From a virus, in IMG/VR virus record IMGVR_UViG_3300023179_000062, positions 21,487-85,486 of that record: a DNA stretch of 64,000 nucleotides. The stretch is one strand, 5' to 3'. This document shows, piece after piece, positions 1 through 64,000 of the stretch. Below the pieces are notes generated by a model, which was not told where the DNA came from, ran no database searches, and saw only the letters and a program-made list of their open reading frames with translations. The translations under genes were made by a program, and so were the position numbers. Numbering within the stretch: the first letter of the stretch is position 1; each line of letters starts with the position of its first letter.

Positions 1-2
1 CA

Positions 3-380
3 AATGATATTATTCAAAGAAAAGGTGTGAGTTACCTTGCACAGTTACAGAAACTTGCAAATGATAAAGCATTGTTATATGTGTCCGCATTAAAAACAGT
101 TCGTCCAGTTAGTAATGTTCATGCTGCTCTTCCAACCAGCAATGATTTCCAAGAAGCTGATGTTATCAATTATTCACCGGGGCTAAGCAGCACATGGCAT
201 GCACCCATGACCTTGCCGATATCTGTATTAAAGAGCATAGTTGAACCAGAGAATATTATGCAAATACCTGTCCCCGGTAAAGAAACCCCTCAAGGACAAT
301 CCACAGGTGATAATTCGTACAATAACGGAACACAGCATCCTAATGTAGTAGGACAGAAGGAAAAAAGAAAAGGTAAGTAA
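3..380 (+). CDS. hypothetical protein, 5'-truncated by window edge
   Basis: Frame is open from position 3 (aat gat att att caa aga aaa ggt gtg...), so the GTG at 27 is probably not the true start. Confidence 0.6.
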   Translation, partial: NDIIQRKGVSYLAQLQKLANDKALLYVSALKTVRPVSNVHAALPTSNDFQEADVINYSPGLSSTWHAPMTLPISVLKSIVEPENIMQIPVPGKETPQGQSTGDNSYNNGTQHPNVVGQKEKRKGK

Positions 381-404
381 TCTAATTATAATGTAAATAA
401 TTAG

Positions 405-2162
405 ATGAATGATAATTTTCCAGTTTCAAAGGACGCTTACTTAGCTTTCGATGGACTTTCTATTAGAGATAAAATACGTGAACGTCTAACCCAAACCGGA
501 GTATTCTCCGATCAAAGTTTTGAAGGAAGCAATATATCTGCCATCAATGATGTAATATCAATGGTATTTTCGTTGTTACTATATAATTTAAATAAAACAA
601 GTTCCAATGGAACCTTTTCAGAGACTACATTATATAAATCCATAAACGGCATCGTGAAGGCATTAAATTATAGTCCAATTGGCGCACAGACTGCATCAAT
701 TAACTACACCATGAATGTTGATTCTCTAGACGCAGGGTTCTACACTATTCCTCGTTATTCATCAGTAGCATTGGGTGGAATAAAGTATTCATTTAATGAT
801 GACTTAGTTTTTAGTAAATTAATCAATGGTGTTAGGGAAGAAATTATTGATATAAACAATTCTAAAATTTTATATCAAGGTTCTTTTCAGGAATATCCTA
901 CTGTTATTTCGTCAGGAACTCCTAACGAGCTTATCTTCATAATTCCTGATAATACCGTCACAATTGATCATTTTAACATATTTGTTTATGTTAAGGAACC
1001 CAACGGAATTTGGACCAAGTGGCAACGCACGTCCTCATTATATCTTCATAATTCTTCCGATCAAGTTTTTGAAGTTCGATACAATGAGAACAGACGATAT
1101 GAATTAAAATTTGGCAACAACATCAATGGTAAACAATTACCAGAGAATAGCCAAGTGGGAATTTATTATTTAGCATCTGATGGGCCTAGCGGAGAAGTTG
1201 GTATAGGCGCGGTAACTAATAAAAAAATAACAGTATTCAGTACTTCAAGAATAGACAGTATCTTATCAGACGGGCGGGTGGGCAACATATTGAATAATGG
1301 AGACATAAACACGGTATTGCTTAATAATTCGTCTCCTAGCACATATTACAGTGATCCAGAAACTGTTGAACAAATTAGACAAAATGCCCCAACTAATTAC
1401 AGGTCGCAATATAGTTTAACAACTGCAAAATCATACGAAACTTTCATAAAAACAAACTTCGCAAATATATTACACGATGTTGCAGTTATGAATAATGATG
1501 AGTATTTAGATAGCTATATTAAATATTTTTATGATTTAGGTTTAACCAATCCTCAATTAGAATATAGATCATTATACAATCAAGTGAATTTTGCAGACGC
1601 TTGTAACTTCAACAATATATATTGTTTCTGTGTCCCTAAGACACGAAACAATGTAAAATCATATATGATTTCTGAACAGAAATCATTAATTATCAATACT
1701 ATTGATGAGCAAAAAGTCTTAACCGCCGAGGTAATTATAGCTGATCCGGTATATATGGCAGTTGATATTGCCGCATCTGCAACAGGACAACCACAAGTTA
1801 CAGATATCAACAACACACAGATATTAGTTTATAAAGACCTAGTTACTCGTAAGAGTGATTCTACTATCGCATCCGAAGTTAATGACCTTATTATATCGTT
1901 CTTTAATAGAGTTAATAATAATCTTGGACAACATATAAACGTGAATCAGTTGGTTACAGATATATTGGCAATTGAAGGTGTAGCACATATTGCAACACGC
2001 ATAAACGATGCTAATACTATTGTAGAGGGGCTACAATTATTAATGTGGAACCCTGCGTATCCATCATTTACTACATCATTCAGCACCAACATAACATTGG
2101 AAAAATTCCAATTTCCCTTCTTATATACTCCTTCTATGATATCTAGAATAACAGTTGTTTAA
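405..2162 (+). CDS. gp6: baseplate wedge subunit (T4 gp6-like)
   Basis: FSDQSFEGSNISAINDV, YELKFGNNINGKQL and ETVEQIRQNAP..Y.SQ...TAKSYE match gp6/baseplate J motifs; 585 aa; TAAATA at 394-399. Confidence 0.9.
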   Translation: MNDNFPVSKDAYLAFDGLSIRDKIRERLTQTGVFSDQSFEGSNISAINDVISMVFSLLLYNLNKTSSNGTFSETTLYKSINGIVKALNYSPIGAQTASINYTMNVDSLDAGFYTIPRYSSVALGGIKYSFNDDLVFSKLINGVREEIIDINNSKILYQGSFQEYPTVISSGTPNELIFIIPDNTVTIDHFNIFVYVKEPNGIWTKWQRTSSLYLHNSSDQVFEVRYNENRRYELKFGNNINGKQLPENSQVGIYYLASDGPSGEVGIGAVTNKKITVFSTSRIDSILSDGRVGNILNNGDINTVLLNNSSPSTYYSDPETVEQIRQNAPTNYRSQYSLTTAKSYETFIKTNFANILHDVAVMNNDEYLDSYIKYFYDLGLTNPQLEYRSLYNQVNFADACNFNNIYCFCVPKTRNNVKSYMISEQKSLIINTIDEQKVLTAEVIIADPVYMAVDIAASATGQPQVTDINNTQILVYKDLVTRKSDSTIASEVNDLIISFFNRVNNNLGQHINVNQLVTDILAIEGVAHIATRINDANTIVEGLQLLMWNPAYPSFTTSFSTNITLEKFQFPFLYTPSMISRITVV

Positions 2163-2192
2163 CATACGGTGTATACATAATAAATAATCGTT

Positions 2193-5100
2193 ATGCCTTC
2201 TATTGTTCTCAGAAAGATTGCTCAGCCGCAACAAATCTCTTCCAGAGATATATTTAACACACCCACTCCTTTAAATTATAAAGATTGGTTGGCGCAGCAC
2301 ATTGCAGTAATCCCTAATGATGCGCAGAAACAATACGAACAATATTTGTTAACCTTTTATACAAAAAAGGAAGATCAGACAGTTGCTAAGGCGGCTAGTA
2401 TCAAAAAAGACTATCTTTCACTGATTGAAAAATTAACCACTATTTTCAAATATGATAAGGATTTCCAAAGGTATGCCAAGATAGATTTATCATCTAACAC
2501 AGAATTAAAGATTGCTATACCGTTCTATGCCAAGAAACTTAAAGAGATTGCAGTGTATTATATTAATCATAGAGATAATATCAAACAGAGTAAATTACAC
2601 TATGCATCCGTTGGTTCGGAAGTAGGGGTTGAACGTTTTCTATATAAAAACCTGTTAAATTTATTCACTAAAAAACCTTTCTCTGCCGGAGGATTGTATT
2701 CTACTGATAATGTGGATTTATCTGCGGTGTCACCATTCTTTAAAATTCAAATAGAAGAATTATATGATACAACTAATTATTCCAAAGAGAATGTATTAGA
2801 CATAAACCCTCTATTATGTGTGTTAGATGGTTACGTCTCCAACATTTGTACCCAATTCAATGATATCACTACAGATAACAATAATGCTCCATTAGAATCT
2901 ATTTTTTTATGTGATACTGACAATCCTGATAGCAATGATCTTATTCGTCAGAGTTGGGAAAAATATTTAGGAACTGATTTATATTACATGTCGGGTGGCG
3001 GTTCAGTGTTTAATAGCGCAGAAGTGTCACTAGCTTTACAAAACGGTAACAACTTCTTCTACTGGTTCAGTGGGGAAAATGCTGATGAAATTCCCGAAGG
3101 GCGGTATAATGATATCGCATTATCTGCGTTAGATTGGTCAGGGGCCACAGGAGCAAGTCATTTCTCTGCCGCTGATATAGTGTTTGTAAACTACGGCAAT
3201 CTAAAGACAGAGGCTGCATGGTTGATGTCTGCGGCTAAGTACACCTACGACACTGAAATGGTGGCAACTATTTCAAATAAAAGAGAATTTAAGTTTCCTT
3301 ACCCCGGTATCGGACTAAGTGCCGAAGGCGGCGTGTGGACAGGTAGATTAATAATTGATAATTACGAAGAGGATAAACGATTCTTCCCTAATGAAATTAG
3401 CTATCAGAATAACCAAAAAGAAATAGAAAAATTATACTGGAGTTCTACAGTAACGAATTCCGCTGTCCAACCAACTAATATTCAAACATTATCTTTGGAA
3501 CAATGTGGTGCATATGCGTCTAATAAATTCAAAACGGCTGACAAACTATATATTCGACGCCCGATTGGAGAGCTTACAAATAATGACCAAAATCCTAATG
3601 GAGTTTTTACAGGTGATATTAATATCGCATGGTTATACAAATTCAATCAGACACAAATACCTGTTAACGTAGGTGATACTAATATATATTATCCGCTAAC
3701 TTCGTTCGATAACTTGGATGATTTGTATTATGAGTATGAAAGCGGTGATGATATTCCTCTTTCGGCTATTCCTGTAAATGAGTCGTTCTCAGGGGCGATT
3801 GCAGGAGATGATGTTTTAACAGGTGATATGCTTATTAAATTGAAGGCTCCATGTGGACCTGAAATAGAAGCGGCATGGCTAAAAGGTGTTCCGTTGAGAT
3901 TCTCACAAAATATCTATTTAAACAATTATACCTGTGGTGAAAATCAATTAACTCAATACTATACCCAATGGAACTATATCAGCGGAACAACCCAACCGGG
4001 AATAGCATTCAGAACAGATCAAGGCGAATATGTTCGATTTGTTTGGTCAGGTGGTGATATTGACATCAACAATGTTAAAGGATTCACAGGATTTATACAT
4101 GATCCGTCATGTGAATATACACAGTTAAATCATGACAGTTCTATTCTCGATGTCAACTTTTTATCGGTAGATGATACTGAACGATATGAACGTTGGAAAA
4201 AATGTAGCTGTAAATCAGTTAACTATTCTCCGTTAGGACATCAAGGAGAACATCTACGTATTAGAAAAGTAACGCCCGATTTCATTGTTCCTGATACTCA
4301 GCCAGATAAAGCATTTAATTTAGTGGATTGGAGAGGTAATGACGGTAAGGCATATACCGAATCTACTGATCTTATCAGATTCCGCCCCGATCATCTAATG
4401 GAAAAAGATATTGGATGGAATAAAGGTCGATGGGTTCGACCTTCTAATATACCATTTATATTAGAAACAGGTAAAAGTTATATCTATTACAGAACAAATC
4501 TGGATAGCTGTAACTACTCATTGCCGCCATTTATAATAAATCAAGGCTATTCCACTTCTACCATAAAAACCGACACATGTGATATCATTAATAGTGTTCC
4601 TTCTTGGTATAAAGCTGTCAAGAATAGTAAAGGGGAATGGATAGATACTGGTATTTTGAGTGATATGGTGCTAGATTCTGGATCATTCTTCACATACGTT
4701 CATAGAAATTCCTATGTGATCGCTAAGCAAAAACTACTTTATAACGGTGCAGATGTTACCCCTATAAGTGGGGATTATATCACCGTATTCAAGGATGACA
4801 CCAATATCACATATGAGAAAATCATATTCTCTTCTCCTGCTGTAAATTTCTTAATTAAGATACCTCTTTTAAATAATAGTGCATATTGGGCAAAGGCAGA
4901 ATATGGTGATAAAGAAAAACCTGTTCAGAAAACCACTGATGATAATCGTAATGTTAGCGAATATCTACAATTGTCACAGCCGCTACCAAGCAACATAGTA
5001 TTAACCGAACAAAACGTTATACGTTACGAATTAAGCGAATGTAATCAATGTTTCATATGGAAACAACCAATAACTTTACAAGTATCTAATTCTGAGATGC

Positions 5101-6029
5101 GTTGGAATAAAATCAGTATAGATGATTGTGTGTACTCTGATGTGTTGAACTATCTACATGAACGTGCGGATAAATTCTGTAACTCATACACCCCGCAATG
5201 CTATTCAGAGTGTCAAGAATTTAGTATTTGTGGTTGCGGTGATTTCTGTGAAACTTCTAAAACGGGAGTAACTGCCACGGGCATTCCTGCTGATATTATA
5301 CTCAACACTGAACTATCTGGTATACCAGTGTTTATCAACTATTTCGCAAGAAATCAATTCAATTTAAAATTTGATGTTACGGATTTAACTGCGGGGTCAA
5401 TTCATCATCAACCACTTTCTGGATTATTAACAAAAGCTGCAAAACCATGGAATAATTTATTGAATGATAAAACGGCCAATTTCCTTTATAAACAAATAGA
5501 TGATAACTTATTAACTAATCGACAGTTGGGACTCATGGTGCCACAAAGATTAGGATTAGGAAAATATGAATTAGCCAATGCACTACATCCTGAACAGGTG
5601 GCAGTGAACGGTATAAGTGCTATACGTTTAAACAGATTCGATCATCCATTAGAACCCGAACAGATTGATTCTAGAAAATACAAAAATAATATAGGTGTTC
5701 CATTAGTAAATGGAAAACAAACGTATCATCCTTATACCATAGGAGCAAACGATTTAACCGATATATCGAACGATCTATTAGATTGGCAAACTGATATTTT
5801 CGGTAATCAGTATTATTTGGTTTCAAAAAAATCTAACTCATTGACATCTATAGGCAGTCTATCTGTGAAATCACCAGACGGAATATTATATGATGGGACA
5901 AAATATCTTTCTGCAATTTTCGACAAATATAAAGCTATAACCTTCGATGGCGCTATAGAGGGAATCATTTCAACTGAGGATGGTTATGGTATAACTACTG
6001 AGGATGGTTTCATAATATTGATAGGATAA
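2193..6029 (+). CDS. large virion structural protein (baseplate wedge/gp7-position candidate)
   Basis: 1278 aa, follows gp6, late box 2181-2186, Cys clusters, C-terminal (I)STEDG/TTEDG motif common in virion proteins. Confidence 0.55.
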   Translation: MPSIVLRKIAQPQQISSRDIFNTPTPLNYKDWLAQHIAVIPNDAQKQYEQYLLTFYTKKEDQTVAKAASIKKDYLSLIEKLTTIFKYDKDFQRYAKIDLSSNTELKIAIPFYAKKLKEIAVYYINHRDNIKQSKLHYASVGSEVGVERFLYKNLLNLFTKKPFSAGGLYSTDNVDLSAVSPFFKIQIEELYDTTNYSKENVLDINPLLCVLDGYVSNICTQFNDITTDNNNAPLESIFLCDTDNPDSNDLIRQSWEKYLGTDLYYMSGGGSVFNSAEVSLALQNGNNFFYWFSGENADEIPEGRYNDIALSALDWSGATGASHFSAADIVFVNYGNLKTEAAWLMSAAKYTYDTEMVATISNKREFKFPYPGIGLSAEGGVWTGRLIIDNYEEDKRFFPNEISYQNNQKEIEKLYWSSTVTNSAVQPTNIQTLSLEQCGAYASNKFKTADKLYIRRPIGELTNNDQNPNGVFTGDINIAWLYKFNQTQIPVNVGDTNIYYPLTSFDNLDDLYYEYESGDDIPLSAIPVNESFSGAIAGDDVLTGDMLIKLKAPCGPEIEAAWLKGVPLRFSQNIYLNNYTCGENQLTQYYTQWNYISGTTQPGIAFRTDQGEYVRFVWSGGDIDINNVKGFTGFIHDPSCEYTQLNHDSSILDVNFLSVDDTERYERWKKCSCKSVNYSPLGHQGEHLRIRKVTPDFIVPDTQPDKAFNLVDWRGNDGKAYTESTDLIRFRPDHLMEKDIGWNKGRWVRPSNIPFILETGKSYIYYRTNLDSCNYSLPPFIINQGYSTSTIKTDTCDIINSVPSWYKAVKNSKGEWIDTGILSDMVLDSGSFFTYVHRNSYVIAKQKLLYNGADVTPISGDYITVFKDDTNITYEKIIFSSPAVNFLIKIPLLNNSAYWAKAEYGDKEKPVQKTTDDNRNVSEYLQLSQPLPSNIVLTEQNVIRYELSECNQCFIWKQPITLQVSNSEMRWNKISIDDCVYSDVLNYLHERADKFCNSYTPQCYSECQEFSICGCGDFCETSKTGVTATGIPADIILNTELSGIPVFINYFARNQFNLKFDVTDLTAGSIHHQPLSGLLTKAAKPWNNLLNDKTANFLYKQIDDNLLTNRQLGLMVPQRLGLGKYELANALHPEQVAVNGISAIRLNRFDHPLEPEQIDSRKYKNNIGVPLVNGKQTYHPYTIGANDLTDISNDLLDWQTDIFGNQYYLVSKKSNSLTSIGSLSVKSPDGILYDGTKYLSAIFDKYKAITFDGAIEGIISTEDGYGITTEDGFIILIG

Positions 6030-6039
6030 GTAAGCTAAT

Positions 6040-6732
6040 ATGTACAATTTATATTCCGCATTATCTAGTACCAGTCTTAATTATGGGATAACCCTTTTAA
6101 AGGTATTTTATGATACCTTGATGGTGGGTGTTAAGTGTAAAGATAGTGGCATTAATAATTCATATTATGGGCATGTGTTATTTGACAAGATCAATTATGA
6201 CTATTCGGAATACCCGTTACAATCTAACAAATCTATCGTGTTAAATCTTGGATTAATAAATTCTGACATTGTACAGTTTACCGGAAATCAAATTGTTGAC
6301 ACTTATTTTGATCAGAACAATAAAACAGTAACATTATTCACCATATCCTCATTAGAAACTTCATTTGTACCAAAGATTTACAAATATAATATTAATAATC
6401 ATGATATTGCCATGCAATATCCTGTAGAGAATGAACTTCCTACATGGTTAGATTCGTCATTAGGTACACTGACTACTGCGCACCCTCCTTGTTTGTCGAT
6501 AACAGATGATGTAGCCGATATACTTATTACCACTATCACGGACGAATTTAAAGTGTTGAATCTGTTGACATTTAATCTCGTAACTACCCCCAAATTAATA
6601 AATTATTCCAAATATAGCGTTGCATTGGACGATTCTAGTGTTATTAAGAAAATTCAAAGAGTTGATAATGAAATACAATTTTATTCCTCATATGATCAAA
6701 ACATCACGCCGTTTAAAATAGTGGATAAATAA
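6040..6732 (+). CDS. hypothetical virion-associated protein
   Basis: 230 aa beta-rich ORF in the structural cluster; TAAGTA variant box at 6027-6032. Confidence 0.55.
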   Translation: MYNLYSALSSTSLNYGITLLKVFYDTLMVGVKCKDSGINNSYYGHVLFDKINYDYSEYPLQSNKSIVLNLGLINSDIVQFTGNQIVDTYFDQNNKTVTLFTISSLETSFVPKIYKYNINNHDIAMQYPVENELPTWLDSSLGTLTTAHPPCLSITDDVADILITTITDEFKVLNLLTFNLVTTPKLINYSKYSVALDDSSVIKKIQRVDNEIQFYSSYDQNITPFKIVDK

Positions 6733-6736
6733 ATAT

Positions 6737-9502
6737 GTGATCTTATCCGCGATAAACATAGAACCCCTTTCTGCTAGTATCTCTCCGTTAGTTATATCTT
6801 ATATACATAACGGCAGAAATATCACGTTACCTGTGTCAGCGGATAATTTTTTAGGGGGGACACTATCATCTTATAACTGTTTACGTAAGGTAAAGGATAT
6901 CGAGATAACCAATAACAGTATATCGTTTCTAACCGACACTATAGCATTGTCGTCACTGTTTTATGACAATTATAACAGACAACCCCAAAAATTAAATACC
7001 TATTTCTTTAGAGAATTAAATGATTTGGACGATTTTAATGTGAATCTTCGATCATCATATAATGTGCGAGGTAATTATTTAGTCACTTGCCCGCTGTCTT
7101 CTGAGTTGGTATTTAATATAGTACCTATGAAAAACTCAATGAATATCAATGAGGAGAAAGGATGGTTTTCTAATTTCCGTGATTATAAATCTTTAAGTTT
7201 TAGTAAAACATGTGGGGCAGATAGTAATGATTTGTTTGCAGAATATAAAACCAGTTACGTTCCTAAGAATATTGAACCTGATAATGAGGCAGTCTTTAAT
7301 ATAGTTGGTAAGGGAATAAACATAGCGATTAGTGCATTGGGATTGGTAGAATCTGGTGCCATAGGAGGCTCTCAGCCGCTTGATTCAGATATTATATATC
7401 TAGACCGCCTTAACTCTGTGAAGTCGCCAAATATAGCTAATTTTAACGGCACGCCCCTGTGCCTATGGTTATCGGGAAGTTCTGTATTACAGGGCTTTCC
7501 TAAACAGTGGATGGAGCGATGGTACGATGCTAATAATATAACCCAAGGAAATGCTCTTGTCAGCAGAGTCAACTATTCACCCTTTAGTCCGGTAGTAGAT
7601 ATTCCATCCTCTATGTCTATAAAAGACGGGGATACCATCACTATTAATAGATTGGGACCAAAAAGAAATTTAGAGTTTATTGATTATTTCGCATCAACTC
7701 AGAAATGTTGTATATCGGCATGGGGGCAAACTTTTAAAGATGAACTCAATGGAATACATGGGTTTGTGGAAGGATTATATCCTCATCATACATCTGAGCT
7801 TATATTAGATGGTCGTATCCATGCCCACATACCACCTGTAGATAATTTATTAAAGGAATATGATTTTACTACCTCGTTTTGGGCATATAAGGATGATTGG
7901 ATGTATGGGCCTGATAGCCAAATTTTTGGGAATTTTTCCAATTTCGAAGGCTACAGTGTCAACTATAACACCGGAGGTACTACCAGTTTACTAACATTCC
8001 CAACCAATGTTGGTATAGTTTATGGATTTAATCCGAAAGGTTATAAGATATTTGAAAAGAATCTTGTTAAGAGTGCGGGATTAGTTGCACCATATATATC
8101 CCTTATTACCACAGATTTCTTCGGCGCACGATGGATATTTGACAGTGCTAACCGCAAGCTCATCAAACTAGAATCTGACGACTTGCTTAAAGAGGTTATC
8201 ACCTTACCATCTAATGCAGTTATTAAATCCATAAAGATAAACAAATTGAATCAATTGGTTATGTTGGATAGTAAAAACCACACTATCACAACATTTGATC
8301 AGACGGGTTCGCTTGTTTCTACAAATTTCATATCTCCAAATTTCAATAATTTTGAAATTGATGGTAACAACACGCTTAAAACGTCTATTGCAGATAGTAT
8401 GCACTGTGATAACAATAATAACATTTACAAGACTATCGGCAGTAATATCTATAAAAACGATAAGACATATTTCCATGTTGGAAAAGAAATCAATGCTATT
8501 AAATTTGATTTATCAAATAATATGTGGATATTGTTTGATAGAAGCAGAATAATGAAGCTTTCGCCTGATAAGAAACTATTATTTAATATAGAGTTACCTC
8601 TAACATATAAGGAGACATCCTTTGAGATGAACTTTGTGAAAGATGTCATCGGTTCAACTGAACAGGATATTTTATGGATAGTGTTCAATAATAATAGAAG
8701 TATACTTCAAATGAATTCAAATGGGGAAATCATAAAAAGATTAAATCTAAATGATGTAGTAAATCTGAATAAATGTAATCCGTTTTTCTTAACTACTAGA
8801 GGAGATTTTACCGATTTTGATATCAGACGTAAATTTGAAAAAGCGGACAACGGTAATATATCAACCGCAAATCCGGCCTTTTCTGTCAAGATGAATCTTA
8901 AATGTGGGGATAATAAAGAGTTATTACAGATGTTCTATCCCGTTAAAAATCTACGTGGTTGGGTACATTTCTCCTTAGTTCATAAAATAGAAGACAATGC
9001 CACCAGTATTAGTTTATATATTAATGGAATTAAACGGTTATCAAAAACATTTAATGGTAGCAGAGGCACATCAAATATAAAAATGGTTAATTTTGGAACA
9101 AAGGTTTCTCCTTTTATTATAGGAGGTACTAGTGGAAAACTAGGAGCGAATAAATTAGAACGATCTATTGAGAATGAATATCTTTTAGGGCGATTCGATG
9201 ATTTACGCATTCATCATAGTTGTTTAAACAACTATGAGATATTATCATTAGCTAACAACAAACATTACAGCAATTGGAATGATTTAATTTTCCATATGCC
9301 TACAGATAAAAACACTTGTATGGAGAATATTAAATTTTTCCATATGAATAGACCTCCCGGCCACAAATCAAATAAATTCAATTTAATTATTGAAGGATTT
9401 GATGATGTAGACACGCAGGCAAATATCGAACATTACATTCTCGCCAATATAGATAGTCTAAAACCTGTCAATACTATTCTTAATAAAATTATTTTTAAAT
9501 AA
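6737..9502 (+). CDS. virion protein with LamG/concanavalin-like domain and beta-propeller-like repeats
   Basis: FTTSFWAY...GWVHFSLV...SLYING...FIIGG...GRFDDLRIH..L...EI..L is a LamG_3 pattern, interrupted by NHL-like repeats (D..NNMWI, D..NNIY). Confidence 0.65.
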   Translation: MILSAINIEPLSASISPLVISYIHNGRNITLPVSADNFLGGTLSSYNCLRKVKDIEITNNSISFLTDTIALSSLFYDNYNRQPQKLNTYFFRELNDLDDFNVNLRSSYNVRGNYLVTCPLSSELVFNIVPMKNSMNINEEKGWFSNFRDYKSLSFSKTCGADSNDLFAEYKTSYVPKNIEPDNEAVFNIVGKGINIAISALGLVESGAIGGSQPLDSDIIYLDRLNSVKSPNIANFNGTPLCLWLSGSSVLQGFPKQWMERWYDANNITQGNALVSRVNYSPFSPVVDIPSSMSIKDGDTITINRLGPKRNLEFIDYFASTQKCCISAWGQTFKDELNGIHGFVEGLYPHHTSELILDGRIHAHIPPVDNLLKEYDFTTSFWAYKDDWMYGPDSQIFGNFSNFEGYSVNYNTGGTTSLLTFPTNVGIVYGFNPKGYKIFEKNLVKSAGLVAPYISLITTDFFGARWIFDSANRKLIKLESDDLLKEVITLPSNAVIKSIKINKLNQLVMLDSKNHTITTFDQTGSLVSTNFISPNFNNFEIDGNNTLKTSIADSMHCDNNNNIYKTIGSNIYKNDKTYFHVGKEINAIKFDLSNNMWILFDRSRIMKLSPDKKLLFNIELPLTYKETSFEMNFVKDVIGSTEQDILWIVFNNNRSILQMNSNGEIIKRLNLNDVVNLNKCNPFFLTTRGDFTDFDIRRKFEKADNGNISTANPAFSVKMNLKCGDNKELLQMFYPVKNLRGWVHFSLVHKIEDNATSISLYINGIKRLSKTFNGSRGTSNIKMVNFGTKVSPFIIGGTSGKLGANKLERSIENEYLLGRFDDLRIHHSCLNNYEILSLANNKHYSNWNDLIFHMPTDKNTCMENIKFFHMNRPPGHKSNKFNLIIEGFDDVDTQANIEHYILANIDSLKPVNTILNKIIFK

Positions 9503-9543
9503 TTATAAATTGATTGAATATATTATTTTCATAAATATCTATC

Positions 9544-11793
9544 ATGAACACTGTTGACAGAACAATATCCAGCTTACCCTATGTAAAATCACTATTTGGG
9601 GATAATGAGATTCAAAAAATTAATGATAAATATAACATTTTTAATGGTCCCGGTGTAACAAAAGATAAACAGGTTCAACGACTATCCATTACTAATCAGT
9701 TTGATAATCAGATGGAATATACCACTAATGGCGGGCGTGTTCCTAATCTGTTCTATCATCAATTGATGAGCGGAATTAGTTCCGAAAACAAAAAGCGTCG
9801 TATAATTGATTTCAGAAGCATGTCCCAATACCCAAAAGTAGAAAATGCGGTGAGAGAAATATGTAACGAAATGTTTGAAAGGGATGATAAAGGGGAAACA
9901 TTTAAATGCCGTCTCCGTGGAGATTACAATGATGAGGTTCGTTCCTTAATTGAGAAAGAATTCCAGAAATTTCTGAATATTTATAAATTCGAAGAAAAGG
10001 GGTGGCAATATGCTCGCGACTGGATTACAGAAGGTGAACTTTTCTTTGAAAATATTGTGTCGGCTAAACAGACTGAATTAGGTATTATAGGTACAACACG
10101 AATTGCCGCAGAACGTATTGATCCTCTTTATTACGATCTTGATAATGAACTTATTGATTGTTTCATCATGAGAACTAAAGAACATGATGACTATCCGTAT
10201 CAATGGGGTAAATTTACTGCACAAAGCTCAATTAGTTCTGGCAGACAACATCAACCGATGTTTTTAAATGACAAACAGATAACCTACATTAGTAATGATC
10301 AGTGGGAAACTACTGGTAAAAAATTCCGTATTCCTATTCTTGCACATGCACAAGGACCATATAGACAGTTGAGTCTTATCGAAGATGCAACTGTTATCTA
10401 TATGTTAGTTCGCGCTCCTGAAAGATTGGTGTTTAATATTGATACAGGGAATCTTCCTGCCGCACAAGCAGAGAAATATATGAAACGAATGATGGCAAGT
10501 TTCTGGTCAAAGAAAACAGTTGGACAGGATGGTAGAATAGAAAACGTTTATGACCCACAGGGGATGTTAGAAAATTATTGGTTCCCTAAAGGACGTGATG
10601 GTTCAGGCTCCACAGTAGAAAGCGTTGGTGGTGGCAAACAATCCGCCGATAATCTTGACACATTGAACTATTTCGTTCAATGTTTATATACTGCATTACA
10701 TGTACCTCTTGGTCGTTTAAATTCTGAAACAGCATTCAGTGATGGGGAAAACATCACTAGAGAAGAATTGCGTTTTGCAGAATTCATCATAACTATTCAG
10801 AAACTATGGGCAAGTGCTATTAAGAAAACTTTCATAGTTCATTTAAAACTTAGAGGTAGACAACTTCTGGAACAGGCGAAGAAATATAAAGTAAATGATA
10901 TTAAAGTTCCTAATAAGAACGATCCCAATGCTAAAGAAACATTGAAAGTTACAAATATTTTCAAAGATAATTTCAATAATAAATGTTGGGATTATTATGA
11001 TATTTTATCGGAAACTATAACAGATAAAATACAGGCTACTAAGAAATCGTTAGAGGAAGACCGCGAAAAATTATATGCTCGATCATTATTAATTAATGAA
11101 GAGTTGTTTGAGTTGGATACACAGTTAATCACTGAATCTGATAATTTGTTAGTTAATAAAATTGAAGATAGCAAAGCTCGTTTAATCACTGAGTCAGAAA
11201 CATCAGCAAAAACTTTAGAATTCATAGATGGAAAAATTAAAGAAATCGAAGATGAAGGTGTAAGTTGGTGGGAACAATACGATATTCAGGAAGAGGATAT
11301 TGATGTTAAAATGAATGAACCTACACAGTTCTTCCAAATTAGAGAGCAACAAATTTTCCAACAAAAATTAGACAACTACACCAATATTGCATCACAAGAT
11401 TTCATCAGTGCTACCTTTGCACAGAAGATGTGGTTTGGTATGAGCGATGAAGAGATATTAGCTAATAGATCATTGATGCAAAAAGATGCAGCATTTAGAT
11501 GGGAATTAGCACAGATCGAAGCAAATGGTCCCGATTTCAGAGAAAAAGCACTACAGGAAATGGAAGACACTCTTGCAGGTGGAGACGATATGGGTGGATT
11601 AGATGGTGGAGGTGGTTTACCATCCGGTGGTGGCGGAGGCGGTCTTCCAACTGGTGGTGGTGGCGGAGACACTAGTTTACCAGCATTCGGAGCACCCCCT
11701 GAAGGTGATGTATCCCAAGGTGGAGAATCCTCGCCACAAGCAGATACAGGCGGAGAAAAAACAGCGGCCCCGCCGCCACCACCACCTAAGTAA
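9544..11793 (+). CDS. gp20: portal vertex protein with internal insertion
   Basis: QLSLIEDATVIYMLVRAPERLVFNIDTGNLP..AEKYM, MLENYWFP and ITREELRF are T4 gp20 signatures; Gly/Pro-rich tail. Confidence 0.96.
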   Translation: MNTVDRTISSLPYVKSLFGDNEIQKINDKYNIFNGPGVTKDKQVQRLSITNQFDNQMEYTTNGGRVPNLFYHQLMSGISSENKKRRIIDFRSMSQYPKVENAVREICNEMFERDDKGETFKCRLRGDYNDEVRSLIEKEFQKFLNIYKFEEKGWQYARDWITEGELFFENIVSAKQTELGIIGTTRIAAERIDPLYYDLDNELIDCFIMRTKEHDDYPYQWGKFTAQSSISSGRQHQPMFLNDKQITYISNDQWETTGKKFRIPILAHAQGPYRQLSLIEDATVIYMLVRAPERLVFNIDTGNLPAAQAEKYMKRMMASFWSKKTVGQDGRIENVYDPQGMLENYWFPKGRDGSGSTVESVGGGKQSADNLDTLNYFVQCLYTALHVPLGRLNSETAFSDGENITREELRFAEFIITIQKLWASAIKKTFIVHLKLRGRQLLEQAKKYKVNDIKVPNKNDPNAKETLKVTNIFKDNFNNKCWDYYDILSETITDKIQATKKSLEEDREKLYARSLLINEELFELDTQLITESDNLLVNKIEDSKARLITESETSAKTLEFIDGKIKEIEDEGVSWWEQYDIQEEDIDVKMNEPTQFFQIREQQIFQQKLDNYTNIASQDFISATFAQKMWFGMSDEEILANRSLMQKDAAFRWELAQIEANGPDFREKALQEMEDTLAGGDDMGGLDGGGGLPSGGGGGGLPTGGGGGDTSLPAFGAPPEGDVSQGGESSPQADTGGEKTAAPPPPPPK

Positions 11794-11813
11794 ATTATGA
11801 ATAAATAGTAGTA

Positions 11814-13907
11814 ATGAATAATATAGTTCCAGATGGTTTTGGTAGTACTTTCCTAAGTCCGATAATTAATAATTATGCGGACTTAGTATATAGATGTAAG
11901 TCCTTGCTTGGATTTCCTATTCAAAATGATGAATTAACCGATGCCCAATGGGCGGTTATTATTGATGAGGCAATTGAAAATTATACAACTTGGGGCGGCG
12001 GTTCCAAGGAAGAGTATCTCATTTTCTGTGCAAACATGTATAAGCAAGGATGTGGTGTCAAGTTAGATGATCTAATCTCTGTAGGATGTAATAGTCAATA
12101 TTGTAACGTCACAACAGTTGTTTCTGCGGTTACTTCATTGGTTACAACTTATGATTTAATTGATACTAAATCTGCCTTTCTATCTGTTACTCCATTTTCT
12201 TATCCATCATTTGTAGATAATACAAATCCTTATAGCATTGCTTATAGTGGTGTAAGTGGTCAATACATGTACTTGTATTTCGATCCTAAGAATCCATGGA
12301 ATGCTAACACAGTTTGTAACTTAGATTGTGTTCAGCTTAATCCAATCAATTCTCAGTGGTTTCAACTTAGTGGAAATCCGTCATTATCGGCATTGACTTT
12401 TGATTTTGTTAATGATGCAACTCTATCACCGTTGGCATCAGCCGTTTCTGCGATTCCCGGTTATTCCTTAGACTCTATCCCGTTATCAGCAATGGGGAAT
12501 CTATTATCAATTATCCCTACATCTTATTATGATGTTGCATCATTCTATCCATCAAACATTCCATTTGGTCCTCCTTTAGAAGCATGTTTAGAAATTGGTG
12601 GGGGTAGTGGTTACATTTTCCCTAAATGTAATACTCGTCTCATAAATGCATGTTCGGCACTATCTTCCCAATACAATATTTCACCTGCATATGATTATGT
12701 GCTTGCAACTGAGACTATTTCCGCTGTAACAGTTCAAACGAGTTCTGTTGATTTTCCTACCATATCTGCGTATTTCGATTTGTTCTGTAGCGATTGTAAC
12801 TGTAACTGTGCAGCTATTTCATCAATTAATTGGTCAACTTCCGCAGTAGATTTCTTACTGTTCAGAAATGTTATCAGTGGTAGCGATGGTGTTATTTGGG
12901 ATTTATCTGCTACTGACATCAGTAAAGCTACCCATGTTAAGCTTAATAATGTGCCTATCTGTGCGGGCGGTGATTCTATTCCTTTGAACTCTAATAACGG
13001 AATTTATAGTAATTTCACTCTATGTAATTCGGCCCTTAGTACTAATGGTAAGATGTACCTTGAAAGTGTTCAATTCTTAAAAGATTTCAAACCAGATACA
13101 AATGCCTTATATGATACTCATTGCGGATGGAATAATAATGGATTCACTTTGAATTATTACATTAGTGCTAATTCCGACTGTATCCGTCATACTCCTGATA
13201 AAATTCCAGTTGATATTTCTTTTTATAAGAAAACCCAATCTACCGAAGTTGGTGAAGTTTCGTCATATTACAGCTATAATTATGATTACGGCCTTAATCG
13301 TAAACGTAAGATTTATGGTGTTTTCAGTTTAGATAATGCCAACAACACCGGAAGTTATGGTGGTTATGGTTCTGATTTACTTTTCAATTTTGATTATGCG
13401 CTTCTAGCTTCTACCTTCGGATACAATCTACAAGGATCAAGAATAACCGCTGGTGGTGGATATGATCTTGTCACATATCATTTAGCTCGTTCTTTCGTAG
13501 AACAGAGCAAGAAAATGCTTCGTTATATTTCTTATCAATGGGATGAAAGAACTCAATATTTGAAAATGACTCCCGAACCTCCACTAAGTCAACAAAATGG
13601 TGGTACTTGTTGCAGTTCTAGTGTCATTGGTGCTTACAATAACCAATGTTATCTTATTGGTGTATATGTTGAAGCGCCTGTTCAAGAGTTACTTTCTACC
13701 TATTTCGTTAGAGAATATACCCTTGCAAGAGCAAAACAAGTTATTGGAAATATTCGTTCCAAATATGGTGCTGTTACCCTTTATGGTGGTGCAACTTTGG
13801 ATGGCGCAACCCTAGTTCAGGATGGTACTGGTCGCATTGAAACTCTTATGAAAGAATTAAGAAACGAATCGTATTATACCGCGCCCGCCAGTTTTTATAT
13901 TCATTGA
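11814..13907 (+). CDS. gp13: neck protein (gp13-like) with large insertion
   Basis: N-terminal LLGFPIQNDELTDAQ...IDEAIE and C-terminal FVREYTLARAKQVIG..RSKY..V.L.GG.TLDG match gp13. Confidence 0.85.
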   Translation: MNNIVPDGFGSTFLSPIINNYADLVYRCKSLLGFPIQNDELTDAQWAVIIDEAIENYTTWGGGSKEEYLIFCANMYKQGCGVKLDDLISVGCNSQYCNVTTVVSAVTSLVTTYDLIDTKSAFLSVTPFSYPSFVDNTNPYSIAYSGVSGQYMYLYFDPKNPWNANTVCNLDCVQLNPINSQWFQLSGNPSLSALTFDFVNDATLSPLASAVSAIPGYSLDSIPLSAMGNLLSIIPTSYYDVASFYPSNIPFGPPLEACLEIGGGSGYIFPKCNTRLINACSALSSQYNISPAYDYVLATETISAVTVQTSSVDFPTISAYFDLFCSDCNCNCAAISSINWSTSAVDFLLFRNVISGSDGVIWDLSATDISKATHVKLNNVPICAGGDSIPLNSNNGIYSNFTLCNSALSTNGKMYLESVQFLKDFKPDTNALYDTHCGWNNNGFTLNYYISANSDCIRHTPDKIPVDISFYKKTQSTEVGEVSSYYSYNYDYGLNRKRKIYGVFSLDNANNTGSYGGYGSDLLFNFDYALLASTFGYNLQGSRITAGGGYDLVTYHLARSFVEQSKKMLRYISYQWDERTQYLKMTPEPPLSQQNGGTCCSSSVIGAYNNQCYLIGVYVEAPVQELLSTYFVREYTLARAKQVIGNIRSKYGAVTLYGGATLDGATLVQDGTGRIETLMKELRNESYYTAPASFYIH

Positions 13908-13974
13908 CCCCTCCTTCCTTTTTTATTGGACGTAGTAAATTATTATTTTTAATAATAAAATTATAAATACACAT

Positions 13975-14274
13975 ATGACTCCAGAGTTTGATAAATTTAT
14001 TCAAGAGATATTAACAGAGGCTAAACGATGTCAAGGCCCATCTCTTCGCCAATTAAGTGATAAAGCAAGGTACCGTTTCATGGCATGTCGGGAAAATCCA
14101 TACTCGCCGGGGTACAAAAGAATTTATTGGGGACATAAGGATGGGTCATTTGATTATACAAAATGTTTACGAAATCCTAGACCGGGAACAAGTGCCTATG
14201 AAGAATGTAAGGATATACAACGTGCTCGGCTCAAAAGATTGAAAAGATTACGTAGATTAAAAAATAGAAAATAA
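13975..14274 (+). CDS. small basic hypothetical protein, candidate internal head protein
   Basis: TATAAATA at 13962-13969; leader MTPEFDKFIQEILTE; Arg/Lys-rich tail. Confidence 0.7.
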   Translation: MTPEFDKFIQEILTEAKRCQGPSLRQLSDKARYRFMACRENPYSPGYKRIYWGHKDGSFDYTKCLRNPRPGTSAYEECKDIQRARLKRLKRLRRLKNRK

Positions 14275-14277
14275 AAT

Positions 14278-14433
14278 ATGAATTTCTTAGAATTATTAAT
14301 GTGTGAAGAGGATGATGCCGGAATAATGGTTATGCCAGATATTAATCAATTTCATGATGATGCCATATATATTACAGATTTTAGTAAATCATTAAATCTC
14401 TACCAACCGGACGATTGTACCATAGAATCCTAA
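14278..14433 (+). CDS. small acidic ORF (51 aa), not in the ORF track
   Basis: MNFLELLMCEEDDAG... read directly; its end overlaps the convergent PAS gene. Confidence 0.3.
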   Translation: MNFLELLMCEEDDAGIMVMPDINQFHDDAIYITDFSKSLNLYQPDDCTIES

Positions 14434-15027
14434 AACCTTCCCGTCAATTGATTTATGGGCAACAGCGGTTGTTCTAACTCTGAATCTTTTTTTAGTATTA
14501 TGGTTCATAACAGTGTATTCCGCTTCATATGGAATATCAAGCGCAATGCTCTCGTTCCATTGTTTCCATACATATGCACGATCATCGCCTAACACACCTG
14601 ATAACCATCCACTACCTAGACAGTCTTCAAAGGTAAGACCGAACATATCACATAATGCTTTATTAACCCATGTACATTCTCCATTTGGAGCACATTCGTA
14701 TGCACCTGTGGTGATTAAATTATTAGCAATCATTTTGGAGCGTAACTCTGCTAAAGACACTGCATCATTAATTCTATTAATTTGATCTTTTATAGATTTT
14801 CCTCCATTTTTAGAGAATTCATTTTTTAATGAATTTATAATAGGTAAAACTTCTTCGTTTAAGGTTTTACATATCGCTGCTTGCTCGTCCACATGATTTT
14901 TTGTAAAATCTAGTATTTTCCGTATAGGTGTAATTATTAGTTTCCAGCCACCCCATAGAACACCTATTAAAGTGACAAGCCCCACTAAAATCTCTATTGC
15001 TGCTTGTAAAATTAATAATGTTTCCAT
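14392..15027 (-). CDS. membrane-anchored PAS-domain protein (holin-like candidate)
   Basis: One N-terminal TM helix, coiled coil with NGGKSIKD, PAS motif G.CTWVN.A...MFG....D.LG.GW....DDR..V...W; late box 15036-15041. Confidence 0.8.
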   Translation of the reverse strand: METLLILQAAIEILVGLVTLIGVLWGGWKLIITPIRKILDFTKNHVDEQAAICKTLNEEVLPIINSLKNEFSKNGGKSIKDQINRINDAVSLAELRSKMIANNLITTGAYECAPNGECTWVNKALCDMFGLTFEDCLGSGWLSGVLGDDRAYVWKQWNESIALDIPYEAEYTVMNHNTKKRFRVRTTAVAHKSIDGKVLGFYGTIVRLVEI

Positions 15028-15063
15028 GTATAATTTATTTATAAATACACGATAAACATATGA

Positions 15064-15252
15064 TTATTCTTCGTATTTTTTAATTATGTTAGCAACCATT
15101 TCCAGAGTCTCTTTCAAAATATCTGCGTCCTGTAATGTTATAGTTAATGGACTTTTATTTAAAATATTTACTAAATGGCTCCAATGCGCAAGTAATTGAT
15201 TTTTTGATATAGGCGTCGATGTATTAGGAAGATTATCCATGATATTATTCAA
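15064..15252 (-). CDS. hypothetical protein
   Basis: 62 aa, coupled to the upstream ORF. Confidence 0.5.
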   Translation of the reverse strand: MNNIMDNLPNTSTPISKNQLLAHWSHLVNILNKSPLTITLQDADILKETLEMVANIIKKYEE

Positions 15253-15559
15253 TATTTATTGTGCCTGTATCATCAATGCTATAATTTATAGTAGGTGTAA
15301 AATCTTCTGAAGATATTGCAGTAGGGTCCAGCATAGTTATAGCTTGTAACAATAGAGTAAAACGATTAAATGCTAGTTGACCATTTGTTCCCAACTCTTT
15401 TGCTATTTCTTGAGGTGTTACTCGATCATTTTTCCAAAATAATTCAAAGGCGGTTGTCGCTTTTTGAACTAACTCTGTTACAATAGAAGTATTTAATTGT
15501 TGCATAGTTTCCAATGCTTCTTGTGCGGGTGTCAGTCTTGGAGGAGTGAATAGTATCAT
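15245..15559 (-). CDS. hypothetical protein downstream of fibre genes (possible fibre chaperone)
   Basis: 104 aa; late box 15565-15570; function inferred from position only. Confidence 0.55.
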   Translation of the reverse strand: MILFTPPRLTPAQEALETMQQLNTSIVTELVQKATTAFELFWKNDRVTPQEIAKELGTNGQLAFNRFTLLLQAITMLDPTAISSEDFTPTINYSIDDTGTINIE

Positions 15560-15583
15560 AATAATATTTATTGTATTAAATAA

Positions 15584-16471
15584 TTAATTACAAACCCAAT
15601 TAGTCCCATTATAAAATACTGGAGTGATTATTGCTCCCCCACCCACCACCGCTACCAAATAAGAAGGAGCTAGAGCATCGGTAACAAAGGCGGTATCACC
15701 TCGAGTACCTGTAGGTAAGGTTTCTACAGTATAGCCTTTTAATCTGGCTGTGGAACTATATATTACGGGATAATTAAATGTGGTATTCCCCGTGGTTCCG
15801 TCGATTGATACACGAGAAGTATTGTTAGTTATTAATTGTAAATCTCTATAGTTTCCTCCTCCGCTTCCTGCCTGTGTACCCACTTGAAATATGTTGGATG
15901 TCCATGCTAACACGCCAGTCTCGTAGTTGGTACTTGATGTCCATGTATTATATATTCGCACTGTTTGAGCATTGGTGGTAGTTTGTCCCCTAATTTCTAA
16001 TGTATTTGCAATATATCCAGACAACCCGGTACTAGATACCCCCCGCCAATGCAACACCCATGAATCCCATATCTGCACACCGCCACCATTGCCGGTGGTG
16101 ACGCTGGGGTGTACTAGTAATATGCCGTCTCCTAGTTGATCCCCGCCATTATCACCATATCCATAAACTGTACGAATAGCTGCCTTGCCTGTAGTATCTA
16201 AACTATAAATTGAAGTACCGGTGGTGTTTTTATAATCAACTATGTTGCCTGCAAAAGATGTAGGTGTAACTGATCCAAAAATAGTACCAGATGCATGCCA
16301 TGAAGTAGGTGCTGCAACATTTCTAGGTTTAAAATAGAAATGAGGAGTGTTGGTGGTTGTGCTACCTCTGGTGTAAGGCAAACCTGTTAATAAACATGCA
16401 GGTGTATTTGCTCCACTATCAAAATCATTGATAGGGAAAGTCGTAAAAGGTGTATGGAACAAATGAGTCAT
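15584..16471 (-). CDS. tail fibre/receptor-binding-like protein
   Basis: Thr/Gly-rich; C-terminal YTV.TLP...G..AFVTDA...PVFYNGTNW module typical of fibre ends; TAATG coupling at 16471. Confidence 0.65.
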   Translation of the reverse strand: MTHLFHTPFTTFPINDFDSGANTPACLLTGLPYTRGSTTTNTPHFYFKPRNVAAPTSWHASGTIFGSVTPTSFAGNIVDYKNTTGTSIYSLDTTGKAAIRTVYGYGDNGGDQLGDGILLVHPSVTTGNGGGVQIWDSWVLHWRGVSSTGLSGYIANTLEIRGQTTTNAQTVRIYNTWTSSTNYETGVLAWTSNIFQVGTQAGSGGGNYRDLQLITNNTSRVSIDGTTGNTTFNYPVIYSSTARLKGYTVETLPTGTRGDTAFVTDALAPSYLVAVVGGGAIITPVFYNGTNWVCN

Positions 16472-16887
16472 TAGTATTTTCCGCCAATTATAGTTACATA
16501 GTATCCTGCTGCTACTGTTGTCCCTATAGTTACATTTAATTTATAACCCGGTGGTAAAGCAAAATTTAATATAATCTCTTGGTTAGTTAATTGAGCAACT
16601 TCTGAATTAGTGGTTGCGGGTAATGTTATGTCTTCATATAAAATATTATTTGCGGCTGTTGCATTGGTGCCACCATTATTGATAAAAACACGCGCAACTG
16701 TTGCAACATTAGTTCCTGCTGCACGGAAACGAATTTTCTGAACATATCCCCCATTTGTTGCATCTGCTGTGAATGCTGTTAACACTGTTCCTGTTCCATC
16801 CTTTGCAGTGTTTGCTGTTGTGATTGCTGTTGTTCCCCATTGAATATCTGGAGATAATGTATAAATTGGATTGGTATTTGCAGCCAT
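16471..16887 (-). CDS. virion structural protein (fibre-associated)
   Basis: MAANTNPIY...ANTAKDGTGT...VARVFIN...GGKY pattern seen in phage fibre loci; late box 16898-16903. Confidence 0.6.
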   Translation of the reverse strand: MAANTNPIYTLSPDIQWGTTAITTANTAKDGTGTVLTAFTADATNGGYVQKIRFRAAGTNVATVARVFINNGGTNATAANNILYEDITLPATTNSEVAQLTNQEIILNFALPPGYKLNVTIGTTVAAGYYVTIIGGKY

Positions 16888-16907
16888 AGTATATTACTAT
16901 TTATCTC

Positions 16908-19142
16908 TTAATATGTCATTGCTGTATTGACCATAGCCAATATTTTTCCCATTGATACTCCTTGCCATGTAGTTGCACTGTTAGATCGAACAGTAGTATA
17001 TACATTATTCCAATTAGCACTTAATGTATTAACATTAGAATAAACACTTGAATTGTTAGCAGATTGTGTATTAGTTGAGGTATATACTGAATTATTATTT
17101 GCACTTTGAGTGGAAAATGATGTGTAGGTGTTTTGCCAACTAGCTGTCAATGATTTAACATCAGTTCCCTGATAATTCCATTGAACGGCTGAATTAGTAT
17201 TAACAGTGGAATAAACCGACATATTATTCGCACTATTAGAATTGGTATTAGAATAAACTGAATTCCAGTTAGCACTATTAGAATTTACTGTAGTAAAATT
17301 ACTTAGATTATTTGCACTCTGTGTATTTAGAGTGGTGTATGATGAATTTACATTATCTACAACAGTGGTTAAACCACTAATCTTTGATTGATTTATATTT
17401 GCAGCAGAGGCAACATCTACGTCAACTAAAAGAGAAGCAGGTGTTTGTGTAACCCCGTCAACAACTTTTACTAACCCTGTTCCTCCGACAAAAGGTATAG
17501 TAGAGTGTAAATGTGATGGAGTGGAATCCCCAAATGCCAATGTTACAGTTTTATTATTGGCAGTTGCTTTTGCTCCAATTTCTACATATATTCTATCAGA
17601 TAATGATACAGTTTTCTGTGGAACTAAACACGACATTGACTGCTGAATAAATATTCCATTATTAGTTAATACTGCATCATTGGATGTGGAAAGTAAAACA
17701 GGCGCATTTATTCCATCATAAGTATAAACTATTACCTGTAATACGGTTGGATTATTAGTATTGGCATTGGAATATCCCCATACATTAAAATCCCAAATAC
17801 CACCGGGTATAGTAGTAGTGTTCGGGTCTAACGCATCTGTTACAAAACCGGCAATCAATGTATAATTGAGTTGTGAAACAACTCCACTTGTATATATTGT
17901 TTGAGCACTTAATCCTAAACTTCCTAATTGCTTTGCAGTTAAGGGAAGATTGGTTGTGGGTGATTGTGCTAATATGGCTTGATTGAAATAATATATTTTT
18001 CCCCCTCCTGATCCACCAGTCCCCGAGGCCCATGTTGCAGAATTAGTATTAACTGTGGTATATACAGAAACATTATTTGCACTATTACTATTAGTAGTGG
18101 AATATACTGATAAATTATTAGCCGATTGAGTGCTAAAATTAGTAAAAGTATTTTGCCAATTACCTGTAAGAGATTTGATATCCGTTCCTTGATAATTCCA
18201 ATTTGATGCGGAATTACTATTAACAGTTGTGTAAACTGATGCATTATTGGCAGATTGTGTATTAAAAGAACTATATACATTATTCCATTTATTACTGTCG
18301 CCACCTGTAACAGTAATAACCCCATTAACATCTAATTTTGTGGTAGGAGTTATTGTGCCAATACCAACATTACCAATATTTTCTGTTAATATTAAATTTG
18401 TATTAGGATTAATTGTAATATTATTGCCTGCCCCTATGCCAAAATCTCCATAGGAATTTCCTATATTCGCAGAATCTATATTAAAATATAAAGGGTCGTT
18501 ATTAATTCCTATACTGCCAGTCAATTTGCCACCACTTAAAGGAAGATATGTTGAATCGGTAAATTCCTTTGTTACAAGCGTGGCAGAAGCACTATTCCAT
18601 GAAGAAAATGCATCGTTCCAATTAGCAGAATTTGTATATACTTCTGTGAGAACAGATGAATCTATTCCTACTCCAGTTAGGGTTGCCCCGTTCCAATCAA
18701 GCATAACATCTCCATTAGCATTATGTAATATACGCGCATTGGGATCAATGCTATTAATATTACTGCTATCTAAAATATTAGAACCTGATAAAAATGATAA
18801 AGGAGAACCTAGCGGAAGTGTTCGAACGGTTGATCCGTCTTGTTCATAATTAGTTAACCGACCTGCTTGATAATTTAATTCATAGTCAAGTGAACAGCGC
18901 AAGGAAATACCTTTATTTCCGCCAGTAAATTGATCAGTAGTTCCTTGAACCAATCTTGATCCATTTTGAAATGATATGGCGGCACTCTCAGACATAGTTC
19001 CACCTGATAAAGGAAGATACCCGTTTTGAATATTATCTATTGTGGCACTAATTAAATTAAAATTACTTTGAACATCTGTTGATATAGATGTTCCAAATTT
19101 TCGATTTAATTCTGCTTGAAGATTTTGTTGTTCAGGTGTCAT
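16908..19142 (-). CDS. tail fibre protein with internal repeats
   Basis: YLPLSGG twice, GNVGIGT..P..KLDVNG, two blocks of (S/T)QSANN.SVY.T.N.NSA repeats. Confidence 0.75.
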   Translation of the reverse strand: MTPEQQNLQAELNRKFGTSISTDVQSNFNLISATIDNIQNGYLPLSGGTMSESAAISFQNGSRLVQGTTDQFTGGNKGISLRCSLDYELNYQAGRLTNYEQDGSTVRTLPLGSPLSFLSGSNILDSSNINSIDPNARILHNANGDVMLDWNGATLTGVGIDSSVLTEVYTNSANWNDAFSSWNSASATLVTKEFTDSTYLPLSGGKLTGSIGINNDPLYFNIDSANIGNSYGDFGIGAGNNITINPNTNLILTENIGNVGIGTITPTTKLDVNGVITVTGGDSNKWNNVYSSFNTQSANNASVYTTVNSNSASNWNYQGTDIKSLTGNWQNTFTNFSTQSANNLSVYSTTNSNSANNVSVYTTVNTNSATWASGTGGSGGGKIYYFNQAILAQSPTTNLPLTAKQLGSLGLSAQTIYTSGVVSQLNYTLIAGFVTDALDPNTTTIPGGIWDFNVWGYSNANTNNPTVLQVIVYTYDGINAPVLLSTSNDAVLTNNGIFIQQSMSCLVPQKTVSLSDRIYVEIGAKATANNKTVTLAFGDSTPSHLHSTIPFVGGTGLVKVVDGVTQTPASLLVDVDVASAANINQSKISGLTTVVDNVNSSYTTLNTQSANNLSNFTTVNSNSANWNSVYSNTNSNSANNMSVYSTVNTNSAVQWNYQGTDVKSLTASWQNTYTSFSTQSANNNSVYTSTNTQSANNSSVYSNVNTLSANWNNVYTTVRSNSATTWQGVSMGKILAMVNTAMTY

Positions 19143-19160
19143 TATCTAATTATTTAATAT

Positions 19161-20078
19161 TTAATCTCGGTCTTCCCAATTTCCTACATAATTAAGGGCA
19201 ACCCATTTATAAGGAACGGGTATATTCCAGTTAACCGTAGCTATTCCTTGATCGGTTTTGGTTAATGATTCGGGATCAACCACATCAATATATTCTCCAT
19301 TAATAAATGTGCCTGATACATTACTAAGAAGAGTGAAATAGTCTGATATATGATATACAAAATTGCCCAATGCACTACTTGTTCGCCCCATGACAGTATC
19401 ACCTAAATTAAAAATACCATTCCATGCATATACCCACATTTGCACTTCATTCACGGGTAACACCATTAATTCTAAATAATTACCAACATCACTTGCATAA
19501 CAAGAATATTGTGCCATTTGTCGTCCTATACGAAAACACCATGTACCTGTATCATCTGCGATATTAGGATATACAGAGAATCTAGTAGTTGATTCGGGTC
19601 TAGTCGAAAGAAATTTAAAAACTCCTTGTCCTAGACATGCAGATAATGGAGGTAAACGGAAATTTATACTACTCCAATATGGGGTGGATTGGTCGGTTAT
19701 AATTAATCCTGCCTGTTCTACTGTAAGAGGAACTTGATACCATCCTGATACAACAGCAGAAGAAATAAAGATACTATTCATCCATGATGCTGAATGAGTT
19801 TGAACAATAGTGGTCGTGTCGTTATTACCGCCTCCCCATCCAGCAGATAGAGAACTTACTGTATTATAATTACTATCATAATTAATAATTTTAGCATCTG
19901 TAAGACTTTCATCATTTAAAAATATATTAGTGGCGCTTAAATCGCCTGTGAGGGTTCCACCAGTCAGCGGCAGATAATTAACCAATAAATTACCCACTAC
20001 TTGGTTAAAATCTGTAATATCTTTAACCGTATGGGTATGGGAAATCTTTTTGGTTACTATTTGCTGAGAACAACTCAT
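19161..20078 (-). CDS. fibre-like structural protein
   Basis: HTHTVKDITDF and YLPLTGGTLTG fibre motifs; late box 20084-20089. Confidence 0.65.
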   Translation of the reverse strand: MSCSQQIVTKKISHTHTVKDITDFNQVVGNLLVNYLPLTGGTLTGDLSATNIFLNDESLTDAKIINYDSNYNTVSSLSAGWGGGNNDTTTIVQTHSASWMNSIFISSAVVSGWYQVPLTVEQAGLIITDQSTPYWSSINFRLPPLSACLGQGVFKFLSTRPESTTRFSVYPNIADDTGTWCFRIGRQMAQYSCYASDVGNYLELMVLPVNEVQMWVYAWNGIFNLGDTVMGRTSSALGNFVYHISDYFTLLSNVSGTFINGEYIDVVDPESLTKTDQGIATVNWNIPVPYKWVALNYVGNWEDRD

Positions 20079-20086
20079 AGTTTTAT

Positions 20087-21352
20087 TTATTGTAAATCAG
20101 TTACCGTGATTTCTCCCAACTGCATTAACTCTCTAATCTGTTCAAGAATAGCTTCTCGATTTATGCCTTCAGGCTCATAATAGATAATATCTTCTGTATC
20201 GCTTATAAGAGTTGGGGCGTTTAGATCACTGGTTATGATTAATCCATTTAAATATGGAAATTGTTCTACGCACCAATTATAGTGTTCGGGCAGATTTATT
20301 GGGTAAGGATTTTCTGAGCGGCTACATCTATTCGCATCTTTGGTAAGTCTGCTCCATCCGCAATCTGTTACTGCAATGATATCTGTAAATCCTATAACCT
20401 TTGCAGCAGGTAAATCAAATGATAACTTCTGTGGTGAGAATATTGAATATTCAGAAATGGGATAACCATTGAAAACTGATCCATCAGGGGCATTATATGC
20501 AGACATTGGATACATCGACGAGTCGCTTCCGCTTACAAATAAACTAGTAACTCTCTCAAATCCGCCACCTTCTACTGTAATAGTAGGAGTATCAGTAGTT
20601 TTGAAATAATATTTATCAATATAGCGCAATTGTGGTACTCCTGATATAGAATAGGATTCAGTAACATTATCAGCAGTATTAGATGATAATTTATCATAAT
20701 CACATGATAGCATATCAGTAATGACTATATCATCATATATAAAGCATATAGGTTTTACTGGTTCTAATTCAGTTCTAAATAGCCATGTTTTTATGACCAT
20801 ATTAAGTGTTGCACTTAATCTATAAGATTTATCATTAGGTAAATCTCCACCCACTGTTGGATATTCAATCGCAACTTGTCCATCCCAATTAACTTCCACA
20901 TTTAATTTTTTACCTGTTTTTGGTTCTTTTAGTGAATAAACTAAATATGGATTAATAAATAAAGCGATATTTTGGATAATTTGATCCATATCCTGTTGAT
21001 ATTTGCTAAGGATATTCAATTGAACATTAATATTCCAAGGTATAGGACGAATATTAATGTATCCTCCTTTTGGATTTTGATAAACGATGTCTTGAATTTT
21101 ATTTTTATTACGTGCATCGTCCCGGCCCATACCTGTCATTGTCATACCTATAATAGGAAATTTGATAGTATCTGGCTGTCCTTTAATATCTTGTAAAATA
21201 CGAGTTTTTGGACCATAAACAAAATTAACCTTAATTCTATCGGTCATTTTTTCGTTCATGTCTTCATAACGACGAATCTCTATATCGTCTAAAGCAGACT
21301 CAAGCATCTTCAAATTTTTGGTAATTTCGAAATTATAGTTATATTCGTTCAC
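20087..21352 (-). CDS. gp15: tail sheath stabilizer/terminator (gp15-like) with C-terminal Ig/IPT-like extension
   Basis: I.V..VYGPK...D..RNKNK...PIPWNINVQL.I.SKYQ.DMDQI.QNI...F.P; GTG start with late box 21361-21366. Confidence 0.8.
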   Translation of the reverse strand: MNEYNYNFEITKNLKMLESALDDIEIRRYEDMNEKMTDRIKVNFVYGPKTRILQDIKGQPDTIKFPIIGMTMTGMGRDDARNKNKIQDIVYQNPKGGYINIRPIPWNINVQLNILSKYQQDMDQIIQNIALFINPYLVYSLKEPKTGKKLNVEVNWDGQVAIEYPTVGGDLPNDKSYRLSATLNMVIKTWLFRTELEPVKPICFIYDDIVITDMLSCDYDKLSSNTADNVTESYSISGVPQLRYIDKYYFKTTDTPTITVEGGGFERVTSLFVSGSDSSMYPMSAYNAPDGSVFNGYPISEYSIFSPQKLSFDLPAAKVIGFTDIIAVTDCGWSRLTKDANRCSRSENPYPINLPEHYNWCVEQFPYLNGLIITSDLNAPTLISDTEDIIYYEPEGINREAILEQIRELMQLGEITVTDLQ

Positions 21353-21360
21353 AGTAATAC

Positions 21361-21374
21361 TATTTATGTAAATA
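21361..21374. promoter_or_regulatory. back-to-back divergent late promoters (TATTTA-tg-TAAATA) for gp15 and gp14
   Basis: The 27-bp intergenic gap holds both boxes, 8 and 5 nt from the start codons. Confidence 0.75.
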
Positions 21375-21379
21375 ATATT

Positions 21380-22165
21380 ATGTCTTACGGTAATCCTAAC
21401 TTTTCATTCAACCCGAAAATGGGTTATTCCTTTGACCCTTCGGGGAATAATAAGAGTGCGGAAAATAGTAATCCCGTTCCTGTAACAGATAATTTATATG
21501 TTCCGAAATGCGGAAACAACTTTATCGAAAATAACCATAAACAACAATATCAGGAATATGTGAATAACTATGGACAAACCGTATCGTATCAGCCTGTAAA
21601 GTATAATTTCAATACACATAACTTCCTTTATGGAGAAGACCCTACATCAGGATATTTCTATGCGCGTAAGGTAAAGGCAATCATTGACTTTAATTCATAT
21701 ACTACATTCTTGACTAAATTTGGTATTATGTCAGATGCTGATATTACCATTTATATTCCTATTTCAGAATTTTCCCGTGCATGGGGTTCTCCTCAAGGAG
21801 AAACATATCCACTTGCAGGCGATTTATTCATGATAGATGATTCTGCATGTGATAGACCATTAGGACAATCTCCTATGGTATTTGAAGTCACAGATAAAGA
21901 CGACAAGATTAAACCCGTGGATTTCATGGGTAAACATTATGTTTGGAGATTGACTGCTAAGCGTTTCGACTACAGCTACGAACCAAATGCTCCTCTCGAA
22001 AGATTCCTATCCGAAAATACATCGGATTCCAAGGAATATGGAAGATTGCCGGGTGGTGCAAATCCACCTGATCTTTCAGGGAAAGACTATGATGTGGATG
22101 ATTTTGCTAATAAAGAGTTTAAATTACCAGATAAAGAACAATCAGTGTATGGAAAGTACTTATAA
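21380..22165 (+). CDS. gp14: head closure/neck protein (gp14-like)
   Basis: E....YG..V.Y...LYGEDP...F..KFGI...D.....I....F...P.AGDL...FE....YVW.L...RF.YSYE. Confidence 0.8.
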   Translation: MSYGNPNFSFNPKMGYSFDPSGNNKSAENSNPVPVTDNLYVPKCGNNFIENNHKQQYQEYVNNYGQTVSYQPVKYNFNTHNFLYGEDPTSGYFYARKVKAIIDFNSYTTFLTKFGIMSDADITIYIPISEFSRAWGSPQGETYPLAGDLFMIDDSACDRPLGQSPMVFEVTDKDDKIKPVDFMGKHYVWRLTAKRFDYSYEPNAPLERFLSENTSDSKEYGRLPGGANPPDLSGKDYDVDDFANKEFKLPDKEQSVYGKYL

Positions 22166-22182
22166 ATGTGATATATTAGTAT

Positions 22183-22941
22183 ATGGGTAGAATAAAATGG
22201 ACTGATGAAATGTTACATTCTGATGCATTAAAATATAAACATAGAAGTGATTGGCAGAAGAATTCCAGTGGTTATCAAATTGCTGATCGTAGAAATTTAT
22301 TAGATAGTTGCTGTCAACATATGGTGCCTAAAATAAATTGTTACACCCATAATATCGGTGTGATATATGCATTTATGTTTGATGATAAAACCATATATAT
22401 TGGACTGTCAGTTTCGCTACAGAAAAGATATAACTATCATTTAAGAGAAGGAATAGTTAATAAAAAAATTAATACATCTATACCTTATAAATTTATAATT
22501 TTGGAACAAAATATCCCTAATCAAATGCTATCAGAGAAAGAAATATTTTATATAGACAAATTTAAAAATGATGGATGGAATTTATTAAATATTGCTAAGG
22601 GTGGAAGTAGAGGTGGTACTTATATTAAAATTAAAAATGAAGAATTGATGAAATCTGCTTCAAAATATTCTTCAAGAACAGAATGGGCAAGACAGGAACA
22701 TAAATTATATAATGTGGCGGTTCATAGAAAATTAGTAGATAAATGTTGTGAACATATGACTGTTATTAAACGATCTTGGAATATTTCTGATGCAATTAAT
22801 GAAGCACAAAAATATTCAACTATTTCTGAATGGCAAAAAAATAATAAGTCATCTTACAATTTTTTATATAGAAAACCGGAAATGATGGATGCCATTGCAC
22901 ATATGAATAGACATTATATTAGAAAAACTAATACTATATAA
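22183..22941 (+). mobile_element. free-standing GIY-YIG homing endonuclease
   Basis: GVIYAF...IYIGLS...KRY..H...EKE..YI...LLN catalytic motif plus three A.KY....W DNA-binding-type repeats; inserted between gp14 and gp21. Confidence 0.8.
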
Positions 22942-22955
22942 TAAATAATCATTAT

Positions 22956-23636
22956 ATGCAAATCGCTCGTAAATTAATAGTAGAATCACCTAATTATGAT
23001 CTTGTTTTCGAAAAAGTACAAGAAAATAGGGATTCTGATAAAAGGTACTTCATTACGGGACAGTATGTAATGATGAATCGCGGTAACAAAAATCGCCGTA
23101 TTTATGAGGAAGATGAAATGGTTCCTGCCGTTGATACCTATATTAAAGAATATGTTCTTGAAAACCGTGGGGGTGGAGAACTTAATCACTCTGACAAGCC
23201 AGATGTGGACTTGACAAAGTTAGCAGATAAAATCGTTCATCTTGAACGTGATAAACATGACTCAGATTATTATCTTGGGCGTTCTTTAGTACTATCAACC
23301 CCATCCGGTAAAATCCTTGAATCATTGATTCATGATGGTGTAAAGTTTGGTAAGTCAACTAAATGCTTAGGTCAAATTTCTGAAAGCACTGACGGTTTCA
23401 ATCGTGTTAAAATGCCTATTCTCGTCTTAGTTGATAACGTATTTGATCCTTCCGTTTCCACTGCATTCGTAAATGGAATCTGTGAAAATAGAGAATATAT
23501 CATTGGAAATGATGGCAAGATTGCCCGTGCATATGAAGCATTAGATGCAAGTCTTTCCAAATATCCTTCCAAGCACTCGGATGAAATCCGTGCCTATATC
23601 TTTGAAAACCTTCAGAAATTCCTTGCAAAAATTTAA
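22956..23636 (+). CDS. gp21: prohead core protease
   Basis: NKNRRIY, GELNH, L.TPSGKI..SLI..GV.FG.S...LG, D.V.DPS...AFVNGI.E. Confidence 0.93.
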   Translation: MQIARKLIVESPNYDLVFEKVQENRDSDKRYFITGQYVMMNRGNKNRRIYEEDEMVPAVDTYIKEYVLENRGGGELNHSDKPDVDLTKLADKIVHLERDKHDSDYYLGRSLVLSTPSGKILESLIHDGVKFGKSTKCLGQISESTDGFNRVKMPILVLVDNVFDPSVSTAFVNGICENREYIIGNDGKIARAYEALDASLSKYPSKHSDEIRAYIFENLQKFLAKI

Positions 23637-23641
23637 TTAAT

Positions 23642-23929
23642 ATGAACACTCATTCTGAATTAGAATTAATATATGAAAATATGCTCACCCCGATAGGAGC
23701 ATTAAGTATTACTCAACAGCAACAACCTGTACAAGTTACAGAAATTGAAGAAGAGATGTCGGAAGCCGACGAAGTGAAAATTGCTAAACAAATACTTAAA
23801 CAAGTAGATCAATTGGATATGGCGGCAAGTGAAGCAGCAGTTAAAACATATCGCCGCAAATTAGAATCTATTGCTGATGCTATCAGAGATTTAACTAGTT
23901 TGTTAATTCAGGGACACCCCGGCGTATGA
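23642..23929 (+). CDS. hypothetical protein, candidate core/internal protein
   Basis: Leader ELELIYE; directly follows gp21. Confidence 0.6.
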   Translation: MNTHSELELIYENMLTPIGALSITQQQQPVQVTEIEEEMSEADEVKIAKQILKQVDQLDMAASEAAVKTYRRKLESIADAIRDLTSLLIQGHPGV

Positions 23930-24135
23930 CACAAAAATTTGATAAATTTGTAAACGATTTAATTTCTAAATATGGTGAAAAAGAAGTATATTCGGGTATA
24001 GATGTTGAAAAAGAACACAAAGATATTACGCATGGAGATAAGCTAAAAACAGCTAAAATAGCTGCTGTACATTTAAAAGAAAGACCTGATTACTACAAAA
24101 AACTTAAAAAATACGTAGAATCTAATAGCAATTAG
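23926..24135 (+). CDS. DUF5661-like small protein
   Basis: G..VE.EH...A.KIA..HL.E.PDYY.KL motif; leader MTQKFDKFV. Confidence 0.7.
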   Translation: MTQKFDKFVNDLISKYGEKEVYSGIDVEKEHKDITHGDKLKTAKIAAVHLKERPDYYKKLKKYVESNSN

Positions 24136-24533
24136 CAATTCCATTTTCTTAAGCTTTTATTGATGCGGCTATCTGGATCATTTGCAGTTTTAGCAGAAGT
24201 TAATTTAGATTTCATGCCTTTCATACGTGAGCAAAAAGATTTTCGACGTTTTGCAGATTTACTCCCTTTTTTCAATTTAGAGGGTTCAGTAGTTACTGCT
24301 GTTTGTAATTTAGAACCGGGATGTTCCCTTTTATATGACTCCACCCCTTTTTTATTAAGACCGCCTTCGGGATTTTTCCCTTCTTTTCGTTGCCATGCAG
24401 GGGTTGAACTTTCTTGGACAGGCACACAATTTGGTACTGTTCTTTTCCCCTTCTTTTTCATTCCTACTTTCTTGTAGCCTTTCCAACAGGATTCTAAGAT
24501 AGAAGTTACATATTCGTCAAATTGTTCGGTCAT
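24132..24533 (-). CDS. DUF6321-like basic protein
   Basis: AWQRKEGKNPEGGLN...RRKSFC.RM.G...SLRKWNC preceded by CWKGY..VG...VPNCVP; late box 24540-24545. Confidence 0.75.
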   Translation of the reverse strand: MTEQFDEYVTSILESCWKGYKKVGMKKKGKRTVPNCVPVQESSTPAWQRKEGKNPEGGLNKKGVESYKREHPGSKLQTAVTTEPSKLKKGSKSAKRRKSFCSRMKGMKSKLTSAKTANDPDSRINKSLRKWNC

Positions 24534-24538
24534 GTATA

Positions 24539-24739
24539 TTATTTACATTTTTTTATATTATATGTGTTGTTGTAATGAATTTTGATTTGATTAGTAAGAA
24601 AATGCATGATTCGTCCTTCATTTTCTAATGCAACAGTCCATACATCATTCTCATGCATTCCATTTTCTTTTATATATAGTACATAACCTTGCCCCATTGG
24701 AGTGACTACAGGAATAGGGTCTTTTGGTTCAAATATCAT
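24539..24739 (-). CDS. conserved phage hypothetical protein
   Basis: 66 aa, PIPVVTPMG.GY...NDVWTV. Confidence 0.6.
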   Translation of the reverse strand: MIFEPKDPIPVVTPMGQGYVLYIKENGMHENDVWTVALENEGRIMHFLTNQIKIHYNNTYNIKKCK

Positions 24740-24794
24740 TTATCTGAATATAAAAATGCCAGTATGAAGTTGGAGTGAATCAGATGAAGATGAT

Positions 24795-25244
24795 TTAATA
24801 TCTTGATGTTCCCCGCATCCACGAAGGGATATCTGTCGTTTTTGGCATCGGAGTAGATTGTTGTTTCGGACCTTGACTTGACGTATTAGGTTGATTGGGC
24901 ATTGCGGTATTACTTCCAGTGGGTGTGGATGGTTGATTAGATGTAGCTAAAAATTGTGGAAATTTCTGTTGAATCTGATTAAGAAGATTTTTACTTATTT
25001 GTGCAGTGAAATTTCTAGGAGAGAGCTTACTAACTGAACCGCTTGTATTTATAACTGAACCGTCTTGTGTATATGGTAGATATTCGGATTGAATACTGGG
25101 GTCCATATTATTATAGGTATTAGCATCTGTTATTTTTCTAGCATTACCATTCGCATCAAATGACATATATCCTATGGCTTGTGGAGAAGATTTATTATAT
25201 AATGCTTCAACTATACATTCTAATTTATTATTATTATATGTCAT
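24795..25244 (-). CDS. hypothetical protein with Q/P/S/T-rich tail
   Basis: 149 aa; late box 25251-25256. Confidence 0.6.
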   Translation of the reverse strand: MTYNNNKLECIVEALYNKSSPQAIGYMSFDANGNARKITDANTYNNMDPSIQSEYLPYTQDGSVINTSGSVSKLSPRNFTAQISKNLLNQIQQKFPQFLATSNQPSTPTGSNTAMPNQPNTSSQGPKQQSTPMPKTTDIPSWMRGTSRY

Positions 25245-25272
25245 ATAATATATTTATAGATTAATTCAAATT

Positions 25273-25461
25273 TTATAGGTCTTCATAACTATATGAGGTA
25301 TAATCCATTTCATCATATACATCCTTATGACCTTGACATGCATGTAGCCAAGTCCAAGAATCTCCGTCACCCTCATCACCAACTACTTTAACATCTCCCC
25401 AACAAGGTTTTTCCTCAGTTGAAAGATAGTTATATGTGCAATCTGATCCAGTAGCTTCCAT
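25273..25461 (-). CDS. small hypothetical protein
   Basis: 62 aa; TAAGTA variant box 25468-25473. Confidence 0.5.
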   Translation of the reverse strand: MEATGSDCTYNYLSTEEKPCWGDVKVVGDEGDGDSWTWLHACQGHKDVYDEMDYTSYSYEDL

Positions 25462-25486
25462 ATTATCTACTTATTGGGGTATTTAC

Positions 25487-26821
25487 TTATTCAAGTAATA
25501 TTACATTTTCGTCGTCAAGTTGTTCCGATTCTTGTAGATTAAAACGGAAAGATTTTAATTTATAAACTTCCCATTCATTAGGTTTATCATTTCGAACAAT
25601 TATTCCTTCTGCTGGAGTATGTGGAACTTTGGTACAGAAACGACAATCTTTTTCAAGATAATCATTCATTAATAATTGTAATAAATCATCATGCCAATGA
25701 TCATCCCTTAAAAGCTTATATAATAATCCTGCCTTTCCTTGATAATGCAGTAGAGGAGTTTTAATATTAAATTTATTACAATAATCTACTACTTGAGAAT
25801 GTGATAATTCAAAGACATCGCCTACCGAATTAGTGAAGGTCATACGATAAACAATACATTCTAATTTACCTTCTTCGCAACCATAATCATAATTCTTCTG
25901 GATCATCGAACCTGTTGGAGTATATCCTACGATTTCTCCATAGAAACTATATCCCGGTTTTAATGAAGGATATAATCTTTCCGAAGCAATTTTCCACACA
26001 TCTGAATCATAATAATGGTTGTTCTCTTTATCATCATTTAATGTTGAATTTTTAATAACACTTCTGGAACTATAAAGCATACCATATTCCGTTTCATTTA
26101 TATTAGCACCAAAGAATTTACCAATTCTATCAATTAATGATAGTTTCTTTTTAACCAAAACATTAGATACTACAAAAGAAGTTCCGTGATATTTTTCAGT
26201 AATAATGATATTATCATCAAAATTAATTTTTGAAATACATCTTTTTAGATGTTCCGTTGAAGGATGGAAATGGAACTGGTTATCGACCAATTTAGAAGCA
26301 TATCTTTTCACGTTTCCGCGAGTCTTCTTAGAAGAAGCAAGACCACTATTTTCAAGTCCTTTTGCGATATATTTCTTACATAGTTGATGTCCACAGATAG
26401 TATCAAAGTCTATGCCTGCATAGTCTGTTGAACTATCTTCAATCATGACAGGGTTATCCAGTACTACTTCACAGAACAATTCAAGAGCAGATACTGGTAC
26501 AATATACCCTTCGCTCTTTGAACCACGGAGACGTAATGCACGCACACGACCATGATATTCGAAGAAACCTTTTGCGGTCTTATCTTTGTTCAATTCTGGT
26601 TCACGATATGAGTTATGGAACTTGAGAAATTCATTGCTGATTGCACATTCCAATGGGAAATAGCAATATAATCCCGGTTCCGCATCAATACCTGTGATAA
26701 CATTGTTCCCGAAAAGAGATACCATCTTAAGCTTATTTGCATTAGGGTGGGGTCTGAATTCAGCTATATTAACTATAGATGCTAGATAATTTGCGTTATG
26801 ATCTGTTGATTTTGTAAACAT
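25487..26821 (-). CDS. RNA ligase (Rnl2/DRB0094-like) with N-terminal OB-fold
   Basis: Motif I TEKYHGTS, FYGEIVG, AEGIIVR, KLKS; N-terminal PHPNANKL tRNA-binding-like segment. Confidence 0.85.
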   Translation of the reverse strand: MFTKSTDHNANYLASIVNIAEFRPHPNANKLKMVSLFGNNVITGIDAEPGLYCYFPLECAISNEFLKFHNSYREPELNKDKTAKGFFEYHGRVRALRLRGSKSEGYIVPVSALELFCEVVLDNPVMIEDSSTDYAGIDFDTICGHQLCKKYIAKGLENSGLASSKKTRGNVKRYASKLVDNQFHFHPSTEHLKRCISKINFDDNIIITEKYHGTSFVVSNVLVKKKLSLIDRIGKFFGANINETEYGMLYSSRSVIKNSTLNDDKENNHYYDSDVWKIASERLYPSLKPGYSFYGEIVGYTPTGSMIQKNYDYGCEEGKLECIVYRMTFTNSVGDVFELSHSQVVDYCNKFNIKTPLLHYQGKAGLLYKLLRDDHWHDDLLQLLMNDYLEKDCRFCTKVPHTPAEGIIVRNDKPNEWEVYKLKSFRFNLQESEQLDDENVILLE

Positions 26822-26826
26822 ATGTC

Positions 26827-26854
26827 ATTATACTATATTTTAAGTCGTTGTCAA
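26827..26854 (-). promoter_or_regulatory. sigma70-type early promoter TTGACA-16-TATAAT, 5 nt before the RNA ligase ATG
   Basis: Reverse complement ttgaca acgacttaaaatatag tataat gacat ATG. Confidence 0.8.
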
Positions 26855-27481
26855 TTACCATTCTTGTTCGTATCCATAAAACTCTTTATCTTCTTCATAT
26901 TCGGGGGTATAGGCTCCATTATATTTTTTAGATGATTGTGGAGATAATGAATGCCATCCATATGTCTTTTTAGGTGATTGTAAGGATACCCCGTGCCAGC
27001 CTTGAAGCTCTTTATTAATTTCATCATAATCTGTAAGAACATCATATTCTTCAGAGGATGCATCATCATTTGCATCATAGATTGCCTCCATAAGTTTTTC
27101 TCTAGCACGTTTAGTATGATCAGGAATAACTGTTTGGTCTTCCGCAAACAAAGCAATGCCTTCTTTATTTTTCATGAAACTTCTTGCGCCCTTCTTAACA
27201 ACACGACCATGTTTTTGCCATGCGTCAAAAGTTCGAAAAAAAGTATAAACATAAAAATATTCAATTACCCAAGTAGGCAATTTACTTTTAGTATCAGCTA
27301 AAAGATCATCAAATAATCGTTTAGCACGGGCTTTATGTCCTGTTTCGATTTTGTTATAAACTAATCGAATTTTACCAAATTCTTCAATATTAGTTACCCC
27401 ATAATAATTGTTATAATTATGCCAGCAATACCATAGCGTAGCTTGCTCGTCTCCAATGCGTTCTTTTATTGTTTTATTCAT
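26855..27481 (-). CDS. hypothetical protein with ArdC-N-like motif
   Basis: FRTFDAWQKHGRVVKKGARS resembles the TF.QW...G..VKKGEK motif. Confidence 0.55.
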   Translation of the reverse strand: MNKTIKERIGDEQATLWYCWHNYNNYYGVTNIEEFGKIRLVYNKIETGHKARAKRLFDDLLADTKSKLPTWVIEYFYVYTFFRTFDAWQKHGRVVKKGARSFMKNKEGIALFAEDQTVIPDHTKRAREKLMEAIYDANDDASSEEYDVLTDYDEINKELQGWHGVSLQSPKKTYGWHSLSPQSSKKYNGAYTPEYEEDKEFYGYEQEW

Positions 27482-27482
27482 A

Positions 27483-27977
27483 TTAAAATTTTCTCCTTTT
27501 ATCTATAACTTTGACTGGTTCTGGATTAAATGATAGATAATATTCTTTCATTAACTTGAACAATGTAGTGTTTGGAACGGCGATTCTTCTACCGTCTCCT
27601 GTCCATTCATATCCCAATAATTCCATACAGAATTGTGCTACAGCGGCTGAACGAGACTTTCCTGCGCGACAGTTAACAAACACATGTTTATTTTTATGTG
27701 CTAAGATGAAATCTACGATAGTTTTTGCGTCTTTTTCATTAGGAGGATATAAGAAAATTTCTTTATCATCCCCTCCTATAGCTGGTACTGGAACAGTTAA
27801 ATCCCAAAAATTGATATGCAGGTTAGGCAGATCATCTAAAAATGGATTTCTAACTGCATCGTAAGACATATGAGCATGACCCGGTTCACCTATGGCAATC
27901 CAAATGGCTTTATCAGGATCGACATAAGTTGACCAATCTCTCATGGTTCTTCGAGGAAAATTAACTACCGTTGTCAT
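27483..27977 (-). CDS. CX5R protein-tyrosine/dual-specificity phosphatase family protein
   Basis: VFVNCRAGKSRSAAVA active-site loop; downstream PN motif. Confidence 0.88.
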   Translation of the reverse strand: MTTVVNFPRRTMRDWSTYVDPDKAIWIAIGEPGHAHMSYDAVRNPFLDDLPNLHINFWDLTVPVPAIGGDDKEIFLYPPNEKDAKTIVDFILAHKNKHVFVNCRAGKSRSAAVAQFCMELLGYEWTGDGRRIAVPNTTLFKLMKEYYLSFNPEPVKVIDKRRKF

Positions 27978-27983
27978 GATATT

Positions 27984-28012
27984 AGCATAACATATTATCC
28001 AAAGTTAAGCAA
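27984..28012 (-). promoter_or_regulatory. sigma70-type early promoter TTGCTT-17-TATGCT (extended TG), 6 nt before ATG
   Basis: Reverse complement ttgctt aactttggataatatgt tatgct aatatc ATG. Confidence 0.65.
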
Positions 28013-28052
28013 ATTATTGTTTTATTTAAAACAAATCAATAAATATTAAATT

Positions 28053-28220
28053 ATGACTAGCGAAGCCCAATCACATATTCAGAAGTTTCTATATAATTTA
28101 TCTATGGAGAATTATTCAGATGCAGATAAAAATCTTAACAATCTTGTAAAACAGAAGGTAGATCGAAGATTTAATGATGCAACGGAGAAGGTTAAGAGTG
28201 ATTTAACGAAGATAAAATAA
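28053..28220 (+). CDS. small prohead core protein candidate (gp67/68-like, 55 aa), missed by the ORF track
   Basis: MTSEAQSHIQKFLYNLSMENYSDADKNLNNLVKQKVDRRF...; own late box 28040-28045; directly before gp22. Confidence 0.65.
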   Translation: MTSEAQSHIQKFLYNLSMENYSDADKNLNNLVKQKVDRRFNDATEKVKSDLTKIK

Positions 28221-28255
28221 TAGAAAATATAACTATTTCAATAAATAATCCTTAT

Positions 28256-29164
28256 ATGTTAAATGAATTACAACCTATTTTTGAGCAGATTGATAAAAAT
28301 CTCTTTAATGAAGACACCATGCAGAAGATTGCATCAATCGTTGAATCTAAAGTCAACGAAAAAGTTGAGTCCCGTGTAACCCTTGAAGTTGAATCTGCTA
28401 AACAGATACAGGAAGAAGATTACACTAACAAGATGCAACACCTTGTAAAAGTTATCAAAGAAAATATTGATAAAGACCATTTAGCTAAAATTAAATTTGT
28501 AGTTGAAAAAATCAACACAGATCATATGGACAAGCTTATTAAGCTTAAAGAAAACTATGAAAACCTCTTAAAGAAAACTGCCGTGGAGCACAAGATGCAA
28601 TTGGTAGAAGGCGTTGATGCGTTTTTGGAAAAGTATATTGACAAGAATCTTCCTTCCCAAGTAATAGAAGAAGCTGCAAAAAATACTCACGTTTCAAATC
28701 TTCTAAATGAAGCCCGTAAGGTTCTTGCAGTTGATCCTACTTTTGTTAAAGATAATATTAAAGAAGCCATCGTGGATGGTAAGAAACAAGTGGATCGTCT
28801 CATTCGTGAAAATGCTGAATTGAAACAAGCAAAAGCATCCGAAGAAACTTCAAGATTCCTTGCAGAGAAGACCGCAAATCTTCCTCTAAATACAGCAAAA
28901 TTTGTACGTAGTCGTTTAGCAAATAAACCACTAAAAGTAGTTAAAGAAAACTTTGACTACGTTGTTGAAATGTTTTCGGTTCAAGAAAAGAAAAATAAAG
29001 TTTCTTTAGTGAATGAAAACAAACAACCTATTTCTAACGTTGATCGGTCTAAAATTTCCGGTGATGCAACAACAATAATTGAAAGTACTGAAAAGAGACA
29101 ACCCCTATCTTCTGCAAATCCGCTAGAAGATATGTATATGGGCATCCTTAATTCACGAAATTAA
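28256..29164 (+). CDS. gp22: prohead core scaffold protein
   Basis: Glu/Lys coiled coil, LVE.VD.FL..Y motif, directly upstream of the capsid gene. Confidence 0.85.
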   Translation: MLNELQPIFEQIDKNLFNEDTMQKIASIVESKVNEKVESRVTLEVESAKQIQEEDYTNKMQHLVKVIKENIDKDHLAKIKFVVEKINTDHMDKLIKLKENYENLLKKTAVEHKMQLVEGVDAFLEKYIDKNLPSQVIEEAAKNTHVSNLLNEARKVLAVDPTFVKDNIKEAIVDGKKQVDRLIRENAELKQAKASEETSRFLAEKTANLPLNTAKFVRSRLANKPLKVVKENFDYVVEMFSVQEKKNKVSLVNENKQPISNVDRSKISGDATTIIESTEKRQPLSSANPLEDMYMGILNSRN

Positions 29165-29175
29165 TAGATAAACAC

Positions 29176-29181
29176 TAAATA
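29176..29181 (+). promoter_or_regulatory. late promoter box for gp23 (example of about 43 TAAATA sites)
   Basis: TAAATA 8 nt before ATG 29190; no SD. Confidence 0.7.
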
Positions 29182-29189
29182 TAAAATAT

Positions 29190-30746
29190 ATGGTAAATCC
29201 ATCATCACAATACGTAGACAGTGCCCCAGCCTTTATCAACAAGGATCGTGGGCGTTCCCTAATCAATAAATGGAGTAAAATACTCGAATTCACTGACAGC
29301 CAAACCGCGCCAATCGTGGGCTATCAAAAACAATTGGCAACATCAATCATTCTTGAGAACCAAGAAAACTACCTCAAACAACAAGGTTTCCTACGTCCTA
29401 ACGTGATTCAGGAAAACGGTATGATCGCAGGTGGAGCATTTGCTTCAACTCCGTTCGGTGGTGGTACCGCTGGTACTGCACCAACCGTTAACGGTCAATA
29501 CGGTAATGCTTTGGGTGCTTCCGATTGGTATGCTCCCGGTGATGCACGTCTTCCTAAGACTCTCATTCCTATGATCCGTCGTACTTTCCCTGAGTTAATC
29601 ACTCATGAAATCGTCGGTGTTCAGCCAATGAGCGGTCCAGTAGGTCTTGCTTTCGCACTTCGTTATCAATATGACCAATCTGCTCTTGCATGTAGTCCAT
29701 ATGACGACAAGAATTGTACATCCCCTAACTCTAAGTGGAATCCTAACGGTCAACCATTTAACACCAACCATTTAGGTTCCGGTGAAGCTGGTTATCAAAA
29801 GTTATACACCGCACATACAGGTATCACCGCTGCTGGTCTATCAGGTAATTCTGATTTCTCCATCCCAGCTATTGATTCTGGTGTTGCTCAACTTCTTAGT
29901 CACTTTGAAGCAAGCAGCAATATTCCTACTATGTCTCTTAAGATCGAAAAGACTGCTGTTGAAGCAGGTACTCGTAAGCTTGGAACTAGCTGGTCTATGG
30001 AACTTGAACAAGACTTGATGAACATGAATGGTATCGACATTGATGCTGAAATGACAAACGCGATGAGCTATGAAATTCAGGCAGAAATCGACCGTGAAAT
30101 GGTTATCCGTATGATCCAAGTTGCCCTCAATGCAGGTCAAGGTACAGGTTATTCCGTCTGGAAGCCACAGCTTGCCGATGCTCGCTGGTTCGGTGAAAGA
30201 GGCGTAGACTTCTATGCTAAGATCGTTGTGGAAGCTAACAGAATGGCTATTCGTAATCGTCGTGGTCCAGCTAACTTCATCGTTGCTACTCCGAAGGTTT
30301 GCACCATTCTTCAGTTGCTCCCTGAATTCCGTCCGTTTGAAGTAAGTTCCAACATCCAAGTTCACCCAAATGGTGTCGCTCGCGTTGGTTCCCTTGCAGG
30401 ACAGTTCAACATCTATCGTGACACTCGTTCCGAAGCGCAGTATCTTGCAGGTGTTCGTGCAACTTCTATTGAATATGCACTTCTAGGTTACAAAGGTTCT
30501 GAATTCTATGACACAGGTATCGTGTATTGCCCATACATCCCTGTTCTTGTTCAGAGAACAATTAGCCCTCACACCATGACACCAAATGTCGGTATGATGA
30601 CTCGTTACGGTGTTATTGACTCTCTATGGGGTGCTTCAAACTTCTATCACATCATCATTGTGAAAGATATTGATCGCAATCACTATAGCTCAAGCTTAAC
30701 TCCAACCTCTGCTGCAACTCTTCCAGTCTATTCAGTTTCTAACTAA
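29190..30746 (+). CDS. gp23: major capsid protein
   Basis: LIPMIRR.FP.LI..EIVGVQPMSGPVGLAFALR, WS.ELEQDL...GID.DAE, EIDRE, YKG..YD.G..YCPYIP, TRYG. Confidence 0.98.
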   Translation: MVNPSSQYVDSAPAFINKDRGRSLINKWSKILEFTDSQTAPIVGYQKQLATSIILENQENYLKQQGFLRPNVIQENGMIAGGAFASTPFGGGTAGTAPTVNGQYGNALGASDWYAPGDARLPKTLIPMIRRTFPELITHEIVGVQPMSGPVGLAFALRYQYDQSALACSPYDDKNCTSPNSKWNPNGQPFNTNHLGSGEAGYQKLYTAHTGITAAGLSGNSDFSIPAIDSGVAQLLSHFEASSNIPTMSLKIEKTAVEAGTRKLGTSWSMELEQDLMNMNGIDIDAEMTNAMSYEIQAEIDREMVIRMIQVALNAGQGTGYSVWKPQLADARWFGERGVDFYAKIVVEANRMAIRNRRGPANFIVATPKVCTILQLLPEFRPFEVSSNIQVHPNGVARVGSLAGQFNIYRDTRSEAQYLAGVRATSIEYALLGYKGSEFYDTGIVYCPYIPVLVQRTISPHTMTPNVGMMTRYGVIDSLWGASNFYHIIIVKDIDRNHYSSSLTPTSAATLPVYSVSN

Positions 30747-30773
30747 TAGCTAAAGAAGAAAAGAAAAATCCAC

Positions 30774-30807
30774 GAAAACCCGCTCAATTGAGCGGGTTTT
30801 CTTTTTT
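30774..30807 (+). terminator. intrinsic terminator after gp23 (probably bidirectional)
   Basis: gaaaacccgctc-aatt-gagcgggttttc followed by a T-tract, between convergent genes. Confidence 0.88.
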
Positions 30808-31342
30808 ACCCGTGATTGATTTTAAAATAATGTTTATTTTTAGCAAGTGTAATAGATGCTGCCACGGTATCAGATAATTGATCATAAATTCTATCATCAA
30901 TTGCAAGATTATTTTTTTCGGCGGCATCGGCTCTCCACATAATATCAAGATATGTCATTCTATAGGCATCATTTGGACGACCATATACCACTTTACTTCT
31001 ATCTCTGGCTATCCAATATCCATGTTCCCAATTAGTGGTTAGTCCAATTAGTTCTCTTGTTCTAGGAATCCAAAACATGATACAATCAGCAATTTTCAAT
31101 CCAGCAAATTCCCATTCAGGAATATCATACCGATATTGATCCGATTCAAACTTACTAGTAAATTCAGGAACAACAAGTGTTCCATCAAATCCTTGACGTT
31201 CAAATTCTTCAATAGCAGCAAATCGCCATGAAGTTAAGTGGGTTTGATTACCTCTTACAGTTGGTCCCGCAAGAAAAACAATAGGTTTATCAAGGTATTG
31301 TTCAAATTCTGTTTCAGGAGTTTCATATCTAAGTACATTCAT
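30806..31342 (-). CDS. nucleoside 2-deoxyribosyltransferase-like protein
   Basis: VFLAGP...SWR...P...WE..GL..AD.I.FW.P......TTN.E.G. Confidence 0.75.
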   Translation of the reverse strand: MNVLRYETPETEFEQYLDKPIVFLAGPTVRGNQTHLTSWRFAAIEEFERQGFDGTLVVPEFTSKFESDQYRYDIPEWEFAGLKIADCIMFWIPRTRELIGLTTNWEHGYWIARDRSKVVYGRPNDAYRMTYLDIMWRADAAEKNNLAIDDRIYDQLSDTVAASITLAKNKHYFKINHG

Positions 31343-31345
31343 AAT

Positions 31346-31531
31346 TTAATAAGTGTCAATAATTTCTTTAGCTTCTTGTTCTGTCATTCCTAACGAGATT
31401 AACCATTTAATCTCTTCTTCATATGTCATTGGTGATGGACGCGGAGTAGGGTATGAGATACAAATGAGCCATAAAATGGGTATCCCTAATGCTAGTATGC
31501 CGAATAAACTTCCTATTATAATATGCCACAT
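31346..31531 (-). CDS. small membrane protein
   Basis: N-terminal hydrophobic helix; same strand as its neighbours. Confidence 0.55.
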   Translation of the reverse strand: MWHIIIGSLFGILALGIPILWLICISYPTPRPSPMTYEEEIKWLISLGMTEQEAKEIIDTY

Positions 31532-31534
31532 AAG

Positions 31535-32098
31535 TTAATAAGGGAAAACATGTTTATCATAGTGTTTTTCACATGCGGTTCTACAAAAATCAATTTCATC
31601 TTCTGAAACGGGTCTAAAATGCCATGCATCAACTCCAACGTTAATCATATTCTTCTGAACTTTCCATAATCCATGTATATGTCCGGTTAATGAAAATTCC
31701 TTATTGATGCATTTGGTAGGATAGTGGTTTAGATAATATTCTCTACCTTTAATTTCGATGGTTCTGTCTTCTACAATTTCATGAAAAATCTTGGACAAAT
31801 AATCTATTTTATCATCATCATAATTGCCTTTAATGAGAGTTAATTTGGAATCTGGGTACATTTTAAAGAAATTATCTCTAAAGTAGATATCCAGTCTATA
31901 AGTCTCTTCGGTGAGAGAATATACTACATCTCCTAAATGGTATAGCTCGTCTCCATTGTGGAATATATCAGAGAATTTATCTAAAATATGATACCTCTGC
32001 TCATATGTAGAGGGAAATGGTCTATAGAATAGATTTGGTTTCCCGTTTACTCCTATTCTATCTTCATTTAAGTGCCAATCACTTGTAAAATATCTCAT
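31535..32098 (-). CDS. calcineurin-like metallophosphoesterase
   Basis: YFTSDWH, LYHLGD, GNYD, LNHYP, GHIH, NVGVD motifs. Confidence 0.88.
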   Translation of the reverse strand: MRYFTSDWHLNEDRIGVNGKPNLFYRPFPSTYEQRYHILDKFSDIFHNGDELYHLGDVVYSLTEETYRLDIYFRDNFFKMYPDSKLTLIKGNYDDDKIDYLSKIFHEIVEDRTIEIKGREYYLNHYPTKCINKEFSLTGHIHGLWKVQKNMINVGVDAWHFRPVSEDEIDFCRTACEKHYDKHVFPY

Positions 32099-32104
32099 GT
32101 GGGT

Positions 32105-32133
32105 ATGTTACCACATACATATAGGCGTGTCAA
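32105..32133 (-). promoter_or_regulatory. sigma70-type early promoter TTGACA-17-TAACAT (extended TG), 6 nt before ATG
   Basis: Reverse complement ttgaca cgcctatatgtatgtgg taacat acccac ATG. Confidence 0.75.
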
Positions 32134-32139
32134 CGTATA

Positions 32140-33021
32140 TTACATGACATATATACTACCTATTGACGAACCTAATAATGCATCAATGTCATTATTAATA
32201 TCATTTTCAGAATTAGATAATATATCATCTAATTCTTCCGTTAATTCTGGTGTCATTTGTTTTGCCACAGGTCCGCTAGGTTTCCCCCATGCATGAGATA
32301 TTGGTAATATTCTAGGGAAATTTCTATTCAAGCTTATTTTTCCTGTGATTATATATTGTGCAATTAATTCAAATGTAAATTCGGCATCATTTCGTATATT
32401 CTTATCTCTAGCAGATTTGAATGTTCCTAAAGCATGCGCTAATTCATTTCGTAATTTACGATCATCTGTTTCAAATCCTCCATAATCACCATAAGATGAT
32501 ATTCTCTTTTTTAGAGATTGTTTATTATATATGGTACGTGCAATAGTCAATAATAATCTATTAATAGTATCTATTAATTCTTTATAATGATGAGTTGTGC
32601 CATTGAATCTTTTATGACTGGTGTGTGTTCTAGCAAGTGCATGTCCTAATCTATGAGCTATTGTCCATGCAGTCATTGGCATCTTTTCGTCACCTTTATT
32701 ATTCACAAAAATAATTGTAATTTTATTAGGGTCATTTTGAATGTTTAATTTTAAATTATCTCTGACAAAATCTGGAGATACTCTGCCCAATTCCCCACTT
32801 TTATTACCTTCCGAGGAGCGTAGAAAATACAAGTCAAAATCGAAAGCCGTTTTCTCCCACTTCTTTTTAATTTTTTCTAAACCTTTAGGATTTTTTAAAA
32901 TATTTATAGAGGCTTTGTCATATCCATATTTTTTAGCACTGTCTCCCCAATCACCTTTTAACTCAATATTATCTATTGAGTCTTCTTTGATTAATAGTTG
33001 ATATAATTGATGTAATGTCAT
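32140..33021 (-). CDS. hypothetical late protein, candidate packaged protein
   Basis: Late box 33027-33032; leader ...LLIKED; TIAHRLGHAL motif. Confidence 0.7.
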   Translation of the reverse strand: MTLHQLYQLLIKEDSIDNIELKGDWGDSAKKYGYDKASINILKNPKGLEKIKKKWEKTAFDFDLYFLRSSEGNKSGELGRVSPDFVRDNLKLNIQNDPNKITIIFVNNKGDEKMPMTAWTIAHRLGHALARTHTSHKRFNGTTHHYKELIDTINRLLLTIARTIYNKQSLKKRISSYGDYGGFETDDRKLRNELAHALGTFKSARDKNIRNDAEFTFELIAQYIITGKISLNRNFPRILPISHAWGKPSGPVAKQMTPELTEELDDILSNSENDINNDIDALLGSSIGSIYVM

Positions 33022-33029
33022 AACATTAT

Positions 33030-33563
33030 TTACACATCTATAACTATACCGTTTGCTTCTTTAATCTTCTGTTCAGCTTTCTTCTTATCTTCATCTGATC
33101 CGAATAAACTATTAAAAATAGATTCTCTGGTAGCAATAATGAATGTGTTATTCTGAGGATTAGCTGCACCATTGGTTAACTCAGGTGTAACCATTTTATT
33201 ATTAATACTCTTTTCCTTAAGATCAAGATCACGGGTTTTAAGTTCTTTATTCTGATCCATTTTTCTCTTTTCGATGACAACTCCAACCATATTCTTAATT
33301 AATTCAGATTGGCTTTTTACTACAGCCGCATGCGCCTCAATATATTCAGATGTCCCTACTTGGTTCACTAAATCTTTAGTCTGTTCCATAACTTCAGCAT
33401 TTGAGTCAATTGTTTGACGTAATTTATTCATCAAGTAATTATATGTCTCATCATCAGTTAAATTTTCAACTGGTGTTGCCTTAACTTCATTGTTTACTTG
33501 TTTGGCAGTGCTTAGAGAATTAAGCACATCGTCTAAGTCTGGTTGATTAGATGCATCTATCAT
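33030..33563 (-). CDS. gp16: terminase small subunit (gp16-like)
   Basis: Two-helix core (Y..L..KL...I...E..A...K....L) and C-terminal NNTFIIATRE..F like gp16 homologues. Confidence 0.6.
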   Translation of the reverse strand: MIDASNQPDLDDVLNSLSTAKQVNNEVKATPVENLTDDETYNYLMNKLRQTIDSNAEVMEQTKDLVNQVGTSEYIEAHAAVVKSQSELIKNMVGVVIEKRKMDQNKELKTRDLDLKEKSINNKMVTPELTNGAANPQNNTFIIATRESIFNSLFGSDEDKKKAEQKIKEANGIVIDV

Positions 33564-33611
33564 AAGTACTATTTAATTTATTATAATAATAAATCAATGT
33601 AAATACTATGT

Positions 33612-33875
33612 ATGGAATCTCCGCAACTAGAAAATCTGTACGAATCAATATTGAACACCTCTCTTCCAAAACCCGAAGAAATTATAGGACGTTTTATAGC
33701 AAAGGCTCATGGGGGATTATCATCTTCTCTTACTAGTCTGCAACAAGTACAGGATCAGTTGAAGCGTTTAGAAAATTCTGAGGTTTTGCAACAAGCAATC
33801 ACTCAGTATATATCTGACATCAAAGCAGTACAAGATAATGTTAATAGTCATTTTGCTAGATATTTTCATAATTAA
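33612..33875 (+). CDS. hypothetical protein, candidate internal protein
   Basis: Late box 33600-33605; leader QLENLYESIL. Confidence 0.65.
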   Translation: MESPQLENLYESILNTSLPKPEEIIGRFIAKAHGGLSSSLTSLQQVQDQLKRLENSEVLQQAITQYISDIKAVQDNVNSHFARYFHN

Positions 33876-33892
33876 TAATAAAAAATAACAAT

Positions 33893-33924
33893 AAAAAAGG
33901 CGGGGATTTCTCCCCGCCTTTTTT
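33893..33924. terminator. bidirectional intrinsic terminator
   Basis: aaaaaaggcgggga-tttc-tccccgcctttttt between convergent genes. Confidence 0.9.
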
Positions 33925-33934
33925 GTTTAATTTA

Positions 33935-36900
33935 TTAGAATATCTCGTTAAGAGTTACTCCGGTTCTGTTGATTACAAGGTCTGCAATGATCATCTTGAT
34001 AGTGCGTGTTGGTTGCACATACACGGCTACTCTCATTAATCCTTGGTCGATACTTTCCGCAGTATTATTGCGTTCATCAACTACGATATCATATCCATAT
34101 AAACCTGCATTATCTTTCATGAAGTTAAGAATAGGACTGAGTTTATTCTTAACTCTTGTGCGAGTAATGATGGTGTTAGGTTGTCCGATAAACTCATACA
34201 AGTTATCTTGTAGAGAATTAGCTAACCATAGAAGACCTCTACGAATATAGTTTTCTTGTAATGCGCTTGGTTCTTTTTGAAGAGTCAAGGTATTATATAC
34301 GAGATAACCAGTATTAGGGAACTTAAGAATTGGGTTAATTCCAAGTTTAGTGATCAAGTCCATTTCACGTTGATTTGGATTGATAGCTAAATCTACAACA
34401 TTTGCAAGTGCTCCGTTCTTAGCACCTAATGCGGCAGTCCATGGGTATTGATTCTGATCGTTTCGTGCATAGAGTGCTGCTTTATAGGCAGAAGGGCCGA
34501 ACCATGCATAAGAGTCAGTGTTCATAGAATATCCTTTAATCCAGTTAGCATGGCTTTCTGAATAGTTGGAATCGGTTCCTGCAAAAAGGTTACGAAGGGG
34601 TGCCCAAATATTTCTGCTGAATGATGCATACTTTTCAGTAGGTTGTCCAGTAGAAGATTCAAGAATTAAACCTTTTTGACGGTTAGCCACTTTATAATCT
34701 TTACCATTTACGAAGATTTGACGAAGAGGGTCTTGAATATGTAAGTGTCCTACTCCACCATTTGCTTTACGAGTAAAGCGAGCAAAGGAATCGAAGATAT
34801 TATATATTGTAGTCCATGCATCAATGATAGGAGAGTTCATCGAAGTACCATCATAAGGTGATAGAGAATCGGTGTCTACGAAATAAGAATCGTCATAGTT
34901 GTAACAGATACTTGTATTTGTGATACAGTTATCGTTTGATACACTTGCGCGAGTTGCCCATATAGTAGAAAGTCCGTTATCAATTGTGATATCAATTGGG
35001 TATTGGAGAGGATTTTCAACATTCACTAAAGCTCTTTCAAGTTTAGCAGGAAGATTACCTATATCTTTCTTCTGGCACATAGTATAGAGAGAATCTCTAC
35101 AATAGCCATTATAAGCACCTACACCGTATAGGTTATCACCGTATGCAGCAAGTTGTGCCTCTGCATCGAAGTTATCAAATACCCCTCCGGTTTGTTCGCG
35201 GAACATTCTAACTGTTTTCTGTGGAACACCTTTAGAATCTGCCCAGCAATTGTTATTGGAGAGATATGGGTTAATCATAACTTTCAAATAATTGCTATTT
35301 GAAACGGATTTTTCAAGGAAGTATGAGCGAGGAGGACCACCGTATGAATCATTTACTTTTCTGTCTGCATTGAGAGAACCAGTAAACTGTTCAACTTTAA
35401 TCTGATCAAGTTTATTGATAGTTTCAGTCAATTGTGTTGGACGTAGTTTGAATAGAGTTACTGTAAGAGAATCATTATAATTCTTGCTGCTGAAATCTAT
35501 ACCGCCACCGTTTTCGACTATTTCGGAAATTGATCCAGCCGCACCATTAAAGGTTTGACTAGTGTGGAAATTCCAACGTTCGGATGGAACATGAATCCAA
35601 TTACCAGATACACCGGGACATACTTCTTGATAGTAACCTGCAACACTTGTGATGGAGTTGAAATCAGTAGAAGGATTTACATTTAGATTGTCATTTATGG
35701 CAAGATAGAATCCGCTAAAATCTTCAAGTTGGGCTGTTTTTGCAGTATTTACTACCACGATACCTGCACGAACATCATTATTGATGATATCCAAGCTTGG
35801 GGATGCATTTTCATATGCACCGCATTTCCAATTGAATTGTTCATTTTGAAGTAGGGTATATTCAGTTGCATTAAGTGTTTTACTGATAGGTTCACCTAAA
35901 ACATAGAAGTTTGCATCGTTTAACTGTGCATCACCTGCTACAGGATAGAAGTTATACTTATCAGCTTCAGGAACTTGTAGATTTAATGCGGTTATTGTGC
36001 TGCACGACAAACCTGCATCAACAGGCACACCACAGAAGGAGATTAAGAAATCAAGAGTGGTAGCATCTTTTGCAGATGTAGCAACCGTAATATTTGTTCC
36101 GGTTGTTATTGCAGAAAGGATAGAAACAGTTGTTTTATAAGTTCCTGCAACATCCGAATTAGCATTGAAATATTTCAATACAGGATTATTTGCAATGGAA
36201 TATGTACCGAAAACATCACCTGCACTCACATATAAACCAGTCAAAGTTTGACCAGAAAGTAAACCAGAATTAACATTATAAGTTCTTGCAAAGCTAGCAT
36301 CTGTTAAATCAACAATAAGACGTTTACCGTCATTTGATAGATGTGATTGATCTTCGTCTTTAGACACATAGATAGAGTCGAGAGAGAAAGCAGTAACAAC
36401 CGAATAGGTAGTATCCAATCCATTAACTGTAGGACGAAGTTGGAAAACCTTTAAATCTTCAGGAACGCTATCGCTATCAACTACGAATTTGAAACCAGTA
36501 ATGATCGAATTGTATTGAACTGGATGATCGTGGATATATAGCTTCCCTGCTTCTTCGTTGGAAGAATTGAGGGGGCAATTTAAATTGGCAGAACCATAGC
36601 AGATAGACGGACTTACAAAGTAAGAACTATATAACCATGGGAATTTGACACGGCATGAAGCTTCGTCGATGGAACGGAAATAATCACATGGGCTAACCTC
36701 TACAGCAGATACCCCGATAACAGGGAAAATAAGAGTGTTTACAGAATCAGAGTATCCAAGACCTGCACCGGAACCATATGGCATACGGGTAAAGAGGACG
36801 GATGCATCAGAAGTGTTTAGAAGTTGACTAATTGCATTATATGTATATTTTTCAGCGGATGTTTGAGGCAACCCAAAAAGTTGTTCAAATTCGGCTACCG

Positions 36901-37054
36901 ATGATACTGATGTGGGTTCATCAGAAATACCTTGTGATGCGAAACCTGCAAAGAAAACATTAGTTCCTGCGCGAGTGACAGTTGATCCAGATACGTCAAT
37001 TTCTCTGATAGCGACTCCCGGTGAATTTAAAATAGTATTAAGACTTGATGCCAT
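33935..37054 (-). CDS. gp18: tail sheath protein with insertion domain
   Basis: SPGVAIREID...GFA..G...EP...EF..LFG; C-terminal PNT..TR.RV...L...GLY.Y.IV.DERNNT...ID...YVQPTR. Confidence 0.93.
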   Translation of the reverse strand: MASSLNTILNSPGVAIREIDVSGSTVTRAGTNVFFAGFASQGISDEPTSVSSVAEFEQLFGLPQTSAEKYTYNAISQLLNTSDASVLFTRMPYGSGAGLGYSDSVNTLIFPVIGVSAVEVSPCDYFRSIDEASCRVKFPWLYSSYFVSPSICYGSANLNCPLNSSNEEAGKLYIHDHPVQYNSIITGFKFVVDSDSVPEDLKVFQLRPTVNGLDTTYSVVTAFSLDSIYVSKDEDQSHLSNDGKRLIVDLTDASFARTYNVNSGLLSGQTLTGLYVSAGDVFGTYSIANNPVLKYFNANSDVAGTYKTTVSILSAITTGTNITVATSAKDATTLDFLISFCGVPVDAGLSCSTITALNLQVPEADKYNFYPVAGDAQLNDANFYVLGEPISKTLNATEYTLLQNEQFNWKCGAYENASPSLDIINNDVRAGIVVVNTAKTAQLEDFSGFYLAINDNLNVNPSTDFNSITSVAGYYQEVCPGVSGNWIHVPSERWNFHTSQTFNGAAGSISEIVENGGGIDFSSKNYNDSLTVTLFKLRPTQLTETINKLDQIKVEQFTGSLNADRKVNDSYGGPPRSYFLEKSVSNSNYLKVMINPYLSNNNCWADSKGVPQKTVRMFREQTGGVFDNFDAEAQLAAYGDNLYGVGAYNGYCRDSLYTMCQKKDIGNLPAKLERALVNVENPLQYPIDITIDNGLSTIWATRASVSNDNCITNTSICYNYDDSYFVDTDSLSPYDGTSMNSPIIDAWTTIYNIFDSFARFTRKANGGVGHLHIQDPLRQIFVNGKDYKVANRQKGLILESSTGQPTEKYASFSRNIWAPLRNLFAGTDSNYSESHANWIKGYSMNTDSYAWFGPSAYKAALYARNDQNQYPWTAALGAKNGALANVVDLAINPNQREMDLITKLGINPILKFPNTGYLVYNTLTLQKEPSALQENYIRRGLLWLANSLQDNLYEFIGQPNTIITRTRVKNKLSPILNFMKDNAGLYGYDIVVDERNNTAESIDQGLMRVAVYVQPTRTIKMIIADLVINRTGVTLNEIF

Positions 37055-37095
37055 ATATCATACTATTTATAATATTCCAAAAAAATCCTTATTTA

Positions 37096-37707
37096 TTAAA
37101 CAAGTTTCATACTTAGCTGACTAAAATCAAAAGTAAAGGTGGATTCTGTCTCGGATGCATCACGGGTACTGACATTTATTCCGCCTATACCTGTAATAAA
37201 TGCATCATAATATATAAACTCTGCTACAGGAGCACCATATTCCGCTAAAGGAAATATTGAAATATTGGTTGAGTATGTTTTAATTCTATTTTCTGATAGT
37301 CCTTCCAATGCACCATTTTGAATATCTAACCATTTCCATAAAATGTAATAATTATCATAATTATTATCTACTGTAAAATTACATACAATTGAGGGATAAG
37401 ATGGACGACTGTTTCCAGAAAATTTAAAAGTTTGTCCCCCAAATGATGTTTCTATTTTATTAACAGAAATGTCAGGAATAACCGATCCCCATACGGAGAA
37501 CCTTAATCTCTCTAGATTTCCCCCATGACATAATCTGTTTTCTTTTTGAACTAAGGGTTTTAGTGCGGGCGGCATATCCATCACCAATAGAAACTTATCC
37601 TTTCTGGATACATTGAGGACGCTCTGTTGATCAGTATAATATGATTGATTAACTGGTTCAGTAGGACAGTTATCTTCCAACACAGGAGCATTTGGTCTAT
37701 TATTCAT
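37096..37707 (-). CDS. gp3: tail tube terminator/completion protein (gp3-like, tube fold)
   Basis: F.V...IP.I.V...G.....Y..I...F.VD..Y.NY..LWKW...F.Y.DAF....GI......FTF.F. Confidence 0.6.
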   Translation of the reverse strand: MNNRPNAPVLEDNCPTEPVNQSYYTDQQSVLNVSRKDKFLLVMDMPPALKPLVQKENRLCHGGNLERLRFSVWGSVIPDISVNKIETSFGGQTFKFSGNSRPSYPSIVCNFTVDNNYDNYYILWKWLDIQNGALEGLSENRIKTYSTNISIFPLAEYGAPVAEFIYYDAFITGIGGINVSTRDASETESTFTFDFSQLSMKLV

Positions 37708-37716
37708 AATTATTAT

Positions 37717-38682
37717 TTATCTAGTGTATAATTCTAACTGTTCTATTACTGTGTTATAATATGAGTCAAATGAATCACCTATTACCCCTTTATGTTGATA
37801 ATATTTCGGCATACTGTCAATATCCATCTGTCGAACTTGTTGAGTTGCTGCGCTTTTAGATACTGTTTGTTCCTCTTCTAATCCTGAAACATCGCCTTTT
37901 TCCATATCATTAAGAGTGATAGAATATCGTTTACCTGTATATGTGGATATATTGTAACTGGTTATTCCTGCACGTTCGTCTGCATCATCATCGTACATAT
38001 GCCCTTCTTGCTCCAGTGCATCGTTTATACCCCTTGCCACGTTTCTGAGAGTGATGGAATTTAATTTATGAACTTCTATATTAGTACCATGCACACGAAT
38101 CCAGTTCCAATTTTTGATAGCATATTCGCGGGCATCTACTGTTGATCCATATGCAGTTAGCACTAAATCACTGGCTTTAGTCTCTGACATTTTACAGAAC
38201 GTAACAAGATATTTGATTATGGCATTAGCGGGGTCATTTTCTATATCTCCCCATTCATCTCCTATCTCATCTCCTATCTCACTTATGATATTGTTTTCAT
38301 GAAATTCATCTAGATTAAAAAATGAAGCAACTTCTGCACCACATTGTTGAATAACATATGCTTCATGGTTCATATCCCCTACGTCCCCGTCCGCATATTG
38401 AGCATTACCGCTCTCATCGAACCAATACTCACCTTTAATAGGAAGTTCTTCTACTTCAGGAGTTTCGGGTGTTTCTTCGGTAGGTTCTTCTGCGGCGAAT
38501 ATTCTATCTTTATTTGCTTTAATGATTCGTTCAACCATATCAATATCGAACGATTTACCTCCTAATTGCGGAACACCTTTTTCATCTGTTAAAGTATAGG
38601 AACCATCATCGTTCTTTTTCTTGAAAAGAGGAACTATATTTTCTATTATAGTATGCAGGTAACTGTCGAAATATGAAGTCAT
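37717..38682 (-). CDS. acidic hypothetical late protein, candidate packaged protein (start corrected from 38709)
   Basis: TAAATA box 38688-38693 lies 5 nt before ATG 38682 (MTSYFDSYLHTIIEN); this start removes the overlap with gp17. Confidence 0.7.
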   Translation of the reverse strand: MTSYFDSYLHTIIENIVPLFKKKNDDGSYTLTDEKGVPQLGGKSFDIDMVERIIKANKDRIFAAEEPTEETPETPEVEELPIKGEYWFDESGNAQYADGDVGDMNHEAYVIQQCGAEVASFFNLDEFHENNIISEIGDEIGDEWGDIENDPANAIIKYLVTFCKMSETKASDLVLTAYGSTVDAREYAIKNWNWIRVHGTNIEVHKLNSITLRNVARGINDALEQEGHMYDDDADERAGITSYNISTYTGKRYSITLNDMEKGDVSGLEEEQTVSKSAATQQVRQMDIDSMPKYYQHKGVIGDSFDSYYNTVIEQLELYTR

Positions 38683-38693
38683 AGGAGTATTTA

Positions 38694-40400
38694 TTAAACG
38701 AATGTCCACCCGTTGCCTGCGTATTTAGTCATATCATGTTCTTTATAATTGAAAATACCTTTACCCATTTGGAATATAACTGGTGCGGGTGCTCCCCCTG
38801 TACATGCATAATTAGTATTACCGTCTCCCTGATTATAAAATGATATATTTGCTAATTCTTGATTAGGGTCTGCTATTCTAACAGGTTTACCTGTCTCATC
38901 ATATTCAAGTACTTCTAAATATTTCTCAGCTATATCCTTCTCTAATATAATTAATGCCCATATAAGAGACATAATTCTGTCGTCATGATGTCCTTTTTTT
39001 GCTCCCCATGTTTTATTTTCTTTACGAACAAAGGTTTCAAATTCTTTAACAGTTGACATATCATATATTTTAACAGATTCTAGGTGTTCGATGAAATATT
39101 TCATATTCATAATACCTGTATATTTGGAATTTTGATGACAGAAAATACCGAGATTTTGATATACTCCGCGTGTATCATTTTTCATAGAATAGTGTATAAT
39201 GTTCTCATATCTATGAACTTCTGACAGTGCATCTACTACTTGTCCCCCTTCTTTATTACGTTCTATACATAAAAACGGACGACCCCATGATCGTGCAATC
39301 TGGTTCAATTTTTCTGCAAAGATATATGGTTGTAACCTATTCGATGCAAAGGTAGCACAATGTCTAATATCAGTTGGATCAGTTATATCTATAATCTGTG
39401 CAACCGAATAATCTTGTCCAACCCCTTCAGCAGCATCAACTCCAATTGAGTATACTCTATTAGCTTCTGGTTCTCTCCATACCTGATAATCTCCAAAATC
39501 ATAAGTGAAATCCGCAGGACGACACATATTTTTTAGACGCTCAATAACCTCTAAATTCAATGCAGAAGTTCCATCTTCTAAGAAATGAAGGTCAAATTCT
39601 TGATTCCACATTGACATATCATATGATATTGCTTCTAACTGTTCCTTTTTCCATGCATCATCGCGCCCCGGTATCTGATGCCAATATATTTTAACACATT
39701 CCCAATTAGATTTTTTCTTCTCAGCATTTGAGAAAATATCATAAAATTTATTTTCAGTTCCTTTAGGGGTCGAAACTATGACTAGTTTAGATTTTCTAGA
39801 CGACGAAAGCGTAGGAATAATGGATTTAAAGAAGTCATCGGCAATTTCCTTACGTACGTGGGCAAACTCGTCAACAAATAACGTATTTACTGACTTTCCT
39901 CGAATAGCATCCGCAGAAGTAGTTGATACAAATATTTTAGAACCATTAGTTAATCGAAGTTGTTCTTTAGTGAAGTCTGATACGCCTGCTTTAATATAGT
40001 TAGGAATTTCTTCATATGCTAACTTAATACGTTCTAGAATTTCCTTTGCTTGGTCTTCCTTATTAGCAAGAATTGCTACAGTATGATCTTCTGTGAATAG
40101 AGCATACCATAGGCATACCACGGTCATTAGGGTGGATTTTCCTACCTGTCGGGATGCACATATAACAGTTCTTCTATTTTGAATAATTTTGAGAATAGCT
40201 TCTTTTTGGGGTTCATATAACTTTATTTTCTGCCTACCTTCATCTAAATTTACAATATAGAAAAAGTTCTCTGCAAAGTATATAACATCGTCCTTGCATC
40301 TACGTAGTTCTTCAATCTGTTCGGGGGTGTATTCAATTTCTACAGATATAGGAAGGTTTTCATTATTATTTAAAAACTTATCTGATTTCTTCTTAGCCAT
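38694..40400 (-). CDS. gp17: terminase large subunit
   Basis: Walker A SRQVGKST, Walker B LFVDEFA, motif III VSTPKG, nuclease GVDAAEGVGQDYS and HDDRIMS. Confidence 0.97.
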   Translation of the reverse strand: MAKKKSDKFLNNNENLPISVEIEYTPEQIEELRRCKDDVIYFAENFFYIVNLDEGRQKIKLYEPQKEAILKIIQNRRTVICASRQVGKSTLMTVVCLWYALFTEDHTVAILANKEDQAKEILERIKLAYEEIPNYIKAGVSDFTKEQLRLTNGSKIFVSTTSADAIRGKSVNTLFVDEFAHVRKEIADDFFKSIIPTLSSSRKSKLVIVSTPKGTENKFYDIFSNAEKKKSNWECVKIYWHQIPGRDDAWKKEQLEAISYDMSMWNQEFDLHFLEDGTSALNLEVIERLKNMCRPADFTYDFGDYQVWREPEANRVYSIGVDAAEGVGQDYSVAQIIDITDPTDIRHCATFASNRLQPYIFAEKLNQIARSWGRPFLCIERNKEGGQVVDALSEVHRYENIIHYSMKNDTRGVYQNLGIFCHQNSKYTGIMNMKYFIEHLESVKIYDMSTVKEFETFVRKENKTWGAKKGHHDDRIMSLIWALIILEKDIAEKYLEVLEYDETGKPVRIADPNQELANISFYNQGDGNTNYACTGGAPAPVIFQMGKGIFNYKEHDMTKYAGNGWTFV

Positions 40401-40463
40401 TACAATATTTATATGTTAATATTAAAATAGAAAAATCAAACGTTTACAATAAATAATGTTTAT

Positions 40464-41237
40464 ATGGAAAACAATCTAGACCTAGTAAACATTTATGAGA
40501 ATCATTATCTTAAGCCACAATCTTCTGCTGTGATTGTTGAGAAGAAAGAAGAAGCTAAGGAAGATGAGACTACTGATGCAGCCGCTGCACCTACTGTTTC
40601 TGCTACCAAGAAGAAAAAGAAGCCTTTCGATGCAGGTGCATGTTATAATGAGAAAAATTCATTCGACAACCTTTTCAATACCTTTATGGAAGAATTTGAC
40701 TCTGGTGAAAATTCTTTTGATGACGACTCTAGCGACGATTCCTTTGAATTTGATGCAGGAGAAGATGACGGAATGGGTGGCGATGACGACCAAACTTTCA
40801 CTCTCTCCGAACTTAAATCAATGACCCTTCAAGAAATTTGTGATCTTCTCTCTGGTGCAGGCACATCAGACGACGGAATGGGTGACGATTTCAGCTTTGA
40901 TGATGGAGACGACTCAGTTCCTACTGAATCCTATGGTCAAATGGGCAACGGTAAGCACCTCGGCAATACTCAGACCCGTGATGGTAAGCCAAGCAAGCAA
41001 GCAGCTACTACTCGCGTAAAGGGTAATGGTGATGCAGATTTCTCTAAAAATGAAACAGGTTTTGCTCCTGAAGACACTGAAGGTTCCGAAGGTGGGCATC
41101 ACGGTAATACCCAAACCCGCGACGGCAAGCCAAGTAAGCAGCCATCAACCAGTCATGTAAATTCCAATGGAAATGCTAAAGTGGGTCAATCCCAACGCAC
41201 AGGCTACGGTAAAAAAGAAGGTCAGAGATTATTCTAA
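40464..41237 (+). CDS. acidic disordered late protein with duplicated basic repeat (core/internal protein candidate)
   Basis: Late box 40450-40455; two H.GNTQTRDGKPSKQ copies 141 nt apart; own terminator. Confidence 0.7.
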   Translation: MENNLDLVNIYENHYLKPQSSAVIVEKKEEAKEDETTDAAAAPTVSATKKKKKPFDAGACYNEKNSFDNLFNTFMEEFDSGENSFDDDSSDDSFEFDAGEDDGMGGDDDQTFTLSELKSMTLQEICDLLSGAGTSDDGMGDDFSFDDGDDSVPTESYGQMGNGKHLGNTQTRDGKPSKQAATTRVKGNGDADFSKNETGFAPEDTEGSEGGHHGNTQTRDGKPSKQPSTSHVNSNGNAKVGQSQRTGYGKKEGQRLF

Positions 41238-41257
41238 TACTGAAAAATAATTAAAAC

Positions 41258-41290
41258 GAAAAAAGCGACATGTAAATTGTCGCTTTTTTC
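41258..41290 (+). terminator. intrinsic terminator
   Basis: gaaaaaagcgaca...tgtcgcttttttc. Confidence 0.8.
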
Positions 41291-41313
41291 ATTTTCAATC
41301 CATAAATAAAATT

Positions 41314-41961
41314 ATGCTTTATTATGTCCCCGTCACTGTTTCAAAGACCACCTGTATAGGTAATAGTTTATCAACTATCAATATAGGGTTCACTGCGCTT
41401 GATAATAATTTACAAGCACTATCTGCATGGACCGTGAGTAGTATAAACTTTTTAAGTGCTACTATGATTTCAGTGAGTTCGACGTTACAGAATAGAATAG
41501 AGTTTTTAAGCTCTACTATGATTGCAGTTAGCTCTAATTTACAGGCACAGGTGAACTATCTTAGTTCCACCATGATTTCGGTTAGCTCTAATCTACAGGG
41601 ACAGGTAAACTTTCTAAGTTCTGGTTTGAATTATTTAAGTGCTAATATAGTGAATACTCCCGGCACACTTACGCATGCACCATCTGGTGCAATATCATGG
41701 GATGTTGCTTCAGTCGGCAGAAACGCCAATCTTATACTATCATCTAACTGTTTCATGAGAAACCCTACTAATATTGTAGCAGGACAACAAGGGAATATAT
41801 CTATAATGTCTAGTGGAACTAGTGGTTATTCTATCACTTCCTTTGGTAGTAACTGGCGCTTCTCTGGTAGTACATCTATGAACGTAGCCGCAAGTGGTAG
41901 AAACCTAATCAGGTACTACTATGACGGTACTATGATACTCAGTCAGATGCTTCAGTATTAA
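41314..41961 (+). CDS. fibre/whisker-like structural protein with 18-aa coiled-coil repeats
   Basis: CIGNSL.TIN..F..LD N-terminus; about 3 repeats of (V/I)N(F/Y)LSSTMI.VSSNLQ; beta-rich C-terminal domain. Confidence 0.65.
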   Translation: MLYYVPVTVSKTTCIGNSLSTINIGFTALDNNLQALSAWTVSSINFLSATMISVSSTLQNRIEFLSSTMIAVSSNLQAQVNYLSSTMISVSSNLQGQVNFLSSGLNYLSANIVNTPGTLTHAPSGAISWDVASVGRNANLILSSNCFMRNPTNIVAGQQGNISIMSSGTSGYSITSFGSNWRFSGSTSMNVAASGRNLIRYYYDGTMILSQMLQY

Positions 41962-42292
41962 GGTGATCGTCTTTATGACGCTCAATATACTTTTTAGCGG
42001 CTTCGTATGAAGATGTGATAAGACCGTCAATGCTTATATTTTTTGCGGCGACATCTTTACCATTATAATGTATATTCGTTAACACTATAGGATTAGTAAC
42101 TATGCGATAATGTTCTTCTGCATATTCTACTAAGATAAAACAATTTTCTGAAATAGGTGTATTATTCGGTCCCATAGTTAGATATCTGGACTCGAAAATC
42201 TCTCTACGCTTCTCATCATACATAGAGATGAACATGATTTTATCATCATCTCTATACACTATGCCATTTATGATAGGTTTTTTTGTTGACAT
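41939..42292 (-). CDS. hypothetical protein
   Basis: 117 aa ORF in a minus-strand run. Confidence 0.55.
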   Translation of the reverse strand: MSTKKPIINGIVYRDDDKIMFISMYDEKRREIFESRYLTMGPNNTPISENCFILVEYAEEHYRIVTNPIVLTNIHYNGKDVAAKNISIDGLITSSYEAAKKYIERHKDDHLNTEASD

Positions 42293-42294
42293 TA

Positions 42295-42543
42295 TTAGGA
42301 AGTTTTGCGATTGATGCGATTAGCTTCTACACTGCGTAATAATCTTTCAGCATCTACATATTTTTTCACACATTTATTACAAATTTGGTATTGTTTATTT
42401 GTAGTCAGATAGCACGTATAAAACCTTCCGTGACATTTAGAGCAGGAATTGGCTGGTTTAGTTTTTAACGGAATTTGAAAAGGATCAGTTAGTTCTGTAG
42501 GAGAATCATATATCTCACCGGAAAATAATGAAAAGTATAACAT
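42295..42543 (-). CDS. small zinc-finger protein
   Basis: CSKC...CNKC. Confidence 0.6.
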   Translation of the reverse strand: MLYFSLFSGEIYDSPTELTDPFQIPLKTKPANSCSKCHGRFYTCYLTTNKQYQICNKCVKKYVDAERLLRSVEANRINRKTS

Positions 42544-42544
42544 A

Positions 42545-42910
42545 TTAAGTAAATTGTATTTCTAATATAGAGTCTAAGAATTTTGAAGGTTTATCAACTA
42601 TACTGGCGTTCCCAATATTAGTCATCAGATTCTTTAAAACGGGATTCTTAGTAAGAGTATTAAATCTATAATCTAGATAGATGATGTCAGATTCTGGATA
42701 CTCACTATATGAGAAAGGATATGGGATTTTAAAGGATACTATCTTTTTAGTATTTTCTATAACCAATTCGAAATAAAAGTTATTAGTTATGACATGGTTC
42801 TGTATTAAAAGAAATTTGCCATTTTTAATATCATCATTCCCTATACGAAGTATTATATTTTTTTGAAAATACTTCGTAAACATTTTTTCGAAACCTTCTA
42901 TTTGTAACAT
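42545..42910 (-). CDS. hypothetical protein
   Basis: 121 aa; late box 42917-42922. Confidence 0.6.
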   Translation of the reverse strand: MLQIEGFEKMFTKYFQKNIILRIGNDDIKNGKFLLIQNHVITNNFYFELVIENTKKIVSFKIPYPFSYSEYPESDIIYLDYRFNTLTKNPVLKNLMTNIGNASIVDKPSKFLDSILEIQFT

Positions 42911-42951
42911 TGTTATTATTTAGAACCTTAAAATAACTAAAACAACTACTG

Positions 42952-43464
42952 TTACCGTTTAAAATATTTTTTTACTCTATCCACAAAAGGTTGGAACTTG
43001 TCGGCTGCACGTTTAAATATACTGCGTTTTGTATGGACTGATACATTTGGTTGATGAGTTGCCACTATATCCCCTGTATATCCCATAAATTGTAACTTAT
43101 CATCTTGGGACATATTAATAATATTTTCATAGAAATATTGTTTGAATATTTCAATCCCTTCAGGAGTAGATACGTCCCATATCTGTCGGACATTAACTTG
43201 TTCTGCGCCAAACACGCGATACTCCTGCCGAAACATATCCCAAACAACACATAGATTAAATTGTTTATAGTTATATCCCATCCCTACTCCTTTTGGAGGG
43301 GCGAAATTTAATACCTGATGCCCGAAGTCCCCATTTAATAATTCATAATTGGTAGTACCAAATAGTCCTCTTATATCGGACCATCCGTTTTTATGATGTC
43401 GTCTGACGAAGTTTAATTCTACTACGTTTCTACTTAAGGTTAACTGTAAGGTGGCATTAGTCAC
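42952..43464 (-). CDS. WYL_2/Sm-like SH3 domain protein (tentative)
   Basis: VVE..F.RR...R....T....L...VVWD.....YR.F; GTG start with late box 43470-43475. Confidence 0.5.
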   Translation of the reverse strand: MTNATLQLTLSRNVVELNFVRRHHKNGWSDIRGLFGTTNYELLNGDFGHQVLNFAPPKGVGMGYNYKQFNLCVVWDMFRQEYRVFGAEQVNVRQIWDVSTPEGIEIFKQYFYENIINMSQDDKLQFMGYTGDIVATHQPNVSVHTKRSIFKRAADKFQPFVDRVKKYFKR

Positions 43465-43475
43465 CTAATTATTTA

Positions 43476-43907
43476 TTAACCGAGTAGAATTTGATTAGTA
43501 ATGTCGTTTTTCATTTGTTCAGCAGTTCCTACATATTCTATGACTGCCATAACTGCATCTTCCCGAACAAACCATGATTTATACCCGTCAACACTTCTAT
43601 GTGCAGGTTGTCCTACCTGTTTAACAAACAGAATATGACTACCGACTACCGCATGTTTAACATCTGGACCAGTCATTAATATTTCGCCTAATGAATATGG
43701 CCCCTTTGCCTGAGTGGTAGTAAGAACTATCCCGTTTTTAATTACGGTATGTGCATCAGGTTCATCAATAAGTTTAACCCATAAGGAATCTTTATAAAGA
43801 TTCACAATTCTCCAATCCTTTAAATCAATGTTATGATTTACTATCTTCTCGCTACGAGGAATACTATTAACAACAGAATCTACTAATCTATCTTGGCTAT
43901 CGGTCAT
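43476..43907 (-). CDS. GroES-like co-chaperonin (gp31 analogue)
   Basis: D.LWV......KNGIVL...GEIL..GPDV....VG..ILF...FVRED.VMAV; late box 43914-43919. Confidence 0.8.
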   Translation of the reverse strand: MTDSQDRLVDSVVNSIPRSEKIVNHNIDLKDWRIVNLYKDSLWVKLIDEPDAHTVIKNGIVLTTTQAKGPYSLGEILMTGPDVKHAVVGSHILFVKQVGQPAHRSVDGYKSWFVREDAVMAVIEYVGTAEQMKNDITNQILLG

Positions 43908-43931
43908 ACAACATATTTAACTATGTCATTT

Positions 43932-44339
43932 TTAGTTATCCACTTTTTTATACATCTTTTCATCTTCTTCGAATTCGTCTAAGATTTCTGGAAAAATATT
44001 AATTGCCGCTTGAATGTCTCGCTCTGATACCTCAAGAGATTTCGCCAAAAGCACAGCAACCCCGTTTGCTTTTTCAGCAAGTTTATTCTTTTTATACATC
44101 CATTCAATTCTTCTCTTATTTGTTTTTGGAAAAATTAGTCGCAGGAAATCTACTGTTTGTTGAGCATTTAACACATCCTTATATTGATTTACTGTCTGGT
44201 TTAAGATATTACAGAATACAGGAGAATGATATGAAATCAGTTTATTGATTACGAAAAGATTACAATCGTCACTAGAGGTTAGTCGTTTATCATCTTTTGT
44301 GAATAAAATATCATCAACAATACTAAAGGGTGTTTTCAT
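43932..44339 (-). CDS. gp62: clamp loader small subunit
   Basis: PF....I...K...F.INK..S...N......DFL...PK..R..W...EVS.R. Confidence 0.65.
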   Translation of the reverse strand: MKTPFSIVDDILFTKDDKRLTSSDDCNLFVINKLISYHSPVFCNILNQTVNQYKDVLNAQQTVDFLRLIFPKTNKRRIEWMYKKNKLAEKANGVAVLLAKSLEVSERDIQAAINIFPEILDEFEEDEKMYKKVDN

Positions 44340-44811
44340 TATTTTTTAGCCTGAATAAATTTACGGTGTTATGGAACTCGGATTCTATCATTTGGCACAT
44401 TTCATTAGGTAGTACCTCGTCGGGGAACACGATATGGAATATATACGTTCCATTGTTCCGATCAACATATTTTCCTCTAGAATACGTACACACTTTCTTA
44501 GTGACGTTCTCAACAATTAAAGAATCTGGTTGCTGTTTTACAAGAATTTTCTGTTTAATGGTATCATCTACAATAAAAAAATTTTGTGTAGATACATCTT
44601 TTAACATTTCACATAATCTGTCAAAAAACCACAGTTTAAATAATATTCCGGCATCTTTAGATATATATGGTAAATCCATATACAGTGTGGTAGCAGAACC
44701 TAAATCAATTAAAATGTTTCCTATATAGGAATATTTTGTTCTAAAATAAGTACTTAATGGTTGATCATAAGTGTACCGATCATCTATATTTTCTCTATTA
44801 TCTACTATCAT
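44323..44811 (-). CDS. hypothetical protein
   Basis: 162 aa, coupled between the glycosyltransferase and gp62. Confidence 0.55.
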   Translation of the reverse strand: MIVDNRENIDDRYTYDQPLSTYFRTKYSYIGNILIDLGSATTLYMDLPYISKDAGILFKLWFFDRLCEMLKDVSTQNFFIVDDTIKQKILVKQQPDSLIVENVTKKVCTYSRGKYVDRNNGTYIFHIVFPDEVLPNEMCQMIESEFHNTVNLFRLKNNENTL

Positions 44812-45539
44812 ACGGATTGTTTATAGTCTTTGTAATCTTCAGCGAACTCAATTGCTAGCTTCTGCCATAATTTATCATTGTGGAATTCTCCTAGTCCATG
44901 ATGAATGGCAAAAATCGGATATACCCCGATTGATAATCCTACCTTTTTGGCTTCTGCACATGCAGACATATCATAGTGATGGAAAGTATATTTCTCATTA
45001 AATTTCACCCCACTATCAGCCACTTTCTTAGTATTAAAACTGATAAAAACCCCATCCACAAATACTACCTCTGCGGGAGTTGGACCATAAAAAGATGAAT
45101 TAACATACGGAAACCCATATCCTCCGATATCTTTAGGAATAACATGTGATAGAAACCCTCTACCATCTTCTTTTCGGTTCATACATAAATGCCATGCCAG
45201 CGTTGTAGCATTGATATAATTTTGACTGGTTGTGCCTGCTACACCTACTATGTCAAATCTCTCATGAGCTTTTCTAAGCTTTTGAATGAAAAATTGGTCA
45301 TGAATTTCAATATCATCATGTACAAAAACTGTGATAGACTCCCCATTTTCGACAGGATCATTATGTATGTATTCGTTGTATAACGCACAGAAACCTTTAC
45401 GGTTTTCGGGAATAATCGTAACATATATTTCCATTTTTTTAGAATCGTGTGTCTGTATAATACGATTTAGGCAAGTATATGGGACACTATTTTTATAAGC
45501 TTCTTCGGTTAAGACCGTGGGTACAACTATTCGAATCAT
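44808..45539 (-). CDS. GT-A fold glycosyltransferase (family 2-like)
   Basis: YN...VFVHDD...DIVGVAG...DGVF...FHHYD...C...H. Confidence 0.8.
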   Translation of the reverse strand: MIRIVVPTVLTEEAYKNSVPYTCLNRIIQTHDSKKMEIYVTIIPENRKGFCALYNEYIHNDPVENGESITVFVHDDIEIHDQFFIQKLRKAHERFDIVGVAGTTSQNYINATTLAWHLCMNRKEDGRGFLSHVIPKDIGGYGFPYVNSSFYGPTPAEVVFVDGVFISFNTKKVADSGVKFNEKYTFHHYDMSACAEAKKVGLSIGVYPIFAIHHGLGEFHNDKLWQKLAIEFAEDYKDYKQSV

Positions 45540-45544
45540 ACCAT

Positions 45545-45573
45545 AATATACATCTTATGTGCTTAAATAGCAA
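45545..45573 (-). promoter_or_regulatory. sigma70-type promoter TTGCTA-17-TATATT, 5 nt before ATG
   Basis: Reverse complement ttgcta tttaagcacataagatg tatatt atggt ATG. Confidence 0.6.
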
Positions 45574-45615
45574 CATATATTTAAAATGTCATCAATATAG
45601 AATAAATACTGTAAT

Positions 45616-46167
45616 ATGAATTATCGTGATTATTTTGCAAAACTCTTACTTGAAGACACTGACTTGGGGAATCCTACACATGATTCTAACGGAAGTGATG
45701 ATATCTCTAACTTTTTAGACGATGGTACAGAATCAGAAGCATTTGACACTACTGGTATTCAAGACAGTCTTAAGAAAATTGAAGCTAATTTTAATCAGAA
45801 AATGGCTCTTCTCGACGATATTGACAGCCTCGATAAGTCAGAAATTAATTCTCGTTTAGGACAATTAGAAGAATATCTCACCACTCTTAGTGCTTTTGTT
45901 AATACCAAGGATGAAGTGGATATGACCAATCCTTATTCTGTAATGGCAAATATCATCCGTAGTGATACTGTCAAAAAGACCAACTTTGACCAAGTAACTA
46001 AAGCTATCGAAGATTATAAAAGCTCTTCCAAGAAAGAAGAACAAGCAACTGAACAGGCTGCAAGAGAAGTAAAGGATTCATTAGGTAATCTATCAAAAGC
46101 TCGTAAATCCGTGACTTCTTCAAGTCAAGGAAGTGCTCCTAGCGAACCATCCGGCCCTTATAATTAA
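45616..46167 (+). CDS. hypothetical late protein, candidate internal/core protein
   Basis: Late box 45603-45608; leader MNYRDYFAKLLLE; helical and acidic. Confidence 0.65.
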   Translation: MNYRDYFAKLLLEDTDLGNPTHDSNGSDDISNFLDDGTESEAFDTTGIQDSLKKIEANFNQKMALLDDIDSLDKSEINSRLGQLEEYLTTLSAFVNTKDEVDMTNPYSVMANIIRSDTVKKTNFDQVTKAIEDYKSSSKKEEQATEQAAREVKDSLGNLSKARKSVTSSSQGSAPSEPSGPYN

Positions 46168-47147
46168 ATTCTAAGTAAACCTTTCTCTTCTGTAAAAGAA
46201 GACTCCACAATTAAAGCAGGATCAACAAAATCCTGCTTTTTTGCTACACAGAACTCGTTTAAATCCTTAAAGGGAGCGAACTCATTTTCATAGAAAAATA
46301 AACGTTCACCTGCGCGTAATTTAGAAATTAGTTTATTAACTACTTCTTTTTTCTCAAATTTGAGATTATCCAAAACCCATATTCTTTCGTGAAATGGGAA
46401 CTGTTCTAATTCTCGTTCCTGTTGTTGGGTTAAGGTTAATCCTGAAACTGCCACGCCATTTTGAACAAACATTGAATCTATCTGACCTTCGAATAAGAAA
46501 ATATAAGGAATCTCTGTCTTGATCTTATCAATATTAAATATTGTTTTAGGTGCATTAAATTTTAACAAATACTTTGCACTATCATCATCTAATATTTTAC
46601 GAGAAGTGTAACATATGATTCTATTATTCTTATAAAAAGGTATAATTAACCTATTTTTATGATATTTATCATTTAGACATACATAGAAAGTTTTAGGGGT
46701 GTTGATTGCATTGAATAATCTACGAGAATTACAATAATCTAATGCTTTCTGAACAATGGGTAATTTTTTATAAAATTTAAGCTGTACGGCATCCCTTAAG
46801 TTTACACATTCCCCCGGTAAATCAGGTAAAGTCCATTCTTTATCGGCTTCTTGTTCCCATTGTAAAATATAATCAGAATCTCCGGTATATTCCTTAATAT
46901 CATCTTTCAATTCCTTATGCGTCATACCGGAAACTTCTTTAACCCACCAATAAGGATTCCATGATCTTGCGCAGTTGTAACAATATAAGAAATCGTCTTG
47001 TATGTAATAATACAAGCGTTGTTTCGTATCCCAATTACTTCCTTCATGACAAATAGGGCAACCCCCGTTCAAATAACGAGAATGCTGCTTAGTCTTATTT
47101 GCATAAGAAAAGAATTTAGATATTGTATATGACTGAGGAATTTCCAT
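46164..47147 (-). CDS. gp61: DNA primase
   Basis: Zn finger CPIC...CYNC, RLIIPF, TOPRIM FEGQIDSMF, WVLDN, KDLNE. Confidence 0.92.
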   Translation of the reverse strand: MEIPQSYTISKFFSYANKTKQHSRYLNGGCPICHEGSNWDTKQRLYYYIQDDFLYCYNCARSWNPYWWVKEVSGMTHKELKDDIKEYTGDSDYILQWEQEADKEWTLPDLPGECVNLRDAVQLKFYKKLPIVQKALDYCNSRRLFNAINTPKTFYVCLNDKYHKNRLIIPFYKNNRIICYTSRKILDDDSAKYLLKFNAPKTIFNIDKIKTEIPYIFLFEGQIDSMFVQNGVAVSGLTLTQQQERELEQFPFHERIWVLDNLKFEKKEVVNKLISKLRAGERLFFYENEFAPFKDLNEFCVAKKQDFVDPALIVESSFTEEKGLLRI

Positions 47148-47512
47148 TATTCGTGTATATTTCCTATAACTTTAATATCGACAAGATCGGATAAAGTCCG
47201 TCGGTATAGGCACCAGCCAAAATTTATAAATTTAACGGGACCACGGATGAGGTTATCTGATGGGTAATTTTCAGGAGTTAAATATGCTTCGATTATATCA
47301 TTTTCATAAATAGGAACACCATTTATATCACTGATGCCAGTATATTGTTCAATTATTACATCTTCCCTATGTGAATCATATAATGTTCCGCATGGATGAA
47401 CAGATATTCTGTTTGTTGTTATGTAACAACCATCTAGTTCATGAATAGTATTCTCTATTTTTTTAAAACATTTTTCATTACTCCAAACTCGAAATCGTAA
47501 TTCGCGCTGCAT
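47147..47512 (-). CDS. YopX family protein
   Basis: RELRFRVW...QYTG..D.NG..IYE.DI...VIGNIHE. Confidence 0.85.
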   Translation of the reverse strand: MQRELRFRVWSNEKCFKKIENTIHELDGCYITTNRISVHPCGTLYDSHREDVIIEQYTGISDINGVPIYENDIIEAYLTPENYPSDNLIRGPVKFINFGWCLYRRTLSDLVDIKVIGNIHE

Positions 47513-47521
47513 ATATGCATG

Positions 47522-47550
47522 AATATATCATGACAATGCCACACTTTCAA
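47522..47550 (-). promoter_or_regulatory. sigma70-type promoter TTGAAA-17-TATATT (extended TG) for YopX-primase
   Basis: Reverse complement ttgaaa gtgtggcattgtcatga tatatt, 9 nt before ATG; directly abuts the divergent late box 47551-47556. Confidence 0.6.
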
Positions 47551-47564
47551 TAAATAATAATATT

Positions 47565-48032
47565 ATGACAGAGAATTTTGATGCTTTTTGTGACGCAATT
47601 ATAACCGAATTATTTACTTCGAAGAGTAAGCGCACAGAACATAAATCGCGTTATTGGGGTACTAATCAATATAGTAAGGCACAACCTCGCCAAGTACGTA
47701 CGATGAATACTAAGACAGCTTCCCAGCGTTCCAAGTTAGGCAACCAGCAATACATAGGAAATATTTGGACACAGAAAGGTCCAAGAGGGCAGAACAAAAG
47801 TCAGAAAACTCCGCAAGAAATTGCTATAGCTAAAGGACATGGCGCACATATTCGTATTGACGGAGTAAACCCTAAAAAAGTGGGCGCTACCGTAAACTCT
47901 AAACAAGGAGATATGGAAGTCAAGTATAATTTAAATAACGGTGTTAGTAAAGTTGGTAGAATAGTCAAAAAGAACTATTTCAAAGACGGTGTTAAAAGGA
48001 ACCACATGAAACGCGGATTAAATAATGATTAA
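47565..48032 (+). CDS. basic hypothetical late protein, candidate internal head protein
   Basis: Leader MTENFDAFCDAIITE followed by a K/R-rich body. Confidence 0.7.
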   Translation: MTENFDAFCDAIITELFTSKSKRTEHKSRYWGTNQYSKAQPRQVRTMNTKTASQRSKLGNQQYIGNIWTQKGPRGQNKSQKTPQEIAIAKGHGAHIRIDGVNPKKVGATVNSKQGDMEVKYNLNNGVSKVGRIVKKNYFKDGVKRNHMKRGLNND

Positions 48033-48784
48033 TGTTAATATCAGGAATATATCTACCTAGCAATTGCGGCAACATCACTCCACAAGTGTTTCAAACTTGT
48101 CCGATGCCTAATAGTCCAGATATTACACAGTCACATATCCCGTATTTCCATCGAAAAATGTGTGATTGGGCGTTTAATATTCCATTAAACTTTCAATGGG
48201 TATTAGTAATTACTGCCAAGAACAAAAACCATCTATTTAATAAAATAAAACAACGTTTACCATCTTTAGAGCCTGCTGGCTGGAATATCGGTATGTCCCT
48301 TGACACTACATGGACAACTGCTACCCAAGACGTTATAGGGTGTATATTTGCTCAAGGTGTTAGTCTACCGGGGGAGACTGTCAATACCGAACACGTAGGA
48401 ATAACAGAGGGTAGTAATAGAGGGTTTATTAATGCTCCAGTGATATCAGGTCGAGCAAATTTTAACAATTTAGAAATTGGGTTTTTGGAAACTAATAGAT
48501 CATTTACCGATGGAGTATTACGCCCTTGGAGCATAGTTGTTGCTCATGAAGGATTGATTGCTAATCAATTAAGTATAAAGGCGGACATTGATGTGTATGA
48601 ACTCGCTAAACATGGCGAATGTTCGCCCACTGTAATAAGAAAAGTGTGGCATTTTAAAGATTGTGCGCCTATCAATATTTCTCCTGAACAAAAAAGTTAC
48701 GAAAGTTCTACAGACTATCCTAAACGCCAAGCAGGATTTGTATATAATAGTTATTCGGTATCCGACATGGGATATAATCCGTAA
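48032..48784 (+). CDS. tail tube-fold protein (gp54/gp19-like)
   Basis: AQGVSLPGE...R..F..L.I.FLET..SF.D...RPW...W.F....P.........F.Y..Y. Confidence 0.65.
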   Translation: MLISGIYLPSNCGNITPQVFQTCPMPNSPDITQSHIPYFHRKMCDWAFNIPLNFQWVLVITAKNKNHLFNKIKQRLPSLEPAGWNIGMSLDTTWTTATQDVIGCIFAQGVSLPGETVNTEHVGITEGSNRGFINAPVISGRANFNNLEIGFLETNRSFTDGVLRPWSIVVAHEGLIANQLSIKADIDVYELAKHGECSPTVIRKVWHFKDCAPINISPEQKSYESSTDYPKRQAGFVYNSYSVSDMGYNP

Positions 48785-48801
48785 CTAAATATATCAACAT
48801 A

Positions 48802-49776
48802 ATGCGGAACACATATTTAATTTGGATACCATCATTACAAAGAAATATTCGATTTAACGAATTAACAAATGAACAGTATCGTATAATTTTGAAAAATGTC
48901 GATGATGACACTCATCTAGATTTTCTTTATAATTTAAACACTATCATAGAATGTAACATGGTAGAGTCTTTTGATTATAAAAAATTCACAATACTTGATA
49001 GATTTGTCATTGTATTGTTTTTTAAAATATTAAGTTATAATTCTTTGCTGGATTTGGTTAAGGAATGTGAAAAATGTGAAAAGGAAGTTCGAATACGCAT
49101 AGACCTAAATACTTTACTTGATAATTTAGGATTAACTATTGATAAATCGTTCAAAACCGTGATAGCCGTGGATAATTATCCCTTACAGATTATATGTGAC
49201 ATTCCTACTATAGAACAGGAGTATGAAAATTTATTATACCATCAAAATAATAATTTATCAAATGACACCACTGATAAAAATATTGAAAAATATTTATTCG
49301 GGTATATCCGATATATTATTAGTGATTCTGTTGTTATTGATGTGGATAAATTATCAATTCCTGAAAAAACAACTATACTTGAAAAGATTCCGATATCACT
49401 TATCTTAAACATCCGCGATATCTTTGCAGAACCACTATATGCATTATTCAATCAAATTGTATTTCTAGATTTGAACTGTAAAGAGTGTGGTACTAAATTT
49501 GAAATAAAAATGGGATCAGACAATATGATATATCTTCTGAAAATGTTTTTCAAAGATAACACTTTAGACGGATTATTAAGTGATTATTTCAATATTACAT
49601 CAATATCACATATGGATAGTTCTTTTTTAGACAAAATAACGCCGAAAGAAACACAAATGTTAGTCAATTTTGCTAAATCAACGTATAAAAAATCGGAAAA
49701 ATCGGAAGTACCAAGTAATTCTATTGATCTTTTCGCAGACGCTGATAAATCTCCCTCGGAATTTGCTGGATTTTAA
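48802..49776 (+). CDS. baseplate hub assembly protein (gp26-like, possible gp51-like C-terminus)
   Basis: IPSL...IRF..LT...DR....L....CEKC...I.L...CKECG; C-terminal YF.......F...ITPKE. Confidence 0.6.
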   Translation: MRNTYLIWIPSLQRNIRFNELTNEQYRIILKNVDDDTHLDFLYNLNTIIECNMVESFDYKKFTILDRFVIVLFFKILSYNSLLDLVKECEKCEKEVRIRIDLNTLLDNLGLTIDKSFKTVIAVDNYPLQIICDIPTIEQEYENLLYHQNNNLSNDTTDKNIEKYLFGYIRYIISDSVVIDVDKLSIPEKTTILEKIPISLILNIRDIFAEPLYALFNQIVFLDLNCKECGTKFEIKMGSDNMIYLLKMFFKDNTLDGLLSDYFNITSISHMDSSFLDKITPKETQMLVNFAKSTYKKSEKSEVPSNSIDLFADADKSPSEFAGF

Positions 49777-49802
49777 TTTTTAAAGAGTTAAATATTAGCT
49801 AT

Positions 49803-50636
49803 ATGCAAGAGATTTCACAGTTTAATGACATTCTAAATCTATTAGAGTCCGCTAATAAGACGTTAGAGTCTAATATTTTTGTTCCTTCTTTGAAAAAAGA
49901 GATAGTATCTAGGACATTAAATGCAAACCACACAAAAAATATAGTAAAAACTACTGTTGAGGGACCGTTTGCCGAAAATCAATTCATATTAGTCATGTAT
50001 AATGTGTTAGCGGATGTGTTAGGTTCAACTATAGACTTGAACACTTTGAATTTATATGATAAAATATTGATTTTGTTGCAGTTGCGCTCTAAAAATATAC
50101 AAGATGAATATAAAATCACTTTCGTATCTGCTGATGGCGAACAGAAAATTGAAAATTCTATTTCACTCAGTAAGCATATTGAAAAACTTAAAAAAAATTC
50201 GCCTAGTTTTGAAACCATAACAGATGGAACGAAGAACGAGGACACAATGGTATATAATTATACATTAAATATTCCATCAATCAAAGAAGAATTTGTCTTT
50301 GAGAATAATTTATACCAAGAAAAGATTTCTAAAATTGACGGAACCAATAATCAACAGTTAAAAACTCTGATTGCTCCGATGTTCTTAAGTCATATTGCAC
50401 CATTTGTCAAAACTCTAACTATAAATGATACCTTAGTCGATCTAGCAGTTCGTAATGTAAATGAGCGTATAGCAATTGTGGAACATTTATCCTCTAAGGC
50501 ACTTCTAGATATTATAAAGAAAGTGGATGATGCCTTTGGTAAAGATATGCAGAATGCTACTAAGGTAACAAAGATTATTGACGGAGTTTCTTATACAGGA
50601 ACCATCAAAATAGATGCTGCATTCTTTATAGAGTAG
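49803..50636 (+). CDS. second gp26-like baseplate hub assembly protein
   Basis: VPSL.K.....L...L.LYDK..ILLQLR.....L..PS...FF. Confidence 0.55.
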   Translation: MQEISQFNDILNLLESANKTLESNIFVPSLKKEIVSRTLNANHTKNIVKTTVEGPFAENQFILVMYNVLADVLGSTIDLNTLNLYDKILILLQLRSKNIQDEYKITFVSADGEQKIENSISLSKHIEKLKKNSPSFETITDGTKNEDTMVYNYTLNIPSIKEEFVFENNLYQEKISKIDGTNNQQLKTLIAPMFLSHIAPFVKTLTINDTLVDLAVRNVNERIAIVEHLSSKALLDIIKKVDDAFGKDMQNATKVTKIIDGVSYTGTIKIDAAFFIE

Positions 50637-51087
50637 GATTCTGTGGAGCAGCCTGTCTAACAGATGTCGGATTTAAATGTCCGTTTAACTGAGTAAATGC
50701 TTGAATGATGTAATTAGTCACATCCACTACATATTTGTCATTTGGATTGGCAGTTTGTAAGTTTTTTAACTGTTTCAAAAGTTGGGTGGACTTAATATTA
50801 CCTACGATTGATTTCCATGCTTGCGAACCTGCATTTTTAGCAACTGAAACATTTGGCTTATATCCACTTTGGGTTTGTTGAGCGGACTGTTGCTGTTGTT
50901 GGGCTTGCTGTGCAGGTTGTGCCTGAACATTAGGCGCTAATTCCTGTACAACCTTCAACTGGAAGGCATTTAATTCATTATTCTCCACCATTTTCGTTAA
51001 TTGGGTGTCAGAATATTTGCCACATTCTACATCATTACGGAATTTATCAGAATATAGGGCTTGTTCATAAATTAAAATTGAGAACAT
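50626..51087 (-). CDS. Gln-rich hypothetical late protein
   Basis: Late box 51094-51099; leader MFSILIYE. Confidence 0.6.
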   Translation of the reverse strand: MFSILIYEQALYSDKFRNDVECGKYSDTQLTKMVENNELNAFQLKVVQELAPNVQAQPAQQAQQQQQSAQQTQSGYKPNVSVAKNAGSQAWKSIVGNIKSTQLLKQLKNLQTANPNDKYVVDVTNYIIQAFTQLNGHLNPTSVRQAAPQNPTL

Positions 51088-51093
51088 ATACTT

Positions 51094-51110
51094 TATTTAT
51101 GAAATAAATA
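51094..51110. promoter_or_regulatory. back-to-back divergent late promoters
   Basis: TATTTA 51094-51099 and TAAATA 51105-51110, each 6 nt from an ATG. Confidence 0.75.
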
Positions 51111-51116
51111 GAATTA

Positions 51117-53225
51117 ATGGCAACAACAACTCCCAATGACTTATTAACCGCGATTGATGCATATATGGCATCGAAAGGTAAAGGTATGGGATATCTAGCG
51201 ACTAGAGTGAGTGAACTTTTCGATGATAAAGATGCACCACTGAATGCTAAAACCGGACCACTAAGTTATATACATGAAATTTTTGACGATCTTCGGTTAG
51301 ATGTTAGATCATTGCATGTGGGTGCTGCATCACCTTTAGCAGTTTTTAGAAAAGAGACAAATTGGCTCAATAGAACATTGAAGTCATTTAATATAAAAAT
51401 CAAAAAAACTATGACTAGTTTAGATTTAATGGATTCTTATATTAAAGCAATGTCACATATCAATACTCCTAGTGGTAAAGGGGCTAGTAACACTCCATAT
51501 AAATTAACCTCTGATGGGTTATTGAAAGTGGCATTATTCGGTACCAAATGGAAATGGCCCGGAAGTCCAATGAATATGTTACCTGTGGTTGTTACAGGGT
51601 TCAGTATAAGTGCATTAACTGCCCTGTCATCATTTACTAATAAAGAGAAAATATTACCAACTTCTTCTAATTCGCCTATAAACAACGCTACTATTAGGCC
51701 CACACAAGTTAACACTGCGGTTGTCAACAATAATGTATCTGGCGAGACATCTTCGGGGGGTGGATGGTTATCTTCTATACTTGGAATTGGTGCTGGTTTG
51801 TTAGGAATTGGATGGTTAAATTCAGAAATGGATGAATCTTCTACTGGTAAAAAAATTAAAGAACATGTAAAGAATTTTATATCTCAAACATTTGATTCTA
51901 TTGGAAAATTCTTATCAGATAAAAAAACAATTAACAAACTTAAAAATGGTATAGCTTCTACATTAAGTGGAGTATGGTGGATTTTAGAAAAAGCATTTTC
52001 TAAAATAATCATTCCAGTGTTTACTGGTCTGATGGATGAAGCGCCTACTATTGCCAAAGCATTATTATTCAAAGGTATTTCGTGGCTAAATAAAATAACA
52101 TTTAAACTCTTTGATCTTAAAAATTGGGAAAAAAATATAAAAGGTTTTTTGAAAAATCCTCCCCCTTTACCGGGAAAAAAGGGCATAGGAGGTATCATAA
52201 GTAAATTATCTGTATTTGTTAGAAAAATTGCTCCTAAACTATTAAAGGGATTGAAATGGATACCCGGTTTAGGCACACTTATATCTGTTGGATTCGGTAT
52301 TGATCGTATTTGGAAAGGTGATTATTTTGGAGGATTTTTAGAAATAGCATCTGGAATAGCATATATTTTTCCCGGTGTGGGAACCGCAATCGGATTGGGA
52401 ATTGATGCTCTTAATATGTTCTTAGACTATAAACAAGATTCTGAACCTAATAAGGGTAAAGCATCTATATTAGGAGGTACCGTTTCAGAAATTTTCTCAT
52501 CTGCTAGAAAATGGATAGAAAATAAAATAGGTAAAAACCTAAAAGATTTACCTATTATAGGTAATTTTTTGAAAATAGGTGAATATATTGATAAAATGAA
52601 AACTGATCCGTTAGGAGGTTTACATGATGTGTTATCTTCGCTAGGAGGATTTATGGTTATACCGGGATTATCATCTACATTAAGTTTTATTAATTGGATG
52701 TCTTCACCAGATAAAGGAAACGATGTATCACAAGTAAAAAGTGATATTAATTCTTGGTATAATCCGTTAAAATTAACCGACAAAATATCTAATTGGGCAA
52801 AATCTTTATATGATTCTGCAACATCTATATTCAATGGTTCACCAGAAATTAAATATACTCCTGATGATATTAATGCGATGATGTATGGGGCAAATAATGT
52901 AAAAGATATTAAAAATATTAAAGCTGAACGATTTAATGATGCAACCGTTATTCAGCCACATTCCAAAGATCAAATCCTAATGGCTAAAAATGGTGGACCG
53001 TTTGATATTGCTATGAAACAAATGAATATATTAATGCGTGATAAATTAGATATGTTAATTGATATTATGACTGCAAATGTTCATGCAACTATTGAAGGAA
53101 GTAGTGCTGTGGTGAAAACTGTTGCATCCACATCTAATAGAGGGGGAGGATCATCTGGAGGATTTAGTTCTTCTCATGATGCTATACGTTCTATGAGAAA
53201 TCAAGTTAATCAAGCTATACGTTAA
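51117..53225 (+). CDS. tape-measure/baseplate hub (gp29-like) protein
   Basis: 702 aa helical, Gly-rich hydrophobic segments (LKWIPGLG.LIS...GD..GG.LE...PG.GTAIG.GID); upstream of gp48 and gp53. Confidence 0.6.
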   Translation: MATTTPNDLLTAIDAYMASKGKGMGYLATRVSELFDDKDAPLNAKTGPLSYIHEIFDDLRLDVRSLHVGAASPLAVFRKETNWLNRTLKSFNIKIKKTMTSLDLMDSYIKAMSHINTPSGKGASNTPYKLTSDGLLKVALFGTKWKWPGSPMNMLPVVVTGFSISALTALSSFTNKEKILPTSSNSPINNATIRPTQVNTAVVNNNVSGETSSGGGWLSSILGIGAGLLGIGWLNSEMDESSTGKKIKEHVKNFISQTFDSIGKFLSDKKTINKLKNGIASTLSGVWWILEKAFSKIIIPVFTGLMDEAPTIAKALLFKGISWLNKITFKLFDLKNWEKNIKGFLKNPPPLPGKKGIGGIISKLSVFVRKIAPKLLKGLKWIPGLGTLISVGFGIDRIWKGDYFGGFLEIASGIAYIFPGVGTAIGLGIDALNMFLDYKQDSEPNKGKASILGGTVSEIFSSARKWIENKIGKNLKDLPIIGNFLKIGEYIDKMKTDPLGGLHDVLSSLGGFMVIPGLSSTLSFINWMSSPDKGNDVSQVKSDINSWYNPLKLTDKISNWAKSLYDSATSIFNGSPEIKYTPDDINAMMYGANNVKDIKNIKAERFNDATVIQPHSKDQILMAKNGGPFDIAMKQMNILMRDKLDMLIDIMTANVHATIEGSSAVVKTVASTSNRGGGSSGGFSSSHDAIRSMRNQVNQAIR

Positions 53226-53245
53226 TAACATGATAAATAATTATT

Positions 53246-54229
53246 ATGGCATCGACATCAGTATTATATAATAAACCTACAGAAGGTGCAAGTTTTTTAA
53301 CTCCTAAAGTGACAGGTGATATTAATGTTGTCGATGATTTTGCATGGACATTATCACCGAAATCAGCTAGGAAAGATGTCCCCTATATATACTTAGAAGA
53401 ATATCAGCAGACTACAGGGCAATTAATCGCATCTTTATCATATTATTCTCGTATCGCAGCTAATTTTGTGGCGGGTGAAACACCAAAAAATGTATACGAA
53501 GTTTATAAATATAAATATCTAGCAGAACCAACAGAATTTAGATATAGATTTCCATATTTCTCACAAGCGAAACATTCTAGGAGCACCAATTTTTCAGGCG
53601 AAGATAGTAAAAATCCTTTCCAATCTAGTATTGATTTAGGAAGAACGATGTTGGGATACGGACAGGGAAGCACTGCACAAGCTTCTCGTTTTTTTGGAAA
53701 AGAAATGGGAAATATAGGTAAATTAGCTACTTTAACAGAAACGGGAATCGCTATAGGAAATACAGTATTGCAGGGTAATATAAATTTCGAATTTCCTCAA
53801 AAATGGGTATCAACTAGTGAAAATTCAATATCAGTTAAATTTCATTTATTTAATACTGTATCATTAGAAGATACAGTATTAAATCGTGATCTTGCATTTA
53901 TATTAACATACCAGAATTCTGCAAGTAGAAGGAACTTTGCATTGAATGATCCGGTTGTGTTATATTCGTTAACCATTCCTGATGTGGTACATTTTCCCGC
54001 ATGTTACATGGATTCTCTCACAATTAATAATATTGGTAACACAAGATTAATAAAACATCAGGGGGTTGAGCGTATTATACCGGAAGCATACGAGTTTAAT
54101 ATGTCATTTAAATCATTATTTATGCCGACAAGAAATATCATGCTTGCACTTGATGATGGTGTCCCGGTGAAAACATTTGGAACATTTGCCGAGTTTAGTG
54201 AAGAGATGGATAGGTTAATATCCCGGTGA
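53246..54229 (+). CDS. baseplate tail-tube cap (gp48-like)
   Basis: FE.PQ.W......V.F.L.NT...P..Y...IP....P.CY...L.I..G...IPEAY...F. Confidence 0.55.
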   Translation: MASTSVLYNKPTEGASFLTPKVTGDINVVDDFAWTLSPKSARKDVPYIYLEEYQQTTGQLIASLSYYSRIAANFVAGETPKNVYEVYKYKYLAEPTEFRYRFPYFSQAKHSRSTNFSGEDSKNPFQSSIDLGRTMLGYGQGSTAQASRFFGKEMGNIGKLATLTETGIAIGNTVLQGNINFEFPQKWVSTSENSISVKFHLFNTVSLEDTVLNRDLAFILTYQNSASRRNFALNDPVVLYSLTIPDVVHFPACYMDSLTINNIGNTRLIKHQGVERIIPEAYEFNMSFKSLFMPTRNIMLALDDGVPVKTFGTFAEFSEEMDRLISR

Positions 54230-54268
54230 AAACATTTGGAACATTTACCGAGTTTAGTGAAGAGACGG
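54162..54268 (+). repeat. 48-bp direct repeat (46/48 identical), period 59 nt
   Basis: 54162-54209 and 54221-54268: tcccggtgaaaacatttggaacattt(g/a)ccgagtttagtgaagaga(t/c)gg. Confidence 0.95.
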
Positions 54269-54298
54269 CTAAGATGCTACCTGGTAGTAAGTAATAAT

Positions 54299-54619
54299 AT
54301 GTCATCACAATTAAACATTTATGATTATGCAAATATTTTCTCCACTTTTACAGACGAAGATGGATATAAGTATTTTGATTTACTTAATAATCTTGTAATT
54401 CAAGGAGAGATTGATTCGGTATTATATAGTGAAATCTTTTATAATGAAAACACTTCTTGGTACGATTTATCATATAAATATTACGGAACAACCAGACTGT
54501 GGTGGACAATTCTAATTGCTAATAATATTATCAATCCTTTCGATGTAAAAACAGGTGAAAGAATAAAAATACTAAGAAAAGAAGTTATATCAGAAATATT
54601 ATCAAATATAAATAATTAA
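54299..54619 (+). CDS. gp53: baseplate wedge protein gp53-like (LysM-like), start corrected from 54236
   Basis: LSYKYYGTTRLWW.IL.AN.I.NPF....G..IKI; TAAGTA box 54288-54293 is 5 nt before ATG 54299. Confidence 0.8.
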   Translation: MSSQLNIYDYANIFSTFTDEDGYKYFDLLNNLVIQGEIDSVLYSEIFYNENTSWYDLSYKYYGTTRLWWTILIANNIINPFDVKTGERIKILRKEVISEILSNINN

Positions 54620-54620
54620 A

Positions 54621-56225
54621 ATGTCCGATATTAATCCCAGTACCTACTCATTTAATAACCAAGACTATGATTTTACAGTGAGATTATATAATGGTATAAA
54701 TGATATATATTTAACAAACACAGCATGGGATGACTTATACTTAGAAGAAGATATTTTTAATCTTTTTATGAGGGGGTCTATCATAATTAATAATCCATAT
54801 AATATATTAGAACGCTCTTCTAAAGAAGCTAGGGACGCGCAAGGAGATTTATTAAAACTTGAATATAAATTTAGAAATGATGGACGCGACACTTTATATA
54901 TCTCAATAAAACCTAAAAGCGACAATATATTAGCAGAATCTCTAAAGGTAAAGTTAGATGATGATAGATGGTTAATTGAATTAGAACTAGTTGTATATGA
55001 AACACAAGATTTACCAAATGATGATACGTCACAAAAAAAGAAAAAATTATTTTTTTGGGAAAAATCTTATCAGATGATGTCTGAAAAAGATTCAGAATTC
55101 TCTACGGCAATAGCTGGTGAAAATGCTAATAAAACTGGACAAGATCAAGCAAATGACGATGCAAGAAGTCTTCCAACAGGTTCAGCATTGAAGGCATTAT
55201 TTGAAAATGATGAATATTTTAAACAACATGTTGAATCTATTCCTGATTCTTCATGGAATATAGGCGACACATCTAATCTATTATTCTACACTTCTCCTAT
55301 TGGAAATAAATTCATTGATGATTTATATGCTATATATAATAACCATGTTGCATCAGAAAGTGAAGGAAGCCAGCCATGTATTTTAAAATTGGAACGTCCT
55401 ACTGAAAAAGGTAAGATGCGTCAATTTACCCTTAAAACAATTCAACAATATTTCAAAGAAGCTGGTAAAGAAGAACCGGGACGTTATCAATTGGAACATT
55501 TTTTTATTAGAGAACAGACTGAGGAAGAGAAGGCTCCCCTTATCAAAAAGGCACCCCTATCCAGCAGTCAATCCAGTGAAATAAAAGGCGATGAATTTAA
55601 TCTAATTCGTAGTTATAATTTGACAGACTTATCAGGTAAAGATTATTCAGTTAATTTAGCAAATCGTCGAATAGTATCATATAATTCATCTGATAGACAA
55701 TGGAATATTGAATCAAAGGTGCATTCTGCTACAGAATGGCAAAATTTTTTTAATGAACGTATTAAACCTAACATACTAGTTTCTTCCAGCATTAAAAATG
55801 ATCCTTTACCTGTAACGCCTTATATAAAATTAGGAGAAAATAGTATAGTGGAGTACTCTACAAGACCTAATGAAAAAGGTCGATATGCAACTGGACGTAA
55901 TAAAATATTAAAATATTTCTTATTTTCAAATCTATCTATTTCATTCACCACTAGAGGTTTAACGCATCGTCAACCGGGTCGATTTTTCGGATTATCTAAG
56001 CAATCGCTTAATGATAAAGAGTATGATCATAAATTAGAAGGTCAATATTTTGTTACAGGAGTTAAACATTATTTCTCCAACACTCAACGTGGATACTACA
56101 CTGAATTAGTTGCAGTTAAAACCCATGTTTATCGTGAAGATATTAAATTACCAGATGGTGATGTTTTTATAATAGGTAAAATACCATTTACCCCTATACC
56201 ATTAAAACCAGTAATACCGGGTTAA
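54621..56225 (+). CDS. baseplate hub protein (gp27-like)
   Basis: L..EEDIF..F..G.I; C-terminal G...R.PG.F......G.YFVT.VKH.F.....Y.T...AVK; located between gp53 and gp5. Confidence 0.6.
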   Translation: MSDINPSTYSFNNQDYDFTVRLYNGINDIYLTNTAWDDLYLEEDIFNLFMRGSIIINNPYNILERSSKEARDAQGDLLKLEYKFRNDGRDTLYISIKPKSDNILAESLKVKLDDDRWLIELELVVYETQDLPNDDTSQKKKKLFFWEKSYQMMSEKDSEFSTAIAGENANKTGQDQANDDARSLPTGSALKALFENDEYFKQHVESIPDSSWNIGDTSNLLFYTSPIGNKFIDDLYAIYNNHVASESEGSQPCILKLERPTEKGKMRQFTLKTIQQYFKEAGKEEPGRYQLEHFFIREQTEEEKAPLIKKAPLSSSQSSEIKGDEFNLIRSYNLTDLSGKDYSVNLANRRIVSYNSSDRQWNIESKVHSATEWQNFFNERIKPNILVSSSIKNDPLPVTPYIKLGENSIVEYSTRPNEKGRYATGRNKILKYFLFSNLSISFTTRGLTHRQPGRFFGLSKQSLNDKEYDHKLEGQYFVTGVKHYFSNTQRGYYTELVAVKTHVYREDIKLPDGDVFIIGKIPFTPIPLKPVIPG

Positions 56226-56263
56226 ATGGTATTTTATTGGTAAAATACAAGATAAATATTTAA

Positions 56264-57307
56264 ATGGCAGAAGTCGTTACAGAACAGTTTTATCAAAGTC
56301 TAAGAGCTAGTCCATCGGGACAACAGCAGACAGGAACTATATTTGATGAACTCCACGGAGCAATGCAGACCTCACAGAACCCCTTAGATCGAACGGTTCA
56401 GATGATTTCTGAAACCCATGGACCATGGTCGGGGGGTTCAAACTCTTTATTCGGGTTCACCACCATGATTGCATCTATTTTAAACATTCCTATTTTAACA
56501 GTTTTATCAAATAAAATTGGGAATGCGGCGTGTGCAGTGGAAAAAGCGATATCATTATTACCTCCTTCATATGTAGGACGAGGAAACACCTTAACGGGTG
56601 CCACAATGAATACCGCACTTCTTAGAGAGTTTGTAACTACTGTTCAGAACATGCATCCGGCAATTAATGAATATATTGCAATGCACCAAGACACTTTCCC
56701 CTACTTTGCTCCTACTAGTGAAGAAGTGGGGTCTTTTGCATATATAACCATCAGAGAAACCGAAACCGATCCTTCTAAATGGGGTAAAAAGAATAATTCA
56801 GGATGTTTAGATAATAATTCTAGAATTCATAAAAATCAGACATTTAAAATGATACCATCTATTCATCAAGGAATGGATACTAGTAATCGTTTAGTTAATA
56901 CTATATTTGTTAGAAATTTGCAAGGAGATAACAACATGGCAGTGTTACATCCTGACTATAGTCAGGAACGGGCCATTGTACATGGTCATAACTTTACCAT
57001 GGATGTGTTTCAAGCAGGACGTAGAAAATCAGCAATGCCGGGATGTCTAGCGGCGATTATCGAATTAGCAGGTGATCTAATACGCTTAATAAATAAATTC
57101 TTCTGTCTATTATCTTTAGGTAGATATGAATTAGAAACATTTAATATCACTTTTGCACAAGGCGGACCAAATGATAGTCCTGTAACAATTGTTGTTGATA
57201 ATAAGGGACGGTTAATATCAACCGCTCCAAAATCAAATACTGTCAATGATCCTACAAACGATAAAATGATAAATGCTAAGACGGAGCATAAACAGGAGAA
57301 ACAATAA
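56264..57307 (+). CDS. hypothetical baseplate-region protein
   Basis: 347 aa; late box 56253-56258; TAATG-coupled to gp5-N. Confidence 0.6.
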   Translation: MAEVVTEQFYQSLRASPSGQQQTGTIFDELHGAMQTSQNPLDRTVQMISETHGPWSGGSNSLFGFTTMIASILNIPILTVLSNKIGNAACAVEKAISLLPPSYVGRGNTLTGATMNTALLREFVTTVQNMHPAINEYIAMHQDTFPYFAPTSEEVGSFAYITIRETETDPSKWGKKNNSGCLDNNSRIHKNQTFKMIPSIHQGMDTSNRLVNTIFVRNLQGDNNMAVLHPDYSQERAIVHGHNFTMDVFQAGRRKSAMPGCLAAIIELAGDLIRLINKFFCLLSLGRYELETFNITFAQGGPNDSPVTIVVDNKGRLISTAPKSNTVNDPTNDKMINAKTEHKQEKQ

Positions 57308-58794
57308 TGGGACAATATAATGATCAATACCGAGGGATTATTATCAATCATAATGACCCAAACAATGCAGGACGAGTAAAAGTGTTCGTTCCAGAAGTCA
57401 ATGCCACTCTTCTCACAAATTGGAATAAAGACCTTAAAAACGATAAAGCTATCACCCATATGGGCGATAACACAGGAACATCATTAACTCGTGAAATCCA
57501 AGATAGATTACGTAAAATGTTGCCGTGGGCAGAAGTCTCCTATCCTATTTTTGGTATGTCAACTCCTGCATTTTTCGATGCAGCCGCTAATATATCATTT
57601 ATAGGTAATGATGGAGGTTTGACCAGTCAAGACAGCAACAAAACCGCAGAAGCATTTGAGCAAGATAAATCAGAAGAATCACAAAGAAAGGATGCTCCTC
57701 CCACTACTGATTCATATGCGAAGTCTCCTCGCCAAACAATCTATCAAGTAGATGTTAACACAGGTAAAACCATGTGTTTACCTGTTAACTGTGGCAATGG
57801 AAATCCTAATCAGACATCCTTTCCTTCTATATATTTAGGTTATAAAAAGAATTCATGTATATATAATTTGATACAGAATCAACCTAAGACATATACTATA
57901 GGTGAAACTATTATACCTCCATCAGATGCTAATCCTATTAATGATTTCAACACTGATAAAAATATTTCTATATCACGAATTACATTAGATGTGCAAAACC
58001 CTGACATCACTATCAATGATAAAAAGGTTGATGTGAATGCTACTATTTTCGGAGTAAAGTGTTTCGTTCCTATTGATAACTCAAACTTAAGATATAATCC
58101 ACCTATTCTATTCGAGACATCTACCTCATCAAACTTTCCAGAAAATTATAATGATATTCCGATACGTATGACAATAAACGGAAGCAATAAAATTACACAA
58201 GATTTCTACTATTCATCTATGAATGGAAACAGTTATATCTATAAAGCGGGTAATATGGCCGTAGGTATCAGTGCAGATAATATCAATAAAATAACCTTGG
58301 CAACTAATGGCTCTCCCACAAACATATCAAAGTTACAGAAAATCTTACCATTGATTATTGCTAATTTAGGATTGTTGCAAACTTTAGGTAATATCATTAT
58401 GCCTAGAGGTACTACCAATAAAACAATGATTTCTAGAGGTGGCGGCGGTAGCGAGTTATATAACCATGTCAATTCATCATTATTACCTGAACAAGTTAGA
58501 AGAAATTCATTAATTGGTGCTCATAATAATGCATCTAGATATACCCAAAATCAAGGCACTAGAAATATGTCAGATTATAAGAGTAATACAGAAGCAAATA
58601 TTCAAGGTAGGCCAGATATGAATGGACCTTATCGTTCTTCTGATCAAAATAATAACTATAAAGGTATTGTATCTATGCCTGCACCGGGCGCACATGTATG
58701 GGTGCGTTTCGAACAAGGTGATCCTAATCGTCCTATAATTATTGGAACATTTACATCTAAAAATGATATGATGAATATATACGGAATGATATGA
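57307..58794 (+). CDS. gp5: gp5/VgrG N-terminal OB-fold protein with large insertion
   Basis: YRG.I....DP...GRVKV..P...LPWA and, about 370 aa later, P..GAHVWVRFEQGDPNRPIIIG. Confidence 0.75.
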   Translation: MGQYNDQYRGIIINHNDPNNAGRVKVFVPEVNATLLTNWNKDLKNDKAITHMGDNTGTSLTREIQDRLRKMLPWAEVSYPIFGMSTPAFFDAAANISFIGNDGGLTSQDSNKTAEAFEQDKSEESQRKDAPPTTDSYAKSPRQTIYQVDVNTGKTMCLPVNCGNGNPNQTSFPSIYLGYKKNSCIYNLIQNQPKTYTIGETIIPPSDANPINDFNTDKNISISRITLDVQNPDITINDKKVDVNATIFGVKCFVPIDNSNLRYNPPILFETSTSSNFPENYNDIPIRMTINGSNKITQDFYYSSMNGNSYIYKAGNMAVGISADNINKITLATNGSPTNISKLQKILPLIIANLGLLQTLGNIIMPRGTTNKTMISRGGGGSELYNHVNSSLLPEQVRRNSLIGAHNNASRYTQNQGTRNMSDYKSNTEANIQGRPDMNGPYRSSDQNNNYKGIVSMPAPGAHVWVRFEQGDPNRPIIIGTFTSKNDMMNIYGMI

Positions 58795-58808
58795 AGAATA
58801 TATACGGA
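58763..58808 (+). repeat. 23-bp tandem repeat (22/23 identical)
   Basis: atgatatga(t/a)gaatatatacgga twice, spanning the stop codon of the gp5-N ORF. Confidence 0.9.
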
Positions 58809-58828
58809 GTCGAAACTAAATAAAATCA

Positions 58829-60793
58829 ATGTCGCATTACCCTAACAAATATTCCAATGATCCTGCTAATGCAGGCGATAAGTTAAGAGATTTATCTTTG
58901 ATAAATCAACCTGCGGGGCATCTAGAATTTATCAATACAAAGGATGAAGAAGTTTTTACCGTGGGTTACAAAACAGGATCATTTGATCGTTATTTCAAAG
59001 ACGGTAAAGAAAGTTTAGTGGTACGAAATAAACGACAACATATTACCGGGGATGAGTTTGCCCATGTGGGAGGTAATCAAGTTAATACAATGGATCAAAA
59101 TGTTGAAACTATTGTATTAGGGGATGTTTTATATAAAGTTGGTGATATTGTTAAATGGCAAAAGTATGTAGAAGAATATAAAAAAGCTATTAAGGATTAT
59201 CATGATGTTGTTCGTAAATTCGATACACAAAGAACTAATTATGAATATTCTATGGATCAATCTCCAACGCAATCAAAGTCTGGTACCAATGCTTCTTGTC
59301 CTATCCATGGAATGCAATCTAAGGTGCTTGTAACCGACTCTGCAATGACATTAGGGTCAGGTTCCTTGAAGTCCGCTACATGCCGTCAAATCCAGAAGAT
59401 TAACCAAACAAAGGATAGCTACAACAAGAGTGTTAATGCGGGTGGAAATGATTGTTTCGTTTGTGGAGGTTCTTTATTCAGTCCGTCTTCTCAAGATGGT
59501 AACTTTGATCCTGATCCTGAGAAGGCTAAGATCGTAGAAAAACGTGTTGAATTACAGAAAAAATTATATGAAATAGAAAGACATTTAGGACAGAATAAGA
59601 ATCCTGCGGGTGGTTCACAGATATTAACTATTGCTAAGGATTTAATAGTGTCTGTGGGATTAGTTATGAATGATTTGGAATCATACCGTCGTGATCCAGT
59701 TGGTAAGTTAGTTCCATGTGGTGTCAAAATTGATCCTAAAGGAACTAATCTTTATATACAATATAAAGAAAGTCCTTTGGTGGAAGCTGTTGACGTTGAG
59801 TATCTTCCCGGTGGAATATATGATGTTCAAGCAAATAACAGATTCAATCTTGTTGCTGGTTCTGGTGGAATATCTCTTAAGACAACAGGGCAAATGCAGT
59901 TGGGGGGAACATTGTTCACTGCTGCCATGGAAAATATGTTATTCAGTTCCCATAGCGAAATAGCATTGGCTGCGAAGCGTATTGACTTAAGTGCTGATAT
60001 TATATCTTTCAGACCAAATGAAATAACAGGTAAAAAGGGTATCGAGCAACAGTTACTAATTGATAGTAATTTAAATGTAGGAATAAATGCTGTAGTGAAA
60101 GGTGGATTACATGTCGAAGGTGAAGTTTCATTACATCATATAACTGCACCGTTGGAATGGCACACTACAGAAGCAGATTTCGAATTAGCCATTCAGAAAG
60201 AACCTACACCTATAGGTATTCCTCCTCCTCAAGGTGAATGTAAACCTGATGGATATTGTTGTCCCGGACCCTATAGTGGAATGAATGGCAAAAAAATGTC
60301 TCCTGATACTAGTGGAAATACTAGAGGTACTACATATGGTGATTTATTAGCAGGTGCATATATAGGCAGAGCAATTGGTAAAGATTCAAATGGAGATGAT
60401 CATTGTTTAGAAGTTTATAGTGTGGCATCAGATAATGTAATTTGTATGCATCCTCATTATCATAATTTCCCAACACTTCCTTTGACCTTAAAAGGTGAAG
60501 GTAGCATGCACGATGAAGTTCGTAAGGTTGGTGCAAATAACAACACTAATATTCCTGCTATTGCAAATTATGTATATGATAAATTGGCTCCCCTTTCTAC
60601 CTCTGAAGGTAAGAAAAATGCTACTCCTGAAAAGGGACAAAAAGACACACTTCCTAAAGGTGAAGGTGTTCGTACATCCAATTATACTCGTAAGCAAATT
60701 GAACAGAAAATGAAAGAATTGGAAAAACAAATGGAAGAGCAATATGGACAATTGAAACAAGACTTGGCTAATCTTTCCCAATTTAATGCTTAA
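58829..60793 (+). CDS. central spike C-terminal part (gp5C beta-helix-like)
   Basis: GH.EF....E.......GSF...VGG.......V.GD....VG repeats; V.GG.HV.G; HPHYH near the C-terminus. Confidence 0.6.
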   Translation: MSHYPNKYSNDPANAGDKLRDLSLINQPAGHLEFINTKDEEVFTVGYKTGSFDRYFKDGKESLVVRNKRQHITGDEFAHVGGNQVNTMDQNVETIVLGDVLYKVGDIVKWQKYVEEYKKAIKDYHDVVRKFDTQRTNYEYSMDQSPTQSKSGTNASCPIHGMQSKVLVTDSAMTLGSGSLKSATCRQIQKINQTKDSYNKSVNAGGNDCFVCGGSLFSPSSQDGNFDPDPEKAKIVEKRVELQKKLYEIERHLGQNKNPAGGSQILTIAKDLIVSVGLVMNDLESYRRDPVGKLVPCGVKIDPKGTNLYIQYKESPLVEAVDVEYLPGGIYDVQANNRFNLVAGSGGISLKTTGQMQLGGTLFTAAMENMLFSSHSEIALAAKRIDLSADIISFRPNEITGKKGIEQQLLIDSNLNVGINAVVKGGLHVEGEVSLHHITAPLEWHTTEADFELAIQKEPTPIGIPPPQGECKPDGYCCPGPYSGMNGKKMSPDTSGNTRGTTYGDLLAGAYIGRAIGKDSNGDDHCLEVYSVASDNVICMHPHYHNFPTLPLTLKGEGSMHDEVRKVGANNNTNIPAIANYVYDKLAPLSTSEGKKNATPEKGQKDTLPKGEGVRTSNYTRKQIEQKMKELEKQMEEQYGQLKQDLANLSQFNA

Positions 60794-60877
60794 GTAGATA
60801 CTGATAATTCTAAGGAAAATCCTATCCTCATTGGAAATACTCCCGGTAATTGTATCTAAAATAGAGTATATTATCCA

Positions 60878-61471
60878 ATGGATGATAAAGAATTAAAGAA
60901 AAAGTATAAAGCTGATTATTATCGGAGAAATAAAGATAGAATTAGAGAACAACAGAGAATTTATCGCGAACAAAATCATGATAGTATCACTATTCAGAAA
61001 AAGAAAGACTATCTACAAAATAAAGAAATATATAAACATCGTACACGCCAATACCAATTGTCTAATAAAGATAAATGCCAAGATTATAATAAAATGTATT
61101 GGCAAAAAGAAAAGGATAAAATGATTGATATAGTGTATAAAGAAACAATTTTAATAAAAAATAGAGAAAAATTGAAAAGATATAGACAAAAACATGGGGA
61201 TAAAATTAAACAATATAAACTTTTGAATAGCGCAAAAAGTAATTTATATAAATCGAAACGACGTTGTAAACAAAACCAACATTCATTACCAATTAATAAT
61301 AAAATTATTACTACTATATATGAAACATCTAGGAGAATATCAAATTGTTTACAAATATCTTTTCATGTTGATCATATAATTCCAATATCAAAAGGAGGCA
61401 TTCATCATGAAAATAATCTTCAAATTTTACCAGCTATTATAAATCTCAGGAAAAGTGCTAAAATAATATAA
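60878..61471 (+). mobile_element. free-standing HNH homing endonuclease
   Basis: FHVDHIIPISKGG.H..NNLQIL...NL.KS preceded by K/R/Y-rich Y...NK(D/E) repeats. Confidence 0.85.
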
Positions 61472-61483
61472 ATAATTTATATT

Positions 61484-61975
61484 ATGACAGATAGATTTAA
61501 TAAATGGTTTGAGTGGTTGTTACTTTGGGAAGGTACTACTTTTGAGAATGACCCTGACGACCCCGGTGGCCGTACGAAATTCGGAATAGATCAACGTTCT
61601 CATCCTAAAGTTGACATTAAAAATTTAACTAAAGAGGGCGCTGCACAAATTTATTGGAATGAGTATTGGAACGCGGTTCATGCAGAAGAACTTCCTAAAG
61701 GAGTGGGGGAGGTGGTAGCAAACATCGCAGTCAATACAGGTAAAGGTAATGCGTCGCATTGGTTACAAAATGCCATTAAAGTTAATTCTGATGGAATTAT
61801 AGGCGAAAACACTATTAAAATATCTAATCAAGTATCTCCAAAAGATACTTGTGATAGATTACTAACTCATCTTGAAGAATTTTATAAATCAATTGCTACT
61901 GGCAAGAAAATAAAATATCTCAAGGGGTGGTTAAACCGCACAAAATCTCTACGAGATTTTATTACAACATTGTAA
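61484..61975 (+). CDS. glycoside hydrolase family 108 lysozyme (endolysin)
   Basis: EG....DPDDPGG.TKFGI...LT...A..IY...YW...VN.G...LQ...DG.IG..T...GWLNR. Confidence 0.92.
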   Translation: MTDRFNKWFEWLLLWEGTTFENDPDDPGGRTKFGIDQRSHPKVDIKNLTKEGAAQIYWNEYWNAVHAEELPKGVGEVVANIAVNTGKGNASHWLQNAIKVNSDGIIGENTIKISNQVSPKDTCDRLLTHLEEFYKSIATGKKIKYLKGWLNRTKSLRDFITTL

Positions 61976-61977
61976 CC

Positions 61978-62006
61978 AAAAAGGGCGCTTATTAAGCGCC
62001 CTTTTT
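61978..62006. terminator. bidirectional intrinsic terminator
   Basis: aaaaagggcgctta-t-taagcgcccttttt between convergent genes. Confidence 0.88.
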
Positions 62007-62007
62007 A

Positions 62008-62358
62008 TTATAAATCATCTGGATCAATAATATGAATAGGTGGTTCATCATCAAAATATTGATTAAAGAAATCAAAAGCCAGATGATTTAATCCACGGGT
62101 TTCAATGGGTGTCCCATGATTTTCTACAATCATGGTTTCTAGTCCATCTACTGAAAAGCCTACTAACATATAACAATCCATGAATTCGTGTAATAAATGT
62201 TTTAATTTCTTAACAAATTCTTCTTTTTTTTCTGGTGATAAATTTTTATATTTTTTAGGCATCCTAGCAGGAGGGAGATTATCAATGACTTTCTCTACTT
62301 CCTCATAAGTATTAAGTTCCTCATTTATCTGTTTTTTTGACGGTTTTTTCTTTGCCAT
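62008..62358 (-). CDS. hypothetical protein
   Basis: 116 aa ORF. Confidence 0.6.
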   Translation of the reverse strand: MAKKKPSKKQINEELNTYEEVEKVIDNLPPARMPKKYKNLSPEKKEEFVKKLKHLLHEFMDCYMLVGFSVDGLETMIVENHGTPIETRGLNHLAFDFFNQYFDDEPPIHIIDPDDL

Positions 62359-62360
62359 AA

Positions 62361-62684
62361 TTAAACAGTTTCTGTTTTCGGTTTACCGTAATTCCAATGT
62401 TTATTAATAATTCCTCTTTCATTGAAATATTCGATCAAGACTTCAACAGAATCAGTATCTAATCGAAGATTAGGATTAAAGAATCTTGCTCCATCGTATA
62501 ATTGAATAGAAGAATCTTTAAAACACGTTAAAATAATAGATGCTACTCCGTTATCTACCATGATAGACCATTTTCTCTTATCGCTTTCATGATAAGATAC
62601 TGAATCTAGACGATCTACTATATAACCACTATCCCGTAAACGTTTAATGGTATATGACTGTGTTGTTATGCGATTATTACTCAT
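62361..62684 (-). CDS. hypothetical protein (start probably ATG 62684), paralogue of the next ORF
   Basis: MSNNRITTQSY start overlaps the stop of the upstream ORF; shared motif LD...YH.SD.R.W. Confidence 0.6.
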   Translation of the reverse strand: MSNNRITTQSYTIKRLRDSGYIVDRLDSVSYHESDKRKWSIMVDNGVASIILTCFKDSSIQLYDGARFFNPNLRLDTDSVEVLIEYFNERGIINKHWNYGKPKTETV

Positions 62685-62985
62685 TGATTTCAAATAGTGT
62701 TGTTGTGATTCCTTTGCCGAGAAGATTTTCAATAATAGGATATACATCTTCTTGATATACATCCAACATAGTTTTTGTGGAAGTTAGAATATCAAAATAA
62801 CGTGATCCCGGTCCGTATTTATTAATACCATATGTAATAATAATGTTTTCCTTTTCAGGATTAATTAATGCCGTCCAGCATCTATGATCTGATGGGTGAT
62901 AGATAATGTCTAATTTCTGGACATTGCATTCATAATGTTTAATTTTACCTAAGAAGGTAGGATAGTCTAAGTATGTGTCTCTCAT
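62677..62985 (-). CDS. hypothetical protein, paralogue of the previous ORF
   Basis: V.KLDI.YHPSDHRCWTAL...IIIT. Confidence 0.6.
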   Translation of the reverse strand: MRDTYLDYPTFLGKIKHYECNVQKLDIIYHPSDHRCWTALINPEKENIIITYGINKYGPGSRYFDILTSTKTMLDVYQEDVYPIIENLLGKGITTTLFEINE

Positions 62986-62989
62986 AAAA

Positions 62990-63295
62990 TTATAATGAAG
63001 GTGTGATAAGTGAAAATTGTGTCATTGGTATATTCCAAGATTGTGTTTTTTTATAAAATTCTGCCAATGAAATTATTTCAATATCGCGTTTTTCTTGATT
63101 AGTAGAAAAGATTGTTCCTACATGTGTAACCCAAAACATTCTCGCATCTTTTTCAATTAAAAGACGCGGAGGGACGGGTTCGCTAAAGCACTGACAGTTT
63201 GGGTCTACAGGTGGAATATCCCACTGAATTCTATATAATCTTTCATTATGGACCACATATTCTTGTGGGGGTAAAGATGCATGTTTTATTTCCAT
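62990..63295 (-). CDS. hypothetical protein
   Basis: 101 aa ORF directly after the clamp gene. Confidence 0.5.
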   Translation of the reverse strand: MEIKHASLPPQEYVVHNERLYRIQWDIPPVDPNCQCFSEPVPPRLLIEKDARMFWVTHVGTIFSTNQEKRDIEIISLAEFYKKTQSWNIPMTQFSLITPSL

Positions 63296-63296
63296 A

Positions 63297-63998
63297 TTAT
63301 TTCTTTAAAGAGGTTGTTAGATACTGTAGAGTGCTATTTTCATTCTGAATATTAACCATCATAGCATTTTTACCTACTTTGAATACCAAATCATTTTTTG
63401 ATTTTTCAATGAGTTTTAATATATTAACATTGAATATGTTTGATGGAATCGTTCCACTGAACTTATCAGATACTAAAATTCTAATATCATCTTGAACATT
63501 AGCAGTGTCTTCTGCTTTATCTCCGAAGAGGAAATATAATTTATCTCCTTCTGCTTCAATATAGAATTTATCAGTTGAAGTAGAAAAATCTAACACCCGT
63601 TTGATATCTTTAACTATATCAGAATCTATATAAATTTCAGAAGAGAATGGAAAATTTTTAATATTTTCGGGATTAATCTTTGGCACCATCATAAGATTAT
63701 CACTCAACAATCTTATATTAAACTTTATCAAATCATCTTGATATGAAAGTGAATTATTCGCTATTGTAAAATTTGAAAAACTTTCAGTTTGTTTTACACA
63801 GTTCAAAGCCTTAATCACACGGGTTAGATTAATATTAAACCTTTTTAGGGGATCATCTATTGCCACAGGAGTATATGTGTTATATAACACTACTCTATTA
63901 TCTGCCGTTTGAGATATACTGTATAATTCTGTATCTGTGCCGAAAATTGCAGCCTTTCCTTCTTTATTAATCTCCAAAATTGGAGCAAGGAATTCCTT
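63297..63998 (-). CDS. gp45: DNA polymerase sliding clamp, 5'-truncated by window edge
   Basis: Beta/alpha clamp pattern (FNI..L..I..L; I.....DI..V...S; F....LK......YL) ending in Y.T; frame open to the window end. Confidence 0.6.
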   Translation of the reverse strand, partial: KEFLAPILEINKEGKAAIFGTDTELYSISQTADNRVVLYNTYTPVAIDDPLKRFNINLTRVIKALNCVKQTESFSNFTIANNSLSYQDDLIKFNIRLLSDNLMMVPKINPENIKNFPFSSEIYIDSDIVKDIKRVLDFSTSTDKFYIEAEGDKLYFLFGDKAEDTANVQDDIRILVSDKFSGTIPSNIFNVNILKLIEKSKNDLVFKVGKNAMMVNIQNENSTLQYLTTSLKK

Positions 63999-64000
63999 CT

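Follow-up and report, generated by a model that had tools for sequence, protein, structure and literature searches.

Head genes and leader-bearing genes of the window

The window, a 64,000-nucleotide stretch of an 85-kb contig with a completeness rating of 33% (a one-third genome fragment), belongs to an uncultured and very distant relative of phage T4 that has been recovered from metagenomes only. Three of its head genes bear on the N-terminal leaders considered here.

22956..23636 (+): prohead protease, T4 gp21 family; N-terminus MQIARKLIVE followed by S; Pfam PF03420, E 4.9e-20; phrog_207, 2.8e-35
28256..29164 (+): scaffold-like protein, 302 aa; N-terminus MLNELQPIFE followed by Q, class B pattern; directly upstream of the capsid gene
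29190..30746 (+): major capsid protein, T4 gp23-like; phrog_138, 1.8e-79; conserved hydrophobic-x-Glu sites in the N-terminal ~76 residues

In the protease, His78 and Ser134 correspond in the alignment to His85 and Ser140 of T4; neither varies among 18 sequences, nor does the L..E at its N-terminus. The scaffold-like gene matches T4 gene 22 in position, with no sequence similarity to T4 gp22 detected in its product; of 17 distinct homologue N-termini, 14 have I-F-E at residue 10 and two at residue 11, the remaining row being a fragment, and the body holds 11 [LI]-x-E sites against 4.4 expected (z 3.4). The capsid protein is 31% identical to cyanomyovirus gp23 and has two motifs that are each present in 9/9 lineage sequences, [ILVMT][LC]-E-[NQ]-Q-E around residue 57 and [ILV]-[QT]-E around residue 76; in T4 gp23 IFE-NQE is present and the propeptide ends at LTE-65. 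No vertex-protein paralogue was found, a complete 221-kb relative included.

A first-pass annotation had described about 13 late proteins in the window with unrelated bodies and shared N-terminal leaders of two classes, A and B. The shared leader was confirmed, all 13 N-terminal sequences being present where it had placed them.

13975..14274 (+): A1, 99 aa; leader MTPEFDKFIQEILTE (13975-14019); predicted mature body of 84 aa, pI 10.6
14278..14433 (+): A8, 51-aa ORF starting MNFLELLMCEE; doubtful both as a member and as a gene
23642..23929 (+): B1, 95 aa, acidic; leader MNTHSELELIYE (23642-23677); immediately 3' of the protease gene
23926..24135 (+): A2, 69 aa, DUF5661 (PF18905, 2.2e-11); class A start MTQKFDKFVNDLISK, cleavage Glu missing
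24132..24533 (-): A3, 133 aa; leader MTEQFDEYVTSILE (24492-24533); body DUF6321, pI 10.4
24795..25244 (-): B5, 149 aa; MTYNNNKLECIVE (25206-25244); unverified member
32140..33021 (-): A7, 293 aa; leader MTLHQLYQLLIKE (32983-33021); body of a conserved family, fold unknown
33612..33875 (+): B2, 87 aa; leader MESPQLENLYE (33612-33644)
37717..38682 (-): A4, 321 aa; leader MTSYFDSYLHTIIE (38641-38682); directly downstream of the large terminase gene
40464..41237 (+): B3, 257 aa, acidic, low-complexity; leader MENNLDLVNIYE (40464-40499)
45616..46167 (+): A6, 183 aa; leader MNYRDYFAKLLLE (45616-45654); acidic body
47565..48032 (+): A5, 155 aa; leader MTENFDAFCDAIITE (47565-47609); body pI 10.8
50626..51087 (-): B4, 153 aa; short leader MFSILIYE (51064-51087)

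Searches with the bodies alone recovered three relatives of A1, all with hydrophobic-x-Glu at residues 15-18, and two of A7, both with leader and Glu. A1 has no family in Pfam or PHROG. The A7 family is larger: among 107 database homologues the Glu13 column is Glu in 97 of 99 non-gap rows and the site is present in 90, most of the others starting exactly at the P1' Met. Its AF2 model (pLDDT 90.1) places the leader in a helix of lower confidence at residues 3-11, and the AF2 models made of leader proteins give the leader as an N-terminal helix of lower confidence ahead of a confident body. In A3, I-L-E at residue 14 is kept in both homologues, one of them 100% identical; PF19846 covers residues 52-131 (E 8.9e-20), and larger PHROG families match the body at their C-terminal ends. 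A5 keeps its site at residue 15 in both homologues and has no family in Pfam or PHROG and no PDB sequence match, and A6 keeps L-L-E at residue 13 in the single homologue found. A4 starts at an ATG (38682) that lies nine codons into a longer GTG ORF (37717-38709); two of three homologues have the site where the search rule places it, and in the third, for which a longer ORF was called, it lies further in. The family of the A4 body domain (residues ~84-310) is very large, with 681 library matches at E<=1e-3.

In class B, B1 keeps [IL]-Y-E in 8/8 distinct homologue N-termini, with L7, Y11 and E12 invariant in nine sequences and an acidic tract present in relatives; homology to T4 gp67 or gp68 was undetectable (hhalign probability 5.8% and 3.6%). 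B2 keeps L-Y-E at residue 11 in 4/4 distinct homologue N-termini at body identities down to 32-35%, and the one homologue of B4 has L-Y-E at residue 8 followed by ALY. The B3 site is kept in 6/6 relatives and in 48 of 54 database homologues, which conserve L7 and Y11 at >=90%, and three [LI]-x-E sites fall inside its body where 0.7 would be expected (z 2.9).

Ten of the 13 proposed members (13975, 24533(-), 33021(-), 38682(-), 45616, 47565, 23642, 33612, 40464 and 51087(-)) are thus well supported by conservation in relatives. The gene at 23926 lacks the cleavage Glu, the site being absent at residues 8-16 from all eight distinct relatives' N-termini and from all seven database homologues viewed of the 16 found. 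The other two are unsupported: the ORF at 14278 has no [LIVF]-x-E site, TAAATA box or homologue and overlaps an opposite-strand gene (14392-15027(-)) by 42 nt, and 25244, with I-V-E at residue 13 and a TAAATA box, has no homologue in relatives, no family and a matrix score (see below) not above background. Family, sequence and structure comparisons gave none of the window's own members a functional assignment. A further look-alike at 49803..50636 (+), of 277 aa and starting MQEISQFNDILNLLE, was rejected, its Glu being Asp in one of two homologues; it has a weak baseplate-hub match (phrog_150, 1.1e-4).

Enrichment of the leader and selection on the peptide

The leader has the appearance of a short, removable address tag and is found on about a quarter of the contig genes (~22-25 of 88). 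When the site is defined as [LIVF]-x-E with Glu at residue 8-15, it occurs in 33 of the 88 called genes of the whole 85-kb contig, compared with 262 of 2045 equal-width internal windows (12.8%; binomial p=4e-9), and in the window alone in 18 of 67 genes compared with 220 of 1725 internal windows (p=0.0015). When 78 genes of >=80 aa were compared without a motif, 20 pairs of N-terminal 16-mers scored >=26 in ungapped BLOSUM62 alignment, while four sets of internal segments gave 0, 1, 3 and 1. Sub-type patterns, which were drawn post hoc, divide likewise: MT..F[DN].[FYLIT] matches five N-termini and M[KRNT]F..[FLY][FYLIA] eight, with no internal match to either, and L..[IL][YF]E[ANSQIH] occurs four times within the first 16 residues and once internally. 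Leaders were collected only if they had the site, which makes their P1/P3 composition partly circular. A single Glu-aligned position matrix is weak under leave-one-out scoring: the background fraction falls below 0.01 for only 10 of 22 members, among them A6 (score 12.8, fraction 0.0005) and B4 (0.002), and A5, A7, B1, B2 and B3 do not exceed the 95th percentile.

That such N-termini arise by chance, or betray a hidden paralogue family, was tested and is exceedingly improbable. Amphipathic N-terminal helices are common, and the GH108 endolysin at 61484 starts MTDRFNKWF by its own family pattern; seven non-candidate genes of the window have a site at residues 8-15, of which five appear to be chance occurrences (metallophosphatase-like, tube, glycosyltransferase, hub-like and a 116-aa ORF). 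Against this stand the enrichment, the conservation in relatives and the unrelatedness of the bodies, which was borne out when 28 proteins stripped of their first 20 residues gave no mutual match at E<0.1. The chance site of the tail-tube protein, taken as a negative control, is kept in none of ten full-length orthologues.

A constraint at the level of RNA is conceivable since a TAAATA box lies 5-8 nt before the ATG, with no Shine-Dalgarno sequence, so that the first codons could be selected as part of translation initiation; this promoter-like box adjoins the start codon in nearly all genes, and many proteins start MT or MN. However, late genes for sheath, tube, terminase, capsid, portal and baseplate share the arrangement and lack the motif. 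Conserved leader positions vary synonymously (Glu is GAA 16 times and GAG eight times, and P3 uses nine different codons), the Glu lies 8-15 codons in at a variable distance and is kept in homologues down to ~30% identity, and the same body domain is found with and without the extension. Translation-start constraint is accordingly very improbable as the source of the shared N-termini, and the tag is selected at the protein level. The late boxes that had been ascribed to most of these genes are indeed present within 30 nt in 10 of 12 called candidates, but do not set them apart from other window genes (32 of 55; Fisher p=0.19); over the contig the figures are 17 of 22 leader genes and 35 of 66 others (p=0.05).

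Portability of the tag and the upstream leader genes

The set is larger than the 13 first listed, as the 21 kb that precede the window add about 12 leader genes. These include a T7 gp0.7-like kinase (phrog_15752, 7e-10), a NUDIX protein (6.9e-17) and a GP88 protein. Known domains begin past the leader, at residue 52 for DUF6321 in A3 and, upstream of the window, at residue 23 for NUDIX, 19 for the kinase-like match and 136 for GP88. The idea of a modular tag holds, since body domains recur behind different leader types, leaderless, fused or split, but there are at least three sub-types rather than two (MT..FD.F, M[KRN]F..[LF][YF] and L..[IL][YF]E), which can replace one another on a given body. 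An upstream 397-aa protein has a class A leader instead in its orthologue in one relative (G005), where the C-terminal half of the Nudix protein is also a separate leader-bearing gene, and the modules of an upstream 1082-aa protein are separate leader-bearing genes in another (G004). The A4 domain is found with all leader types, and of 81 aligned members of its family 45 have leader-like residues ahead of the domain and about 20 lack any N-terminal extension. The tag is real, N-terminus-specific, conserved at its Glu across relatives and portable between unrelated bodies.

The leader-gene repertoire differs among close relatives, one locus holding 1, 2 or 7 such genes in three of them. Residence in variable islands of this kind, together with the exchange of leader types between orthologues and the 28 of 33 leader nucleotides common to two upstream genes (counted by eye from printed codons), would fit a promoter-plus-leader segment that persists mainly as a recombination junction for swapping genes into late-expression slots, its peptide having little function. 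That account is quite improbable, as the DNA of most leaders is too divergent to recombine, and families at 30-50% identity retain both the Glu and the hydrophobic residue at P3, which indicates selection on the peptide. Use of the segment as a junction is compatible with a targeting function of the peptide.

Comparison with T4 and a proposed route into the head

The capsid targeting sequences of T4 IPI, IPII, IPIII and Alt are likewise short N-terminal propeptides on unrelated bodies, end in hydrophobic-x-Glu and are removed by gp21. In the T4 record the N-termini are MKTYQEFIAE in IPII and IPIII, MELITELFDE in Alt, MAKINELLRE in gp24, MLKEQLIAE in gp22 and MNEPQLLIE in gp21. As in T4, the tag here co-occurs with a gp21-family protease, and scaffold-like protein, protease and capsid protein bear a site of this kind; both sets include small basic bodies and an enzymatic class (Alt in T4, the kinase-like and Nudix proteins here), and bodies differ among related phages. 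According to passages of PMC9026906, the first 10 residues of IPIII are enough for targeting, residues 4 and 7 count for targeting and 8 and 10 for processing, and Asp at position 10 stops processing and not targeting; a passage of PMC5694885 gives T4 propeptides a length of 10-20 residues. The likeness to T4 that the first-pass annotation had drawn holds for length (8-15 aa), the hydrophobic-x-Glu end and the protease, but does not extend to specific sequence: a similarity scan with 22 leaders did not discriminate, ranking the nine known T4 proteins 2, 13, 22, 30, 34, 37, 49, 61 and 74 of 144 ORFs, and the bodies have no sequence homology to T4 internal proteins or Alt (best pairwise E 0.014 in 28 x 8 comparisons). 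Unlike T4, in whose record the tag could be confirmed on only a handful of proteins, this phage has ~22-25 in one-third of a genome. Its leaders fall into three or more sub-types, the bodies include very large ones (1082 and 1187 aa, upstream) and a polyprotein form, and the capsid protein is only ~31% identical to T4-like capsid proteins.

Two other systems offer partial parallels. For the head and ejection proteins of the giant phages phiKZ, 201phi2-1 and SPN3US, passages of PMC5694885 and PMC9026906 describe many head-internal proteins cut after Glu by a gp21-related protease, with propeptides inferred to direct proteins into the prohead; these are mostly >100 residues, with A/S-x-E motifs in the passages of PMC5694885, unlike the 8-15 residues here with P3 Ile, Leu, Phe or Val as in T4. 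No virion RNA polymerase was noticed in the contig. The other parallel is with the polyvalent proteins of phages and conjugative elements, which combine several domains, among them ART-PolyVal and similar modules. The A4 body domain is found in polyvalent proteins too and lies within proteins of 800-1900 aa, one with an ART-PolyVal domain and one with a portal domain as well as a 2'-5' RNA ligase-like domain. Polyvalent proteins accompany the DNA on delivery. Unlike in these, the A4 domain stands alone behind a leader, and its delivery would be by tag and head core rather than by giant-protein fusion.

The leaders are quite probably T4-type capsid targeting propeptides. By analogy with T4, which supplies the steps of core binding, cleavage, virion retention and ejection, the largely helical tag of 8-15 residues would bind a prohead core built around the scaffold-like protein, and closure of the capsid shell would enclose whatever follows the tag. 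The gp21-family serine protease would then cut after the Glu of hydrophobic-x-Glu, freeing the mature body inside the head and degrading the scaffold. [quoted passage not shown] Cargo bodies are not depleted in [LI]-x-E (39 observed, 40.8 expected), and it would therefore have to be their folding that shields them from the protease.

The leader might instead mark prohead structural or assembly proteins (core, scaffold, accessory shell) that are cut and mostly discarded, the set being an enlarged assembly core and not an injected effector cargo. The N-termini of the scaffold-like protein and the protease are of the same kind, and B1 and B3 are acidic, low-complexity and conserved in relatives, B3 being rich in cleavage motifs. 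For the set as a whole this is rather unlikely: the upstream leader enzymes (kinase-like, NUDIX, GP88) have no obvious assembly role, cleavage motifs are not enriched in class A bodies, the variable repertoire in close relatives fits accessory cargo better, and three small bodies are very basic (pI >10), as are T4 IPII and IPIII (9.6 and 9.7). Class B may nevertheless mark core proteins rather than cargo, because the scaffold-like protein also bears it, and some members are probably degraded core components, since the pattern is common to the scaffold-like and acidic core-like proteins. The original reading of the tagged set as cargo is only partly supported; more likely the proteins with class B (L..[IL][YF]E) are parts of the prohead core that are broken down, and those with the class A types are retained cargo.

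With capsid targeting as the preferred reading, a tag carried by about a quarter of the contig genes means that the protein cargo packaged by this phage is probably large and varied to an unusual degree. T4 already shows the principle; what is new is the scale and the variety.

The N-terminal leader and its membership

In the first-pass annotation 13 late proteins were credited with capsid-targeting-like leaders, and the N-termini of all 13 are present in the window as described (genes are named here by window start coordinate, with (-) for the minus strand). The hydrophobic-x-Glu ending by which such a leader is defined occurs in 11 of the 13, and is absent from 23926 and 14278. The motif is concentrated at N-termini: [LIVF]-x-E with its Glu at residue 8-15 is found in 33/88 called genes of the contig vs 262/2045 internal windows of equal width (12.8%; p=4e-9), and in 18/67 genes when only the window is counted (p=0.0015). 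A motif-free test, in which the N-terminal 16-mers of all 78 genes of at least 80 aa were compared by best ungapped similarity, gave 20 pairs scoring at least 26, as compared to 0, 1, 3 and 1 in four internal controls. Synonymous codons vary at the conserved leader positions, so that selection acts on the peptide. The proteins behind the leaders had been called unrelated, and so they are: among 28 proteins minus their first 20 residues there is no mutual match at E<0.1, and the set is therefore no paralogue family. The leader observation is real, and is stronger than originally stated. Late boxes do not distinguish the candidates from other genes within the window, the association not being significant.

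Across the window TAAATA ends 5-8 nt before the ATG in most genes, with no Shine-Dalgarno sequence (e.g. 13975, 24533(-), 28256 and 29190); late mRNAs would thus be leaderless or nearly so.

Related loci in IMG/VR number 46, and five relatives were taken whole, with capsid identities to this phage of 53% (G001, whose 221,292-bp contig is rated 100% complete) and 73-88% (G002-G005). In leave-one-out a Glu-aligned single position matrix performed weakly on leaders of the MT..FD.F and class B types, and members were not called with it. Counting scores that reach the 99th percentile of internal windows, it gives 8/308 in G001 (3.1 expected), 7/104 in G002 (1.0), 4/93 in G003 (0.9), 6/65 in G004 (0.7) and 9/49 in G005 (0.5); the 23/88 counted in this contig includes the training set. 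Conservation was assessed by searching the relatives with bodies only (residues 21 onward) and then inspecting the N-termini of the matches. The site proved to be conserved for ten of the 13 reported genes:

Leader site in homologues from relatives
13975, class A: kept in 3/3
24533(-), class A: kept in 2/2, one homologue being 100% identical
33021(-), class A, 293 aa: kept in 2/2
38682(-), class A, 321 aa: kept in 2/3 by rule; in the third it lies further in, the ORF being called from an upstream ATG
45616, class A: kept in 1/1
47565, class A: kept in 2/2
23642, class B, 95 aa: kept in 8/8
33612, class B: kept in 4/4
40464, class B, 257 aa: kept in 6/6
51087(-), class B: kept in 1/1

Of the remaining three, 25244(-) and 14278 have no homologues in the relatives by the body-only search, and 23926 (DUF5661) has homologues that lack the site, which is found at residues 8-16 in 0/8 relatives and in none of the 7 database homologues viewed of 16 found. 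The 23926 protein nevertheless retains an MT..FDK start, and it could be targeted but uncut, by analogy with T4 IPIII, in which, according to PMC9026906, an Asp at position 10 prevents cleavage and leaves targeting intact. As to size, the reported set falls short for the contig, which has about 12 further leader genes in the 21 kb upstream of the window.

Larger homologue samples were drawn from a collection of 5.8 billion proteins. Homologues of the 293-aa protein number 107, with identities of 30-59%, and the Glu13 column is Glu in 97/99 non-gap rows. Seventeen sequences lack the site by rule, at least 8 of which start at, or one residue before, the residue after the Glu, in what looks like a gene-call artefact. 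In the 257-aa family the site is kept in 48/54, the other six being four with a Y-x-E shifted by one residue and two truncated sequences. A chance site in the tail tube protein is kept in 0/10 full-length orthologues.

Chance was judged to account for the sites in the tail tube, glycosyltransferase and metallophosphatase-like proteins, and 49803 was rejected as a member: it has a weak baseplate-hub match and the Glu is lost in one of its two homologues.

Head genes and leader types

The contig is linear (85,486 bp, the window being bases 21487-85486), of ~34% GC and 33% completeness by CheckV, and no near DNA match among isolated phages is found by megablast of window 28000-40500. The window carries a T4-like morphogenesis gene set:

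22956-23636 (+), prohead protease, Peptidase S77 (PF03420 above cut-off; phrog_207)
28256-29164, scaffold-like protein at the gene-22 position
29190-30746, capsid protein (phrog_138, 1.8e-79; ~31% identity to cyanomyovirus gp23)
9544-11793, portal (PF07230, 2.5e-82)
window, neck and sheath-stabiliser proteins
window, large terminase, sheath, tube and baseplate proteins
window, GH108 endolysin

BLASTP with the capsid protein finds a single capsid-like gene per genome in G001 and this contig, and no gp24-like vertex paralogue.

The phage has a gp21-family (Peptidase S77) protease gene of its own. Across 18 aligned proteases, T4 gp21 among them, the residues aligned to T4 His85 and Ser140, which we take to be the catalytic residues, are invariant, as is an N-terminal L..E. 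The scaffold-like protein, the protease and the N-terminal region of the capsid protein have the same kind of site as the leaders: the scaffold-like protein starts MLNELQPIFE and the protease MQIARKLIVE, both being kept in relatives, and the capsid motifs [ILVMT][LC]-E-[NQ]-Q-E and [ILV]-[QT]-E near residue 76 are kept in 9/9 aligned lineage sequences. The T4 capsid counterpart has IFE-NQE and a propeptide ending LTE-65. Homology of the scaffold-like protein to T4 gp22 was not detected; its body holds 11 [LI]-x-E motifs vs 4.4 expected, an excess that would suit a protein meant for cutting up. Cleavage motifs are not depleted in the cargo bodies. The 23642 protein shares with T4 gp67 and gp68 a place beside the protease gene and an acidic tract (the latter in relatives of 23642), and has a local likeness to the gp68 internal site INTIVENML; homology was not detected by hhalign with a shallow 9-sequence profile (probability 5.8% to gp67 and 3.6% to gp68).

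Further genes of note in this contig and in related loci:

22183-22941 (+), GIY-YIG homing-endonuclease-like gene between the neck and protease genes (PF01541, 3.4e-6; phrog_20046, 5.7e-40)
28053-28220 (+), 55-aa protein directly 5' of the scaffold-like gene
7790-8194 (+) of locus L040 and 81081-81491 (+) of G001, small 134-136-aa proteins starting MGKSI.[IL]FE

The GIY-YIG-like gene occurs in just 1 related locus and so looks like a recent insertion; in T4, segD occupies a similar position among the head genes. Thirty related loci conserve the 55-aa protein, including an [ST]-x-E-[ND] motif around residue 19; it may belong to the prohead core as one of its small proteins. The L040 protein aligns to residues 32-131 of the capsid protein of this phage at 37% identity, and on the basis of this match may represent the capsid propeptide region as a stand-alone copy.

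The two classes of leader proposed at first are better described as three patterns, each of which is N-terminus-specific in this phage and in G002-G005. Both class A patterns are absent from G001, where looser variants are found. In G000 (this contig), G002 and G005 the scaffold-like protein, too, fits the class B pattern; among the bearers of this pattern 23642 is acidic, with an acidic tract in relatives, and adjoins the protease gene, and 40464 is acidic, of low complexity and enriched in cleavage sites. On these grounds it is more likely that class B marks core components, a reading to which 33612 (pI 6.8) and 51087(-) (pI 9.2) are a poor fit.

The 40464 gene (40464-41237 (+)) encodes an acidic low-complexity middle and a C-terminal unit, G.TQTRDGKPSKQ..T..V.[GS]NG[DN]A, repeated twice; 54 homologues show strong conservation of the unit.

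Candidate cargo bodies, portability and islands

The mature proteins of 13975, 24533(-) and 47565 are small and very basic (pI 10.4-10.8, the T4 values being 9.6 for IPII and 9.7 for IPIII). 24533(-) is a DUF6321 domain, elsewhere the C-terminal end of larger phage proteins. Neither a Pfam nor a PHROG family was found for 13975, 38682(-), 33021(-), 47565, 33612, 40464 or 25244(-), and 45616 and 51087(-) give weak matches only. Sequence search of the PDB gave no match at E<=1 for 24533(-), 47565 and 40464, and only E 0.22 and 0.64 for 38682(-); the ESM Atlas gave no usable lead for 38682(-) or 33021(-) (best feature score 0.88 for the latter).

Structure prediction of the bodies, which had been suggested as a check, yielded confident models for the 293-aa (33021(-)) and 321-aa (38682(-)) proteins, but no significant structural match. 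The leader forms an N-terminal helix in each of the two, modelled at lower confidence (block means 64-70) than the body, which exceeds 90. The 293-aa model (AF2, pLDDT 90.1) has a best Foldseek E of 0.13 against the PDB and a best Z of 4.5, on helices only, in a wide VIA-align search; the 321-aa model (pLDDT 88.0) reaches at best E 0.74 in the PDB with Foldseek and E 0.17 in BFVD. This is an absence of match and no proof of new folds. The invariant residues of the 293-aa family are N108, A122, H123, R124, H127, E214, E218 and A221, and the two Glu after an H-x-x-x-H spacing point to a putative metal site, but zincins have Glu where this family has Arg. Homologues of the 293-aa protein (32140-33021 (-)) are found on contigs up to 345 kb. 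The body domain of the 321-aa protein (37717-38682 (-), residues ~84-310) has 681 matches at E<=1e-3 in a library of 50%-identity representatives and a motif, GE[YW]W...YADGD.GD.NHE...DAREYA..W.W.RV.G..IE, with no Pfam family. It occurs stand-alone, behind leaders and inside proteins of 800-1900 aa, some of them of polyvalent type: ART-PolyVal is present in one and a portal domain in another.

The leader proteins encoded in the upstream 21 kb include ones of 1082 aa and 1187 aa, a T7 gp0.7-like kinase (phrog_15752, 7e-10), a GP88-family protein and a Nudix hydrolase. Comparison with relatives bears out the proposal that the tag is modular, since the same body occurs with different leaders, without a leader, fused or split. 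The GP88-like gene has a G005 orthologue with an MT..F[DN] leader in place of MRFKDFF; two modules of the 1082-aa protein, which has leader-like copies within its chain, are encoded apart from each other in G004, by genes with a leader apiece; and G005 encodes the C-terminal half of the Nudix protein separately, in a gene that has a leader. Among 81 aligned members of the 321-aa body domain, 45 have a leader-like hydrophobic-x-Glu stretch before the conserved GE[YWF]W start and ~20 start at most 8 residues from the domain. Known domains begin downstream of the leaders.

A variable cargo island lies two genes 3' of the portal gene, after the following 697-aa gene:

window 13975-14433, two ORFs (13975 and 14278)
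G004 24470-24769, one leader gene
G005 45098-49947, seven consecutive leader genes
window 14392-15027 (-), 211-aa late protein with an N-terminal hydrophobic segment and a PAS domain (PF08447, 1.6e-9)

The PAS protein is conserved beside the island in G004 and G005.

Relation to T4 propeptides and significance

At 8-15 aa the leaders are in keeping with the short N-terminal extensions (about 10-20 aa) of T4-type propeptides, and differ from the phiKZ type, which has propeptides of >100 aa and small residue-x-Glu sites. In the T4 record IPII and IPIII start MKTYQEFIAE, Alt MELITELFDE, gp24 MAKINELLRE, gp22 MLKEQLIAE and gp21 MNEPQLLIE. P3, two residues before the Glu, is I, L, F or V in 46 collected leaders, partly by construction. 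PMC9026906 gives ten residues of IPIII as sufficient for targeting, assigns positions 4 and 7 to targeting and positions 8 and 10 to processing, and has 'LIE-9' in agreement with the cleavage logo. The likeness is one of type: the leaders are not specifically similar to the T4 capsid targeting sequence, known T4 proteins ranking 2 to 74 of 144 in a similarity scan of the 144 ORFs from T4 62,000-112,000 and 118,000-168,903, a part of the genome. By eye there is a loose likeness between FK[ED]F in T4 IPI (MKTFKEF) and MRFKDFF here. No significant body homology to IPI, IPII, IPIII or Alt was found by BLASTP of 28 bodies against 8 T4 head proteins (best E 0.014 in 224 comparisons). Among the papers listed by literature search, whose supplements may hold relevant tables, none describes such a leader set outside T4 and phiKZ-like phages; the term 'internal protein' is absent from the main text of PMC12619734, a 2025 study of 'moraphages', large aquatic phages whose structural genes are T4-like.

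Sequence comparison gives good support to a reading of the leaders as a modular tag for capsid targeting and processing of the T4 kind, and from this reading we infer packaging, cleavage and injection of the leader proteins. T4 already provides the principle; what is new is its scale, together with the sub-types of leader, the enzymes among the bodies and the cargo islands. More tentatively, and with rather more doubt than belief, it may be proposed that in this uncultured T4-like lineage (~220-260 kb genomes) the tag is a general address system with sub-codes, in which L..[IL][YF]E would mark builders of the prohead core that are then destroyed, and the remaining types would label proteins destined to be retained and delivered. 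More than 20 different head proteins would then form a first-strike arsenal swapped among relatives in cargo islands, including a kinase, a Nudix hydrolase, a polyprotein and two widespread domains with confident models lacking a solved-structure match.

The two window bodies that belong to large families (107 database homologues and 681 library matches) have confident predicted folds with neither a solved-structure match nor annotation. The trio of leader, protease and scaffold is a small testable protein-packaging system. Should the tag function as it does in T4, the head-carried proteins of an uncultured phage could be recognised from sequence alone by a short motif, which would give a direct list of candidate early effectors (anti-defence, host-takeover) in a lineage without a cultured member. 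If so, the T4 capsid targeting principle would be old, widespread and scalable to a large part of a genome.

Follow-up and report, generated by a model that had tools for sequence, protein, structure and literature searches.

A single-TM-helix PAS protein of a T4-like phage shares a module with a lysis-cassette-linked protein family and is a candidate holin-type protein

The length of the phage infection cycle is set by holins, whose known regulation involves antiholin proteins, dual starts and the proton motive force. Precedents for dedicated holin regulators are RI and RIII for the T4 holin T, and gp143 for the phiKZ holin. The T protein itself (gpt, class IIIA, Pfam Phage_holin_T) is the product of a late gene and comprises about 210-220 aa, with one TM helix and one large globular alpha/beta domain. 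A different layout is seen in LysF1b of cluster F1 mycobacteriophages (DUF2746), where a single N-terminal TMD of predicted N-out/C-in topology is followed by basic residues, a helical cytoplasmic part and a highly charged C-terminal helix; LysF1b is genetically required for efficient lysis that can be triggered by energy poisons, and is often encoded beside a 2-TMD protein (PMC13056207). In the jumbo-phage holin gp142 of phiKZ (class IIIB), a single TMD is combined with a large regulatory domain in the cytoplasm, to which a cytoplasmic lysis regulator binds (PMC12894885).

Here we analyze a protein, P0001, encoded in a 64,000-nucleotide stretch of viral DNA (the window) that belongs to an 85.5-kb IMG/VR record (G000). 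In its size and its single TM helix joined to one large globular alpha/beta domain P0001 resembles T4 T, and its gene, too, is probably a late one. An initial annotation had drawn this comparison and proposed a sensor-coupled holin or lysis timer. That interpretation is partly supported and can be sharpened: P0001 is not a homologue of T but a PAS-fused member of a large protein family found in phage lysis cassettes.

Architecture and predicted fold of P0001

From its N-terminus P0001 comprises a TM helix, then a conserved helix corner (EFSKNGGKSIKDQINRI) and, at the C-terminal end, a PAS fold (Table 1). Most of the elements read from the sequence in the initial annotation were recovered in our analysis. 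The ORF is intact, the TM helix is followed by the basic residues K29, R36 and K37, and the NGGKSIKDQI segment (residues 74-83) is invariant or nearly so across 22 homologues. These homologues (205-226 aa, 39-77% identity) all have the whole architecture, and the close ones are located on contigs of 262-274 kb. Conservation peaks not in the PAS domain but in E70-FSK-N-G-G-K-S-I-K-D-QINRI, in which E70, N74, G76, S78 and I79 are invariant. Within the TM helix, GxxxG and E12 are each present in 16 of the 22 sequences.

Table 1. Features of the window discussed in the text
Feature	Position	Strand	Evidence or remark
Gene for TM + helix-corner + PAS protein (P0001)	14392..15027	(-)	Intact ORF, 211 aa
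TM helix, residues 5-28, with E12 and G22xxxG26 (GvLWGGW)	14944..15015	(-)	Hydropathy (KD) 2.35; charge bias
Helix-corner module, residues 62-93 (P62 ... E70-FSK-N74-G-G76-K-S78-I-K-D81-QINRI)	14749..14844	(-)	Invariant columns, hhalign, phrog_9869, AF2
PAS domain and its N-terminal flanking helix, residues 102-207	14407..14724	(-)	Pfam PAS_3/PAS_4, AF2, Foldseek/VIA
Late-promoter-like box of PAS gene, TATAAATA	15036..15043	(-)	Ends 8 nt before ATG
Late cluster upstream of PAS gene	15064..21352	(-)	gp15-like stabiliser, then six ORFs; phrog_227
gp15-like tail sheath stabiliser	20087-21352	(-)	Pfam T4-gp15_tss, E 2.5e-20
Box of endolysin, TATAAATA	61467-61474		9 nt before its ATG
GH108 + PG_binding_3 endolysin	61484..61975	(+)	GH108 from residue 10; without signal/SAR segment

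The complete PAS fold claimed earlier was borne out by profiles, model and superposition. PAS_3 matched with an E-value of 1.6e-9 (38.3 bits against a curated Pfam cut-off of 25.6) and PAS_4 with 26.4 bits (cut-off 23.1). In an AlphaFold2 (AF2) model built with the 22-sequence alignment (mean pLDDT 81.8), the PAS fold spans residues 108-207 at a pLDDT of about 91 and consists of a five-stranded sheet (strands 108-112, 118-121, 167-174, 181-192 and 198-207) with flanking helices. Its best PDB superposition was with 3h9w (VIA; Z 15.4, rmsd 2.0 over 105 residues). The Foldseek and VIA PDB lists contained PAS/LOV-type domains only; T4 T was absent from them, which excludes nothing. The LOV cysteine in NCRFL and the heme-binding histidine on F-alpha are cofactor motifs that define PAS sub-classes only. 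The NCRFL motif occurs in none of the 22 homologues and residues 145-165 hold no conserved F-alpha histidine; the PAS domain of P0001 therefore points to none of the known cofactor classes. An output domain and a kinase-like motif were also looked for in P0001, and neither was found. Searches by tblastn of INPHARED phages with P0001, with 10 kb of window DNA and with a PAS-fused relative from a second group (see below) returned no match, and residues 1-105 had no usable match in the ESM Atlas.

Ahead of the PAS domain, where the initial annotation had placed a coiled coil, the model predicts two long helices, at residues 2-71 and 75-101, with a break at residues 72-74 (N74-G-G); confidence is low for residues 71-110. 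The N-G-G sequence would serve as a helix C-cap and S-x-x-D as a helix N-capping box, so that the invariant residues may most simply be understood as holding two helices at a rigid corner. Of these, the second would then lead straight into the first PAS strand and could offer a route from the state of the PAS domain to the TM helix. Two other readings of this region were considered and dropped: a P-loop at GGKS, since the upstream glycine is missing and the actinophage versions read SGSS, and a Lys-Asn isopeptide bond, since no lysine is invariant across the family.

The distribution of charge around the TM helix was biased. In 21 of the 22 homologues, which are all those with a scored helix, no lysine or arginine precedes the helix and two to five follow it. 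By the positive-inside rule this predicts an N-out/C-in topology with the PAS domain on the cytoplasmic side, in agreement with the cytoplasmic C-terminus proposed in the initial annotation, and the reverse of the topology of T4 holin T. A cleavable signal peptide was rejected, there being no basic n-region, a hydrophobic run of 24 residues and no AxA site, as was an i-spanin, given that the soluble part of P0001 is predicted to be cytoplasmic.

The phrog_9869/phrog_15431 family and its gene neighbourhoods

The corner of P0001 (residues 69-93) matched phrog_9869 in the PHROGs database with an E-value of 2.4e-4. When the alignment of the T4-like family (A1) was compared by hhalign with stand-alone proteins of the phrog_9869/phrog_15431 phage family, the two aligned over 25 columns with a probability of 96.4% (E 1.4e-9), and the corner motif E-x3-N-[GS]-G-x-S-[IL]-[KR]-D-x-[IV]-x-R-[IL] of that family is present in P0001. 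By sequence, the TM-plus-corner module is thus homologous to this family, although detectable homology between P0001 and the lysis-cassette proteins covers about 25-35 residues only. The stand-alone proteins have an FxRDWxG...PGVMERL segment between TMD and corner; A1 and the second PAS-fused group lack it, and only P62 aligns.

The family is large. Among 1.84 billion proteins, at least 1403 representative clusters matched a profile of the module at E<=1e-3. The best 150 representatives comprised about 110 module-only proteins and 30 (about 20%) with a PAS domain; 129 of them matched phrog_9869, 68 matched phrog_15431, and none had a Pfam family covering the module. In the PAS-carrying members the PAS domain replaces the C-terminal coiled coil of the family. 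A scan of IMG/VR with the family alignment recovered full-length relatives and two further groups: a second PAS-fused group of 192-206 aa in unrelated phages, and a module-only group with many proteins of about 115-125 aa that consist of the TM helix and the motif alone. Stand-alone members range overall from 80 to 160 aa. We found no experimental study of them in the literature, and the 'holin' label attached to phrog_15431 and to RefSeq entries is annotation only.

In actinophages, stand-alone members were found in lysis cassettes. Streptomyces phage mu1/6 encodes endolysin gp50, holin gp51 and then gp52, which matches phrog_9869 with an E-value of 2e-32. In Arthrobacter phage Sonali the family member gp22 is followed by endolysin gp23 and holin gp24, and P1312_040 of Thermobifida phage P1312 overlaps an amidase gene. 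In the Arthrobacter phages Salgado, Laroye, LiSara and Wheelbite the family protein is annotated as holin and follows the tail genes. These isolates represent separate genome types.

A neighbourhood survey of homologues, which the initial annotation had put forward as a check, extended this linkage to environmental phages. A stand-alone member was present on 334 IMG/VR contigs, of which 80 loci were taken and grouped at 70% identity into 26 clusters. Among the neighbour proteins no Pfam family was commoner than Peptidase_M23 (12 of 83), and CHAP, LysM and PASTA domains occurred too. In 13 of the 26 clusters the same strand carries, at a distance of 118-955 bp upstream, an M23 gene for a protein of 128-182 aa, separated from the module gene by zero to three small ORFs that often encode TM proteins; as the metagenomic loci have common synteny, these 13 are not independent events. 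One arrangement recurs among these loci (L035-L114), in which a small M23 gene and zero to three small TM ORFs are followed by the module protein of ~115-125 aa and then by conserved genes for proteins of ~200, ~87, ~99 and ~77 aa. The arrangement has the look of a lysis cassette, as yet uncharacterised, that belongs to a large environmental phage group.

Stand-alone relatives usually lie near other small, holin-like proteins with one or two TMDs, so P0001 may itself be a co-holin or regulator and the family an accessory one. In the second PAS-fused group, the PAS-fused gene of two contigs (L012 and L013) is directly followed by an ORF of ~68-70 aa with a holin-like 2-TMD pattern, and on three others (L008-L010) it is overlapped by a gene of the papain-fold C92-like type. 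The small TM ORFs near relatives in L012, L013 and L016 had no PHROG match. Several further genes were observed at these loci. A sigma-factor-like gene occurs two genes upstream in the second PAS-fused group (L008:8225-8710, L012:5602-6081, L013:8647-9162), a secreted trypsin-plus-thioredoxin protein of 626-643 aa is encoded two genes downstream in L008-L010, and the product of L012:8530-10608 (692 aa) bears signatures of intein/Hint and LAGLIDADG type.

Genome setting, late box and endolysin

The record contains a portal gene and a gp15-like sheath stabiliser of T4 type together with a GH108 endolysin, and is judged 33% complete, which places 67% of the genome outside it. Since its portal has only about 30% identity to those of cultured T4-like phages, no annotated relative exists.

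The TAAATA box described in the initial annotation is part of a full TATAAATA box that is common to the PAS gene and the endolysin gene. The PAS gene probably belongs to the late class, judging from the likeness of this box to T4 late promoters. Of 79 ORFs in the window, 43 have a TAAATA whose last base falls 3-12 nt ahead of the start; the corresponding rate at random positions is 0.75%. We observed that the spacing from TAAATA to the start (gene starts, window 405-61484) is too tight for a normal leader or a Shine-Dalgarno site.

As the initial annotation had stated, the endolysin has no obvious export signal: no hydrophobic segment was found in it, and its GH108 domain starts close to the N-terminus (Table 1). 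Such an enzyme needs a hole-forming holin, and the GH108 endolysin is the presumed client of the holin system. Its gene lies 46 kb from the PAS gene in the window. An HNH endonuclease gene (window 60878-61471, +) is located directly upstream of it.

The genes that adjoin the PAS gene are fibre-like and neck genes, and no TM-protein, endolysin or holin-like gene is among them. The six ORFs between the stabiliser and the PAS gene had no family match in a Pfam scan; LPLSGGT-type motifs and repeats suggest that they are putative fibres. In six T4-like relatives (L002-L007; one contig ends within the gene), the PAS gene is likewise terminal in a variable fibre-like cluster. The fibre-like ORFs vary freely among these relatives while the PAS gene stays conserved, and beyond it, where the sequence goes on, conserved neck and portal genes face it. 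This position at the cluster end is kept down to 37% identity. No partner TM gene adjoins the PAS gene in any of the six. A 51-aa ORF (window 14278-14433, +) is convergent with the PAS gene and covers its last 42 nt, and a convergent ORF of 53-64 aa lies over the end of the PAS gene in L002, L003, L004 and L006; its position is kept, and no match by sequence was found.

Small membrane ORFs in the window are limited to the PAS protein and a 61-aa ORF (31346-31531, -), which has a single strong TM helix at its N-terminus, lacks a late box and had no match in PHROGs. Three further genes were observed in the part of the record before the window. Two of them, both on the plus strand, lie in the early-looking region: G000:C1:1855-2019 encodes 54 aa with two TM helices and comes after a long perfect hairpin, and G000:C1:2073-2525 encodes 150 aa with four TM helices. 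A late outer-membrane lipoprotein of 144 aa (G000:C1:11260-11694, -) has an LTGC lipobox and GTAAATA 7 nt before its ATG, and could be a lysis component of the spanin type. With three such TM ORFs in a record that is one-third complete, the earlier remark that no other holin is evident carries little weight.

Possible roles and comparison with known systems

We tentatively interpret P0001 as a lysis protein of the holin type that serves the GH108 endolysin, which has no signal of its own, with the PAS as a regulatory domain, and give this reading a probability of about 0.42. P0001 would most likely be a hole former or a co-holin that carries a cytoplasmic PAS domain in place of the C-terminal coiled coil of the family. 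The protein would build up in the inner membrane late in infection of a T4-like jumbo phage and could self-associate through its GxxxG-bearing TM helix. Once assembled it would form, or help a partner to form, a lesion that admits the endolysin to the wall. The PAS domain, attached through its N-terminal flanking helix to the rigid cytoplasmic corner (E-x3-N-G-G-x-S-I/L-K/R-D), would time this association by binding a partner or ligand. The initial lysis reading finds indirect backing in the occurrence of the module family in lysis cassettes, in the 2-TMD holin-like or C92-like genes next to PAS-fused relatives in other phages, in a gene position like that of T4 t and in the late box common with the endolysin; it is weakened by the relatives that lie beside other holin-like TM proteins. 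Speaking against a holin, moreover, a cytoplasmic motif this conserved is unusual for such proteins, the homology is short, the gene is 46 kb away from the endolysin gene with no TM-protein neighbour, and mu1/6 has a separate holin, gp51. A more specific form of the regulation, in which a small molecule of the cytoplasm or a redox cofactor is bound by the PAS domain, which then controls assembly of the TM helix via its N-terminal helix and the NGG/SxxD corner, appears quite unlikely. If it were true, the PAS-fused members would be ligand-gated holins, and in this clade the timing of phage lysis would for the first time be seen to depend directly on a chemical signal inside the cell. A holin-type protein with a cytoplasmic sensor would, in turn, mean that phages can tie the timing of lysis to the chemical state of the host.

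P0001 could also be purely a regulator of lysis, an antiholin or holin activator whose TM helix and corner dock on another protein, the holin proper, with a gene in the two-thirds of the genome outside the record, and with the PAS signal advancing or delaying its triggering. The nearly constant co-occurrence of stand-alone relatives with other small proteins of one or two TMDs would suit such a role, as would the separately annotated holins of mu1/6 and Sonali and the 2-TMD ORF that follows the PAS-fused gene in L012 and L013. A strongly conserved cytoplasmic motif is also more in keeping with a docking surface than with a hole former. However, the six T4-like relatives have no adjoining TM gene that might encode the partner, and the conserved GxxxG of the TM helix suits self-assembly too. 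The described precedent points both ways: LysF1a requires LysF1b to act, but LysF1b, which has the same topology as predicted for P0001, acts as a holin alone (PMC13056207). On balance we regard a purely regulatory role as possible but doubtful.

The cassette-linked homology itself bears on whether P0001 acts in lysis at all. It is short, and the PAS gene does not adjoin the endolysin gene, both of which would be compatible with a membrane-anchored PAS protein outside lysis, such as a late sensor, a decoy for host PAS kinases or other host factors, or a factor for superinfection or metabolic takeover. PAS domains commonly heterodimerise, and PAS proteins of phages and giant viruses exist, as seen among the BFVD matches. 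The part in common with other phages is nevertheless precisely the lysis-cassette-linked module, the box before the gene is late rather than early, and the gene keeps a fixed end position in a late structural cluster down to 37% identity. With neither an output domain nor a kinase-like motif found, we consider a role outside lysis unlikely, and the earlier suggestion that the protein jams a host PAS histidine kinase is unsupported. That same cluster position, as last gene after the fibre-like genes in all relatives, might instead reflect a role in morphogenesis, as a tether between the inner membrane and the assembly of fibres or tail, or a minor virion component, and this would explain co-transcription with the fibre-like genes. 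Weak PHROG matches of the helical part to tape-measure and minor-tail families (E 0.06-0.17) point in this direction. Against it, the upstream fibre-like genes vary freely while the PAS gene is conserved, stand-alone relatives are linked to endolysins and not to particular tail genes, and P0001 had no match to structural-protein families in Pfam and PHROGs, so that a morphogenetic role seems highly improbable.

Returning to the holin-type interpretation, the likeness to T4 T drawn in the initial annotation holds for size, the single TM helix and the position as last gene: t follows g34-g38 and faces asiA, and the PAS gene is likewise last after fibre-like genes. It does not extend to ancestry or orientation. 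No sequence homology between P0001 and T4 T was found (hhalign Prob 0.1; no PF11031 Pfam hit at E<=1), and T is N-in/C-out with a periplasmic domain, whereas P0001 is predicted to be N-out/C-in with a cytoplasmic PAS. Whole-chain fold matches in BFVD included T-type holins of Proteus phages, which were weak (E about 1e-2, TM 0.40-0.42). PF11031 was also not found in G000 and four relatives, records that are 10-33% complete.

Two described lysis proteins resemble P0001 in layout. LysF1b is like P0001 in the topology of its TMD and in the basic residues that follow it; it has no PAS domain and is known only from Gram-positive hosts. DUF2746 (PF10874) had no match in P0001, in the 150 family members or in G000, and a comparison of Tweety gp33 with alignment A2 (Prob 0.3) gave no detectable homology to the LysF1b type. 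The likeness to phiKZ gp142 is one of description only, and gp142 differs in being N-in/C-out, with a cytoplasmic domain that is N-terminal and not described as PAS (PMC12894885). Given these two precedents, the architecture of P0001 is plausible for a holin. A cytoplasmic PAS on a membrane effector is also seen in Aer, with its FAD-PAS, and in hERG/EAG/ELK channels, whose PAS domains have the same fold as that of P0001 (Z 13.1-14.4). P0001 differs from these in having no known cofactor, and its effector would be a single TM helix.

By sequence, the true relatives of P0001 are the stand-alone phrog_9869/phrog_15431 proteins, such as mu1/6 gp52, Sonali gp22 and Salgado gp72. Like P0001, they carry a TMD at the N-terminus, a charge bias around it and the corner motif (E-x3-N-G/S-G-x-S-I/L-K/R-D-x-V/I-x-R-I-E), and differ in their shorter length, the FxRDWxG...PGVMERL segment, a coiled-coil end and their position in lysis cassettes. 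The comparison exposes a large, unstudied family with one TMD, predicted to be N-out/C-in and tightly linked to endolysin genes, which spans actinophages to T4-like jumbo phages and is not covered by a Pfam model. We put this family forward as a candidate for a new component of lysis that can be compared with the LysF1b class, itself described recently.
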